From assembly GCA_047495785.1 (NCBI GenBank), contig JBLDXI010000032.1:2790001-2854000 (forward strand): a DNA stretch of 64,000 nucleotides. The letters are read 5' to 3'. The translations under genes were made by a program, and so were the position numbers. Every line of letters starts with the position of its first letter. Position 1 is the stretch's first letter. Of the stretch, positions 1 to 64,000 are shown piece by piece. The notes under the pieces are model-generated. The model did not search any database. It was not told where the DNA came from and saw only the letters and a program-made list of their open reading frames with translations. The DNA comes from Lepidodermella squamata. Taxonomy: Eukaryota > Animalia > Gastrotricha.

Positions 1-984
1 TCGACGAACTGAGCCGATTTCCGTTGAGCCAGATCCCAAAGTTCCGCCGTTAATCACAGGAGTGGGTCCGCAGTTCTTTGGGACGTCAGTTTGAGCTACA
101 GAAATTGCAGGTAGAGACGTTATTTGGGTGCATTGCCCGACTCTTGGTTTCCAGCTCCCATTCGACATACATACGCCGGATTCGCTTCCGTTAGTGATGT
201 CATAGCCGACAGGACATTGAATTGTAATCGAAGTCTCAACTTGAAGCCTCCGACCTCCGAACTCAGCTCCTCTAATCGCCGCATCGTTAATCACCAGCTT
301 AGTTCCGTTGATCAAAGGCGGGATGGTGCACATCATTCCGTTGGGTCGAGTCACTGCCGCCGAATTCGAGGCATCGGACCCTGGCTTACACTCGCCCAGT
401 AAAGGCCTCCATTGCCTCGAGGATACGCAAACGCCGGTCGAGCTTCCACCTGCTATTGAGTAACCGGTTGGGCATTTTATAGTCACTGCAGTTTCCATCG
501 AGACCTTTTTGCCACTGAATTCAGGCCCTCGGATTACTCCGTCGTTAATCACGAATTGAGCGCCCTGGGGGATTGTTGGCATAGTGCACATGACTATGGC
601 TGGGTTAGCTGGGCCTTTCCCGCCGCCGTCCAGAGATGAGATCGGTCGCTGCGGCGCTTCGTTAGTCTTTTCTTCGCAGTCGACGAGTTCAGGCTCCCAT
701 CTTCCGCCGGGTAGACAGGTTGACGTTTGAACTGTTTTGTACTGGCGTCTTTCGAGTTCTATGCCAAAACCTTCGGCGCAAGAAACTTCAAGAGTCGACC
801 CTTCCACGGCGAAAGACGCGTCCGGTCCTACTGGGTCGGCTAGACCCACCGGCCGGTTGACAACCAGGTATTCGCTGTTCTCGATTTTCGGCAGTTGGCA
901 TGTCCGTTGAGCAAAAGTTGCGATTACGTAAAAATTTGCTACCGTTAAGACAGCAGTCAAGACGTGATCACAAATGCGTTTCAT
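1..984 (-). CDS. Secreted protein with tandem Sushi/CCP (SCR)-like domains; 5' part only, continues beyond the window
   Basis: Not in the ORF track because it is open to the edge. Manual translation from ATG 984 gives MKRICDHVLTAVLTVANFYVIATFAQ (signal-like), then three modules of the form C-x-x-P...C-x-x-G-(F/Y)...C-x4-W-x-P-x3-C (e.g. CAEGF...CLPGGRWEPELVDC; CPTGY...CVSSRQWRPLLGEC) and the start of a fourth. No stop in 328 codons. Confidence 0.82.
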   Translation of the reverse strand, partial: MKRICDHVLTAVLTVANFYVIATFAQRTCQLPKIENSEYLVVNRPVGLADPVGPDASFAVEGSTLEVSCAEGFGIELERRQYKTVQTSTCLPGGRWEPELVDCEEKTNEAPQRPISSLDGGGKGPANPAIVMCTMPTIPQGAQFVINDGVIRGPEFSGKKVSMETAVTIKCPTGYSIAGGSSTGVCVSSRQWRPLLGECKPGSDASNSAAVTRPNGMMCTIPPLINGTKLVINDAAIRGAEFGGRRLQVETSITIQCPVGYDITNGSESGVCMSNGSWKPRVGQCTQITSLPAISVAQTDVPKNCGPTPVINGGTLGSGSTEIGSVRR

Positions 985-2092
985 TGTAGTAATGTCATGA
1001 ACGCAACAATTTTTTGTAACGTATTGCAGTGTACAAGACGTTAAATCCGCCTATTGTGATGTGAGTGCGCGGGCGAGGCGACAATTTAGTGAAAACAATA
1101 CACACACCTATCAATGAATGAGTATTTGTTAAGCCGAAGGCAAAAATGGTCTCTTGATGCTATTGCCGTGTTTAATGATTTGTAACACATCTCACGTCAG
1201 GCTAATGAGCTAATCTTCTTTCCGTGTGTGCGTTTAGTGTGATGGAAGCTTAACGAAAAAAGCGTCGGCTTCAAGGGCAAGTACCTGCTCTTAAAAGCCC
1301 ATGAATACATGTGGATGAACGCCCTCGACATGAGCCGTTTTATCCATATATTTCCTGCTGGTGTAAACTGAAATGAACCTTACGTGGAAACTGGGTGCAA
1401 TTATAAAAATGCGACATGTCGCGTTTTTTATTATCTTTGAGGATTAAGATGTTTGTTTGTTTGTCGACATGGCGCACAGGTTATTTCATGCGCAAACATG
1501 TTCAACATTTCCCTGCAAAAAACTGGCACGTGTCACCATGCGAATGTCTCTCAACAAATTCAGCAGGAAGCGGTTAAACCGAACTGTTCGATTGAATCTC
1601 CAGGGTTGGGCCTGTATCTGGAACGAGCTTTTCTAAATGAATGCAACGGCTTTGTTAACTAAAATGTAGTAAAAACAAGAAAAATGAGGTGAATAAATCA
1701 CAAAAGCCATCATATCATTTCCTTCATTTCATATTGACCAGCTTTCTCGATTCAATGAAACTTTCGAATTTTCTGTAACCAGAATGCATCACTGCACTTT
1801 TGTATCCAATCTAGCGAGAAGCTGGTATGAAGATAGATTAATGTTTACACACTAGCACTGATGTGCCAAGGACATCTCTAGAACTATGTTTTACGCCTCT
1901 CAAGTAATGAGTTTAGCAAATAAAGAGTATCGCGGAAGTTTTATCTAATGCAAATAGTACTCGATGTTGTATAAAATAGTGGAAACAGCGATAAGACACG
2001 CCTATATGTCGCGGAGTCGGGCCATGCTAACTGCCCACCGCTAATACGTAGTTTTTTGGGCATAGTGTAGCAAAATTTCCCTAGCGAAAATC

Positions 2093-5080
2093 ATGCGCCT
2101 AAAGAGTAAACAGCGCAAAAATAGCTTTATTTCTATTACAGTAATTTTATCGCTTTCGTTCTTGTTTTCACCAACTCTTGCTCAAGACGTGAGTGATCAG
2201 AAGGAATTTGAATAACTTCTTGATTGAATTATTCAGGATAGAAGCTGTCAGGATATTCACAAAATCGAAGATTCTGCGGAGCAATGTTATTTTGCCCAGG
2301 TTTTCTTCAACTTGAATTCTTAACATGTTCTGCATTTCTTTGAAATTCCTTGTAGACCAATCCAAACTGTGGCATTGAGAGCGGCTACATAAACTATATC
2401 GAAGACCTCTATTGCAACTTTCAAGGCCCCGTGTTAAGGCCAATTGGATACATCCTAAATGTGAGCAGATATACCTTGGATAACCTATAAAATCTACTTC
2501 TAAACTGTGCGCTATTTAGGCGATTTGGTTTGTCTTTCTGCTTTTAGCAATTACTGTCACCTCGGATCGAGTGTGAGTTCAATAATTGATAAAGGCCGTG
2601 GTAATGATTATCCCCGCAAATTTTAGATTCATTCCAAATTTATCAGCCATCGCAAACGCTTTACACCTCAGGTATATATTTACATCACAGACTTACTTTT
2701 ATAATCTCTGATTATCCTATCGCAGTGAAAATGTCGCCGTAAGTGCTCGTTATATCGACTGTACCAGCCTCTGAACCACCGTTATTAATAGGGCGAAACT
2801 TTGTTGCCTCTCGGCAATGGAGCTGCAGATATTTTTACCTCAATCGCAGCCGCGATCTCATTGCGCGACGGAGATATTTCGGTATTGTACGGCACCCTAC
2901 TCGGCTCGGGAGCTTTCACAACCACCGTCATTGCCGGCCTCATCATTATGGTCAAACCCTTTCGAACAATGCAACGGCCCCTGCTGCGGGTGTTGATATT
3001 CTACATGCTCGCTGTTTTTAGCGGTATGATTTAAAAAATCAGTTAAGGAGGATTGTTCACTTTTCCATTCTATAGCCTACGCTGTTGTTTGGGATAGCAT
3101 TTTCGAAATTCCTGAGGCTCTGGTCTTTCTAGTTTTATACGCAGTCTACCTTGCTAGCGTTATCCTCGGCCCTAAAGTCAATGGTTGGCTGATTGATTGG
3201 TCAAATAAGCGGAAATTAAAGAAGAAGCCTGCTTTCACCGAACATCCACCTCCTGAAATTCAACCTCAAGACAATAAGGTTTCAATCGTCGTCGAGCCGC
3301 CTACGCCAAGTGATGAGAAAAGCTTCACAGCAGAGGAACCAGCTACGGTAGTAAAGACAGAGGAGACAAGACGCTCGGAAGGAAATGAGCCACGGTCCAA
3401 GGTTTCCTGGGTTGATCTACCTCGGCCGTCCATTGCAGACAATAGGGTTGATGGGAGACGAGCTACCAGTCTAGACGTGACAACAGTTACCTACTTAAAA
3501 GAACGGGCAGCTGCAGCTTCACGGAATGCTGCAATTTTGCGGACCTACTCGCAAGGACTACCAACCGCACAGGAACTTGAAAGGAACATGCAAATCTTGG
3601 AGAATCCCGAAGAACTAGCTGGGTTGTCGAGGGTTGCCCGTATGTACATAGAACAGGGCGCTAGGCTGCAGATCGGGCGTCTTCGTGAGAGTATCAAGCG
3701 AAAATCCAGCAACACATCTGTTCAGCAGCAGCCGGGGGAAGCAACCTGGATCAGGTCTGTTCTGGAATCTTCCTCCTCCTCCGATGAAGAAGGGGCGGAT
3801 TCTGCCGAATTCGAAGTTCGGCAAAGACGACGGCGTCAGACCAGCGAATCGAGCCGTCGCTCGAGTCGCCGATCTGCCTCGCCGAAACCTTCACTTGCCC
3901 AGGAAAGCCACGAGCTGCAAGAAGTCAGTGTTACTCCTGAACCCCAAGATGAAACTGTAAATACGGCTACTGAAAAGGAATCATTGTCAAGCGGCGACAA
4001 TGAAACTGTCGAAGAAATGCCAATTTGGCGCTGGATTTTGACTGGGCTTGATCCTATCCAACACGAAGATTGGAAGGTTCAAAACAAGTTCTCGAAGGCA
4101 ATGCAAATCATAAAGGCTCCCATTGTATTCCTCGTCTTTCTCTGCACACCGGTCGTGGACGATGAGAAGCGCATGAAAAACTGGAACCGACCCCTGAATT
4201 GCGCTCATCTTGTTCTAGCTCCAATATTCATCATGTTCGCTTTACACGGTAAAAATGTCTCATACAATGAAGCAAACCTATTGATTTTGTTGTTCCAGAA
4301 CTTGATTTGCTTATAGGCGAGGTGTTCCCTGTGACATTTATCCTCGGCTATGTTGGTCTTCTTCTTGCTGGTGTAGTGTTCTTCACTTCTAATAATACCG
4401 AAAGGCCTAAATACCACATGGTTTGATGCCTATCACTTTGTAACATTTTACTATTATGACATTCAAGGCATTCGCTGTGCTTGGTTTCGTCACAACTGCA
4501 ATGTGGATCTACTTGTTTGCGAATGAAGTTGTCAACCTGATTCAGTTCTTCGGGCTCGCTTTAGGATTGAGTGAAAGTTTGCTTGGTTTGACGTTTCTGG
4601 CATGGGGCAACAGTCTGCCTGATGTATTCAACGACCTGGCGGTTGCAAGGCAAGGCTATTCTAAAATGGCTATTTCAGCTGCCTACAGCGGGGCTTTATT
4701 TAGTAAGGAAGGTGCAATCTTAGTCAATAATCGTAATTCGCGCTTTTTTTCTAGACATATTGATTGGACTCGGCGTACCATTGTTGATCATCACGATAAA
4801 TAGCGGTGGTCAAATTCGGGTGAGTTTATCTCCCGCTCATTTCTGACACACACCCTAATTCGAATTTCATTTATAGGTTGTGCTTCCTAATATACTAATG
4901 CTCATGTTCATTTTCATTGGGATTTCGCTATCAACATCTCTCATTGCCATCGTGCTTGTTCAGCGGTTCCACGTTCGCCGGCCATTCGCCATTTACCTTT
5001 TCGTTATCTACGCTGCCTGCATTGTCGTTGTCCTACTCAGTGAATTCGGCGTCATCAGCCTTAACGCGTTGTACCATTAA
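2093..5080 (+). CDS. Cation/Ca2+ exchanger, NCLX/CCX (SLC8B1-like), paralog 1, multi-exon
   Basis: Signal-like exon 1 (MRLKSKQRKNSFISITVILSLSFLFSPTLAQD), N-terminal CGIESGYINYIEDLYC, alpha-1 repeat SENVAGETLLPLGNGAADIF, long cytosolic loop, WNRPLN, alpha-2 repeat GLTFLAWGNSLPD, RQGYSKMAISA. Joined by short GT-AG introns. Confidence 0.9.
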
Positions 5081-5457
5081 AACTTTGTATCAAACATCAC
5101 AAAAGTATTCAGACGTTTCGCTGAGTGATTTTTTCATACCCGAAAAATATTAAAGATTCAATTCGAGAAAAAAGAGCGAGTTTATCTCAAAAGAACCTTA
5201 ATTTGGATGCCTTCCAGATTCAGTTACCAAACCGCCGTATCATTTCACTCAGTTTATCTACCATCACACGGAATTACTAAATATATCAGTGGTTTAAGTA
5301 CAAGCTTTTAAAACACAAGGTTGCTGTTTTGAATTGCCCAGGTCTGCCGGTCTTAAGATAATTTTCATTGCAAGTATCTGGCAGATAATAATACATGTTT
5401 CTCCTGATAATTTCGAGATTTTGAAGAAATTCATCCCTGGATAAATGGTCGTGGAGG

Positions 5458-8360
5458 ATGATGCGAAAATTCGAGAAGCCAGTGGGACCGAATTTAGGGT
5501 TAAAATGCCTGTTGATAATCCTTTGCGGTACAGCCTACTTCGGGAATGTCGCTGCAGCTGATAGTCAATCGGTAATAATAGATTTTCCACTATAATTAAC
5601 ACACCTTATTAATTTGAAACAGACACAGTGTCGAGAAATTCACAAAATTGAGAAGCCCGATGAGCAATGCGACTTTGCCTTGGTAACAGCTTATTTTACA
5701 ATAAATGACAAATATTCTCATCATTTTTATCATCTTTTAGCGAACGAGGAGCTGTGGGATTGAGAGTGGCTACATCAACTATATTGGAGATCTTTACTGC
5801 ACCTTTCAAGGGCCAATTCTCAGGCCAATCTGTTACATTTTATACGTAATTATACTTACTTCCCATAACAAATGCATAGCCTTTCATTTTAATTCACCAG
5901 ACTGTGTTGTTCGCTGGACTTCTTCTTTCAATAACAGTTACTTCAGACCGAATGTAAGATCAGCCATTTTTGATAATAGTTGACACGCATTGAACTTCAT
6001 CTTTTTGTATTTGTATTAGTTTCATTCCGAATCTGTCTACAATAGCTAAAGCCTTGCACTTAAGCGAAAATGTTGCTGTGAGTTGCCTTGGTTTTACAGT
6101 CCACCTTCATATTTTCATTGAATGATATCCTCGTTAAAGGGCGAAACGTTACTGCCCCTGGGAAATGGAGCAGCCGATATTTTCACGTCAATAGCAGCTG
6201 CCATCTCCTTGCGAGGTGGTGACATCTCGATACTCTACGGCACTCTTCTTGGCTCCGGTGCTTTCACAACCACTGTCATCGTTGGCAGTGTAATCTTGGT
6301 GAAACCTTTTAGAACTATGCAAAGGCCACTGCTACGCGTACTTGTATTCTACATCATCGCTCAGTATTGCGGTAAGATTAGGTACTTCAGTCGAAAATGA
6401 TCGAAAATTTTCATTTTCATCGCCAGCTTTCACTGTTGTATGGGATGGCCACATCAGTGCTTTCGAAGCTCAAAGTGAGTCAATTTTTCTATCCAAGTCA
6501 AAGGAATTACTTCAACCATTTTTAGTCTTCCTGGTGTTGTACGTTGTTTACTTGGCCAGTGTGATATTATCTCCCCGTGTTAACTCTTGGCTCATTTCCT
6601 GGGCTAAACGTCGGAAAGAGATGAAGCAGTCAAAGGCTAAAACACAAGAACCTTCTACCGACCTTATCAATGATCGCTCAACCCCTGCTGTCCCACAGGA
6701 ATGCACAATCAAGTGTGAAAATGATCGAACACCAGAAGATTCCGGCGGTATCTGCAATCCTGGGAAAGTTTGGTTGGAAGTACCGAATCCAATAGATCAC
6801 TCAAGTATCCGTCGGTCTTCAAGCCTCAGCGAGCCTTGTGACTGCCCGATCCACGTTCAACGGTTCCATTCGGAGAGATCTAAAGTGCATCCGGTTATTC
6901 CCAGTCTAGGTAATGGGCATGAGTCAGGTATCCAACACTCTGGGCAATGGCATCCGCCCTCAGTTGAAGATTTAGCAAGCCTGTCTCGGGTGGCTAAACT
7001 TTACATCCGGCAAGGCTCTTTCCAAGAAAATCTTCGTAGAAGCCAAAGATTGTCGAAAAAGAGAACGAAACCGCCAGGGGTTCAAGCGACGGCTGATTGG
7101 CTCACTGTAGACAACCTGGAAAACTTTCTTGAACATTCATCATCCTCTTCGTCTGAAGATGAGTCTGATCAACCTCCAAAGCAGACAGGAACAAATTGTA
7201 GCAAGAATTTGAAAGTTGAGATTGAGCTGACGCCTCCTAGCAAAATAACCATAGCTGAGGAACCTTCAATCTTCATCACGCCACCGTCAACTCCAACCGA
7301 GCCTGAAGCTTTGTCAAGAACGGCTTCTGCTACCACTGAAGGAAGTTCTACAATCACTGACAAACCTTTATGGAAGTGGCTGATTGATGGGATTAACCCG
7401 ATTGAAATTGAGAAGTGGCGACATCAAGGATGCTTCTATCGTACAATGCAAGTCTTAAAAGCTCCGATTGTTTTCGCAGTTCAGCTCTGCACGCCAGTTC
7501 TTGACGAAGAGAAGCCTATGACTAACTGGAACCGACCGCTTAACAGTCTTCAATGTGCTCTTTCTCCTCTGTTCATGCTTTTCGCTCTGCATGGTACGTT
7601 CTATCAGGGTCTATACTCATGCCGAACTGTTTTTTCATTGCAGAGACGGATGTATTGATTGGGGATGTCTTTCCTCTTGCTGCATTAGTCGTTATATGTG
7701 GCCTCGCATGTGGCGTTTTGGTTTTTCTGACTTCCAAAAATACCGAACGGCCAAAGTTTCACATTGTTAGATGATAGCAATTTTTGTGGGGAATCTTAGT
7801 TTTTCTCCGATTTTTAGGGTTTCGCCATTCTCGGATTTTGCTCAACAGCAATGTGGATCTACCTATTCGCAAACGAGATTGTCAATCTAATATACTTCTA
7901 TGGACTAGTTTTAGGCATAAGTGAAAGTCTGCTTGGCCTGACCTTCCTAGCATGGGGTAACAGTCTACCTGATTTGATGAATGATCTCGCCGTCGCGAAA
8001 CAAGGCTACTCGAAAATGGCTATATCGGCATGTTTCAGCAGTGCACTTTTCAGTAAAAACTTCAATTTATTTTTTGAAACATTTGCACAAGCTAACCTTA
8101 TTTTAGACATCCTGTTCGGGTTGGGAGTGCCTTTGCTTATAATCACATTGAATAATGGCGGAGAGTTGGAGGTTCATCTTCCGAAGATTTTGCTGTTAAT
8201 GTTCATTTTCATCGGTTTTTCAATGACCATGTCCTTAATTTTGATTGTACTCGTCCAACGCTTTCATATGAAGAGGCCATTCGCAATCTACCTCATTTTG
8301 ACCTACATAATTTGCATTATTACTGTCCTACTCTGCGAATTCGGAATAATTCATGTTTAA
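5458..8360 (+). CDS. Cation/Ca2+ exchanger, NCLX/CCX (SLC8B1-like), paralog 2, multi-exon
   Basis: Same motifs as paralog 1 (GETLLPLGNGAADIF, GLTFLAWGNSLPD, WNRPLN). Start inferred at ATG 5458 (MMRKFEKPVGPNLGLKCLLIILCG...), splicing to TQCREIHKIEKPDEQCDF. Confidence 0.9.
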
Positions 8361-8551
8361 CCTGAGTATATTTCAAAATTGGATGATTTCTTCGATTTTA
8401 TTCAAAAAAATGCGACGGTAAACAATACTTTTATCAATAAAAAACAAGCAGCAAGTTTCCGGGGTGGGCTTGTTTTTAAGCGAACCCGTCGTTCACTAAA
8501 AGTTCAATATAAGCAGCATTTTTCAAAAAGCGTCAGACGCGTCACTCAAAA

Positions 8552-9718
8552 ATGCATTGCCTTCGTTCTTTTCTCGTAATCTTGCAGCTGATGGCTATCA
8601 AATGCGATGAGGTTCAATATCCGTCATCCATGATATCTAGCCCTACAGAATTTTACGACCCGAACGAAATTCTAGCTATTTGCCCTAACTTTGCAGGTTG
8701 GCGATACAGCCCACACTCCTCTTCAGGTCCTAAAATAGAGATCGGAGCCCGTTATGAGCCGTTCAGCTTCAACGGCATCGACAGCTCAAATGAAGTTGCC
8801 TCAATTACTGGATTACTTGAGTTTCAATGGACGGCAATGTGTTTAGGCTGGCAGGCTTGTCTAAACAGAACGATCTCAGAGGTGATATGCAAACCGCCCG
8901 ACCTGATGTGGCGACCGCATTTCATGTTTCGCGGAAACTCCAGGATGTCATTGGTTACTGAAAGTCACGAAGAAACCCTTCGTGTGTTATTCAAGCCTCA
9001 TGTTGGAGACATGGCCGAGTTGTTCGGGTTTCGATGGTCCATAAGAGGCGAATTCACTTCATACTGCAAATTAAATCTGAGACGATTTCCATTGGACCAA
9101 CAAATCTGCGACTTCGTATTCCAATTAGCCGAGTCGAACTTTGATTTCAGGCTCACCGATGTAACTTTTGTGGCTATTTCGGCCATGCTAGAATCATGGA
9201 ATGCTGAGTGGAAAATTATTTCGTACAATACGAGCATAGTTAAACGATATTATGCTATTTTTTCTCCTGCTGTTGTAATCCGAATTTCTGCTTCTAGAAA
9301 TCCAGATTTCTATCTCTACCATCTATTAGCGCCTTGTTTTATTTTGGCTATCATGGAGATGTGCAGTTTCGCTCTGCCACCGGATACTTCTGAAAGGGCT
9401 GCGTTCACTCTAACGATCTACCTGTCATTCGCAGTTCTTGAATCGCAACTGATCAGCATGATCCCTAAAACACCGCAAAAAATGCTGATTGCTGATTTCA
9501 TCCTATTTCAGGCAGTCTTCTCGCTTCTTAGCACGATATACTCCGCTGTCATATGCTTGATCACTAACACAATGCCTGAAATGGCGACGAAGCAAATCAA
9601 AATCGTCGGGAAGTTCAACATGAAAGTTCAGTCTTTAGCCGACTTGCTGTTTTTCTTTGTTTTCGGATTCACTCTCGTATCAGCTACTATTTATTTCATG
9701 CTGGAAATGTCTGTGTGA
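8552..9718 (+). CDS. Divergent Cys-loop ligand-gated ion channel subunit (nAChR-like), intronless; LGIC-1
   Basis: Signal peptide, WRP loop A, Cys-loop CKLNLRRFPLDQQIC, pre-M1 R, four TM helices, M2 ERAAFTLTIYLSF. Confidence 0.9.
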   Translation: MHCLRSFLVILQLMAIKCDEVQYPSSMISSPTEFYDPNEILAICPNFAGWRYSPHSSSGPKIEIGARYEPFSFNGIDSSNEVASITGLLEFQWTAMCLGWQACLNRTISEVICKPPDLMWRPHFMFRGNSRMSLVTESHEETLRVLFKPHVGDMAELFGFRWSIRGEFTSYCKLNLRRFPLDQQICDFVFQLAESNFDFRLTDVTFVAISAMLESWNAEWKIISYNTSIVKRYYAIFSPAVVIRISASRNPDFYLYHLLAPCFILAIMEMCSFALPPDTSERAAFTLTIYLSFAVLESQLISMIPKTPQKMLIADFILFQAVFSLLSTIYSAVICLITNTMPEMATKQIKIVGKFNMKVQSLADLLFFFVFGFTLVSATIYFMLEMSV

Positions 9719-10121
9719 GATACTCGTTTTTCATTTCGCTGAACATTCAGGAAAATAAAGAAAAATTGCTGTCCCTCTTTATCATGCATAGCGACGCAGG
9801 GATATTTCTAACTCCAGAACCTATCGTTACAGTGGAATCGGCTCATTCCATCGAAAGAACAATTCCTGAACAACTTCGAGCTTCCAGCTGAGAAAATGTT
9901 ATTCTGAAGGTGGTTTTATTATTACGATTATGTCCGAAAATGCAATCCCTGCGTCACCGTGTCTCATCCCTGCAATGATTTTGAATCTTCGCAGTTTCTA
10001 CCATACTCCAAGTTCCGAGTAAACAAATAGCAGGAAATTAACTTTGAATGCGCTTGCAATAAAAATGTTAAGCTTCATAATATTTGGGAAAACCATCTTC
10101 AGCAGCTTTGTTATCTTCGTC

Positions 10122-11330
10122 ATGCTTAACAAATCAATTTTCAACGCCTTCGTTTCCTTAGCGTGTTGCTTTTTTCTGACCTTTGCGGAGAATGAGACTA
10201 ATTTCGACGAGTCTTCAAGTAGGACTGAGTCGCCTCCAGAGGATCGATTCCCTGACGACATGATGTACGATCCGCAAGCTTTCTATAATCCTTACGAAGT
10301 TCTCGAATTATGTCCGAATTTTTCGCCCTATCGCTACAGCCCGTATACAAGCCGCGGCCCACCCATATCTATAACAGTTCGATATGAACCGTATAGTTTT
10401 AACGGAATCGACAGCGCTGCTGAGGTGGCATCAATCACGGGCCTCCTCCAATTTCAATGGTCCCCGGTCTGTTTGGGCTGGCGAAGTATGCATAACAGAA
10501 CATTCTCAACCATTCATGTAAACCCCCCGGACATCATGTGGATGCCGAAAATCATTTTCCGTGGAAACTCAGAATTGTCCATTCAATCCAGTGGTAACAA
10601 TCAAGAGCTATTGCTGCACTTTTTTCCCCACCGAAAACCGGACGAAAGTTTCTTTTTTAGCTGGTCGGTTACAGGCGAATTCGTTTCTTATTGTGGCTTA
10701 GATTTGCGGAAGTTTCCTGCCGATACGCAGCAATGCTCTTTCAATTTCCAGCTGGGCGCGTTGCCTTTGGATTTCAAATTCTCTGCTATTCATTTGTATG
10801 GCCAAATAATTTACTCCAGGAATGCTGAATGGAAGGTTCTTTACTACAATGCAAGTATAATAAAAGGCTACTACGCAGGGTTTCCAGCAGTGTCGATTAA
10901 GGTGATTATCAAAAGAGTTCCCGATTTCTACCTTTACCATCTTGTTGCTCCATGTTTTGTGCTTGCGATTATGGAAATGTGCAGCTTTGCCTTGCCTCCT
11001 GAAACATCAGAACGGGCTTCATACACCCTGACTATCTACCTGGCATTTGCTGTACTTGAATCACAGCTGATCACGATGATCCCTAAAACGCCTCAGAAAA
11101 TGCTGATAGCTGATTTGATTTTATTCCAAGCCATTTTTTCGATGATGTGCACAATTTACTCAGCGCTATTGTGCCTTTTCGTCAATGTCAGACCCGAAAT
11201 GGCTGCGAAAAACATTGCACGCAACATCCGACTAAGTTGTCACGCTTTTCTTGACATTTCTTTCTTCATCATTTTCGCATTAGCTTTAATCGCTGCTACT
11301 GCTTACTTTATATTAGCTATTTTGGATTAG
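10122..11330 (+). CDS. Divergent Cys-loop LGIC subunit, intronless; LGIC-2
   Basis: Cys-loop CGLDLRKFPADTQQC, M2 ERASYTLTIYLAF, 4 TM. The ORF-track start is a TTG, so ATG 10122 ahead of the signal peptide was used. Confidence 0.9.
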   Translation: MLNKSIFNAFVSLACCFFLTFAENETNFDESSSRTESPPEDRFPDDMMYDPQAFYNPYEVLELCPNFSPYRYSPYTSRGPPISITVRYEPYSFNGIDSAAEVASITGLLQFQWSPVCLGWRSMHNRTFSTIHVNPPDIMWMPKIIFRGNSELSIQSSGNNQELLLHFFPHRKPDESFFFSWSVTGEFVSYCGLDLRKFPADTQQCSFNFQLGALPLDFKFSAIHLYGQIIYSRNAEWKVLYYNASIIKGYYAGFPAVSIKVIIKRVPDFYLYHLVAPCFVLAIMEMCSFALPPETSERASYTLTIYLAFAVLESQLITMIPKTPQKMLIADLILFQAIFSMMCTIYSALLCLFVNVRPEMAAKNIARNIRLSCHAFLDISFFIIFALALIAATAYFILAILD

Positions 11331-11613
11331 ACGGGTAGTTACACCAAATATTTGTCATCTCATGGCGCCTCTCAAGCATTTCGGCAATTGTTTCTCACAC
11401 GTTAACAACGTATACTCCCATTGCTTTTGCAATGGGCTTTTTATCATTTCAATATAACGCTGACTGATTGCAGAAGGCAATGCTTTCGTGACTTACCATT
11501 CCATCGGAAAAAACATCATGAATAAATATTATGTATGATACGCGTTATAATGAAACATTTTTGTAGCTGCTGAGAGAGAGGAGAACATTGTTTTATTCAA
11601 ATAATTTTTTACC

Positions 11614-12837
11614 ATGATTTTGCTGGATAACAAAATTTATTGCATCCAAGGTTTGCTTTTACAAGCTATCGTCATGCTGGCAGGTGCGCAGTACGATGAG
11701 TCTTTGGCGGAGGATGAAGCTCCTTCTGAGGAGGAAAGATTCCCGCAGTCAATGACAGATGACCCAGGGGGCGTCTTTGACACTTCCGAAATCTTGACTT
11801 ATTGCCCCAACTTCTCACCAATGCGATACAGCCCTCTCAATACGAAGATCTCTCCTCGACTAGAGATTGCCGTTAGTTACGAGCCTTATAGTTTCAATGG
11901 AATCGATAGCACTGCAGAGGTCGCGTCAATAACTGGCTCACTCGAATTCCAATGGATGCCGCTATGCAGGAACTGGCAGCATTTTCGGAATCGGTCACAT
12001 TATTCGAAAATAGAATGCGAACCACCGAGCGTGATGTGGCGGCCGAAAATCATATTCCGGGGAAATAACAAGGCTTCCCTCAAATCGGACGACCGTGACG
12101 AGAGACTGTCTATCTCTGTTATGTCAGGCAAACCAGCAAACGAAATGTTTGACTTCCGATGGTCTTTGAGGGGCGAATTTTTTTCGTATTGCAAATTGAA
12201 TTTGCGCAAATTCCCCGCCGATACTCAGCGGTGTTATTTCATTTTTCAGCTGGGCGATAGTGGTCTCGACTTCAAGCTCAAAGAGTTTCTCCTACCTTTT
12301 GCTGCTCCACCAGAATCGTGGAACGCTGAATGGAATGTTATCTCTTATAATGCAAGTATCGTAAAAAACTATTACATTGGTACTCCGGCTGCAATTATAA
12401 CGATAACGGCAGTGAGGAAGCCTGAATTCTATCTCTACCATCTTGTTGCTCCATGTTTTGTGCTTGCGATTATGGAAATGTGCAGCTTTCTCCTGCCATC
12501 CGAAACTTCAGAAAGGGCTTCATACACCCTGACCATCTACCTAGCTTTCGCGGTTCTCGAATCGCAACTAATCACGATGATCCCAAAAACGCCACAGAAA
12601 ATGCTGATAGCTGACTTGATTCTTTTCCAAGCCGTTTTTTCGATGATGTGCACAATTTACTCGGCTTTCCTCTGCCTTTTCGTCAACACAAAACCGAATT
12701 TGGCTCAGAGAAAAATCACTTTATTCAGAAAGGTGAAGTTTTGTTTCCAGTCACTGCTGGATTTCTGTTTCTTTGTCATCTTTGCATCCGCTTTGATTAT
12801 TGCTACGATTTATTTCGTGTTATCTATTATGGAGTAG
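11614..12837 (+). CDS. Divergent Cys-loop LGIC subunit, intronless; LGIC-3
   Basis: Cys-loop CKLNLRKFPADTQRC; TM domain nearly identical to LGIC-2. Confidence 0.9.
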   Translation: MILLDNKIYCIQGLLLQAIVMLAGAQYDESLAEDEAPSEEERFPQSMTDDPGGVFDTSEILTYCPNFSPMRYSPLNTKISPRLEIAVSYEPYSFNGIDSTAEVASITGSLEFQWMPLCRNWQHFRNRSHYSKIECEPPSVMWRPKIIFRGNNKASLKSDDRDERLSISVMSGKPANEMFDFRWSLRGEFFSYCKLNLRKFPADTQRCYFIFQLGDSGLDFKLKEFLLPFAAPPESWNAEWNVISYNASIVKNYYIGTPAAIITITAVRKPEFYLYHLVAPCFVLAIMEMCSFLLPSETSERASYTLTIYLAFAVLESQLITMIPKTPQKMLIADLILFQAVFSMMCTIYSAFLCLFVNTKPNLAQRKITLFRKVKFCFQSLLDFCFFVIFASALIIATIYFVLSIME

Positions 12838-13014
12838 GAATGGAAGATGTAATATTTACTTAATGGGTTTTTTGTTCTCTGATTAAATAAAATATTTTAC
12901 GTCAATGGTACCGGATTGGGACTGAAGTTGTTGAATTAAAGTGCCGGAAGTGCGAAATAAACCTGAAATTAGCATTGAACAATTCATTTTTTGTCTTTAT
13001 TAACAAAATTTAGC

Positions 13015-14145
13015 ATGCTTGGTTTCATCCTTATTTTAGGGTTAATAACTGCTGGCGTCAGTGCAACCGAGCAGATCGTGTTGCAGCCTCGAACAACCCC
13101 GTTCTTTGAAATATCGGAACTGCTAACTTATTGTCCTAATTTGTCACCAAGCAGAATGCAGCCTCAAGATGCGCCTGTGCTAATGGACTTGAGAATAGAA
13201 CTCTACAGCTTCAATAGCCTTGACAGCACAGCCGAAATCATATCAGTAACCGGAATTGTTCAGTTTGTCTGGATAGTTAAATGCTCGCAATGGCAGCTGC
13301 TGAGCAACCTAACAACTGTAAGCTTGTTTTACATTGAACCGCCATCAGCGGTTTGGCGCCCGAAGGTTTTGCTATTGAATGGCCAACAAGTGGTGCTAAC
13401 AAACGGCTACTATGCCGAACAGGTCAGGGTCAGCCATGTTCCTACGTACAGGACGGAACTCATCTTCACGTGGGACATTCGCGGTCGATTCGATTACAAA
13501 TGTCCGTTGAATTTATACAAATTTCCCGGAGATTCGCAGCAATGCGAAGCCGTATTTCAAACGGGAGAGACTGCTATGACCAATAAATTTAAATCCTTCA
13601 ACACTTACTTGACGCCTTTCTTTACGAGTGATAAAGCTGAGTGGAATTTCATCTCGACAAATGCGACCATTCGACTTGGGCCCGGGTTAATGCCGCAAGC
13701 TATTTACACGATTGTAATATCTCGAAAATCTGGCTTCTACGTCACTCATCTCCTCACGCCGTGTTTCATCTTAGCGATCATGGAAATGTGCAGTTTCGGT
13801 CTACCGCCCGACACGGCTGAAAGAACGACTTATACTATGACGATATATCTGGCCTTTGCTGTTCTCGAATCTCAGTTGGTCAGTATGATCCCCCGAACTT
13901 CGGAACGAATGCTACTAGTCGACTACATCGTATTTCAAGCGGTCTTTTCAATGGTTTGCACCATTTACAGCACGGCGATGTGCATGTTCATCAACTACTG
14001 GCCAGACATGGCTGATCGCGAGGTTGAACTGGCGAAATGTTTCAAAGTCAGGCTCAGATCCATTATCGACTTGTTTGCTGTCGTAATTTTCTTCGTCTTC
14101 CTAGCCGGCACTACTGCCTATTATTTGCAAGAAATTCTGGCCTAG
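13015..14145 (+). CDS. Divergent Cys-loop LGIC subunit, intronless; LGIC-4
   Basis: Cys-loop CPLNLYKFPGDSQQC, M2 ERTTYTMTIYLAF. ATG 13015 matches the start of paralog 27042. Confidence 0.9.
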   Translation: MLGFILILGLITAGVSATEQIVLQPRTTPFFEISELLTYCPNLSPSRMQPQDAPVLMDLRIELYSFNSLDSTAEIISVTGIVQFVWIVKCSQWQLLSNLTTVSLFYIEPPSAVWRPKVLLLNGQQVVLTNGYYAEQVRVSHVPTYRTELIFTWDIRGRFDYKCPLNLYKFPGDSQQCEAVFQTGETAMTNKFKSFNTYLTPFFTSDKAEWNFISTNATIRLGPGLMPQAIYTIVISRKSGFYVTHLLTPCFILAIMEMCSFGLPPDTAERTTYTMTIYLAFAVLESQLVSMIPRTSERMLLVDYIVFQAVFSMVCTIYSTAMCMFINYWPDMADREVELAKCFKVRLRSIIDLFAVVIFFVFLAGTTAYYLQEILA

Positions 14146-14281
14146 TGATTTTTCAGTCCGGGGTCAACTGATATCTCAATGCCTTCGCCCTTGACAAGCA
14201 GCTTGAAAACCACTCGACCATCTGTATATCAGATCCTAATATGCCGCTCTATTTTTCTCATTTTTCGATTATTAATGCAAT

Positions 14282-15490
14282 ATGAAATTCGCTTTTCTGA
14301 TTCTCGTATTATCGGTTGTCTGTTATGAAAGTTATTGCTCTGCTGTTTCTGACTTGAATAAACGACCATCAGAGGCTGCTTCTGTTTTCTTGCTTCCCCA
14401 AGGCAACATATATACCAGCGCGCAGCTTTTGGAAAAATGCCCAAATTTTCACCCGGAAAGAATTAGCCCGTTGAAGAGAAGCACAATCGACCTGAACGCC
14501 CAGCTCAAAGTTGTGAATCTGACCACAATCGACGGTTCTCGCGAAGAGGTGCATATTACAGCGAGATGGATCTTGAATTGGTCTTGCGATTGCGTGGATA
14601 AAACTGCATTCTCGGAGGAAAATGAAACCAGTGAAATCATGACAAGCGCCTCAGAAATTTGGACACCCACCATACTGTTCACCAACAGCAAATCGATTTT
14701 ACTAACCGAATCAGGCTATCCGAGTGTGACTTTCGTTCGGTATCAGCCAGGCAAGAAGATCCAAAACTTGCCGCTGTTCGAATTTCAAACAGTCATCTTC
14801 GGAAATTTCAAATACGCATGCCATTTAGACCTGAGGGCGTTCCCAGCTGACGTTCAAAGTTGCGCGGCCTACTTTCAAGCATATCAATTTCGTGCGGCTT
14901 ACTATTTTCAATCGTGCGCCGTGTCAGACGCTAACAACATCATCAATGCTCAGTCGGATAATTCAGAATGGATTGTCCGCAATATCACCTGTTCGATTTT
15001 CTCGCAGGACACGTTTTCTGTCGTCTCTTACCGAATTGTAGCGGCGAGGAAGCCTGATTTTTTCCTCATCCACATGTTGATACCATGTTTCATCTTGGTC
15101 GTCATGGAGCTGTGTACCTTCGCGCTTACAGCAAGTGAAGTAGAGCGCACGACGTTCACAATGACAATTTATCTCGCTTTTACCTTAATCGAACAACAAC
15201 TGATTGATTTAATGCCTAAAACGCCGCAAAGAATTGTTTTAGCAGAGTATCTACTATTCCAATCTTGCTTTTCGATGTTCATGACGTTGTACGCTGCTTT
15301 GACGTGTTACTTCTGTGAGCATTATCCTAAAGCGGCCGGTAGAAAGGCGCTGCGAGTTTGCGGCCTTGTCAAATTGCGCGTAATTCAAATTGTTGACCTT
15401 GTTGCTTTTCTGGTTTGCTTGCTCACCTTAGCAGGCGCTTCTACCTATTTCATTTACACAATTTTCACAATTGACGTCGAAGACGAATGA
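14282..15490 (+). CDS. Divergent Cys-loop LGIC subunit, intronless; LGIC-5
   Basis: Signal peptide, PQGNI..CPNF N-terminus, Cys-loop CHLDLRAFPADVQSC, 4 TM. Confidence 0.9.
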   Translation: MKFAFLILVLSVVCYESYCSAVSDLNKRPSEAASVFLLPQGNIYTSAQLLEKCPNFHPERISPLKRSTIDLNAQLKVVNLTTIDGSREEVHITARWILNWSCDCVDKTAFSEENETSEIMTSASEIWTPTILFTNSKSILLTESGYPSVTFVRYQPGKKIQNLPLFEFQTVIFGNFKYACHLDLRAFPADVQSCAAYFQAYQFRAAYYFQSCAVSDANNIINAQSDNSEWIVRNITCSIFSQDTFSVVSYRIVAARKPDFFLIHMLIPCFILVVMELCTFALTASEVERTTFTMTIYLAFTLIEQQLIDLMPKTPQRIVLAEYLLFQSCFSMFMTLYAALTCYFCEHYPKAAGRKALRVCGLVKLRVIQIVDLVAFLVCLLTLAGASTYFIYTIFTIDVEDE

Positions 15491-15989
15491 TTCTTAACTT
15501 TTCTCTGAATTCTAAATTCGCTGGAATTTATTCTACGCTTCACCCCGGTATACCCCGAGAAGGAAACTCTTGTATAGTAAATTTTGATAATAAAAACTTT
15601 AGAATTAAGGCAGATTTTTTTATTTCAAAATGCTCGTTTTTTTGCTCGAGTCGGTAACATTGCAGTTTGGAGAATAGGATAACCAATCGGAAACTTCTGT
15701 GTGACTCATGATAAGAATTCTTTATCGGTTTGATCATTGCAGAGGGGAAAAACATTTGACCTTTTCCCATTCCCAAGTTTATCTGGCGGCGATAGTATTT
15801 TTTGCAATGCCGGATCCAGCCCCCGAGCCTATACATGCCGCGCCTTATTCTGCGATCATGCCGTCTCCCGTCTGCCACCTGGGGCCCAGGTTTTGGACCC
15901 AACCCAGCTGATTCAGTAAGCGTCCAAAAGGGTCATTTTTATTTTCAAACATTTCTCGAATAATCGGATTTTTAATTGGCTAATACGAA

Positions 15990-17267
15990 ATGTATCAGCC
16001 TCTTCTCCTTATGCTACTCTTGTCTTTATCAGTCGCCTGCCAGAACAACCAAACTAACGGGCCGTTTGGAGAGGACGATAGCGAAAGTGAAGAGTTCACC
16101 GATGTGATCGAACGGCCTAAAAAAATGTCAGCTGCCACCTTCGTCCTCCCCCAGGGCAACATTCATCGCAGTTCGGATGTTCTAGAAAAATGCCCAAATT
16201 TCCACCCGGAACGAATTAGCCCTTACAAAAATGTGACAGTGCAGATTCAAAGCTATTTCGACCTCTACAACCTGACAAGTATCGATGAGAGCCGGGAAGA
16301 AATAGTCATATCTGGCGGTCTTCGTTTTCGATGGACGATTGATTGCGAAGACCCGAATGCTTTCAACGAGGAGACAGAAAACAGTCGACTCAATGTCAAT
16401 CCTGACGACATGTGGAAACCCCTCATTTTATTCACAAACAGCAAAACTGCAATTCTATCGCAATCCGGTATATCTCAGACGCTGCAGGTTACGTATTCAC
16501 CGGGGCTGAAAGTTCAACATGCCCCGGCGTGGCTTTTTCAATGGGACATTATTGGCACGTTCAAATATTCCTGTGATCTTGACCTTCGTGGATTCCCGGC
16601 TGACGTTCAAAGTTGCGAGGCTGTTTTCCAAACTGCTGAGGGTATGAATGCTTATAACATTACCGGGATGAAATCCGGCGATAACCAAGACCTGAGGGAG
16701 ATCGTCTCCGAAAATTCTGAATGGGACATTCTTGGATTCTCGTATTCTGTTCGCAGGGGCTACGCGACGTCCTCTGTTGCTTCTTTCAAACTTGTCATCG
16801 CTCGAAGGCCTGATTTTTTCATGTTCCACATGGTTGCCCCGTGCTTCATCTTAGTTATCCTTGAACTGTGCAGTTTCGCCCTGCCGCCGAAAGGAGGAGA
16901 CCGGACCGCGTATACAATGGCAATCTATCTAGCTTTCACCTTCATCGAATCACAGCTGTTAGACGTCATGCCTCGAACCCCCCAGCGCATTGTTCTAGCT
17001 GAATACATCATGTTCCAAGCGTGTTATTCAATGAGCATAACACTCTATTCGGCAATTGTTTGCTATGTGCATGAAAACTATCCGTGGTTTTCGGAGAGAA
17101 AGTTTCGAAAAAAGCGTAGGTGGCTGCTGCAGCAGTTTATAGATTTGATAGCTTTCATCTGCTTTCTCATCGTATTGATCACCGCTTCTGTTTACTTTGT
17201 GACCACGATTCTAACAATAGACGACAACGATGATTACGATATTCCGTTCAAGGGTACTAAACATTGA
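15990..17267 (+). CDS. Divergent Cys-loop LGIC subunit, intronless; LGIC-6a
   Basis: Cys-loop CDLDLRGFPADVQSC, M2 DRTAYTMAIYLAF. Confidence 0.9.
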   Translation: MYQPLLLMLLLSLSVACQNNQTNGPFGEDDSESEEFTDVIERPKKMSAATFVLPQGNIHRSSDVLEKCPNFHPERISPYKNVTVQIQSYFDLYNLTSIDESREEIVISGGLRFRWTIDCEDPNAFNEETENSRLNVNPDDMWKPLILFTNSKTAILSQSGISQTLQVTYSPGLKVQHAPAWLFQWDIIGTFKYSCDLDLRGFPADVQSCEAVFQTAEGMNAYNITGMKSGDNQDLREIVSENSEWDILGFSYSVRRGYATSSVASFKLVIARRPDFFMFHMVAPCFILVILELCSFALPPKGGDRTAYTMAIYLAFTFIESQLLDVMPRTPQRIVLAEYIMFQACYSMSITLYSAIVCYVHENYPWFSERKFRKKRRWLLQQFIDLIAFICFLIVLITASVYFVTTILTIDDNDDYDIPFKGTKH

Positions 17268-17318
17268 AAAAAGTAATAAAAATTCTGTGCGAGAGGTTTC
17301 ACCTTGTTATTAAAAAAA

Positions 17319-18539
17319 ATGGAAAAATTCCATATTTTATCAGTGATTTTTCAAGTTGTTTTCGCGTATTCTTGCGGCAATGAAACTACGACCTCAGAAT
17401 TTGTTGTTCCCACAAGGAAGAAATCAAGCCCTGCATCATTCATCGCACCGCAAGGCAACATTGATTCCCCGATGGAAGTTCTGGGGAAATGTCCTAATTT
17501 CAGCCCTAATCGAATCACTCCATCTAAGTCGGACACTTTCGATATCCTCAGCTTCTTCGAAATAAATAGCATCACGAGTGTGGATAATGCGATGGAAGAA
17601 ATCTCTATGACTGGATTGATGCGATTTTCCTGGTTTTTAGAATGCTCCGATAAGACGGCCTTTCCTAACGAAACTGAAATCAGTCGGTTCCAGGCTGATC
17701 CTAATTCGTTCTGGAAGCCGTCGATAATTTTTCTGAACAGCAGATACCTATCGCTTGAGACAATGTCAAGCCAGTTAACCGTTACGTTCTCGCCGTCTCG
17801 GCGCGGCTATGGCGATCCTCCGTTCTTTTTCAGCTGGCGACTTGTGGGCAATTTTCCGTATTTTTGCAAGCTGAACCTCGAGTACTTCCCAAGCGACGTC
17901 CAGCGATGTGAAGCGGTTTTTCAAACCGAAGAACCTTCAAGTTTGTACAACTTCTCGCGTGTTGCTTATGGGAAGGCTGAATTGATCGCACAAGGCAATT
18001 CAGAGTGGCGGTACATCGGCTGTGAAGTTCAAGTTCGAAAAGGCTTCGCATTGACCTCGGTAACAAGCTTCGCCATCTCACTAGCGCGAAGGCCCGAGTT
18101 CTATTTCACGCACATGGTTGTGCCTTGCATAGTCCTAGTCGTGTTGGAAATGTGCTGCTTCGCCTTGCCGTGGGAAACGGCAGAACGGGCCCAGTTTACC
18201 ATGTCGATCTATTTGGCATTCACGTTCATCGAGGCGCAGCTGCTAAATTCTATCCCACAAACATCGCAGCGAATTTTACTGGCTGATTTTCTAGTTTACC
18301 AATCGTTCTTTTCAACGCTAATCACTATTTACGCTTCGGTTTGTTGCCTGATTTGGCGCTTGTTTCCAGCTATATCGAATAGGCTGTATTTCGGTGTTCG
18401 ATTGAGAATCATCGTCGATGCAATCGCCTTCACTTTATGCTTGATCATTGCTGCTTCTGTTATTACGAGTTTCATAACGACTGTTTTCAGTAATCGAAGT
18501 GAACCGAAATTGGTATGTAGCGATACTTCTGCTATATGA
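17319..18539 (+). CDS. Divergent Cys-loop LGIC subunit, intronless; LGIC-7a
   Basis: Cys-loop CKLNLEYFPSDVQRC, M2 ERAQFTMSIYLAF. First ATG is at 17319 (the track start is TTG). Confidence 0.9.
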   Translation: MEKFHILSVIFQVVFAYSCGNETTTSEFVVPTRKKSSPASFIAPQGNIDSPMEVLGKCPNFSPNRITPSKSDTFDILSFFEINSITSVDNAMEEISMTGLMRFSWFLECSDKTAFPNETEISRFQADPNSFWKPSIIFLNSRYLSLETMSSQLTVTFSPSRRGYGDPPFFFSWRLVGNFPYFCKLNLEYFPSDVQRCEAVFQTEEPSSLYNFSRVAYGKAELIAQGNSEWRYIGCEVQVRKGFALTSVTSFAISLARRPEFYFTHMVVPCIVLVVLEMCCFALPWETAERAQFTMSIYLAFTFIEAQLLNSIPQTSQRILLADFLVYQSFFSTLITIYASVCCLIWRLFPAISNRLYFGVRLRIIVDAIAFTLCLIIAASVITSFITTVFSNRSEPKLVCSDTSAI

Positions 18540-19314
18540 ATACACCCTTATTCGAAGACCATTCGAAAAAGCTTTGCTCCGTCGGACCTAAATGGCCTGT
18601 ATTAGGATAAACTTTGTCCAATAAATTATTTTACTTAATTTCACAGAAGTCAAAATCTGTGGACTCTTGATTCCCTCGCGGTTGTCTATTTTTTACTTGA
18701 TTCAATTACCAGACCGAATATCATGAAAAATCGTTCGAATAGCTGATCCGTAGAGAAAGGAATGAGCTTTCGAAAGACGCAGCAAAAGCATGTTTGGCGA
18801 GAATCTTGCACGAAAAAATAAAAAAAATCAGATTTTCTTCAGCAACTTTTTAAGGTCGCTTGTGATTTCAAATAATTCGGTCATCCGATACGACAGATAC
18901 GGTCGTATCGGATACGGTCATCCGATTTGACCCAGAAAGTGATACAGGAATCCTTGTGTTTCGGGTCGAAACTCTCCGGAATCACTGTTTTAAAAATAAC
19001 TTTAATAAAAGCCGAAATCGATAAAGTTGATCGATGAAAAAAGGCCGGCTATTTTTGAATTCGGAAAAATAGATGTTGTAGCAAGTAATGCCAAATGGAT
19101 ATTCCCGCCGGAAAGGTTGTAGGATGTTAGGAACGGCGACGAGGTAGCTTTTCCGGTCAAAATACCCCAAACCCGCGGTAAAAGCAGGCAGAATCGAAAT
19201 CAAGAGGACAAGCCGATTTTATTTTCCAGTTTATTTTCCTTTTTCTTATTCTATAAAAAAGTACCTATTCAACAATATCTTTGTGCTAATCAGTGCTGAG
19301 ATAATGAGTCATTG

Positions 19315-20173
19315 CTAATTAGAAATCATGCCATTAAGCAAGGAAAATGCTACGACAGCGCCAGCCAGAAGGAAGAAGGTGGCAGAGAAACGGTAACCAG
19401 CACAGCAACCTGGAAATAATAAAATATCATCGATTAAAATCACGGCAATTGAGCCAAATTACGCGTGCAGTTGCAATCGTCGTAGTTACAACAGGCGTCA
19501 ATGTCCTTATCGCTTGAGTTGTTGTGTTTTTCACCTGATGAACTGGCACAGTCCGCGTGGCTTGCACAGGATTGAACAGCCACGTCCGTCTCTTGAGTCC
19601 ATTCGAGCTTGAAAAATTCAAAATTCTCAGTCAAACTTGGAAAGGTCGTGGATAAAAGCTATCTCTGGTCTTTTAGAGGCTACCTTCAACCAGGATAAAC
19701 AGTTATAAATAGCATTTCTAGTTATCTTGCGCAATTAAACTCTCTGAATGGTGCGGCGACAAAACAGCAACTGTGCAGAACAGCGAATGCGACGAAACAG
19801 CAAATTTGTTATTTCGCGAAATAACAGCGAAAACTTACTGCGTAAAAGATGCATTGTGTTTCTGCTGTTATGTCGCAAATTAAAAAATTTGCTATTATGT
19901 CGCGTTTGCTGTTTTGTGTATTTGCTGTTACGACGGTCTGCGATAATATTCAGAGGGCAAATAACCAAAGCCCTGTAGTTAATTTTGAGCAATCAAATTT
20001 AATTGAGATACCTTGCACATGGTCTTATCGGATGGGCAGCTAATACCCTCAATCTTTTCTATAGCTTGACATTCTTCCAGAGTTCCCGTGCAGACATGGC
20101 ACGATATCGCCGAGGTAGCGTCGAATAAAAATACGAAAATAAGGAACACGTAAGAGATCAGTTTGTCGCACAT
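19315..20173 (-). CDS. Ly6/uPAR (three-finger) protein, probably GPI-anchored, 3 exons; Ly6-1a
   Basis: Exons 20173-20012, 19607-19463, 19409-19315. Signal peptide, then ISCHVC..C..CPSDKTMCK|LEW..SC..C..CCNYDDCNC, then a hydrophobic tail (FSATFFLLAGAVVAFSLL). CCxxDxCN is the LU-domain terminal motif. Confidence 0.85.
19740..19957. mobile_element. Fold-back/MITE-like element in intron 1 of Ly6-1a (duplicated at 24528-24745)
   Basis: Ends ctctctgaat / attcagaggg are inverted. The left arm has gcgaNNNaacagc subrepeats and the right arm their reverse complements (tttgctgttNtgtcgc-like). Confidence 0.6.
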
Positions 20174-20777
20174 TGGTATATAGGTTCGAGAATATTTAAT
20201 TGATTGAGTGTATTGTGACAGATAATGAAAAAGTGAACAAAAACTAGAGCTCATTTATCGTTTAGCGCTTTATCGTTGAGACGGCCTTTCTGAACACGTG
20301 CTTTCCTACGATCTTCCGCGCCAAAAATATCACACATGACGCGTTCGAAAATAGATGGCATTCCTTGGGAAATGCTTTGAATTTTGTGACATGTGGTCGC
20401 GTGCCTTCATCTGGGTATCACTATATTTATACAACTGTAACTGCCTCTACAAAAAAAGCTTCAGTACGAACAAAAATTAAAACTGGCTTGAATTTTCCTA
20501 GATAATCGCCGTTGAAGCTGGTTGCAATCGGGTTTGAAAGGTAGGCAAGATGGAAACATATAAAAATACCGATTCTATTGCCAGAATTTGTTTGTCAATT
20601 TCAAGGTTCAAGCCTGTCTACTTTGCTGTAGACTTAGTGGAACTAGCGAATTTTCCCAATTGGTCGAAAAATTTGAAACATAATTGATTGCTCAAAAAAG
20701 ATCCAGGGAAGCATTCATTTCATTTTTTTCCACGATTAACGATTACATTTTCAATCTTTTTAATTGGCTAATACGAA

Positions 20778-22055
20778 ATGTATCAGCCTCTTCTCCTTAT
20801 GCTACTCTTGTCTTTATCAGTCGCCTGCCAGAACAACCAAACTAACGGGCCGTTTGGAGAGGACGATAGCGAAAGTGAAGAGTTCACCGATGTGATCGAA
20901 CGGCCTAAAAAAATGTCAGCTGCCACCTTCGTCCTCCCCCAGGGCAACATTCATCGCAGTTCGGATGTTCTAGAAAAATGCCCAAATTTCCACCCGGAAC
21001 GAATTAGCCCTTACAAAAATGTGACAGTGCAGATTCAAAGCTATTTCGACCTCTACAACCTGACAAGTATCGATGAGAGCCGGGAAGAAATAGTCATATC
21101 TGGCGGTCTTCGTTTTCGATGGACGATTGATTGCGAAGACCCGAATGCTTTCAACGAGGAGACAGAAAACAGTCGACTCAATGTCAATCCTGACGACATG
21201 TGGAAACCCCTCATTTTATTCACAAACAGCAAAACTGCAATTCTATCGCAATCCGGTATATCTCAGACGCTGCAGGTTACGTATTCACCGGGGCTGAAAG
21301 TTCAACATGCCCCGGCGTGGCTTTTTCAATGGGACATTATTGGCACGTTCAAATATTCCTGTGATCTTGACCTTCGTGGATTCCCGGCTGACGTTCAAAG
21401 TTGCGAGGCTGTTTTCCAAACTGCTGAGGGTATGAATGCTTATAACATTACCGGGATGAAATCCGGCGATAACCAAGACCTGAGGGAGATCGTCTCCGAA
21501 AATTCTGAATGGGACATTCTTGGATTCTCGTATTCTGTTCGCAGGGGCTACGCGACGTCCTCTGTTGCTTCTTTCAAACTTGTCATCGCTCGAAGGCCTG
21601 ATTTTTTCATGTTCCACATGGTTGCCCCGTGCTTCATCTTAGTTATCCTTGAACTGTGCAGTTTCGCCCTGCCGCCGAAAGGAGGAGACCGGACCGCGTA
21701 TACAATGGCAATCTATCTAGCTTTCACCTTCATCGAATCACAGCTGTTAGACGTCATGCCTCGAACCCCCCAGCGCATTGTTCTAGCTGAATACATCATG
21801 TTCCAAGCGTGTTATTCAATGAGCATAACACTCTATTCGGCAATTGTTTGCTATGTGCATGAAAACTATCCGTGGTTTTCGGAGAGAAAGTTTCGAAAAA
21901 AGCGTAGGTGGCTGCTGCAGCAGTTTATAGATTTGATAGCTTTCATCTGCTTTCTCATCGTATTGATCACCGCTTCTGTTTACTTTGTGACCACGATTCT
22001 AACAATAGACGACAACGATGATTACGATATTCCGTTCAAGGGTACTAAACATTGA
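20778..22055 (+). CDS. Cys-loop LGIC subunit LGIC-6b (identical copy of 15990-17267)
   Basis: Identical translation; lies in the second duplication unit. Confidence 0.9.
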   Translation: MYQPLLLMLLLSLSVACQNNQTNGPFGEDDSESEEFTDVIERPKKMSAATFVLPQGNIHRSSDVLEKCPNFHPERISPYKNVTVQIQSYFDLYNLTSIDESREEIVISGGLRFRWTIDCEDPNAFNEETENSRLNVNPDDMWKPLILFTNSKTAILSQSGISQTLQVTYSPGLKVQHAPAWLFQWDIIGTFKYSCDLDLRGFPADVQSCEAVFQTAEGMNAYNITGMKSGDNQDLREIVSENSEWDILGFSYSVRRGYATSSVASFKLVIARRPDFFMFHMVAPCFILVILELCSFALPPKGGDRTAYTMAIYLAFTFIESQLLDVMPRTPQRIVLAEYIMFQACYSMSITLYSAIVCYVHENYPWFSERKFRKKRRWLLQQFIDLIAFICFLIVLITASVYFVTTILTIDDNDDYDIPFKGTKH

Positions 22056-22106
22056 AAAAAGTAATAAAAATTCTGTGCGAGAGGTTTCACCTTGTTATTA
22101 AAAAAA

Positions 22107-23327
22107 ATGGAAAAATTCCATATTTTATCAGTGATTTTTCAAGTTGTTTTCGCGTATTCTTGCGGCAATGAAACTACGACCTCAGAATTTGTTGTTCCCA
22201 CAAGGAAGAAATCAAGCCCTGCATCATTCATCGCACCGCAAGGCAACATTGATTCCCCGATGGAAGTTCTGGGGAAATGTCCTAATTTCAGCCCTAATCG
22301 AATCACTCCATCTAAGTCGGACACTTTCGATATCCTCAGCTTCTTCGAAATAAATAGCATCACGAGTGTGGATAATGCGATGGAAGAAATCTCTATGACT
22401 GGATTGATGCGATTTTCCTGGTTTTTAGAATGCTCCGATAAGACGGCCTTTCCTAACGAAACTGAAATCAGTCGGTTCCAGGCTGATCCTAATTCGTTCT
22501 GGAAGCCGTCGATAATTTTTCTGAACAGCAGATACCTATCGCTTGAGACAATGTCAAGCCAGTTAACCGTTACGTTCTCGCCGTCTCGGCGCGGCTATGG
22601 CGATCCTCCGTTCTTTTTCAGCTGGCGACTTGTGGGCAATTTTCCGTATTTTTGCAAGCTGAACCTCGAGTACTTCCCAAGCGACGTCCAGCGATGTGAA
22701 GCGGTTTTTCAAACCGAAGAACCTTCAAGTTTGTACAACTTCTCGCGTGTTGCTTATGGGAAGGCTGAATTGATCGCACAAGGCAATTCAGAGTGGCGGT
22801 ACATCGGCTGTGAAGTTCAAGTTCGAAAAGGCTTCGCATTGACCTCGGTAACAAGCTTCGCCATCTCACTAGCGCGAAGGCCCGAGTTCTATTTCACGCA
22901 CATGGTTGTGCCTTGCATAGTCCTAGTCGTGTTGGAAATGTGCTGCTTCGCCTTGCCGTGGGAAACGGCAGAACGGGCCCAGTTTACCATGTCGATCTAT
23001 TTGGCATTCACGTTCATCGAGGCGCAGCTGCTAAATTCTATCCCACAAACATCGCAGCGAATTTTACTGGCTGATTTTCTAGTTTACCAATCGTTCTTTT
23101 CAACGCTAATCACTATTTACGCTTCGGTTTGTTGCCTGATTTGGCGCTTGTTTCCAGCTATATCGAATAGGCTGTATTTCGGTGTTCGATTGAGAATCAT
23201 CGTCGATGCAATCGCCTTCACTTTATGCTTGATCATTGCTGCTTCTGTTATTACGAGTTTCATAACGACTGTTTTCAGTAATCGAAGTGAACCGAAATTG
23301 GTATGTAGCGATACTTCTGCTATATGA
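22107..23327 (+). CDS. Cys-loop LGIC subunit LGIC-7b (identical copy of 17319-18539)
   Basis: Identical translation; lies in the second duplication unit. Confidence 0.9.
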   Translation: MEKFHILSVIFQVVFAYSCGNETTTSEFVVPTRKKSSPASFIAPQGNIDSPMEVLGKCPNFSPNRITPSKSDTFDILSFFEINSITSVDNAMEEISMTGLMRFSWFLECSDKTAFPNETEISRFQADPNSFWKPSIIFLNSRYLSLETMSSQLTVTFSPSRRGYGDPPFFFSWRLVGNFPYFCKLNLEYFPSDVQRCEAVFQTEEPSSLYNFSRVAYGKAELIAQGNSEWRYIGCEVQVRKGFALTSVTSFAISLARRPEFYFTHMVVPCIVLVVLEMCCFALPWETAERAQFTMSIYLAFTFIEAQLLNSIPQTSQRILLADFLVYQSFFSTLITIYASVCCLIWRLFPAISNRLYFGVRLRIIVDAIAFTLCLIIAASVITSFITTVFSNRSEPKLVCSDTSAI

Positions 23328-24102
23328 ATACACCCTTATTCGAAGACCATTCGAAAAAGCTTTGCTCCGTCGGACCTAAATGGCCTGTATTAGGATAAAC
23401 TTTGTCCAATAAATTATTTTACTTAATTTCACAGAAGTCAAAATCTGTGGACTCTTGATTCCCTCGCGGTTGTCTATTTTTTACTTGATTCAATTACCAG
23501 ACCGAATATCATGAAAAATCGTTCGAATAGCTGATCCGTAGAGAAAGGAATGAGCTTTCGAAAGACGCAGCAAAAGCATGTTTGGCGAGAATCTTGCACG
23601 AAAAAATAAAAAAAATCAGATTTTCTTCAGCAACTTTTTAAGGTCGCTTGTGATTTCAAATAATTCGGTCATCCGATACGACAGATACGGTCGTATCGGA
23701 TACGGTCATCCGATTTGACCCAGAAAGTGATACAGGAATCCTTGTGTTTCGGGTCGAAACTCTCCGGAATCACTGTTTTAAAAATAACTTTAATAAAAGC
23801 CGAAATCGATAAAGTTGATCGATGAAAAAAGGCCGGCTATTTTTGAATTCGGAAAAATAGATGTTGTAGCAAGTAATGCCAAATGGATATTCCCGCCGGA
23901 AAGGTTGTAGGATGTTAGGAACGGCGACGAGGTAGCTTTTCCGGTCAAAATACCCCAAACCCGCGGTAAAAGCAGGCAGAATCGAAATCAAGAGGACAAG
24001 CCGATTTTATTTTCCAGTTTATTTTCCTTTTTCTTATTCTATAAAAAAGTACCTATTCAACAATATCTTTGTGCTAATCAGTGCTGAGATAATGAGTCAT
24101 TG

Positions 24103-24961
24103 CTAATTAGAAATCATGCCATTAAGCAAGGAAAATGCTACGACAGCGCCAGCCAGAAGGAAGAAGGTGGCAGAGAAACGGTAACCAGCACAGCAACCTG
24201 GAAATAATAAAATATCATCGATTAAAATCACGGCAATTGAGCCAAATTACGCGTGCAGTTGCAATCGTCGTAGTTACAACAGGCGTCAATGTCCTTATCG
24301 CTTGAGTTGTTGTGTTTTTCACCTGATGAACTGGCACAGTCCGCGTGGCTTGCACAGGATTGAACAGCCACGTCCGTCTCTTGAGTCCATTCGAGCTTGA
24401 AAAATTCAAAATTCTCAGTCAAACTTGGAAAGGTCGTGGATAAAAGCTATCTCTGGTCTTTTAGAGGCTACCTTCAACCAGGATAAACAGTTATAAATAG
24501 CATTTCTAGTTATCTTGCGCAATTAAACTCTCTGAATGGTGCGGCGACAAAACAGCAACTGTGCAGAACAGCGAATGCGACGAAACAGCAAATTTGTTAT
24601 TTCGCGAAATAACAGCGAAAACTTACTGCGTAAAAGATGCATTGTGTTTCTGCTGTTATGTCGCAAATTAAAAAATTTGCTATTATGTCGCGTTTGCTGT
24701 TTTGTGTATTTGCTGTTACGACGGTCTGCGATAATATTCAGAGGGCAAATAACCAAAGCCCTGTAGTTAATTTTGAGCAATCAAATTTAATTGAGATACC
24801 TTGCACATGGTCTTATCGGATGGGCAGCTAATACCCTCAATCTTTTCTATAGCTTGACATTCTTCCAGAGTTCCCGTGCAGACATGGCACGATATCGCCG
24901 AGGTAGCGTCGAATAAAAATACGAAAATAAGGAACACGTAAGAGATCAGTTTGTCGCACAT
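24103..24961 (-). CDS. Ly6/three-finger protein Ly6-1b (identical copy of 19315-20173)
   Basis: Same exons shifted by +4788. Confidence 0.85.
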
Positions 24962-25875
24962 TGGTATATAGGTTCGAGAATATTTAATTGATTGAGTGTA
25001 TTGTGACAGATAATGAAAAAGTGAACAAAAACTAGAGCTCATTTATCGTTTAGCGCTTTATCGTTGAGACGGCCTTTCTGAACACGTGCTTTCCTACGAT
25101 CTTCCGCGCCAAAAATATCACACATGACGCGTTCGAAAATAGATGGCATTCCTTGGGAAATGCTTTGAATTTTGTGACATGTGGTCGCGTGCCTTCATCT
25201 GGGTATCACTATATTTATACAACTGTAACTGCCTCTACAAAAAAAGCTTCAGTACGAACAAAAATTAAAACTGGCTTGAATTTTCCTAGATAATCGCCGT
25301 TGAAGCTGGTTGCAATCGGGTTTGAAAGGTAGGCAAGATGGAAACATATAAAAATACCGATTCTATTGCCAGAATTTGTTTGTCAATTTCAAGGTTCAAG
25401 CCTGTCTACTTTGCTGTAGACTTAGTGGAACTAGCGAATTTTCCCAATTGGTCGAAAAATTTGAAACATAATTGATTGCTCAAAAAAGATCCAGGGAAGC
25501 ATTCATTTCATTTTTTTCCACGATTAACGATTACATTTTCAAGCATAAGTATGCTTTAGCTCGTCTTCTAAAAATAATATTAACCAATCTAAACATTTTG
25601 GATTCACCGGTTCCACTAAATAACCTCGATATTTCCGGTTCTTCTTTCTTTATTATAGAGTTTGGAATTTAAGGGCAACTTGTTAAGTTTTCCGCTCGTT
25701 TCATCGCGATAAAATGTGCGATATTTGAAAATGCTTTCGATGAACCTCAGAACAGCTGCCGATTTCTTCAACAAAATTTGAATAATTACATTCAACAATT
25801 TATTTATTATAGTCACCAATCCTCATTTCGAATGTTATTATAAAGTCAGCTTTGCAGGTTGGCTATCTATATAGG

Positions 25876-26380
25876 TTACAATAGCACAAAGATGGCGACA
25901 GTGACACCCATTAGGAATCCAGTGGCCGAAGTACGGTGGCCAGAACCGCAGGCTGTTAATAAATAAAATCAATCACTCTTTCCGGAAATTATCAATAATA
26001 CTACATACTGTGCTGATACAAGCAGTTGCAGCCGTCGTAATTACAACAGGAGTTGATGTCGCTTGTTGATTTGTCGGTCGCCTCGGCAGCTGGCTCGATA
26101 ACCTCGCGTTTCTGAACTGGCTGCGAGGGACATTCGGCAACGTTGGCACACGCTTGAACAATTGAGCCAGTTGCAGCGGTCCATTCCAGCTTAAAACGAA
26201 CGTCAAAATAGAAAAAGTGGTGAATCGAATTGAAATGAGTACCTTGCACATGGTTTTATCGGACGGGCAGCCGGCCATTTTTACAGCGGCACATTCCTCT
26301 GTTGTTCCGGTGCAGATAAAGCACTGAATGGCCGAAGCAGTGCTAAAAAGCAAACAACTAGCAATCAAGTATGAGATCAT
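25876..26380 (-). CDS. Ly6/three-finger protein, probably GPI-anchored, 3 exons; Ly6-2
   Basis: MISYLIASCLLFSTASAIQCFICTG..C..CPSDKTMCK|LEWTAATGSIVQAC..C..CCNYDGCNCLYQH|TCGSGHRTSATGFLMGVTVAIFVLL*. Same intron phases (0 and 1) as Ly6-1. Confidence 0.87.
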
Positions 26381-27041
26381 TTTCTGCGTTGAAGTTCAAT
26401 AAGTTATTGACGATAGAGTATAACTGTTATTGTTGTGAAAATGAAAAATCAAAGGGCGTATTATAGGCTGATTTGTTTGTTTGGTATGGCTTGTTTTGAA
26501 CAGCACCTAAGTTGAGGCCACGAGGCAGACGTTTGTTCTGTCTTCATAAGAACATCTCTGCAAAATATCACACACCTGGGACCTTTTACCAACGAATTTT
26601 AAGGTTTATTACGAATTTTATTTCCGAGCATTTTCAAGCTCATTGCATGCATTTCAAAAATACCTACCTAAAAATGACAGTATATGGTACCTCTTTCCTA
26701 TATAAAATAAAATTCAATGTATCCAGGCTAAAACTGAGAAGATCAGCGATATTTCCAACTCGCCGCTTTTAAAATACGAAGAATCTTGATTCTGACGTAT
26801 AAGAGAGGAGAAGGAATTGCAGATGAATTCGAAATTCGGAACCAAAGTCGATTCGTTAATAAGTGCCCATGTTTACTTAGCATTAGGATTCGGTAAACAT
26901 TTTCACTCAAAATCCTGCAAATAGAGCTAGTTTACATAAAATAGAAATACGAGTAGTGCTAATATTTTTACACAAGAAAGTAAGATAAATGCCTTTTCTT
27001 GGTTTGTACCGTTTTGAGCTTTATTAACATCAACGTTACGC

Positions 27042-28172
27042 ATGTTTGGTTTCATCCTAATTTCAGGGTTACTATCTGGAGGTAGTGCAGCTGAACCCAC
27101 CGTGTTAAAGCCACGAACCACCCCGTTCTATGAAATATCGGACCTGCTAACTTATTGTCCTAATTTATCCCCGACCAGGATGCAGCCTCAAGATGCGCCT
27201 GTCCTAATGGACTTGCGAATAGAACTCTACAGCTTCGATGGCCTGGATAGCACTGCAGAAATCATCTCTGTCACCGGCATATTACAATTTGTCTGGAAAG
27301 TGAAATGCTCGAATTGGGAACTGCTGAGCAACCTAACGACCGGAAGCTTGTTTTACATTGAACCGCCATCGGCAGTTTGGCGCCCAAAAGTGTTGCTATT
27401 AAATGGCCAACAAGTAGTGCTAACAAACGGCTACTACGCCGAACAGGTCAGGGTCACCCACGTTCATACTTATGGCACTGAGCTCCTCTTCACGTGGGAT
27501 ATTCGCGGTAGATTCGATTACAAATGTCCGTTGAATTTATACAAATTTCCCGGTGATTCGCAGAAATGCAAAGCCATATTCCAAACGGGGGAAAATGCGA
27601 TGGTTAATAAATTTATATCCTTCACCACTTACTTGACGCCTTACTTTACGAGCGATAAAGCTGAGTGGAATTTCATCTCGACAAATGCGACAATTCGGCC
27701 TGGTCCCGCGTTGATGCCGCAAGCTATTTACACGATTGTAATATCTCGAAAATCTGGCTTCTACGTCACTCATCTCCTCACGCCGTGTTTCATCTTGGCG
27801 ATCATGGAAATGTGCAGCTTCGGTCTACCGCCCGACACGGCTGAAAGAACGACTTATACTATGACAATATATCTCGCCTTTGCTGTTCTCGAATCTCAGT
27901 TGGTCAGTATGATCCCACGAACTTCGGAACGAATGCTACTCGTCGACTACATCGTATTTCAAGCGGTCTTTTCAATGGTTTGCACTATTTACAGCACGAC
28001 TATGTGCATGTTCATCAACTACTGGCCAGACATGGCTGATCGCGAGGTTGACCTGGCGAAATATTACAAATTTAGACTCAGATCTATCATCGACTTGGTT
28101 GCCGTCGTCATTTTCTTCGTGGTCCTGGCCGGCACCACCGCCTCTTACTTACAAGACATTTTGGTCCAGTGA
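27042..28172 (+). CDS. Divergent Cys-loop LGIC subunit, intronless; LGIC-8 (close paralog of LGIC-4)
   Basis: Cys-loop CPLNLYKFPGDSQKC; collinear with and highly similar to 13015-14145. Confidence 0.9.
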   Translation: MFGFILISGLLSGGSAAEPTVLKPRTTPFYEISDLLTYCPNLSPTRMQPQDAPVLMDLRIELYSFDGLDSTAEIISVTGILQFVWKVKCSNWELLSNLTTGSLFYIEPPSAVWRPKVLLLNGQQVVLTNGYYAEQVRVTHVHTYGTELLFTWDIRGRFDYKCPLNLYKFPGDSQKCKAIFQTGENAMVNKFISFTTYLTPYFTSDKAEWNFISTNATIRPGPALMPQAIYTIVISRKSGFYVTHLLTPCFILAIMEMCSFGLPPDTAERTTYTMTIYLAFAVLESQLVSMIPRTSERMLLVDYIVFQAVFSMVCTIYSTTMCMFINYWPDMADREVDLAKYYKFRLRSIIDLVAVVIFFVVLAGTTASYLQDILVQ

Positions 28173-28678
28173 TTTTTAATGCCTGTAACTTTCGATAACT
28201 GTTAAGAAATCGGTGAAATCCGTTCACTTCAAATTATATTTCCGAGCATTTTCATGTCTAAGTAGCGTTTTTTGCACGCATTTAAAAAAAATAACTAATA
28301 AATGATAAGGTTTTTCTGTATTATTAGAAAGATTTCGTCAAAATAAGCCATGTTCTTCCCTAAATCAGTGACATTCAACATATCCAAGCCAGTTCGACGG
28401 GGAGCGGCTATATTTTCAACGTTCGAGGCCTCACGCTTCACAATTACAATGTATCTTGATTTTGAGGCATAATGATCGGGAAAAAATTGCATGTATTCAA
28501 ACAATCAAAAGTCGAATTTAGAAAGAATTCGATTCGTTAACAAGTGCCAATGTTTACCCGGCATTATCGCGGTACAGGGTTCGGTAAAACATGTTTTGCT
28601 CAAACTCCTAATTTATATAGACATTCTATGAAACATCACGGATAGTCTTAATTTTTTTACGCAAGGAAGCATATAAAG

Positions 28679-29884
28679 ATGCGCGTTTTTACCCTAACGG
28701 TTTTGGCTTCAGTCCTTAGTGCGAACTTTTCATACGCTGATTCGATTGTCACCTCTGGAAATGATACAGAAATTCGAGCGGTCGACAGACCTACCCCGGC
28801 CAAACCGCCCAGTCCTGCATCTTTTTTTCTGCCCCAAGGTAATATTCACTCTCATCGCCAGTTATTGGACCAGTGCCCAAACTTCAGTCCTGAAAGAATC
28901 AGTCTGTCAAACTCGGATACAATTCAAATCGAAGCTTTCTTTGAAATGTCGAACCTCACCGGAATCGAAGACGCCATGGAAGAAATATCAATGACGGGGA
29001 AGATTAGTTTTTCTTGGAAAGCCGATTGCTCCAATGCCACGGCCTTTTCAGACGAAACCCAAGGAAGTAAATTTCGCACAGACCCAGCTAATTTATGGCG
29101 ACCGACTGTGACATTCCTAAACAGCAGATCAATGACATTTCACGAGATGGCGGAAAGTTTACTCGTTACTTTCATTATCAACAAAAAGAAGGATAGGTTC
29201 GTTTTTCAATGGCAGTTGTTGGGAAATTTGAGGTTCTTCTGCAAACTCAAACTTGAAATTTTCCCAAGCGATGTCCAGCAATGCGAGGCGATTTTTCAAA
29301 CTGATGAACCTGCTGCTATCTACAACTTTTCCTCCGTCCACTACGGTGATACTAGGCTGATCGAAGCTGGCGATACAGAGTGGCGATTCATCAAAGCTAC
29401 AGCAACCCGCCGTAATGGCTACGCCACTACGTCAATCGCAAGTTTCACAGTTGTTTTGGCGCGACGGCCGCAATTCTACGTTGCTCACATGATTGTCCCT
29501 TGTATTGTCTTAGTCGTCTTGGAAATGTGTTGCTTCGCCCTGCCGTGGAAAACAGCTGAACGAGCGCTGTTTACCATGTCGATTTACCTGGCGTTCACCT
29601 TTGTGGAGTCGCAACTCCTTAATATTATCCCACGCACGTCACAACGCGTTTTGCTGGCAGACTACCTCATGTACCAGTCTGTGTTTTCGATGATTATCAC
29701 TATTTATTCAGCATTAGGATGCCTGGTTTGGCGGTTGGTTCGGTATAAATCGCGAAAAAGAATAATATGGAATTTGCATATTCGACATGTCGTTGATTTA
29801 ATTGCTTTTCTGTTATCCTTGGTAGCAGCAATTTCTGCTAATATCTACTTTCTTATGGCAATATTCTCAGTTCAAGAAAGTTAA
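28679..29884 (+). CDS. Divergent Cys-loop LGIC subunit, intronless; LGIC-9 (related to LGIC-7)
   Basis: Cys-loop CKLKLEIFPSDVQQC, M1-M2 CFALPWKTAERALFTMSIYLAF. Confidence 0.9.
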   Translation: MRVFTLTVLASVLSANFSYADSIVTSGNDTEIRAVDRPTPAKPPSPASFFLPQGNIHSHRQLLDQCPNFSPERISLSNSDTIQIEAFFEMSNLTGIEDAMEEISMTGKISFSWKADCSNATAFSDETQGSKFRTDPANLWRPTVTFLNSRSMTFHEMAESLLVTFIINKKKDRFVFQWQLLGNLRFFCKLKLEIFPSDVQQCEAIFQTDEPAAIYNFSSVHYGDTRLIEAGDTEWRFIKATATRRNGYATTSIASFTVVLARRPQFYVAHMIVPCIVLVVLEMCCFALPWKTAERALFTMSIYLAFTFVESQLLNIIPRTSQRVLLADYLMYQSVFSMIITIYSALGCLVWRLVRYKSRKRIIWNLHIRHVVDLIAFLLSLVAAISANIYFLMAIFSVQES

Positions 29885-29994
29885 GATATTTAGAGTTGAT
29901 AATAAATAATACTTCCGCCAAAATAGACTTGAAATATGAGTTCAAAGTTCCAAGTTTTCGCATCGATCTCAGCTTCAAAATGATGAAATCCTCA

Positions 29995-30085
29995 CAAGTG
30001 AAAAGTGGGGGTTGCCGAAATTTTTTACATCGTGAGATGCCGCTTTCAACTTTCAAGATCAATGAATGAAAAGTCGAACGATATT
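29995..30085. repeat. Partial copy of the TIR element family found at 45006-45578 and 48552-48996
   Basis: caagtgaaaagtgggggttgccgaaattttttacatcgtgagat...aagtcgaacgatat aligns by eye with one end of those elements. Confidence 0.65.
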
Positions 30086-30550
30086 TTTAAATTTAAATTT
30101 TAAATTTAACTAAGGTCTCTGAGGAGTCTCTTGGCCGAGACGAAACGTATACGTCAGACTAGCCATAATGATTAAATTTTAAAAAGAAATCCTTAATTAT
30201 GGTGTTGCTGTCATAATCGAACTAATAAAAGGTAAATAAAGTCCGTATTTTTTGTAAAATTTTCAACACAACTGTTGATAGGTTGGGCATCGCCTCTGTT
30301 GTAATAGCGAAGCCGATTTGCGATTCATGAATGCCATTTAATCGTTAAAATTCAACGTAATAATTTCACGTGTCGCACGTTATCGACCAATTTGCACCTC
30401 TGTACCACCATCAGTGCGGTCGCCAAGGCTGCGAAGCTTCGATCGTTTGAGCAAAAAAAAAACTGTCATTGCAAAGTTGATCGATCCTACTGTTTTCCCG
30501 ACAGTGAAATAATGCTTATATAGGATTAAAACACCCTTGCTGTACTAAAG

Positions 30551-33500
30551 ATGGCAACTTTCGAGTTTCACCCCAACGATGTAAGTTAAAATGTCATTAT
30601 CTCGAAGCAAATTACACTAAGGATTCATTTTTCAAGACTCCGGAGGAACGAGTCGCTCGATACATCGCAGAGAAGAACTTCACCCTAAAAAAATGCCAGC
30701 GCTACGTGAAAATAAAACCAGAGGATCGCAGAAAACCTGAGTGCAAATTTTTTAAGGAGTATGTTTTAAAAAATTATTAAAATTATTTACGACATCATTT
30801 TCGCCTATATTAGGGACGATTGCGTTTGTGGCCAATCAGTAACGTGGCACCTCAAAAATCGAGCATTCAACAAAGGCACAAAATCTGAAGAATGGTCAGC
30901 TCAGAAAGACACCGGGCCTGTTCCATGTGACACATTCGGCGAGCTGGTTTTCCGAGCCGGTCTCGGCTTCGACAACTCGCAGATCGTACCAGGCGCCCGC
31001 GCGAAATATATCCGCATCGAGCATAAGCAAACGCACGCCGATGCTTACTTCGAAGACATCTTCACGCTAATGACAGATCGCAACCTATGGGGCCTACCCG
31101 TGCCGCATTTGATCATCGAAGTTACCGGATCGGCTAAACCGCTGCCACATGTCGACCAGCAGGCGATTGAAAAATTCAACTCGGGCATCATCGCCGCTGC
31201 GAAAAGCGCTAATGCTTGGATAGTAACCGGCGGGTCGAATTGCGGGGTCATGAAATTATGCGGCGAGGCGGTTACTAAAGCGAGAATGACCCATTTAGAC
31301 AAGGTTATACCTTGTATAGGAATAGTCAGCTGGGGTGTAATCAATCACCGAGAAGCCCTTATTGGAGTTTCGGACGATAGCAGCTACCCCCAGCTCGGCA
31401 ATAGATCCCCCAATCCAGGTTCTCCGAATGTCAACAGCCCGCAATTGGGTGGTTCGAAAAATTTAACCGTCGAATTGGTGGGCCGGCGAAAAAGATCCCC
31501 GTCTGAGAACTCGAATAATTCCTATGCGGCTGAGGTTGTAGGAAAATGGCCGGCAGACTATATTGTCGATCGGCAAACTTCTGATATGGACGAGCCATCG
31601 CTAGACCCTGGCCATTCCGCTTTTCTGTTTGTCGATAATGGCCGTGAGAAACTCTACGGGCAAGAAATTGAATTTCGCGCTGAATTTTTGCATTTTCTAT
31701 CGAAGAAAAGCATCAAAGCTCAGTTGAAAGAGTCAGGCGCCGGGTTATCGAGGACGCCGCTTGTTCTTGTTGTAATAGGAGGGGGTCCTAATACCCTAGA
31801 GACAGTCGAGATTTCGACATCTGGCAAGCATGGCGAGCCGACTTCGAAGCCGCCCCATGGTCATCATTCGAAAAAGGAGGGTAAAAAAGAATCGAAAGCC
31901 GAGAAGTCTTGGTCAGCCCGGCCTGTCGTAATTTTGCCTGGTTTCGGCGGCGCGGCTGATGTGTTGGCGTTTGCTTATGCGATAACAACGCCGGCGGAAG
32001 ATCACGATTCAAGGCTGTACCGAACGTCGGTTTCGTCGAATAATGACGAAGGTGGGGAAATCAGCGAATTTCCGCCTGATTTCGACCTTCGCGTTATGAA
32101 ACACCCTGCTTTCAAGCGCATGTGCCTGCATTCGGCTGATGGCAAGGACGACGAGGAGAATGCGCGGCTTTTGAAGCAAATTCGAGCATGTCTCGACAGG
32201 CGTAATATGGTAAGCCATATTTTTCATAAAATTCCGGCACTTCAAGCTATTAATGATCTTTGATTTATTGATTCGTAGCGTTTTCAATTAAATTATCATT
32301 ATTTAAATTCCAAATTAAACTGAGCCATGAGTCACAAGTTAAGGTGTTAGAAAAGCATGATGAAAGCGACAGCGGAACATAGGAGCAAAACAGGGGCAGA
32401 TAGGCGGTGGGCTGCGCCGTCCTTACCTTTGCACTGAATTTCGCCTGAAAATCGAATAAATTCGTTAGGTGGGATTTGTTTCAAAAATATCAGGCACATA
32501 CCGACACAGTTGCAGCCGTCGTAATTGCAACATGTGGAAATGTCAGCGCTTGATGAGCGATCGGCTGACATAATCGTACGGCCTAGGGCATCGCGTTTAG
32601 ATATCGGCTCGGCGGGGCAATCTGCGGGGCTGGCACAAATTTGATCAGCCAAGTTCGTCGCAGCAGTCCATTCGAGCTGAAATCAAATTAGAAAAAATAG
32701 ACTTATCAAATGAAGAATTTTATGCTATTATTAGTTTTTGCGGGAAAATGTGGCACCAGAAATCGGTCAATCAATCGATCACCACAAAATTCCCGTAAGT
32801 GGGGTGAAGGGTGAATATAGAAAATCGGGTCATTTTTATCATTAAGGTTAGGGCCCTGTGAGTATCCTAATTCAAAGATTTCCAAAATTTATCTGAATTT
32901 ATGCGAATGATTTTTTTCGATTTTTGAGCCATAAAATGCTGGTGCTAGAAAATGCTATGAAATAGTTACCTTGCACATGGGCTTTTCAGACGGGCAGTTT
33001 TTCATTATTCCTGTTTGACATTTCTCAGGTGTATCAGTGCAGACGTAGCATTGTATCGCTGAAGCTGTCCCGAAGAGGAAGCAACAGATTAAGAAATACG
33101 TGATCATATTCATTTCCAAATTCTTCTGAGATTAAACTAGTTTTAAAAGAGTGCTATGTTGGAGCTTTCGATTTGCTGGTTTAAGTACTAAAAAATTTCA
33201 GTCGCGTGCCGTATATCGAGCACGGGTCCTACTCATCCATTCACCTGACGCTCAAGGGCATGTCGCGGGAAAAGTTTTGAAATCTGGCACCAATCACCCG
33301 AGTTTAGCTTCTTTCTTAGCTAACTTAAATTTTAAAACGTCCCAAAGCATCGCGATCAATAGCTTCAGGGATCTCGCAATAAGCTACATCTAGCCTGTTT
33401 CTAATAGGCCCATTTATATGAAATCTTGTATTTTTGTTGAACGCAAACCAATTTCATCATTGAGTTAGCTTTTATTCATTGTGTTTTTAATAAATCTGTT

Positions 33501-36500
33501 CCAATAAATTCCATCAACAAAATTGCCGATAATTATTTGTCAAAAATTCGAAAGAAATCAGAACATTAGGACGAAAGCGAAAGCAGCGGCCAGGAGTAAG
33601 ACAGGGGCAGTGAAGCGGTTGCCTGAAACCGGTACATCATCGCATTGTGCGCCTATATAGGCAAAAATTCGGTAATTCGAATGTATTCTCGATTTATTAG
33701 CTCATCTTACCAACGCAGTTGCAACCGTCGTAGTTGCAACAATTGCTGATGTCGCTGCTAGAGCTGCTCGATGAGACGAGGGCACGGCCGAGCGACTCGC
33801 GTTTAGTCGGCTGAGCGGGGCACTCGTCGATGCTGGCACAGCTTTGAACAGCCAAGTTTGTTGCAGAGGTGAATTCGAGCTTTGAAAATTAAAATTAAAA
33901 TTTCAAGCGCTAATTACTCAAAACTACCACAATATTCCGATTTTTCCCTCTTCATTCGTAAAATAATATACTTATTTTAGTAACAGAAAATCAGTACCTT
34001 GCACATGGGCTTATCGGTGGGACAGCTGGCCTTGATACCGGAGACACACTTGTCAGGATTGTCAGTACAGGTGTAACACTGCAAGGCTGTGGCTGAGGCA
34101 GCGGCGAAAAGGAGGCAAGAAACAATGGCGTGGGAGATCATTTTGCCTGAATAGTTGCGACTTTTTTAAAATGAATGTAAAAAGTGTTTCGAAAGTTGAA
34201 ATGAGGAAGATTTAGGTGTGATGAGCCGCCTAAGAAAGTTTTCGAAAATGGCGGCAATGTCAATCGCGTGCCATGGCAGACACACACACGTGACCCGTGT
34301 GGCGGCAATTGACCTAGTGCCAACTGCTACCAATTGCCACTTGAAATTTGGCCAATTGACCTTGTTCCATTAAATAATATCTACAATTTTACGGCAAAAA
34401 AATCAAAATTAAAATAAATACTACAAATTTCGAATTTAAAAGTTTAAAATTTCAAAAATTAAAATAAAATATATAAAATCCGTGTGACCTTGAAATTATT
34501 ATGAAATGCCATATTTTTTACCAGATCACTATTGTTGATTTGTTCAACGAGCATGAAGGCGGGGGCGCCAATCTGGACCACGCAATTTTGGACGCAATTT
34601 TCAAGTCCCATTCTCAGCTCGACCCTGTCACAACTTTCCAACTTGCGCAATTGTGGAAGCGTTGCGATGTGGCGAAAGATGTGTTCAAGCAACACGCAGG
34701 GATTATCCAGAAACAGGTCAACATGAAACAGGCCATGACTCGGGCAATCGAGCTGGGCGACTCGAAATTCTTTGAATTTTTCATCGATCAAGGTTTAATC
34801 GATCTTAAACGATATTTAACCCCAGTACAGTTACGAACGCTCTACGAAGACGTGAGTTTTTCCGTGTTAGAAAATTGAAAAAAATTAACGAAATTCGATT
34901 AGTTTTTCATTAAACGAACTGGCAAAGCCGCAAAGTCTAGCTGTATTCGATTGTTCCGAAGTCTGTTGATGAACGGAGCGAATGAAGAGACGTTGACTGA
35001 TCTGAATAATCCGAAATTTATGGAAAATGTTGGCGATGCCCTGGCGTCTCTGTTACAGTGTTACATGGATAACACCGTGACGGGTGAAACTAAGCGAGTC
35101 ATCGGGCTTCACGACTACGGCTCGCCTGGGGATGATTCACGAGCTTCGTCTCGCCGCAACTCCATCGCCTCGGTGTCGAAATCGCTAGATCAGCCGTACG
35201 ATACGAGTGAGCGAGATTTGTTCGTTTTGCTGTTGCTGCTTCATCGCCAGGACATGGCGTTGAAGGTATGGAAACTTGGCCATGATCACCTTGGCTCAGC
35301 TTTGATGGCGGCAATTTTCTTGAAATCACTCGCCAATGAAGCGAATCGACTCGATATGATGGACCTCGGCAGCAGTTTCGATGAGCATGCAACGTTAGCG
35401 ATAATTAAATTTCGCAACTAATGGGTCTAAATAGCATGATGATAGCGCAAAATTGTCCAAAATCGAGCTATTTTTTTTCCTTTTTTGATCAATAAGAAAA
35501 CCCTCAGTAAAGCCTGCGGTGCCCTCACAGCTTTACAAAATTCCCAATGTTGGATGTTGGCTGATATCGGAAAAATCACTGATTTTTTAAATCGATTTGT
35601 CTCAGCCGGCTATGGATAAGACTTGAAACGAAGATTTTAAACTCAAAAGATTACATTTTAGGGAAATTTAGGATATTCTGGGCGCCCTTGACACTTGACA
35701 CATCCTTATAGAATCTTGAATTTTTCCATCACAAAAACATTGGATTTTAGAAACGGAATACATAGCATCACTCTTTTAGAAATTAAACAATTATCCTCAA
35801 AATTTGGAAGGCTCGACAGGGGCCAAAACTAAAAAAAAAATTGAAAATTTGAAGTTAAAAGTTTAACATTGAAACTTTCAGGTTATGGCAAGACAGAGCT
35901 GTATCTTTGCTCGACTACTGCTACGACCAAGACCCTGTTCGATGCAACCGCCTGCTCTGCCGATCTCTCCTGATGTGGCAAGGTCTTACTGTGTTCGAAA
36001 TGGCCCACTACGGCAAGAAAAAGCGAATCATGGCCCACGCGGCCATGCAAACTAAACTCAGCCAAATTTGGCTGGGAAGAATGGCAACTTTCACCAATTC
36101 TTCACTGATCTACTTCTCAATCTTTCCACCACTAACGCCATTCCTAATTTTTCGAATTCGCTTCGAAGAATCGCAGGTTTTCCAGCGGTCAAATGCTGAA
36201 ACGTTAGCTCTTCAAGGCCTTGGTTTGCCGCTGGCTAACCCGAATATTCAACAAAGCCGGTATTCGTCGTCCCCATATCGCCAGGATCTCGAAGCTCAGA
36301 GGAATGACTCACCTCGAGAGTCAGCGAATTGCTGTTCCAAGTCATGTCTAGGCCGCGTGACACCAGAAAGCAACAACCCAGTCAGTTTAAACAATACAGT
36401 AAGCGATGAAAATCGCGTTTCTGACCTGTTCGGCCGCAAGAAATACAACGATAAAAAATTGTTACGGCCAGCTTTTTTCGCTGAATCGAGCATGCAACGC

Positions 36501-38492
36501 ATCTCCCTACCTACGGCTGTTTATTTCCTATTCGCATCGCCAATCGTAAAATTCGCGACGCATTCAGTTGCCTTGGTAATGTTTTTACTGCTGTTTTCAT
36601 CTTTTGTCCTCGTCGGTGTTGATCCGTACCGAATAACTGCTGCTGAAATCGTGATTTGGTCGACATGTTTCATTTATTTTATGGACATGATTCGCGAGGC
36701 GGCTGGTAAGGATAATCTCAGATTTTCCGAGAAACTGACCGATTTTTTCTCGAGTTATTGGAACATTTTCGATCTATTATCGCTTTTTGTTGTTGTCGCG
36801 GCGGTTATTCAACGACTTTCGATTAATTCCCACGATTTTGTTTACCCACAAACGACCTATGCCGTAGCTTGTGTCATGTACTGGAGCCGAGCTCTTCACA
36901 TTTTCTACGTCACCGAAACGCTGGGTCCAAAGGTGGCAACAATGTTCCAAATGATGTTGGACGTAGCGTTTTTCAGCCTGATTTACCTGGTCATTTTGCT
37001 GGCTTTCTCGATGCCGATTCACTCGTTACTAAGGCCTGATGTTGAGATCAACACATTCGGGCAGTTTTTCGAGGTTCTCATCGATGTTGCGTACTACAGG
37101 ATTTGGCAAATTTTGTTCACGAGCATGGACGATGCAAAACGGTTGATTGAAGGAACTTGCCGCTACGACGGAGTTGCGAACAATATTTCCGATTTTTTGT
37201 CAAATTCAACGCAATCGCCGTTAGTTTCAGCCGGGTTGGCAACAACAATTGCCCAAAATTTTACGACTACTTTTACGGCCTTGAACACCAATAATTTTTC
37301 GAACTCGACATTGAGGAATCTGGCGAGAAGATCGGCGAATTCAAGCTTGTTCAATGCGACTCAAAATGAGCCATCCTATAATATTTGGGACACTCTGGAC
37401 GATAATTGGCACGAACATTGCACCGATCGAAATATAGTCGCCATTATCCTGTATTTGATCTATTTACTGCTGACTAATATTGTGTTGGTTAACATGCTGA
37501 TCGCAATGTTTGCCTACACTGTGGCTGATACGCGAATTTCTGCTGAGCAGGCTTGGCGATTCAACATTTATCGCTTTGTTCGAGATTACTACGACAAACC
37601 AGTCCTACCTGGGCCTTTGATGATTTTCGAGCTGTTCTACCGACTCTTTGCCTCGTGCCGCAAGGTCAAAGTTCCGAAAAATAATGATTTCAGTGAGTTA
37701 TATTAAAAAATCGGAGTGAATATTCGTACTTGAATAAGTAAGCGCTACTCGATATTCGTACTTGAGCGGCTTTCCGGTTAGGAAATGTATGGTAATATTA
37801 TGGGATAATGGTATGGGATAATATTTTTTACCGTAATATTGAGCATTTTTAGCTGGGTAAGAATCATATCCCACCTAGAAAGCAGAGATAACTTGGAGTT
37901 TTCAAATTTTCCTTCAAAAACATGAAATTAGGGTTGGAAAGCTCAGGGAACCTAAAAGGTCTGAACCTTAGATCCAACTTAATGAAAATAGGGATTTTGC
38001 CAGCAAAATTGACAAACCCAAGTTTTCTCAGCTTTCTAGGTGAGATATGATTCTTACTCATTTTTAAATGCTGAATATTATGTTAAAAAATGCGAATATT
38101 TCCTAACCGGAAAACCGCTTAAGTACGAATATGAAGTAGCGCGTACTTAATTAAGTAAGATTATAACGAACCTCGAAAAATCCGACTTAATTTTTTTTCA
38201 TTTTTTCAATTTGCAGAGGAGTACTATTTCAGCATTGATGATTACGAGTATCGAAAACTCGAGATGTTTGAAAGAAGCGGGGTCGAACAACTTTCTGGCT
38301 CTCTGCCAAAAGATCACAATGTCATCACAAAATTGACTAGTGTTCATGAAAGGTGATAAATACATCTCGCGATTTCCTATTTTTACAATAATTTTTTAAT
38401 GCAGATTGCACAGCAAAATTGACCATGTCGAAGATAAAATCATGGAATTCAGAACCGATGTGCTAGTTCGAAGTAACCCGAAGCAAGAATAA
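30551..38492 (+). CDS. TRPM: TRPM (melastatin) family cation channel, multi-exon, no C-terminal enzyme domain
   Basis: N-terminal CVCG..H..W...CDTFGELVF; MHR motifs WGLPVPHLIIEVTGSA, AWIVTGGSNCGVMKLCGEAV, IGIVSWG, LDPGHSAFLFVDNG, GGGPNTL; pre-S1 QTKLSQIWLG; LGPKV; S6 TNIVLVNMLIAMF; TRP box WRFNIY..YYDKPVLPGP; short coiled-coil tail ending RSNPKQE*. Splice phases are consistent where checked. Confidence 0.93.
32347..33113 (-). CDS. Ly6/three-finger protein nested in a TRPM intron; Ly6-3
   Basis: MNMITYFLICCFLFGTASAIQCYVCTDTPEKC..CPSEKPMCK|LEWTAATNLADQIC..C..CCNYDGCNCV|GEIQC...APVLLLCSAVAFIMLF*. Confidence 0.87.
33558..34141 (-). CDS. Ly6/three-finger protein nested in a TRPM intron; Ly6-4 (absent from ORF track)
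   Basis: MISHAIVSCLLFAAASATALQCYTCTDNPDKC..CPTDKPMCK|LEFTSATNLAVQSC..C..CCNYDGCNCV|GAQC...APVLLLAAAFAFVLMF*. Confidence 0.87.
37703..38190. mobile_element. MITE-like inverted-repeat element in a TRPM intron
   Basis: Left arm ...atattcgtacttgagcggctttccggttaggaaat (to about 37786) pairs with right arm atttcctaaccggaaaaccgcttaagtacgaatat... (from about 38098). Imperfect TIRs of about 65 bp; outer limits are approximate. Confidence 0.7.
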
Positions 38493-38665
38493 TCCGAAAA
38501 GGAAAGAACCATATATTATTATTTTTGTGGTATTTCTTAATTCTTAATATTTTATTTGATTAAAGTAAATAAACTGTTCGTGAGGTTACGTCGTGTTTTT
38601 TTCTGCGGCTGTTTAAACATAACAGCCATAATTCTCTAAATTTTTCAGCCTAAAATTATTCGAGA

Positions 38666-39916
38666 ATGATACAATTTGGCAAGTCATGTTCAATAATTAC
38701 GTATTTTTTGCTGCTAATAATTGTCTTAGTAAAAAATGAAGAACTGATCGAAGAAGAATCGACTACTTTAGAGCCAACAACCCGTAAACGGGGATCCTTT
38801 GCCACTTTCTTTATTCCACAAGGAAATATTCGGTCAAATGCTGAATTACTGGTAAAATGTCCAAATTTCGGCCCAGAAGTTACGACTCCCTCGAAAACGG
38901 ATACGATGAACATTGACGCGAGCTTTCTACTACAAAATCTAACCCATGTCGACAGTCAGCACGAGCAAATTTCAGTCATGGCCACGCTGTTCTTCAACTG
39001 GCTTGCAGATTGCTCAGATGAAAATGCTTTCAAATCAGAGACCGAGAGGAGCAAGCTAAACGTCGCTTCCTCAGCTATCTGGACACCGTCGATTTTCTTC
39101 GAAAACAGCCATTCAAAATATTTGCTCGATCCGACCATTGCTCAGCGAGTTCAAGTAGTTTACAGCCCAGGAAAGCGAATTCTCGGCGTTCCGTTGTTTC
39201 AATTTACCTGGGCTCTATTCGGTGAATGGACTTTTTTCTGCCGAATGAACTTGACCTACTTCCCGGGCGATGTTCAGCGATGCGAGGCCATTTTCCGCAC
39301 AGATGAACCAACCCCTGTCGTCAACATCTCGAGCGCTACTTATCTGGATCCTAATCTATTAATCGGAGGAAATTCAGAATGGGAATTCTATGATTATGAA
39401 GTATTTATTAGGAGAGGATACGCTGCAACCCTGGAATCAGGTTTCGCTATAACCATAGCAAGAAGGCCGGAATTTTTCATGTACCACATGGTTGCTCCTT
39501 GCTTTGTTCTATTTGTCTTGGAAATGTGTAGCTTCGCGCTACCAGCCGAGACGGGTGAAAGATCGTCCTATACAGTGGCTATCTACCTGGCTTACACTTT
39601 CATCGAAAGTGAACTGGTTTCAGTCATTCCGAAGACTGCACAACGGATCGTTCTTGCGGAATACCTGATATTCCACGCTGGTTTCAGCATGTCGATAACA
39701 ATATACTCATCGCTGATTTGTTACCTATGGAATCACTACCCGTCTTTGGCTAAGAAATATCGCGTGAAATTGGCAAATTTCCGGTTTGGAACGAGGCAGC
39801 TTGTTGATATATTGGCATTTTTTATTTCTTTGATTATTTTAATCTTCTCGACGTACCACTACATGTCGAGTATTATTGATCATATCAACGATAGGAAAGC
39901 ATTAAAGAGATTCTAA
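38666..39916 (+). CDS. Divergent Cys-loop LGIC subunit, intronless; LGIC-10
   Basis: PQGNI..CPNF, Cys-loop CRMNLTYFPGDVQRC, M1-M2 SFALPAETGERSSYTVAIYLAY. Confidence 0.9.
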   Translation: MIQFGKSCSIITYFLLLIIVLVKNEELIEEESTTLEPTTRKRGSFATFFIPQGNIRSNAELLVKCPNFGPEVTTPSKTDTMNIDASFLLQNLTHVDSQHEQISVMATLFFNWLADCSDENAFKSETERSKLNVASSAIWTPSIFFENSHSKYLLDPTIAQRVQVVYSPGKRILGVPLFQFTWALFGEWTFFCRMNLTYFPGDVQRCEAIFRTDEPTPVVNISSATYLDPNLLIGGNSEWEFYDYEVFIRRGYAATLESGFAITIARRPEFFMYHMVAPCFVLFVLEMCSFALPAETGERSSYTVAIYLAYTFIESELVSVIPKTAQRIVLAEYLIFHAGFSMSITIYSSLICYLWNHYPSLAKKYRVKLANFRFGTRQLVDILAFFISLIILIFSTYHYMSSIIDHINDRKALKRF

Positions 39917-42900
39917 ACGTAAAATGTTCAATTTCCGAATAAAATCGATAAATCATAGGTTAATCAACCTAAATGTTATTTGGAAAGATTGAAAAAATAT
40001 TGATTACTTCATCAGCCTCTGATTTCGGGCAATCAGTCAAATGAAGGCGGGATTTTAATTCTGTGACTTGATGGAATAATATAAACCCGATTTTATTTTA
40101 ATCACTCGCTCGTGCCAAGATCACGCGCTGAGAAGATGATTAACGCACGAGTCCCGCTAATTCAGGCCGTCGGGAAGAATCACGCCCAGTTTTTTTTAGC
40201 TCGAACTTTGAACCCTAAAATATTTTCCGCCACAAGCGCTAAAATCAGTGTCACAAAAACTCAATTCGTCTTTATTGAGTTTTAATTTTTTTAATTTTAC
40301 GTTATAATTTTTGCTCTGCAGTTAAGTTTTCCTATTTATTTATATTCTAAGCGACTTCTGCATTTTATTTTCTTGACGGATGTGATGCCGCCATGACCCT
40401 GGAGGTTTTTTATTTTATCTATGGTAAGATCAGATAGTTAGAAATGATGGCTTCGCAGACTTCAGGGGGGTTATGTTGGAATCTAGCTTAAACTTTCCGT
40501 ATCTTTTCCTAAGTTAGGCTAAAACTTGAGCCGAGATCTTTCTAAAAATCCAATTACTCCGGGACACTTTTCTAGTGTTGTCCTATATAATTTCTAAAAC
40601 CAATTGTTAAATCGTCCCTTTTTAATTTTCAATGTGTCATCTGCAAGAAGCAAGTGAGATTATAGAATATTATGGAAAGATTGAGTTTTTCAGCTTTTTC
40701 CCGCGGTGTCAATATGAAAAAATAACTAGGTAGAAAGAAGTTGATAGGATTTCACGGCTAACCAGTAACCAGTTGGCTATTTATTATTATTGTTGTTATT
40801 AAATGATTCAGGAATTATACACGTTTAGAATCTTGACGGCCTACCGGAGGCAAAGCTGGACGATCAGGACCGAGGACTATTTTCTTTGTAAATTAGCTAG
40901 CCTTGAATTTTGATGAAAAATTTTCCGCCAACTATGAACCGACTGAATTATAAACACCGCCGAGGAGCCATATATGTCAACGAGGCAACCAACCATCATT
41001 AATTATAAGAACTTGGGCGAATCCCCATGCTTGAATTTGAAATAATTTTAAAATCATTTGAATTTGAAATAATATGCCCTGGAAAAAAGGACAACCCATA
41101 TATAGTTACGAAACAGTGAGACAACGCGGCCGCGTTGCTGCACCATGCCAATTCAGTTCGTCATTTCTAGTTCTCACGCGAAGTATTTTTGAATTTGCCT
41201 TGAATTTGCCATTGAGCTGTGGAGAATTCATGGCCACCTAGCTATTATTGTTCGGGTGAAGCTTCTGTTGAATTTTGACATTTTTGCATTATTCTTCTCA
41301 AAAAATGTAGTTGGGCATTTCTAAAATGGCCTAAAATTCATGAAATCTGCAGCTGATCTGAAGCTAGTCTATTTTTGTGCCACGAAGATGTACATAGTTA
41401 ATCAGTATAATCGTAATCGGTTAGATATTAGTGAATACCGGTGCATCATGGCGAAATCCAGCGCTTCAGGAATTCGGTCAACTGGGCTGAAAACCCAATG
41501 AAAACTCACCTGATACCTTCCATTATGATTACGAAATTTTGTTTATGTCTCTAAAATTCTGAACACGAGTATGACCTAATTTCTTACTTCAGCTCGAATG
41601 ACCTGAGCGTAACAAAATTAACTTGGGCAAATTAATTCGATTTATAAATTGGCGAACGGGGCGGATTGGGGACAATAATATATAATATTTAATGCCTGAA
41701 ATAATATTTAAGCCTACCTGAGCATTCGCCAATTATAAATGAAATTGGCGATATTATAATTTTGAATAATAATTATTTTGCGATAAATTCAACGCAGAAA
41801 ACGTTTATCATTGACCGATCGCAAACGAAATAGTCGGGACGGTCGAGAAGTTTTGCGAGTAATTTAGCTGCCGAAAATTCAGATATTTTACTGAATATTG
41901 GAAATAAAAATATTATATGCACTTTCAACTTTTCGAAATATTGAATTCCGCGCCATCGAGCAATGGCGCTATAAGACGCGCCATCCGCCGGTTGGGCCGT
42001 AATACCCGTTTTTTTGTAAACCTCCTCGTACATGGTTTGAAAAATTCTGAGTTTAAACCAGGTTTAGCGGATAAAACCTCTAAAACCTGCAAATTTTCTC
42101 TCATTGGTACATAGGTTTTTTAATCGAACATAAGAATTGTCTTCTATTGCTCCATTTTATATACGCGAACAATGGTGAGTCCCAATACGCAACAATGGTT
42201 GCTTTGGAAATGAGAGGAAAACTTAAACCTTAAACCTTAATCCAACATAAGGAAGGTTCCAACATACGCCCCCAGATGTCGGAAAAATCACTGGCATGTT
42301 GAATCGATACTTGGAATCGATATCGGCTCTGCAGGTTAAATTAACTCTCGCAAAGTGACCGCTCGTAGCGCGTAAAATATGCGTAATGAGACCTATCGAT
42401 AGGCATGATAAGAAAAAACTCTGATTTTCGGGAAGACATTGCGGGTCCTTTTAACCTGACATTGCTGCTGTTGCGCAATTCTTCTTATTCCGCAGCCATA
42501 ACCAAGCTTCAACCGTTCTTCGAAGTTATATGTTATAAGTTATGATATCGAACCCTCCTCGATAAAGAAAATTCCGAGATTTTTGGTGACAGTTCCATTT
42601 TCCATTTAAACAGGTGCTAGCTTATCACCAAGCCTACGAGACCCTGCTTTGTATCCTTTTCACCGAATTTATACGCAGAGATATGCCTTTTAGACTCCAT
42701 GGAGTTTTAGTCACCCTATGGGCATTTTTAAAACTGAAAAAGCTATAAAATATTCGAGAGCTCCCTTACTGAGAGCGTTCGCAAGAAAAGCGATTTTGCG
42801 CACAATGGTTTGTAATTAGATTGTGAATCGTTGCACCATTTTTCGAGATTTTATTGCTGTTCTTGTGTCATTCGGATACAGCGCGTGTGACAATACATTG

Positions 42901-44329
42901 TGTTTTCTCGTCATGGGTTCCATCATTGGCGCGGAGAATGGCCGCAAACAGTAGACATATGAGACTGATTCTCGTCAGGCCTCGGCTGCCTAAACTGTTT
43001 TCTTGTCCTAGGTTAAATGCTTGAGACAATTCGAAACCGGTGAAAAACCTTATCCCAACTAACACGTGCCAGTTTGTGTCTGATCATGCTTTAAAAAGCA
43101 TCAAATTCAAACAAATGTCATACAGCTTTTCCGTTATTATTTATTTTCGGTTATTTTTAGGCGGAATAACACTTCCATGAGTATTCTCGTTGTCAGCCCA
43201 GACATCTTGCGTCGTCCAGGCTATGTTTGTTTACATCCGAAATCGAACTCTCAACAATATAGTAATAACGGTAAAATGGCGTCCGTTATTTGCACTACAA
43301 ATCGATTTCACCATGCTGCTTCTGAGTATTCATGTCGGGGCAATTTCCGCCAATTGCCTGCTCTTGGCTGGGCTCCAGACTCAAGGGAGACATGAATCCT
43401 GAATTGTCCGCCGTCCGCCTTTATATCACGTGCTGTCTCCCCCTCCCCCAACTTTTAAGCAAACTTGCTATTCATTTAATATCGCAAAAAAAAACCGAAA
43501 GGTGAGAACTTTCATTGTCCGTTATTATATATCTCAGCCACCTAAATGTCAGAATACAGGTCAATTAAGATTCGCAGTGCAAGGTAGATAAATAACGATA
43601 GCATTTGTTTAACCGTAAAAAATCTATTTTTATTTACGTTTGATATACCAGCCGGTGCGAAGCCGGCCGGTTAGCTTGTAGGCTCGGTATAACACGCAAA
43701 AAAATAATATTATCACCCAAGACTTTGCACCGGCGCCATGAATGAAATTAATGCATTAGCTTTTTTCTCCGCTCACACATCTGTTTCTTTCACTCTTGAT
43801 ATTATTTTACCTATATCAAGCCGGCCAGCCTTCGCAACCGTTTGGTCAGCTGTTGAGTGGCAGGGAATAACGCCGTAGTACCAGCAGCGACGGTACCAGT
43901 GTTAGGAAAAACGCCTCTCCCTTAATACTTTTTCCTCTCACTATAATATTATGTCGCCGAGAATATTGCATGCCTCAGGGTAATTACCCTGCGGTCTAAG
44001 AAACTCGCTCCTCATCATTATTACTCTACTTCTATCCGAAGCTCGTCACAGGCACGCTTGTATGACGTAGGCGTTCGCCTACATTACACAACAACATTCA
44101 TCTTACTATATAACGTAGTGTTATTATTTCACAAAGTATATATATATCACGGCATGCAGGTATGTTTTCCCGCGTGTGATTCATATTGTAGCGCAACAAA
44201 GGCGCTCTTTGCGTCAGCATTCCTTCACCTTTTATACCCCGGGCCGTGTTTTACGCTTCATTTGTCAAACGCCTTTCGTCTAATATCAAAATTTAGAATT
44301 GTATTTTTTACGAAAAATAATAAACAAAA

Positions 44330-44929
44330 ATGCTCGCCCGACGTGCGATCTCATGCTTTTGCCGGACTGCAGTTGTACGAACGTTCGTTCAAGCCTCGCA
44401 GCCGATCCGCCTTAACAAATTAGCCCTCGCCGATGTTCAGCACAACAACAGCAACAAATTACCGGTGAATTTCGACTCGCCCCGCTTCGCCAATCAACAA
44501 CCGGTGCGCAATGTGTTGAAAAATGGCCAACTAGTCGAAATCGATCGAGTGACGCGCGACGCCGAGGTTGAACAAGCCCGGCAATTGATGAACTCAGCCG
44601 TTAAACAGGGTCTATGGCTGCGACACCAGCAACCGTTGACTAAGGCTGAATTTGAACAGTTTGCTTTCGGTTCAAATTGCGAGTGCCTAGTCATGAAGCG
44701 CGACTTCACATCCGGCCCGGTTATTGCCGTAGCAAGGCTGGAGCATACTAACCAGCAAAATCGACGACTTAGTGCTACGATTTTTGTCGACCCGGCGTAT
44801 CAAGAAATGGGCATTTGGCAGCTTTTCGACAACGTTGTTATGGCTTCGTTGAACAGCCGTTTGATGGTGACGAAGATGACTCTCAACAACAAAGCGGCGT
44901 TCATCTTGCAGTATCAGCATAAATACTGA
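44330..44929 (+). CDS. GNAT-fold (N-acetyltransferase-like) protein with a possible mitochondrial presequence
   Basis: Intronless 199-aa ORF. IFVDPAYQEMGIW resembles GNAT motif A (V-x-P-x-x-R/Q-x-x-G-x-G) and NKAA resembles motif B. The N-terminus is Arg-rich and lacks acidic residues. Confidence 0.55.
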   Translation: MLARRAISCFCRTAVVRTFVQASQPIRLNKLALADVQHNNSNKLPVNFDSPRFANQQPVRNVLKNGQLVEIDRVTRDAEVEQARQLMNSAVKQGLWLRHQQPLTKAEFEQFAFGSNCECLVMKRDFTSGPVIAVARLEHTNQQNRRLSATIFVDPAYQEMGIWQLFDNVVMASLNSRLMVTKMTLNNKAAFILQYQHKY

Positions 44930-45005
44930 TTTAACCTATAAAATAAATAAAATGCAATTCCTCTTTTAATTTGCGAAATAAAAATGTGAAATTCAAATGA
45001 CTGTT

Positions 45006-45578
45006 TTAACAAGTGAAAAGTGATGTTTGGCGAAATTTTTGACTTCGTGAGATTTTGATACTGCTTCAAAAGATCAAGGAACGAGAAGTCAAACGATATC
45101 AAAAAGAGGTTGATAGTCATCATGTTTGCTGAGAAAATAGGCTTCACAGCTTTCGGGTGATAATTGCCCCGGAAAAATGCGCGCAGATAATTAAGTTTTT
45201 ATTGCATCAATTAATAATTCGTCGCGCAATAAATTCTGATGTTATTTCCTTATGCGCAGTCGAGATGTAGTTAGGATAATTTGAGGTGAGGAATCTTGCT
45301 AGATATTTGAAAAAATTTTGTGGTATCAAGCTAGGACTTCCACCTCAACCTAAATCGATAAGCTTTTTAGGTTTTAGGCGACAACTTGGGGTCTCCCGTC
45401 TTTTAAGGTGAATGGGAGCCTCCTAGAGGTCTGAATTTCGAAAATTCAAAATCCTTAAGAAATACTGAGTAAGAACATTAAGGAATCCAAGAAGGAATCC
45501 CCTCTTCAAGTCAGCACACTTTTAGCCATTTGCTGGAAAACACAGAAAATACGCCGAACCCCACTTTTCAATAGTTAA
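45006..45578. mobile_element. Non-autonomous TIR element (MITE-like), copy 1
   Basis: Termini aagtgaaaagtg... / ...ccccacttttcaa with TTAA outside both ends. About 400 bp is the diverged reverse complement of about 48620-48990. Confidence 0.7.
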
Positions 45579-45587
45579 CAGTCCAAT

Positions 45588-46799
45588 TTATTCAGCATTT
45601 TTTGGAATTGATATTACAGCATTTGTTAGCGAACTTCGTTTTTTCTTTAAGTAACTAGCTAATTTTCTGGCATTGACATGGTTGCAAATTGCGAAACCCA
45701 TAACTGAAGCTGAGAGTTCGGCGATTTCCAACAGAAAATTGTTGAGCTCCAACACGATTTCGAAGGCATTGCACAGCGCTTCGCTTTTGTTATTACGGTC
45801 GTGGTATAACATGCTTAAAATCGTGCTCGGTAGTTGCACGATTAAATGTACGAGGAAAAATGACGAGATGACCAGGTAAATGTTGGTCAGTGTTCTGTCG
45901 TATTTTTTCAACCCACTAGATCGGCGGCCGACTGTCGACCGCATCGTCATTTCAGAGTGACTCCGCGGCATAATATCGGCTGCTTCCATTTGAAAAATCG
46001 ACCGATAAACCTCGGAACTTTTCGTAAAGTGCCAGTAGCAGATGTAGATGAAGGACACGACAGCAATTGCTGATAAAGATAGAGAAATACATCGGCGATA
46101 GAGACTGCCATTCAAGGGCCATCTTAGAGACATTTCATCGTCAAATTTCAGATCCCAGTAACCTTCCAAATCGTCCTTGTAAACTATGTAACGGACAACA
46201 GCTACGTAGCTCTTCAAATACCCAATCTATAGGAAAATCAATTAAAAAAAATCCGCCTTAATTTTTGAAATTTTTACCTGAAGAGCTAAAAAGTAGCAAT
46301 AAAGAGTAATTTTAGGATTGAATTTCAACGGCGAATTTCGAAGCAGTAGACATCGCTCAATGCCGTAGAAAGCTAGTAAGGCGTAAGAGGTCCAATGAGC
46401 TGCATCATTGCCGAACATTCCTAGGCTGAGAAGTGCGACTGCCATGGCGTAGCCATAAGCTCCACTTCTTCGGCCGCAAATCGCTACGTTATTGCACTCA
46501 AATAGACAAAACGGGATGAATGTGATGAAGAACATGCAGGCGTTGACTGAAATGGCTTTCAACAGGTGATAGGCTGGTTGCCAGTACTTTTTATGCATAA
46601 CCTGCCGCGACGGCTCTTCGATCGGCTTATTCAGGGCTCGGTGGGACAAGAGGCTCAGCAGAATCCCGGCGACTATGATGACCGGGTGGATGTAGTTGGC
46701 CATAACTCGGCGAATGTAAGCTCCGAAGCAGCAAACATCGTTGAAGCCTATCGATTTGTAATCAGGACAAAATGTGTCGTTATTTGACCCACCAATCAT
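45588..46799 (-). CDS. Orphan class A (rhodopsin-like) 7TM GPCR, 2 exons; GPCR-A
   Basis: Exons 46799-46278 and 46226-45588 (51-nt phase-0 intron). Seven hydrophobic segments; TM3 ends in YGIERC, a DRY-equivalent. Confidence 0.75.
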
Positions 46800-47195
46800 T
46801 TTTACGTACTGTAGTTGCGGGGGGAAAAATATTCGAACTAATATTCCACATTATTAGATAAGAATTTAAGAACGTTTAAATTTTGCTGATAAAATTCCCA
46901 ATAAATTGCGAAGCTAGCAACATATGGGCCGTGGGCGAATTCGGGGGTAAACATTGGATTTGCCAAAAGTGGACAACCTAAATTTTGGGTTATTATTAGC
47001 GTCGGACTGAGCCGAAATGGATTCGAAGTATTGATTTTCCAAGCTATTCGATCCGGATAAAAAATCCAAAGGTCATGGGGGCTTCAGTAATCTGGATCGG
47101 AATGTAAAAAGCTGAAACTTCAAATAATCGAAAACTTTTGAACTGGAGCCTCAATTTTTTTTATAGGTTGAAGTATTATTAAAATTATTTATTTA

Positions 47196-48385
47196 TTATC
47201 GATTTTTCTCATCCACTGAATTCGATTTCAGACATTGACTATTTTCAGACGATTTTCTGTTAATGAATTTGATTCTTGAAAATCGCTTGGCAATAGGGCT
47301 GAGTTGAGTGCTGACAACCAATCCCATCGAGGCGGCTGATAGTTCGCAAAGTTCAAGCGCAAGATTGACAACCTCTGTTGATATGCCTCGAACATTACAA
47401 TAGGTAACACGGTCCTTTGAATAAAGAGGCGTTATGTAAAACCACTGGGCTATCTCGTAAAGCGCCGATATGAAAAAATGTACGAGATAAAGGGAAGCTA
47501 TCACCAGGTAGACTATTGTTAGCGTTCGTTCACGGCGGCTTGCTAGCAGCGTGTGATCACTCAGCCTTCGAGTAGCAGCCGGCTTACGCTGCTGATTTTG
47601 CCCGTTCACCGGAACGAAGGTCGTTTTTACTAATGAGTAACAGATATAGCCGAAAGAGCTCATGGCGGCGCCGATTATTGAAAGTGTCACGATATTGCGT
47701 AGTAGGGTCCAATTAGCCAAACTAGCTTGAAAGGCGTCCCCTCTTGGACGCAACACCCAAAAGGAATGAAGGTCAACTATTTGAAATCGATTGGCTCCAA
47801 GATAACTTCGAATAGCCCCCATCTAAAATTACGTTAAAAATAAAAAAAATTGTGTAAAAAAAAGATTTTATTCACCTGAATAGCAAGAAAGCTGCCGTAT
47901 AAATGGTTGAATTTCGATCGCTTTTTAAGCTGGTAACATCGCTCGATGCCGTACAGAACAACAATAGCATAGGACACCCAATGCGCCGCGTCGTTGCCTA
48001 GAACTGAGCAAAACCACTCCATGCTCGCCAGAGCGTAACCGATCGCTCCAGTTTTTCGGCCGCATATTTGCAGCGTTGTACAGTAGTAGAGGCAGTGGGG
48101 CACTGCTGTCACGAAAAACAGCCCAGCGTTGAGGGTTAGCATTTTCAGCAGAAAATGAGCAGGTAGACGAAATTTGAAGTGATAGTACTTTTGATCGTCT
48201 GATTCTGTTATTTTCGAAAGAGCTGTGTATGATAAAATGCTGAGAGTTAGGCCCAGCGAGATCAGAGCTGGCCGGAAAAAGTTGGCCATAACCGCGGCGA
48301 GGTAAGCCCCGAAGCAGCAAACTTCAGAGACATCGTTGTAAGCGGTGTTAGGCTCCGAGCAGTTTCTATCACAATTATCGTGCAT
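47196..48385 (-). CDS. Orphan class A 7TM GPCR, 2 exons; GPCR-B
   Basis: Exons 48385-47876 and 47822-47196. Shares VCCFGAY, CG..GA.GYA, GNDAAHW.SY, YGIERC and RTLT.IYLVI with GPCR-A. Confidence 0.75.
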
Positions 48386-48551
48386 TAATTGTCCGGAAAT
48401 TTTAAAACATTTTGTGTTTTAAACATTTTTTTAGATTTTTATCAGCGAACTCTAGAATCCTCAGCCTATTCTGAGAATTTAATAAAAAAATTATCGACGC
48501 ACAGATGGCGTCTGGGAAATTTTATTTTTTTCCATTGAAAGTAAATGACCG

Positions 48552-48996
48552 TTAGCAAGTGAAAAGTGGGGTTTAGTGCATTATTCTGTATTTTCGAGCA
48601 AAATTCAAAAAAATTCAAACCTTTTGGAGGCTCCCATCCACCTCAAAAGACGGGAGACCAAAAGGCGGATCTATTTAGGTTGACGTGGAAGCCCTAGCTT
48701 GATTCCATCAAATCTTTGAATATTGCAGGATTCCTCGCCTCAAATTACACCATAAAATCTCGACTGCGCATATAAAAAGAGCATCAGATTAATTGATGCA
48801 ATAAAAACAAAATTTGCGCGCATTTTTTCGAAATTTGCAATTTTCACCCGTAAACTTTGAAGCTCATTTTCTCACCAACCCTGATGACTATCAACCTCTT
48901 TTTGATATCGTTCGACTTCTCGTTTATTGATCTTAAAAACGGAATCAAAATATCACGATGTCAAAAATTTCGCCAAACCCCACTTTTAACTTTTAA
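48552..48996. mobile_element. Non-autonomous TIR element (MITE-like), copy 2, inverted relative to copy 1
   Basis: TIRs aagtgaaaagtggggttt / aaaccccacttttaactt; internal homology to about 45010-45425 on the opposite strand. Confidence 0.7.
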
Positions 48997-49014
48997 CACA
49001 ACAGTCAACTATTA

Positions 49015-50135
49015 TTATTTTCGTCGTGAAAATTCTGCAGCCGCGCGAATTGCGACACCAGCCGAAGCAGCCGCCAGTTGAGCGGCGTCCATCAAATAAA
49101 TCGTAAGCTGGCGAACAGTCATTATCACGTCACAGGTCGACTCGCTTCGATCTGTGTAGTCGATGGCTCGCAGCGCTATGTACCGCCCTGGCACGTAATA
49201 AAGCGTTTGAACAGCAAAAAACGACGCAATTATTAGATAAATTCGGGTCAGAGATCGGTCGCGCCTCGTGCAGAGTCGGCGGACTAGCGAAATATCGCTT
49301 CCGCGGCGTTGACTCAGCGAATCATTGCGTTGAAAAGATCGGAGGACAACGGAGAACTGTGATTTTTTGACCTGCCAATATGCTATAAATACGTAGGTGT
49401 ACATGAAGCCGGCTGTGACGAGGATCGACATTAAGGCAGCCACTATTTTGCCGAGTAGCAATTCGCTAGTTTGCTCAACAGGTACTAGGAACCAAATGTC
49501 GAAGGCCTTTCGAACTGTATACTGAGAAACATTCGCTATGCTGTTCCCAGATGCCAGCTGTAGTCAAAATTGAAAAATAAATCGAAAATAAATAAAAAAA
49601 TAGTTACTTGAAGCGATAAGAGGAAGCAGTATGTTGACGTTCGAGGTGTGAATCTATTGTTTGAATTGTTCAAGACTGTGCATCGTTCTATGCCGTAGCA
49701 GACGATGATGAAACTAGACACCCAGTGAGATCCAAGGGTGCAAAACAGGCCCATAAACCAGAGAAACCAAGCCAGGGCGTAGCCGTAAGCTCCACCTTGA
49801 AGTCCGCACAAGTCCGAATTGGAGCATTGCGACAGCGTTGTTGGGATGCACGATATGAAATAAACTGCCGATGATATAGAAACAGCTTTTAGCAGGTAAT
49901 AAGCTGGTTGCCAATATTTGCGTCGAACAATTTTACTCGATACAGTGGTGAGTGTTTCTAGTGTTTGGTCGAGGCAATAAAACGAGGTCAAACTCAGCAA
50001 GATGCCTATGGAAATGATGACAGGTTGGATGTAACTGGCGTCTAACTGCACGTAATATGCAGCCGAACAGCAAATTCCGTTGTAACCATACGCCTTGCCA
50101 GGTGGACATTTTAATCTTGCCAAAGTCGTATTCAT
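49015..50135 (-). CDS. Orphan class A 7TM GPCR, 2 exons; GPCR-C
   Basis: Exons 50135-49608 and 49557-49015. Same intron position (after LQ), YGIERC, DRSLTRIYLII. Confidence 0.75.
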
Positions 50136-50323
50136 CGTCAAAAGCTAAAGAAATTACGGAAAATCAAAGAGTGTGTGTACGGCTGAGTTTTTATCAGTCA
50201 TAAAATTTATTGAAAATTATTGCCGCGTTAAATGCCATATGGCTTTGTTTTCTCAGTCAGAAAATTCAAGAAAATCGATTTTATTCCGTCAAATAATGTT
50301 CTTTTTCGGGCCCTGGAAGCTGT

Positions 50324-52130
50324 TTATCGTCGACGCCTTTCATTGTTATCGAGGGCAGCTATAGTCTTGTTCGACCAGATCGACGAAGATTCTTGGTTAA
50401 AAAAAAATCGAAATTTTAGCTAAGCATCATTTACTGAACCTTTATACTTACCTGGAGCGCAAGCCCACGTGCAAACAGGTGCGCATTTGTTGACGATGGG
50501 TGTCGTGGCCACGGTCACGCCAGGAACAGCACCCGAAGCCTGTGTGGTGGCTCCTGCAGCAGGCTGGGGTTGCGAAATTAGGTTCACTGTATCGTCTCCA
50601 GTCTTGTTCTGCAGGAAATTCAAAACCGATCTGATATCCGGACGACGATCCATGCAAACGCGGAAATCGTACGGGTCAGCATTAGGGTGACGGGCACCCG
50701 AAGCACCCAGCACTATGTTCTGCTTACCGCAATCTTCACTACGGCACAAAATCTTGGTCTTAGCCCCATTCTTCAGCAAAGCATTCATGATTTCAGCGAT
50801 ATTTTTTAGAGGGCACTGCGACAGAGACAACGTGTTGGCCATACGCATGACCAAGCATAGATCACCCGTGTAATTGGCATCGTTGATAACAGCGCCTCGT
50901 CTAATGAGAAGGTCGACCATCTGAGCCGTGTTAGCGCTGCATTTCAGGTCACCATCGCCGTTGATCGCGGCAGTGATTGGTTGGATGTTACACACTTTAT
51001 TTGCAGCAGTTGTAGTAGTGGTAGTAGTAGCTTGACTCGAGCAGTTGACGGAAGCATTGTTTTGAACTAGGTATTCAACCTTTCCTAATAAGCCAACTGC
51101 TGCAGCGGTTTCCAGAGGCGTCATTCCACTGTTGTCTTCCAAGTCCAGTTTTGCACCGGCACTGATAAGCCTGATTCATGGAAACATTGGTTTTTAATTA
51201 AAAATTGAAATTTTTGAAATTTAAAAAAATAAAATAAAATAATATTGTGGTTGAATTTGTTTGAGTTTACCTATTCATTGATGGGATTGTTCCCAAGTTC
51301 GTTCGCACCGCCACATGCATCGGGGTCTGGCCAAGTCGATTTGCCGCATTTGGATCCATCTTAATAACTCGCAGTAGATCATCGACCATGCCGTCGAAGT
51401 TGTTTCGCGCCGCGTAGTGCAGCGCCGAATTTCGCGAGTTGTCTGCCTCCGTCACATCCGCACTGTACGCATTCAGCAAAAGCGCGATTTTTCGTCGGTT
51501 ATTCACCGCGGCTAGGATGAATGGCGTACGGCCATTGGCGTCGTTAACTTGAATGTCAGCACCTTTATCCAACAAATGTTTCACCACGGAGAGTTTCCCC
51601 TGTTCAACCGCGTAGTGAAGGGCTGCGTATCTATCTTGCGTTGAGTCGAGTTGGTTGATTATTGACTTGACTACAACCTCTTGAAGCAGCAATTTAACGA
51701 CTTGAATATTCGAGTTCCCATAGACGACAGCGTCGTGTAGAATCGTCCTGCCCTGTCTGTCCACTGCCTTGTAAGTATCGTTCAACGAACCTTTCCCGAT
51801 CAGGAATTTCGCGGCGTTCAACGAGTGAGTTCGAATGGCGATGCGAAGAGCTGTGTTCCCAGCTTGATCCCGCTTGTCCCTCAATGAAGGGTCCTTCTCC
51901 AAGGTTGCAGTTATAGCCGCAACGTCATCACGAGCCGCTGCTTCGTGCAAATTGCCGATTAAGGCGGCTGTTATGTTGTATTCGACTTCGTAGTCATCGT
52001 AGCTGGGTATGGCGGTGGCGTCCGCAGGTGTTGCCGAAGTCGATTGCGCTCCATCAATTGCTCCATCGTCCTCAGCTCGAACCGAAGCCGCAAGAATAAA
52101 GATTAGCGAGAAAATGTAAACGATTCTCAT
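50324..52130 (-). CDS. Secreted ankyrin-repeat protein with Cys-rich C-terminal domain, type A, copy 1 (3 exons)
   Basis: Signal peptide MRIVYIFSLIFILAASVRA; ankyrin repeats (GNTALRIA, GRTILHDA, ALHYA, GQTPMHVA, GMTPLETA); GARHPNADPYDFRVCMDRRPDIR; CAPVCTWACAP|ESSSIWSNKTIAALDNNERRRR*. Confidence 0.85.
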
Positions 52131-52703
52131 TTCAAATCTAACTTGAAAAAATGGCAAATAAACCTTAAATTAAATGCTGCCTTTAATGTTGATGCAGATT
52201 TACGTTGATGGCTGAATTTAGGATTTTTAAAAATTCCTCAAGCTTAATCTGCCATCAAAGCGTGCAAAAATTCGCAAATCTGTTTCGCATGACCATCGCA
52301 TTAACTATAGTTTTAATTTTTTGAAAATTTTATGGCCATGCTATGGAAAAAGTTTGGCACGATTTTAGGGCCTTGCTATCTAGCCACCTTTATTGCTGCT
52401 CTATTTTTTAATGCCAATGCCTTGACAAAAAATTCATCTTTAATCGCAATTTAGGCAAAAAATGAATTCATTGACGAGATTATGTTATATGTTGGAGAGA
52501 AATTACTTTCACGCTGGTAGAAGATTCAGAAATTGTTGCTTGGGATTAAAGCCTCGTCATTTCCACGCCACCTCATTTGCCCCACTTAATCCAAATTCCT
52601 CAAGATACAAAACAACTTAGGCTTAAATCACGTTAAAAGCAAAAAATAATGCGTTAAATTTGTGTCAGCCTCACGCGTTATCTTTTCAAATTAAAATTTC
52701 AAC

Positions 52704-54381
52704 ATGATGGTAACTGAGTTGTTATTGGTATCAGCGGCTTTGCTGATGTGTTCGGCCGCCGACGACTACCAGTCAGATTTCGGGCGATCAATGTCGCTGA
52801 TCACGCAGTTGCACGACGCAGCGGCGAAAAATGACGCAGCAGGAGCCCGTACAGTATTGGCCCAAGACCCGCTCATCATGAACACGCGCGATACAAACGG
52901 CGAAACAGCCCTTCAGATCGCCGTTCGGACTAACTCGATCGACGTGGTTCGCCTCTTAATGGATAGGAATTCACATAACACAACAGATCACAACACGCCA
53001 ACAGGGGCGAATCTGCTTCACCTGGCAGTTCGATTCGGTAACGTGACTCTGGTCAGTATTCTCACCCGGGAATGGTACGGCCAGACTTGGATGTTCTCAG
53101 CAGATCAAAATAAATCGCAACCACTCCACGACGCTGCAAGGCTGGGCAAACTGGCTATAGCGAAAATGCTCGTAGAGAAAGGCGCCCCACTCGAAGCAGT
53201 GGATTCAGACGGCCGAACTCCGTTGTTGGTCGCGGTTGCTGCGAACCAACAGAGCGTGGCCACTACCTTACTGGCCTACAACGCCAACATTAAAGCAACT
53301 GACAGCAAAGGTTTAACTGTTGTCCACATTGCAGCGGAAAGGAATTATGTAGACCTGTTGAAACTACTGCTGAAAGACAGCCGCCTATCTGCGCGGATTA
53401 AAGCGAGAAATAACCAAGAACCACTTCACACTGCGGTTGATTCAGATTATGGCAACCTGGATGCCTTGCAAGTCCTTATTGATAACGGTGGCAGTGTCGA
53501 CGCGATTGATTCCAACCAAAACACACCGCTATCACTAGCAGCTGGGAAAGGCAGATTGTCCAAAATTGACTTTCTCATTCGGAAGAACGCAGCGCTTAAC
53601 TGTCAGGCAAATCAGCCATGTGGAAACGATCCACTTACCGCAGCTATTCTCCAACAGAGTGATGCAACAGGTTGTAGCGAGCTTATGATCGATACTGTTG
53701 AGTTGCTTCTCAGCAAGGGAGTCGGCGTGAAACAGGCGAATTTCAACAGCCACATCTGTGAGGTCATGCGAATTGCGTCTAACAACGACAATGGCAGGTG
53801 TCCGATTATTTGGGTGGCCCAATTAATTTACGCGTTTACAAGCCGCGGGGCGAAAACAGCGGTCATGTGCAGCTACCGAGACTGCGGAAGCAAACCTATT
53901 GCTTCTAGCCGATCTGGAGCCAGACATCCGAAAGCTGACCCATACGATTTCCGAGTTTGCTTAGATCGCCGACCTGATATTCGAGCAGCCCTGAAATACT
54001 TGGCTAATATGACGACAGATTCTAACCCAGCAAACGGAGCGACAAATTGGAAAAATAGCAAAACGATCGGTATGTTAGAAAATAACTATACTTGACAACT
54101 GAATGAAAACCGTTTTTCCTCTAGCTCTTCAAAATATGAAATGCGCACCGATTTGCTCTTACACCTGCGCGCCAGGTGAGTGTTGACCTAGTTTCAGACA
54201 TTGCTGAATTTTTTTTTTCTCAGAAAATTCGCCATATTGGACGGCTGCGAAGGTTGACGGCGTCGATGATGAATTGATTGAAGTTCAGGTCCCGTTAGCT
54301 GAGAGTGGTGCAACTTCAACTCGCCGACCTTCTGGTACTTCTGGTGCTCGACGACGCTCTAATACAGGCGTTCGCAAATAA
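52704..54381 (+). CDS. Secreted ankyrin-repeat protein with Cys-rich C-terminal domain, type B, copy 1 (3 exons)
   Basis: Signal peptide; ankyrin repeats (GETALQIA, PLHDAA, GRTPLLVA, PLHTA, TPLSLAA); GARHPKADPYDFRVCLDRRPDIR; small exons ALQNMKCAPICSYTCAP and ENSPYW...RRRSNTGVRK*. Confidence 0.85.
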
Positions 54382-54559
54382 TGAAACTGAGAAGGATCAT
54401 TACGCAAATAATCTGACATATGCTGCGTGACAGAATCGTATTGTCATGTCGAATGCAATGGCTTACAGTGAATTTAACTTTTTTTTTCTTTTGTCATTAA
54501 TTTGAGGTGATCGATGAATAAACATGGAAGATTAAATTTTTCGAAATTTACCTGGCAAG

Positions 54560-54760
54560 GATAATGGTCGCTTGAGGAAGATAAGTGATATGATGATAAT
54601 CCGGATCAGGCGACCTACACGATCCTATTCTCGAGCCTAATGAAAATAATGAATATTCTTGGATTGGAAAACGGATGTGGTTATCGCGACCTCCGCCAGA
54701 CTGGAAGAGCCCAAAAGGGCGACCTAGATTGAGGTGGATTGATGATATTAAATTGAATTC
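54560..54760 (+). mobile_element. Degenerate non-LTR retrotransposon (RTE-like) 3' fragment
   Basis: Translation WLSRPPPDWKSPKGRPRLRWIDDIK matches the GRPR-x-x-W-x-D-x-I motif typical of the C-terminus of RTE-clade LINE ORFs. Surrounding frames are broken. Confidence 0.5.
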
Positions 54761-55355
54761 GATCGGCCGGCTTCAGCCCACGTTTCTCGCGCAACGCGCA
54801 AGACATTACATTGAGTCGCTTGTCTTCGACGAGGCGCCGGTTGAGTTGACCAAGCTCGACAGCTTTCGCGATGAGGAACTCGAGCAGCGAGCGGGCTGTT
54901 GATGGCAGCTGGGCCGTCGCTAAGCTGTCTCGGAGTATAATGTTCTCAATTACTAAATCATCTTTGAATACCAAAATTCAGCCTGTAAGACCTGTATCTG
55001 CAGGCTGCGCTATTGTTGGATTTTATCATGAGACGCAATTTTGGAGTCACTTTGGCCTAATTCGGTATATGGAGCCTTTTTGTTCCAAATTTATTGTTTT
55101 CGTAGCGCTGTTATTTCTACGGATTTGAAAATTTGGGAATTATCGTACAGCCGCTGAATTTCATAAGAATTAGTTTCAATTTGAAAGGATCCACCGCAAC
55201 AAGTGTGCGTGAACATTATTGGCATTCAAGCCATTATTAAGTCAACAGAAATGTATCTCACGTCTTATTCGATGACAACTATATACTTATGAAATATCCT
55301 AACTGGGTAGCTTGGTTGAAATGAGTGGAGCGAAATAGCGATCACTGATCACTGA

Positions 55356-56059
55356 TCAGGGCATATCTTCAGACGAACAAGGTGTTTCCGGCGACACGCA
55401 AATTTTGGCGCTCGAGCAATAAACGTCGGTACCAATGCAGGACGTGCAATTTGCTTCGTCATCAGTGTTACGGCAATCATTCGATCCATCGCATCTCTTT
55501 GAGTTCGGAATGCACCTGCCGGTCGAGCATCGAAACTCTTCAGGTGAGCACGGCGGGCATATTTCATCTGAAATATCTCCGCTTCCACAATCCTAAGTTA
55601 CACATACAAATCCTAATTATTGTGGAACATGATTCCAAGAAAAATAACCTACCGGAGATCCATCGCAGACGTAACTATTTCATATTACAGGGTTCAAATT
55701 AGCCGGTTATCAATAAAAACGTTGACTCACTCAGCTGGAAGGCAGGCGCTTGAATTTGCACATTTAAAAGGTCTGTCAGGTGGGCAAACGTCGCAGTTGC
55801 TTTGATCATCGCCGAACGGGCAGTCGGCACTTCTATCACAGACGTATCCTGCAGGTATGCATTTTGTAGAATTGTTACACTTGTAATCATCAGCGTTCGG
55901 GCACTGGTTAGGATGATAAGCAAAATCAAAATGAATCAGATGCGAATGATGAGTCTTATTTACCACCGTGCAGTTCGACTCGTCCCAGCCGTCGTAGCAA
56001 TTTACCTCTCCATCGCAGAACGCTGTCAGTGAAACACAATCACCCGAAGGGCATCTCAT
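55356..56059 (-). CDS. LDL-receptor class A (LDLa) repeat protein, multi-exon, 5' end unresolved
   Basis: The spliced frame gives [65 protein letters not shown] and a partial fifth module ending SSEDMP*. Three short GT-AG introns keep the frame. Confidence 0.8.
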
Positions 56060-56602
56060 TGGCTAGAATCCCTTCATGGCCTACGACATATATTTGTCTT
56101 GTTTGTCCAAATCGACGACGATTCTCGAGATGGCATGGATGGTAAAATGTGCGATGATACAACTGAGCGAAGGAAACATACTTTGCACAGACCCTTTTGC
56201 TACTCCTTATGCATACCAGTCACGAATTCATTCGGCTCGGATTGAAGTTCCTCTCCGGTCGATCGAAACAGCAAAACTTTCCCGCGGTTGTCTACTAGAT
56301 TTTATCATGTAACATGAGAGTTTGAGATTAATTGGTAAATTAGCAAACAGCCGGTCGACTCCAAGGCGCATTCGCAATCCTAAGCAAGAATTGACAAACA
56401 ATCAACGACTGGCTACACGGCTGATTTATTTAGATATAATAAAAATGGCGCGTACAGAGCCATATGGCTTTGTTTACTTCTATAGAAAACGGAGCTATCA
56501 CCTACTATCCGTGCAAGCCACAAAATGAAAAGATACTGTCAAAAACTGAAAACATTTAGGCATGATACTTCAAGTTCCTTTTCGGTGTGCGGGCTCTCAC
56601 TA

Positions 56603-58396
56603 TTATCGTCGACGCCTTTCATTGTTATCGAGGGCAGCTATAGTCTTGTTCGACCAGATCGACGAAGATTCTTGGTTATATAAAATCGAAGTTGAAGCTT
56701 CAATTTAAAGCATATTAAAATTTCACTGACCTGGAGCACAAGCCCACGTGCAAACGGGTGCGCATTTGTTGACGATGGGCGTCGTTGCCATGGTTACGCT
56801 TGGAATAGAACCCGAAGCCTGTGTGGTTGCTCCAGCTACTGGCTGGGGTTGTGAAATGAGATTCACTGTATCATCTCCTGTTTTGTTCTGCAGGAAATTC
56901 AACACAGATCTGATATCCGGGCGACGGTCCATGCAAACTCGGAAATCGTACGGGTCAGCGTTGGGGTGACGGGCGCCTGATGCTCCCAGCACTATGTTCT
57001 GCTTACCGCAGTCCTCACTACGGCACAAAACCTTGGTCTTGGCCCCATTCTTCAGCAAAGCATTCATGATTTCAGCGATAGTTTTCAGAGGGCATTGCGA
57101 TAGAGACAACGTGTTGGCCATTCGCATGACCAAGCATAGATCACTTGTGTAATTAGCGTTATTGATCACAGCGCCTCGCTTAATGAGAATTTCGACCATT
57201 CGAGCTGTGTTAGCGCCACATTTTAGTTCACTATCGCCGTTGATTGCAGCAGCGATTGGTTGGATGTTACACACCTTGCTTGTTGTAGTAGGGTCAATTG
57301 GACAAGTGACTGAAGCATTGTTGTAGATCAGATATTCCACTTTCCCTAGCAAGCCAACTGCTGCTGCGGCTTCTAAAGGTGTTGTGCCACTATTGTCTAC
57401 CGCGTCAAGATTTGCCCCGGCTTTGATCAGCCTGATTTTAAATAAATTTCAATTGTTTATTTCACTCATTAATTCTGTTTCCCCGTACCTATTCATCGAT
57501 GGAATGGTTCCCAAGTTGGTTCGAACCGCGACGTGCATCGGAGTCTGCCCAATTCCATTTTGGACATTTGGATCCATCTTAATGATCTGCAGCAAATCAT
57601 CAACCATGCCGTCGTAGTTATTTCGCGCAGCGAAGTGCAACGCCGTATTTCCGCCCACATCCTTGGTTCTCACATCGGCACTGTACGCATTCAGTAACAG
57701 CGCAATTTTTCGTCGGTTATTCATTGCCGCTATAACGAATGGAGCGCGGCCGTATTTGTCTCTCACCTCAATAGCAGCACCTTTATCCAACAAATGTTTC
57801 ACCACGGACAGCTTTCCTAATTCAACCGCGTAGTGAAGGGGTGCAAACTTTTCGGTCGTTGTGTCAACATCATCAAGAATTGACTTCATAACGACCTCTT
57901 GAAGCAGCAATTTGACGAGTTGAATACTTGAATTGCCATAGATGACCGCGTCGTGTAAAATCGTCCTGCCCTGTCTGTCCACTGCCTTGTAAGTATCGTT
58001 CAATGAACCTTTTTCGATCAAGAATTTCGCGGCGTTCAACGAGTGAGTTCGAATAGCAATACGAAGGGCTGTGTTTCCAGCCTGATCCCGCTTGTCCCTC
58101 AATGAAGGGTCTTTCTCCAAGGTCGCAGTCAGAGCCACAACGTCATCACGAGCTGCTGCTTCGTGCAGATTGCCGATTAGGGCAGCTGTTATGTTGTATT
58201 CGATTTCGTAGTCATCGTAGTTGGGTATGACGGTGGGATCTCCTAGATATTGCGATGCAGTTGTGGTTGTTGTTGTGGAGGCAGTAGTAGTCGATTCATC
58301 TTCATAGAAATCATTGGTGTTCTCGTCTTCATCTTCATCCGCTCGCATCGGAGCCACCACCAGGCAAATGAGTAAGACAATTTTACAGATACTCAT
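56603..58396 (-). CDS. Secreted Cys-rich ankyrin-repeat protein, type A, copy 2 (3 exons)
   Basis: Signal MSICKIVLLICLVVAPMRA; collinear with copy 1 with the same introns; ends NNERRRR*. Confidence 0.85.
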
Positions 58397-58856
58397 GTCA
58401 AATCACACTACGAAACGGGCAAAATACTAGATAATTTATTGCGGCTAAAGAAATAAAATGAACATCTGAAAGTGAGGTTCCGATAAATTCTACTTTGTGC
58501 TTGAAGCATTCCACATGTTATGCTATGACCCAAGGTAAAATAATGATAGGTGGTTGGTAAACAGGCGCCAGTTTTTCGTGATCAGTGCGCATTTTTTTCA
58601 AGATCCTTTAATGTGAAAATAATTCCACGAAATTACAAGAAAACATGTAAGCTCATTAAAAGTCAATTAGGTCATTCAAGTCATTGCCAGCTTGACGCAT
58701 CACCTAGCTTTATTATTATTTATCGCTCTGCATTCCGAGCCCTCTAGAGAAAAATTTCGCATTATTTATTCCTCTTATAAGTCAAAAACAAAAATCTTCA
58801 ATTTGTACGTGCGTGATAAGCTGGAGCTTTTCATTTACGTAAATAATATTTTCAAA

Positions 58857-60555
58857 ATGATAACCGGACTTTTCTTGGTGCAAGCGGTGTTTTTTATTTG
58901 TACCGAGGCCGAGGATTACCAATCGGACTTCGGACGAACTACCGGTTTGATCGCGCAGTTACACAACGCAGCAGCAAAGAATGACGCCGCAACTTCCCGG
59001 TCGGTTCTCAGCCAAGATCCACTCATAATAAACACGCGCGATACAAACGGCGAAACAGCCCTTCAAATCGCTGTTCGAACCAATTCAATCGACGTTGTTC
59101 GCCTCCTGATGGATAGATTTTCGCACAACTCAACAGATCATAACACGCCATCGGGGGCAAATCTGCTCCACCAGGCAGTTAGATTCGGCAACGTGGCTCT
59201 CGTTGATTTGCTGACTCGTGATGTGTTCGGCCGAAACTGGATGTCCGCCGCCGATCCAACGAATAATTCTTACCCACTTCACGACGCTGCTAGGCTGGGC
59301 AAGCTCGCTATTGTCAAGATGTTGTTGGAGAAAGGTGCTCCGATCGAATCTACGAATGCAGAAGGTCGTACACCGCTTTTAGTCGCTGTTGCTGAGAACC
59401 AGCAGAGTATAGTAACCATCTTACTGGCCTATAACGCCAACATTAAAGCAAGTGACAACAGAGGTTTAACTGTAGTCCACATCGCTGCTGAAAGGAATTA
59501 CGTAGACCTGTTGAAACTACTGCTGAAAGACAGCCGCGTCTCAGCGGGGATAAAATCGAGAAATAACTCTCGCGAACCTCTCCACACAGCTGTTGAGTCG
59601 GATTATGGCAACCTTGATGCTATGCAATTCCTTATTGACAATGGCGCTAATGTAAGCGCTATCGACTCCATGCGAGATACGCCGCTATCTATCGCAGCCG
59701 CGAAAGGGAAACTGTCAAAAATTGAATTTCTTATCCGGAACAACGCAGCGCTGAACTGTCCGCCAAAAGAGCAATGTGGAAACGACCCCCTTAGCGCTGC
59801 AATCCTGCAACAGAGTGATTCAACAGGTTGTAGCGAGCTTATGATCGATACGGTTGAGTTACTTCTCAGTAAGGGAGTCGGCGTGAAACAGGCAAATTTC
59901 AACAGCCATATCTGTGAGGTCATGCGAATTGCGTCTAATAATGACAACGGCCGGTGTCCGATTATCTGGGTCGCGCAGTTAATTTACGCGTTCACTAGCC
60001 GCGGGGCGAAAACAGCAGTCATGTGTAGCTACCGAGACTGCGGAGACAAACCTATTGCTTCCAGCCGATCCGGAGCTAGGCATCCGAAGGCTGACCCATA
60101 CGATTTCCGAGTTTGTCTGGATCGCCGGCCTGATATACGAGCAGCTCTGAAATATTTGGTTAACACGACGGCCAGCTCAGAGGCTACCCAAGTAAACGGA
60201 ACAGCGACATGGAAAAATAGCAGAACAATCGGTACTTAAGAAAACAATACGCCTTCAAAAATAAGAATGTTAATTGTTCATGTTTTCTTTAGCTCTTCAA
60301 AATATGAAGTGTGCACCGATTTGCTCTTATACCTGCGCCCCAGGTGAGTGACTAACTAGATTGAGACATAGTTAGGTTTGTTTTTTTGCAGAGAATTCGC
60401 CATATTGGACGGCCCCTAAACTTGACGGTGTCGATGACGACTTGATTGAAGTTCAAGTGCCACTACCAGTTCGTGGTCCAACTTCAACATCTCGCCGGCC
60501 AAGTTTTTCGGGCTCTGGCTCTCGACGCGCTTCTAGCACTGGTGCTCGCAAGTAA
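58857..60555 (+). CDS. Secreted Cys-rich ankyrin-repeat protein, type B, copy 2 (3 exons)
   Basis: ATG 58857 MITGLFLVQAVFFICTEA aligns with the B1 start (the track start at 58692 is TTG). Same terminal exons; ends SSTGARK*. Confidence 0.85.
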
Positions 60556-61539
60556 TAAACATGATGATTCGTCATTCTGCAAAAGGATGAGCAACATTCT
60601 TGACATACCGTGTTAAAAGTACATTGTAATGTCTGCCGCAATTCCTCTCAATAAAACCTTATTTAATTCCACAGAAATCCCGAAACCCTACAATTTTGTT
60701 CTGCGAGATCTATAATCTCTAAGTAACTTTGTTAGTCGCATTCTATCCGCAAACCGGAATTTCCTCTTACTAAGGTGACCCATTTTTCGCTCTTGATGAA
60801 ATTGTCTCCGTCTCATTCAAACGAGGAGTAGCCTACGATGGGCCCGAACCTGAGTCAATTTTTAGGTGGTACTCGCATGTTGTCTTGCAGGCAGCGCCCT
60901 TAGAACACCCCAGAAGAAAAAGAAGAAATCGAGTCCTCAGTCGAACTAACTGTCAGGGAAACGTCATGACTTTTGCACTACTATATACTTCACTGTGAAT
61001 TAATCGAACATTGATCGTTGGAATTCAAGGCCTTAAATATTGGCGATACAAATCTAAGTCGAACACGCGATCACTTCCTAATTAGCTATCACATGAGAAT
61101 CACAATATTGTTCGCGTAGATGCCAGCCGCCAACCGGCGCATCGTTACACTCACAATGCGCAGTTGCCGGGGCACAGTCCATCCCCAAGACGTAAGATGA
61201 CTTGATGTTGGGCAGAGTTTGACGCTCCTTTCAAATCGTACCAAATTTAGAGCAAGAAACAATGTAACTCAGAATCAGCTGACTGGAATGAATCTAAACC
61301 TTGACTCCCGAATCATCCAAGCTCATACAAGCTCATATATAAAAGAGAGAACTTTGGGAGAATGAAGCGCTGAGAAAAGTGGTTAGGCAGTCGACAGCCA
61401 CAACTGCAACACCTGGTAATTGCTTTATTTCGCTAAAACCAACTCATACGCAGGGCCACAAGTCCATGCGGGTTACATGTTGTTTTGTCAAGGATTAATT
61501 TCAAAATTATTTTAATTCCTTTCAGATAGCCTTTTATCT

Positions 61540-63802
61540 TCAACGACTGTCATTGTTATCGAGGGCAGCTATAGTCTTGTTCGTCCAGATGGAAGAAGAT
61601 TCTTGGTTACATAAAATTTGAAATTTTAGCCAAGATTTAAATAATCTACTGAACTTTTGTACTAACCTGGAGCGCAAGCCCATGTGCAAACGGGTGCGCA
61701 TTTGTTAACAATAGGTGTCGTTGTCCTGGTTACGCTCGTAATCTTAACCGTCGGCCGAGTGGTCCCTGCAAAAGTTTGTGTTGATAGCGAAACTATATTT
61801 CCTGCTTCACCCGAAGGCGGAGTGCTTCCTCCAGCAACAGGCTGGGTTTGTGAGACTGGGCTACCCGTCCGCCGAGTGGTAACTGCAACAGTCGTGGGTG
61901 CTGTCGTAACTACTGTTTCGTCGATAGTTTTGTTCTGCAAGACGTTCAACACCGATCTGATATCCGGGCGACGGTCCATGCAAACGCGGAAATCGTACGG
62001 GTCCGCGCTAGGGTGACGAGCGCCTGATGCTCCCAGCACGATGTTCTGCTTACCGCAGTCTTCACTACGGCACAAAACTTTGGTCTTGGCCCCATTCTTC
62101 AGCAACGCATTCATTAATTCGGCGATAGTTTTTACAGGGCATTGCGACAGAGACAACGTGTTGGCCATTCGCATGACCAAGCATAGATCGCTGGTGTAAT
62201 TGGCATCGTTGACAACAGCCCCTCGTTTGAGAAGAAGCTCGACCATTTTAACCGTGTTAGGACCGCATTTCATCTCGCCATCGCCGTTGATCGCGGCAGA
62301 GATTGGTTGAATGTTGCATGTTTTATCAGTAGTTTCATGTTGTTTCGGGCAGGCTACGGAAGCATTGTTATAAATTAGGTATTCAACCTTTCCTAACAAG
62401 CCAAGTGATGCTGCGGCCTCTAACGGTGATATGCCACTATTGTCTTCCGCGTCAAGTTTTGCCCCGCCTTTGATCAGTCTGGTTTTGTACATTTGAATTT
62501 TTATCAACTTTTAAGTCTGATTTTATGAGAAGTAACTTTAGGTGATTTAATTGTTTGTTTTACCTGTTCATGGCTGGAATGGTTCCCAAGTTGGTTCGAA
62601 CAGCTACGTGCATTGGAGTCTGGCCAAAGTTATTTCTAACGTTCGGATCCAGCTTCATGATTTGAAGCAGATCACCGACCATACCGTCGAAGTTGTTTCG
62701 CGCCGCATAGTGCAGCGCTGTATTTCCGCCCTTGTCCGTCGCCATCACATTTGCACTGTACATATTAAGTAGCTGCGCGATTTTTCTTCGGTTATTTATT
62801 GCCGCTAAAACGAATGAGGTGCGTCCGTAATGGTCTTTCTCCTCAATATCAGCACCTCCGTCCAACAAATGCTTCAATGCGGAAAGTTTTCCCAGCTCAA
62901 CTGCGTAGTGAATGGGTGCAAATTCTTCGGGGGTCGAGTCATTCCAATCAATTATAATCTTCATAACATCTTCTCGAAGCAGCAATTTGACGACGTTGAC
63001 GCTTGAATTCCCATAGATGACCGCGATGTGTAAAATATTCCTGTGCCGGCTGTCCACTTGTCTGTACGTGGCATTCAATGCACCTCTTTCTATGAAAAAT
63101 TTGACGACGTTATACGATTGACTTCGAACAGCGATGCGAAAAGCTGTATCTCCATTTTGATCTCGCTTGTTCTCCATACTCGGATCTTGCTCAAGGGTAG
63201 CATTTACGGCTACAACGTCATCACGAGCCGCTGCTTCGTGTAAATTGGCGATTAGAGCGGCTGTTATGTTGTAGTCGACTTCGTATTCGTCGTAGTTGGG
63301 TAAGACGCTGGGATATAAAGAATTTTGCGATGCAGTTGTTGTTACTGTGGTTGCACTGGTAGTCGAGTCATCGTCATTAAAATCATTCATTGTGTGACCA
63401 CTTAAAAGTCCAATCCAATGCGCACGCTGATTGGTCAATCGATCGTTGCTATGACTCCCGGATGAAACGTTCTGTCGTGCGATCCATAAGATTTTTTGCA
63501 ACAAGTGTTTTTTGCCGCAGCAATTTACCACAATTAATATGGAGTTTACGCTCGTGGTCAATGGAAACCGGGCAGAGGGTGTGGCAAGGTCATTTTTTTC
63601 ATAAATATAAAATAATTTATTAGTGGATCGCACGACGGAAATGTTTCATTCCGGAGTCATTAGCTACGATAAATTGACCAATCAGCGTGCGCCCCAAGGT
63701 TCAACTTACCAGTGGTTCCACAATGTTATCGCCCCCGTCTTCATCCGCTCGTATCGGAGCCACCACCATGCAAATGAGTAAGACAAGTTTGCAGATTATC
63801 AT
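61540..63802 (-). CDS. Secreted Cys-rich ankyrin-repeat protein, type A, copy 3; exon 1 interrupted by a TIR element (new intron or pseudogene)
   Basis: Start MIICKLVLLICMVVAPIRADEDGGDN at 63802 matches A2. Coding resumes at MNDFNDDDSTT after a 332-bp insertion. The rest is intact and ends DNNDSR*. Confidence 0.75.
63391..63722. mobile_element. MITE with about 110-bp imperfect TIRs, TG...CA termini and a putative AT target-site duplication
   Basis: Left arm tgtgtgaccact...gcgcacgctgattggtcaat...gtcgtgcgatcca pairs with right arm tggatcgcacgac...attgaccaatcagcgtgcgc...agtggttccaca. Flanked by AT at 63389-63390 and 63723-63724. Absent from paralog A2. Confidence 0.88.
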
Positions 63803-64000
63803 TTCAAATCGCGCTCAAACACGGGCAAAAGAAAACTCAAAATGTAAATGAAGCAATGAAAATGAAGTTTATGCTATATTCTCGTGGTTACTTTTTAGTT
63901 ACACGTAATATGCGATGATAACGTTAATTTTCATCGCCTCATTTCGTGATTGTCATGCATTTTTTCAATATCAAGCTGCAATCTAATCAGGCTATAAATA

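What the first reader, a model, noticed from the sequence alone, without database searches (positions are those of the whole stretch)
8552..39916. Intronless tandem array of 12 orphan Cys-loop receptors that have lost the acetylcholine-binding site: candidate independent 'chemotactile-like' ionotropic chemoreceptors
Seen: 12 co-oriented single-exon genes (10 distinct) in a region where most other genes have introns. All keep the Cys-loop, WxP, pre-M1 Arg, an acidic -1' residue before M2 (ER/DR) and Leu9'. All lack the loop C vicinal CC/YxCC and the loop B Trp (FQL/FQT/FRT instead of FGSW), and the M3-M4 loop is very short. The extracellular domains are highly diverged while the TM domains are conserved. 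Known: cephalopod chemotactile receptors are intronless, tandemly clustered nAChR derivatives that lost ACh binding, and an acidic -1' residue marks cation selectivity. Inference: this is a lineage-specific receptor repertoire for environmental ligands that may co-assemble combinatorially and arose convergently.
Basis: partly seen in the sequence, partly recalled or inferred. Interest (0 to 1): 0.9.

Follow-up and report, generated by a model that had tools for sequence, protein, structure and literature searches.

The report
Array of intronless orphan Cys-loop channels
Twelve intact, intronless genes in a row encode an unusual stripped-down relative of nicotinic receptors, with no acetylcholine site, no cytoplasmic domain and an extra disulfide; they are real and under selection, but a sensory role is unproven.

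Summary
Twelve co-oriented single-ORF genes (10 distinct) encode pentameric ligand-gated channel subunits of 376-425 aa. All keep the Cys-loop, WxP, the pre-M1 Arg, E/D-R before M2 and Leu9'. All lack the loop B Trp and the loop C CC. The M3-M4 linker is only about 12-16 residues.

They are functional genes. There are no fragments. Variants in gene 15990 are 33 synonymous to 1 non-synonymous, dN/dS is about 0.12, and one putative RNA run covers gene 15990.

New here: they belong to a well-supported clade (100/100) separate from canonical nAChR-like proteins. An extra Cys pair (C68/C119) and the missing intracellular domain mark this clade. All sampled relatives are unnamed metagenome ORFs that also sit in intronless clusters. 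Solved nAChRs are the nearest known proteins, at 21% identity or less.

The array is old: synonymous sites are saturated, and there are two subfamilies. One 4.8-kb unit is a 100% identical tandem copy.

The chemosensory, "chemotactile-like" reading is untested. No positive selection is seen in the ligand-binding domain. Intronless tandem arrays of divergent nAChR-like genes are already known in molluscs.

The scan's own unchecked notes report similar arrays on other pieces of this genome. The organism was not identified.

The parts
8552..9718 (+). pLGIC gene 1 (388 aa), subfamily B
   Evidence: Single ORF; Pfam LBD 1.4e-13 and memb 2.7e-06; tree.
10065..11330 (+). pLGIC gene 2 (421 aa from the first ATG), subfamily B
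11614..12837 (+). pLGIC gene 3 (407 aa), subfamily B
13015..14145 (+). pLGIC gene 4 (376 aa), subfamily B; 89% identical to gene 10
   Evidence: dN/dS against 27042 is 0.12.
14282..15490 (+). pLGIC gene 5 (402 aa), subfamily A
15990..17267 (+). pLGIC gene 6 (425 aa), subfamily A; the modelled reference copy
   Evidence: Pfam. AF2 model pLDDT 87.7. 33 synonymous and 1 non-synonymous variants. Contigs of the putative RNA run X2 cover 16318-17291. AATAAA lies 8 nt after the stop.
17319..18539 (+). pLGIC gene 7 (406 aa), subfamily A; its ATG is 51 nt after the stop of gene 6
20778..22055 (+). pLGIC gene 8, identical copy of gene 6
22107..23327 (+). pLGIC gene 9, identical copy of gene 7
27042..28172 (+). 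pLGIC gene 10 (376 aa), subfamily B
28679..29884 (+). pLGIC gene 11 (401 aa), subfamily A
38666..39916 (+). pLGIC gene 12 (416 aa), subfamily A; lies beyond the TRPM gene
15969..25542 (.). Two 100% identical tandem units of 4786 bp (15969-20754 and 20757-25542). Each holds two pLGIC genes, one antisense Ly6-like gene and a MITE-like palindrome.
   Evidence: Exact identity at offset 4788. Read-derived unitigs of run X1 stop exactly at 15998 and 20754, as expected at repeat borders for k=31. The window's own sequence has depth of about 80-138, against about 51-63 for the alternative allele.

Best explanation
The 12 genes (10 distinct) encode subunits of a distinct, nAChR-derived clade of pentameric Cys-loop channels.

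Each subunit has these parts:
- a signal peptide;
- an N-terminal helix ending in a conserved C-P-N-F/L motif. Its Cys most likely bonds a second family-specific Cys just after strand beta2 (inferred from strict co-conservation);
- a beta-sandwich ligand-binding domain with a canonical Cys-loop;
- four membrane helices.

The M2 helix carries the E/D(-1')-R(0') ring and Leu9' typical of cation-selective channels with a hydrophobic gate. M3 and M4 are joined by about 12-16 residues, so there is no intracellular domain: no MA helix, no lateral portals, and no sites for cytoplasmic scaffolds or chaperones.

The subunit-interface pocket has lost the loop B Trp and the loop C disulfide that bind acetylcholine. 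The agonist is therefore most likely something else and remains unknown.

The genes are maintained by purifying selection, and at least one is transcribed. The array grew by old tandem duplications into two subfamilies, plus one very recent 4.8-kb duplication.

Shown: gene integrity, fold, motifs, clade, selection, and transcription of one gene.
Inferred: pentamer formation, cation selectivity, the extra disulfide, and a non-cholinergic ligand.

The confidence given is for this molecular description. A role as peripheral chemoreceptors is one possibility, about 0.25, and is not shown.
For: - Twelve intact loci and no fragments.
- Pfam LBD and TM domains.
- Invariant Cys-loop, WxP, R272, E/D-R and L314.
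- AF2 model with pLDDT 87.7 and pTM 0.80. It has the full pLGIC fold, M3 ending at residue 363 and M4 starting at 380.
- Foldseek finds only pLGICs, at 12-21% identity.
- In the family-profile search of PDB, the top 60 are all nAChR subunits, with alpha7 at 1e-41.
- Trees: the short clade is separated from canonical nAChR-like proteins with support 100/100 and 96.
- Clade signature: C68 in 79/79 and C119 in 78/79 of the short clade, against 1/23 and 0/23 of the canonical clade. Median M3-M4 span is 27-28 residues against 79. No loop C CC in 0/79. Loop B Trp in 6/79 against 19/23.
- Purifying selection: 33 synonymous to 1 non-synonymous variants and dN/dS 0.12.
- Transcription: contigs of the putative RNA run X2 cover 16318-17291 at depth 16-47, with zero depth over the next 1.8 kb. 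They end 24 nt past the stop, just after AATAAA.
- Short peptides can replace the 5-HT3A M3-M4 loop experimentally, which was studied in PMC3335078. Loss of the domain is therefore compatible with function.
Against: - No functional data of any kind.
- Pentamer formation, ion selectivity and the disulfide are inferred from motifs only. Model coordinates could not be inspected.
- Non-alpha nAChR subunits also lack the CC and the loop B Trp. Loss of these residues does not by itself prove that ACh plays no part if the subunits pair with an alpha subunit encoded elsewhere.
- Expression evidence rests on one run whose RNA nature is only guessed by the tool, and it covers one gene clearly.
- No sequence of a cephalopod chemotactile receptor, 5-HT3 receptor or ZAC could be placed in my trees.
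Confidence: 0.8

Rival explanations
1. They are ionotropic chemoreceptors for environmental ligands, working like cephalopod chemotactile receptors but of independent origin.
For: - They share the gross features of chemotactile receptors: intronless, clustered, ACh residues lost, nAChR-derived. Those features are described in PMC11526382 and PMC13174522; here they are shown.
- The family is large and divergent, and its ECD is more variable than M1-M3.
- Relatives carry N-terminal extra domains on Thr-rich stalks, which suggests extracellular recognition.
- The scan's own unchecked notes list more such arrays and lectin- or SRCR-fused versions in this genome.
Against: - No expression site is known.
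- The only measurable dN/dS shows equal, strong constraint in ECD and TMD, at 0.12. Diversifying selection is reported for chemotactile receptor pockets (PMC11526382).
- The array is ancient rather than rapidly turning over, and it has no pseudogenes.
- Expanded intronless nAChR-like genes in bivalves are linked to development, stress and immunity rather than to chemosensation (PMC6896357).
Confidence: 0.25
2. They are receptors for an endogenous, non-cholinergic transmitter or modulator, or for protons or ions, and are used in ordinary neuronal or epithelial signalling.
For: - Strong purifying selection and old, stable paralogues.
- An acidic residue follows the loop B position in most copies.
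- H280, E292 and E320 are invariant inside M1 and M2 in all 10 window genes, but are mostly N, Q/E and Q in relatives. These are possible titratable sites.
- Orphan pLGICs of nematodes turned out to be amine-gated (PMC8536830, abstract only).
Against: No ligand can be inferred from sequence. So many divergent paralogues are more than a single transmitter system usually needs.
Confidence: 0.35
3. They are non-alpha (structural or complementary) subunits. They co-assemble with canonical alpha subunits encoded elsewhere, so the pentamer is still ACh-gated.
For: - The loop D Trp (W115) is invariant in the window genes, and a Tyr or Phe aligned with Y259 in loop C is present in most copies.
- Vertebrate beta subunits also lack the loop B Trp and the CC. 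The Torpedo beta chain is the best single-sequence PDB hit.
Against: - The clade is separated from canonical nAChR-like proteins with full support.
- None of the 79 members has a loop C CC.
- The missing intracellular domain and the extra N-terminal disulfide make mixed assembly with standard subunits less likely. This last point is inference.
Confidence: 0.1
4. The lack of an intracellular domain reflects horizontal acquisition of a prokaryote-type pLGIC.
For: Short M3-M4 linkers are typical of prokaryotic homologues (PMC3335078). The genes are intronless.
Against: - The canonical Cys-loop with FPxDxQxC is present.
- The profile search of PDB ranks 60 animal nAChR chains first, with no GLIC or ELIC among them.
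- The clade is sister to animal nAChR-like proteins.
- The genes have signal peptides, and several have AATAAA signals.
Confidence: 0.03

Closest known systems
Nicotinic acetylcholine receptor subunits (alpha7, muscle beta/alpha) of animals
   Same: Best sequence matches among solved structures: alpha7 at 1e-41 with the family profile, and Torpedo beta at 4e-21 with one sequence. They share the fold, the Cys-loop, WxP, pre-M1 Arg, the E-K/R ring and Leu9'.
   Different: - 21% identity or less.
- No loop B Trp and no YxCC.
- No intracellular domain: about 12-16 linker residues, against a median span of 79 in the canonical clade of my tree.
- An extra Cys pair, C68/C119.
- A separate clade, with support 100/100.
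Cephalopod chemotactile receptors (CRT1, CRB1)
   Same: Both are intronless, clustered and nAChR-derived, and both have lost ACh-binding residues. Chemotactile receptors form homo- or heteropentameric cation channels gated by hydrophobic molecules (PMC11526382, PMC10338036, PMC13174522).
   Different: - No chemotactile receptor chain is among the 60 best PDB matches, which are all vertebrate or Torpedo nAChRs.
- The literature places chemotactile receptors inside the molluscan nAChR radiation, whereas this clade lies outside the canonical nAChR-like clade of my tree.
- No evidence here for sensory expression, a hydrophobic pocket or diversifying selection.
- No direct tree with chemotactile receptor sequences could be built.
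Expanded intronless, tandemly arrayed nAChR-like genes of molluscs (Jiao et al. 2019, PMC6896357)
   Same: The same genomic pattern: intronless genes in tandem arrays of up to 12, highly diverse ligand-binding domains, and many copies without conserved ACh sites.
   Different: The molluscan proteins found here (Littorina, Mactra, Tegillarca) fall with or score as canonical-length nAChR-like proteins. The window family has the extra Cys pair and no intracellular domain. Its only close relatives are unnamed metagenome ORFs.
Alpo4, orphan nAChR-like receptor of Alvinella pompejana (PMC10338036)
   Same: An invertebrate Cys-loop receptor without the loop C CC. It remains an orphan after extensive ligand screening.
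   Different: Alpo4 keeps key aromatic binding residues and has an intracellular domain of about 100 residues (308-412). The window proteins have neither.
Prokaryotic pLGICs (GLIC, ELIC)
   Same: A minimal architecture with a very short M3-M4 linker.
   Different: They lack the Cys-loop disulfide and are not among the best matches. The window genes are animal-type.

Membership tests
Pentameric ligand-gated ion channel (Cys-loop) superfamily | Neur_chan_LBD beta-sandwich followed by four TM helices | tested here: met
   Pfam hits for all 10 distinct proteins. AF2 model with strands and M1-M4. Foldseek returns only pLGICs.
Pentameric ligand-gated ion channel (Cys-loop) superfamily | Cys-loop: two Cys 13 residues apart with the FPxD motif | tested here: met
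   C195 and C209 are invariant, and F202, P203 and D205 are invariant.
Pentameric ligand-gated ion channel (Cys-loop) superfamily | Assembly into a pentamer with an M2-lined pore | not testable with these tools
   Only monomer prediction was available.
ACh-gated nicotinic receptors (alpha-type subunits) | Loop B Trp (alpha1 W149) for the cation-pi contact | tested here: not met
   The aligned position is A, G, Y, E or D in the 10 genes, against Trp in 19/23 of the canonical clade.
ACh-gated nicotinic receptors (alpha-type subunits) | Loop C YxCC vicinal disulfide | tested here: not met
   0/10 window genes and 0/69 relatives have it.
ACh-gated nicotinic receptors (alpha-type subunits) | Large M3-M4 intracellular domain with an MA helix | tested here: not met
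   23-29 residues between C358 and D385. Helices end at 363 and start at 380.
ACh-gated nicotinic receptors (alpha-type subunits) | Cation-type M2 (acidic -1', basic 0', Leu9') | tested here: met
   E/D304, R305 and L314 are invariant.
Cephalopod chemotactile receptors | Intronless genes in tandem clusters, with ACh-binding residues lost | tested here: met
   The family features are taken from PMC11526382.
Cephalopod chemotactile receptors | Phylogenetic position inside the cephalopod or molluscan CR and CR-like clades | tested here: inconclusive
   No CR sequence could be put in the tree. Indirectly, no CR chain is among the top 60 PDB matches, and the clade is separate from canonical nAChR-like proteins.
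Cephalopod chemotactile receptors | Expression in peripheral sensory cells and gating by poorly soluble environmental molecules | not testable with these tools
   Only one coded, putative RNA run was available.
Cephalopod chemotactile receptors | Diversifying selection on ligand-pocket residues | tested here: inconclusive
   The only unsaturated pair gives ECD dN/dS 0.125. All other pairs are saturated.
Prokaryote-type pLGICs (GLIC/ELIC) | No Cys-loop disulfide; bacterial or archaeal kinship | tested here: not met
   The Cys-loop is present. The nearest matches are animal nAChRs.
New 'double-Cys, ICD-less' nAChR-like clade (defined here) | Extra Cys pair (after the N-terminal helix and after beta2), an M3-M4 span of about 27 residues, and no loop C CC | tested here: met
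   C68 in 79/79 and C119 in 78/79 of the short clade. Clade support is 100/100.

The most novel reading that the evidence does not exclude
The array is one locus of a large, undescribed receptor family. The family is nAChR-derived and lacks the intracellular domain. It may serve an under-sampled animal lineage as ionotropic sensors of non-cholinergic, possibly environmental, ligands. Some members may be extended by N-terminal recognition domains, and the Ly6/three-finger proteins encoded antisense within the same locus may tune them. This would be a second, independent conversion of nicotinic receptors into sensory receptors, after the cephalopod case.
Probability: 0.2. Interest if true: 0.8.

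Novelty: new variant of a known kind. Interest (0 to 1): 0.55.

Why it matters
Only the cephalopod case shows nicotinic-type receptors being re-used for something other than acetylcholine. Many expanded invertebrate nAChR-like genes remain orphans.

This clade is a clean natural example of a eukaryotic Cys-loop receptor that has shed the whole intracellular domain and the ACh site, yet is kept under strong selection in many copies. That makes it useful in three ways:
- as a minimal eukaryotic pLGIC for structural and biophysical work;
- as a test of whether the intracellular domain is dispensable in vivo;
- as a candidate set for deorphanisation.

The co-located Ly6-like genes offer a testable receptor-modulator pairing.

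Tried and rejected
- **Word-indexed homologue searches.** A single sequence and a 46-sequence profile gave almost nothing: one Littorina nAChR-like protein and two metagenome ORFs. The exhaustive profile search was needed.
- **Naming the relatives.** None of the 20 single-domain short-family representatives looked up carries a name or an annotated-genome source. Those traced come from a few ENA metagenome assemblies and one Logan run. The named hits, from bivalves, a hemichordate and a UniRef entry, are long fused gene models that score by summed domains.
- **Identifying the organism.** This failed. The window has no Rfam or tRNA hit. There is no exact-protein record. Run names are coded. Atlas and AlphaFold DB give only generic pLGIC or TRPM neighbours at 21% identity or less.
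- **A tree with named 5-HT3, ZAC, chemotactile receptor and Alpo sequences.** This could not be built, because no tool returns those sequences by reference and I did not type sequences.
- **Pfam on N-terminal extensions of relatives.** No domain was found.
- **Pfam on half of a Ly6-like gene.** This was uninformative.
- **Assembly-artefact reading of the identical duplication.** Rejected as the sole explanation, because read-derived unitigs break exactly at both repeat borders. Copy number per haplotype stays uncertain.
- **Pseudogene or retro-junk reading.** Rejected.

Full report
**1. What is there**

Between 8552 and 39916 the + strand carries 12 long ORFs. Read from their first ATG, they encode proteins of 376-425 aa, each with a hydrophobic N-terminus. 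A tblastn of the family against the whole 64-kb window finds exactly these 12 loci, all intact and all on the + strand. There are no fragments or decayed copies.

All 10 distinct proteins hit Pfam Neur_chan_LBD above the curated cut-off (E 2.6e-9 to 2.1e-14). Nine of the 10 also hit Neur_chan_memb weakly.

Two gene pairs are identical. Positions 15969-20754 and 20757-25542 are a 100% identical tandem repeat of 4786 bp, separated by 2 nt.

Other genes interrupt the array:
- five small antisense two-exon genes with the Ly6/uPAR cysteine pattern;
- a multi-exon TRPM gene at 31070-37706, with a SLOG domain at E 7e-42 and an Ion_trans domain.

Two Na/Ca-exchanger genes with introns lie upstream.

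**2.

In the 10-sequence alignment the following are invariant, numbered on gene 15990:
- the Cys-loop C195/C209, 13 residues apart, with F202-P203-x-D205-x-Q207;
- W142-x-P144;
- the pre-M1 R272;
- R305 (0'), preceded by E in nine copies and D in one (-1');
- L314 (9').

After the Cys-loop the sequence is F-Q/R-T/L/A. The residue aligned with the alpha-subunit loop B Trp is A, G, Y, E or D. The register comes from the HMMER alignment to the Torpedo beta chain and from the 110-sequence alignment. No copy has a vicinal CC in loop C.

Two pocket residues are kept: the loop D Trp (W115) in all 10, and a Tyr or Phe aligned with Y259 in loop C in most copies.

Between C358 in M3 and D385 in M4 there are only 23-29 residues. 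In the AlphaFold model, M3 ends at residue 363 and M4 begins at 380. The model has mean pLDDT 87.7, pTM 0.80, and most 10-residue blocks of the core above 90. There is therefore no intracellular domain.

The ECD is more diverged than the TMD, with mean pairwise identity 0.36 against 0.47. By segment, the Cys-loop, M1 and M2 are at 0.61-0.63, most ECD strands and loops at 0.20-0.40, and M4 at 0.31.

**3. Are they working genes?**

Public read-derived contigs were laid on 15500-21499.

Alternative alleles within gene 15990 were listed at 34 positions. By my translation, 33 are synonymous third-position changes and one is Thr50Ala. This is strong evidence of purifying selection on this reading frame.

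The only paralogue pair that is not saturated is 13015/27042, at 89% identity. Its dN/dS is 0.125 in the ECD and 0.119 in the TMD.

A run flagged 'RNA?' (X2) has contigs over 16318-17291 at depth 16-47. It has none over the following 1.8 kb, which includes gene 17319. The covered stretch ends 24 nt after the stop codon, just downstream of an AATAAA. That looks like a polyadenylated mRNA of gene 15990 rather than DNA carry-over. Over seven genes, X2 holds 13% of sampled words.

The caveat is that the RNA nature of X2 is the tool's guess, and only one lay of reads was allowed.

**4. The identical duplication**

Unitigs of the DNA run X1 end exactly at 15998 and at 20754. The first is the last 31-mer that still contains unique base 15968. 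The second is the last base of the repeat. A k=31 graph would do precisely this if the reads contain both contexts of the repeat borders.

Inside the repeat, the window's own sequence has depth of about 80-138 and the alternative allele about 51-63. Just upstream, the two alleles are at about 71 and 57.

This fits a real duplication on the assembled haplotype and a single, diverged copy on the other. The depths are noisy, and X1 may be the run the assembly was made from. So there are ten distinct genes, and twelve only on one haplotype.

**5. What they are related to**

Word-indexed searches found almost nothing. The exhaustive profile search of 1.84 billion representatives found 8066 pLGICs, 113 of them at E of 1e-30 or better. 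Many of the best hits are 370-420 aa long and are covered from the N-terminal motif to M4, so they share the short architecture. The best relatives are only 29-35% identical to any window protein.

I looked up 20 of the single-domain short-family representatives. All are unnamed. Nineteen come from ENA metagenome assemblies and one from a Logan run assembly. Those traced further fall in a few ENA samples. There too they are single ORFs, often adjacent: four on L005 and two on L006.

The named high scorers are long gene models from bivalves, a hemichordate and a UniRef entry. They match in several stretches and look like fused tandem genes.

Against solved structures, a single sequence matches the Torpedo beta subunit best (4e-21), then alpha7 and 5-HT3A. 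With the 46-sequence family profile, the 60 best matches are all nAChR subunits, led by alpha7 at 1e-41. No 5-HT3, ZAC, Gly/GABA, GLIC/ELIC, chemotactile receptor or Alpo chain reaches that list.

Foldseek against PDB and AlphaFold DB clusters confirms the fold. It finds nothing above 21% identity.

**6. A distinct clade**

In a 110-row tree, the window proteins and 69 metagenome proteins form one clade (SH-aLRT 96). This clade is apart from 23 canonical-length nAChR-like proteins, which include the Littorina alpha2-like protein.

In a 54-row tree with a careful search, the split between the short family and the canonical group has support 100/100.

The clade has a sequence signature:

| Feature | Short clade | Canonical clade |
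|---|---|---|
| Cys after the N-terminal helix (C68, motif C-P-N-F/L) | 79/79 | 1/23 |
| Cys just after beta2 (C119) | 78/79 | 0/23 |
| Median M3-M4 span (residues) | 27-28 | 79 |
| Loop C CC | 0/79 | 2/23 |
| Loop B Trp | 6/79 | 19/23 |

The strict co-conservation of C68 and C119 suggests a second disulfide, tying the end of the N-terminal helix to the beta2-beta3 loop. This is inferred, because I could not inspect the coordinates.

Within the clade, the window genes fall into two well-supported subfamilies:
- subfamily A: 14282, 15990, 17319, 28679 and 38666;
- subfamily B: 8552, 10065, 11614, 13015 and 27042.

These form an unresolved three-way split with a metagenome group (P0002, P0003, P0005, P0006, P0008). 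Monophyly of the window genes is only weakly supported: support 56/21 for that branch, and 62% of bootstrap trees. Synonymous sites are saturated for nearly all pairs.

So the array is old, with a few later events: the 13015/27042 copy (dS about 0.3-0.45) and the identical 4.8-kb unit.

**7. How it most likely works**

From the established roles of these motifs in the superfamily, each protein should be a subunit of a pentameric channel.
- Its pore should be cation-selective, given the acidic -1' ring next to a basic 0' and the absence of the Pro-Ala-Arg anion motif.
- The pore should be closed by a Leu9' hydrophobic gate.
- The Cys-loop and the M2-M3 loop, both among the best-conserved segments, should couple the ECD to the pore as in other family members.

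The missing intracellular domain means there are no lateral portals and no binding sites for cytoplasmic scaffolds or RIC-3-type chaperones. Experiments replacing the 5-HT3A M3-M4 loop with short peptides (PMC3335078) make such a minimal eukaryotic channel plausible.

Loss of the loop B Trp and the loop C disulfide in every member argues against ACh as the agonist of homomers or intra-family heteromers. What the ligand is cannot be read from sequence.

H280, E292 (M1) and E320 (M2 15') are invariant in the 10 window genes. In relatives these positions are mostly N, Q/E and Q. They are candidates for a titratable or ion-binding site, but this is speculation.

**8. Comparison with the known**

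Intronless, tandemly arrayed, highly divergent nAChR-like genes are well documented in molluscs. They include 12-gene arrays and many copies without conserved ACh sites (PMC6896357). Cephalopod chemotactile receptors are intronless nAChR derivatives gated by hydrophobic molecules (PMC11526382, PMC10338036). A recent preprint describes further molluscan clades with altered binding residues (PMC13174522).

So the kind of thing is known. What is different here:
- the clade is separate from canonical nAChR-like proteins;
- the intracellular domain is completely lost;
- there is an extra conserved Cys pair;
- no named or characterised member turned up in the databases I could search.

The chemosensory interpretation remains a hypothesis. 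The one selection measurement shows constraint, not diversification, and there are no tissue data.

The scan's own notes, which I did not verify, say the same genome has further arrays of 'minimal' Cys-loop genes, and versions fused to lectin-like or SRCR domains on mucin stalks. In line with this, several metagenome relatives have N-terminal extensions of 200-560 aa. In three that I aligned, about 170-180 residues are followed by a Thr/Ser-rich stalk ending at the family's first Cys. None of the ten extended relatives scanned has a Pfam domain in the extension.

**9. Limits**

- The organism was not identified. It is an animal by gene content, with some introns of about 50-70 nt.
- No named outgroups could be placed in the trees.
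- There is no pentamer model and no coordinate inspection.
- Expression evidence comes from a single putative RNA run.
- Representatives at 50% identity may hide annotated members, so 'no named relative' means none found, not none existing.

**Verdict**

This is a new variant of a known kind, and of moderate-to-good interest.

Noticed in passing
window, minus strand, approximate spans: 19470-20173, 24258-24961 (identical copy), 26025-26380, 32509-33113, 33718-34141: Five small two-exon genes antisense to the array. Each has a signal peptide and the Ly6/uPAR (three-finger) cysteine pattern: CxxC...C...C...C in exon 1 and C...C...CCxxxxCN in exon 2. One plausible splice leaves a 51-nt intron. 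Two of the genes sit inside the large TRPM intron. Ly6 proteins are known nAChR modulators, so this may be a receptor-plus-modulator locus. Pfam on half a domain was uninformative.
   Followed up: partly
window 31070-37706 (+): A multi-exon TRPM-type channel gene (SLOG domain E 7e-42; Ion_trans E 6e-12) lies inside the receptor array, between genes 11 and 12.
   Followed up: partly
window 17267-17319 and 22055-22107: Gene 7 starts 51 nt after the stop of gene 6. The gene 6 mRNA seems to end at about 17291, after an AATAAA, which leaves about 28 nt for any promoter. Other gaps in the array are 136-506 nt. This suggests operon-like transcription with trans-splicing, or promoters inside upstream genes. 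In run X2, gene 6 is covered but gene 7 is not.
   Followed up: partly
window 19763-19929 (and its copy 24551-24717): A MITE-like palindrome with 79-nt arms, 76% complementary, 9 nt apart. Its word depth in run X1 is about 5,000-19,000, against about 100 nearby, so it is a very high-copy element. It lies in the intron of a Ly6-like gene.
   Followed up: partly
window 16853-17048: The same alternative alleles appear in run X1 (2024) and run X2 (2015), at roughly one third to one half of the depth in both. Divergence is about 3% and almost purely synonymous. This could reflect fixed heterozygosity in a clonal or asexual culture, or two old haplotypes.
   Followed up: no
window genes, residues H280, E292 (M1) and E320 (M2 15'); for example 9328-9520 in gene 1: Three ionisable residues inside the membrane helices are invariant in all 10 window genes. 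In the 69 metagenome relatives they are mostly Asn, Gln/Glu and Gln, and in canonical nAChR-like proteins Asn, Asn and Leu.
   Followed up: partly
relatives P0010, P0018, P0027 (also P0019, P0029, P0048, P0054, P0063, P0085): Metagenome relatives of the family carry N-terminal extensions of 200-560 aa. In three aligned cases, about 170-180 residues are followed by a Thr/Ser-rich mucin-like stalk that ends at the family's first conserved Cys. The extensions have no Pfam match.
   Followed up: partly
window 45588-50141 (-): Three tandem pairs of ORFs of about 150-210 aa with several hydrophobic segments. They may be two-exon multi-pass membrane proteins. The pair tested has no Pfam family.
   Followed up: no
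window about 2800-8360 (+): Two tandem paralogous Na/Ca-exchanger-type genes (Na_Ca_ex E 6e-21 for the last exon), with introns and a long acidic/Ser-rich cytoplasmic loop.
   Followed up: no
window 50420-63633: Head-to-head pairs of secreted ankyrin-repeat proteins (Ank_2 E 4e-38) with a shared Cys-rich C-terminal region. The scan has already noted these as a separate finding.
   Followed up: no
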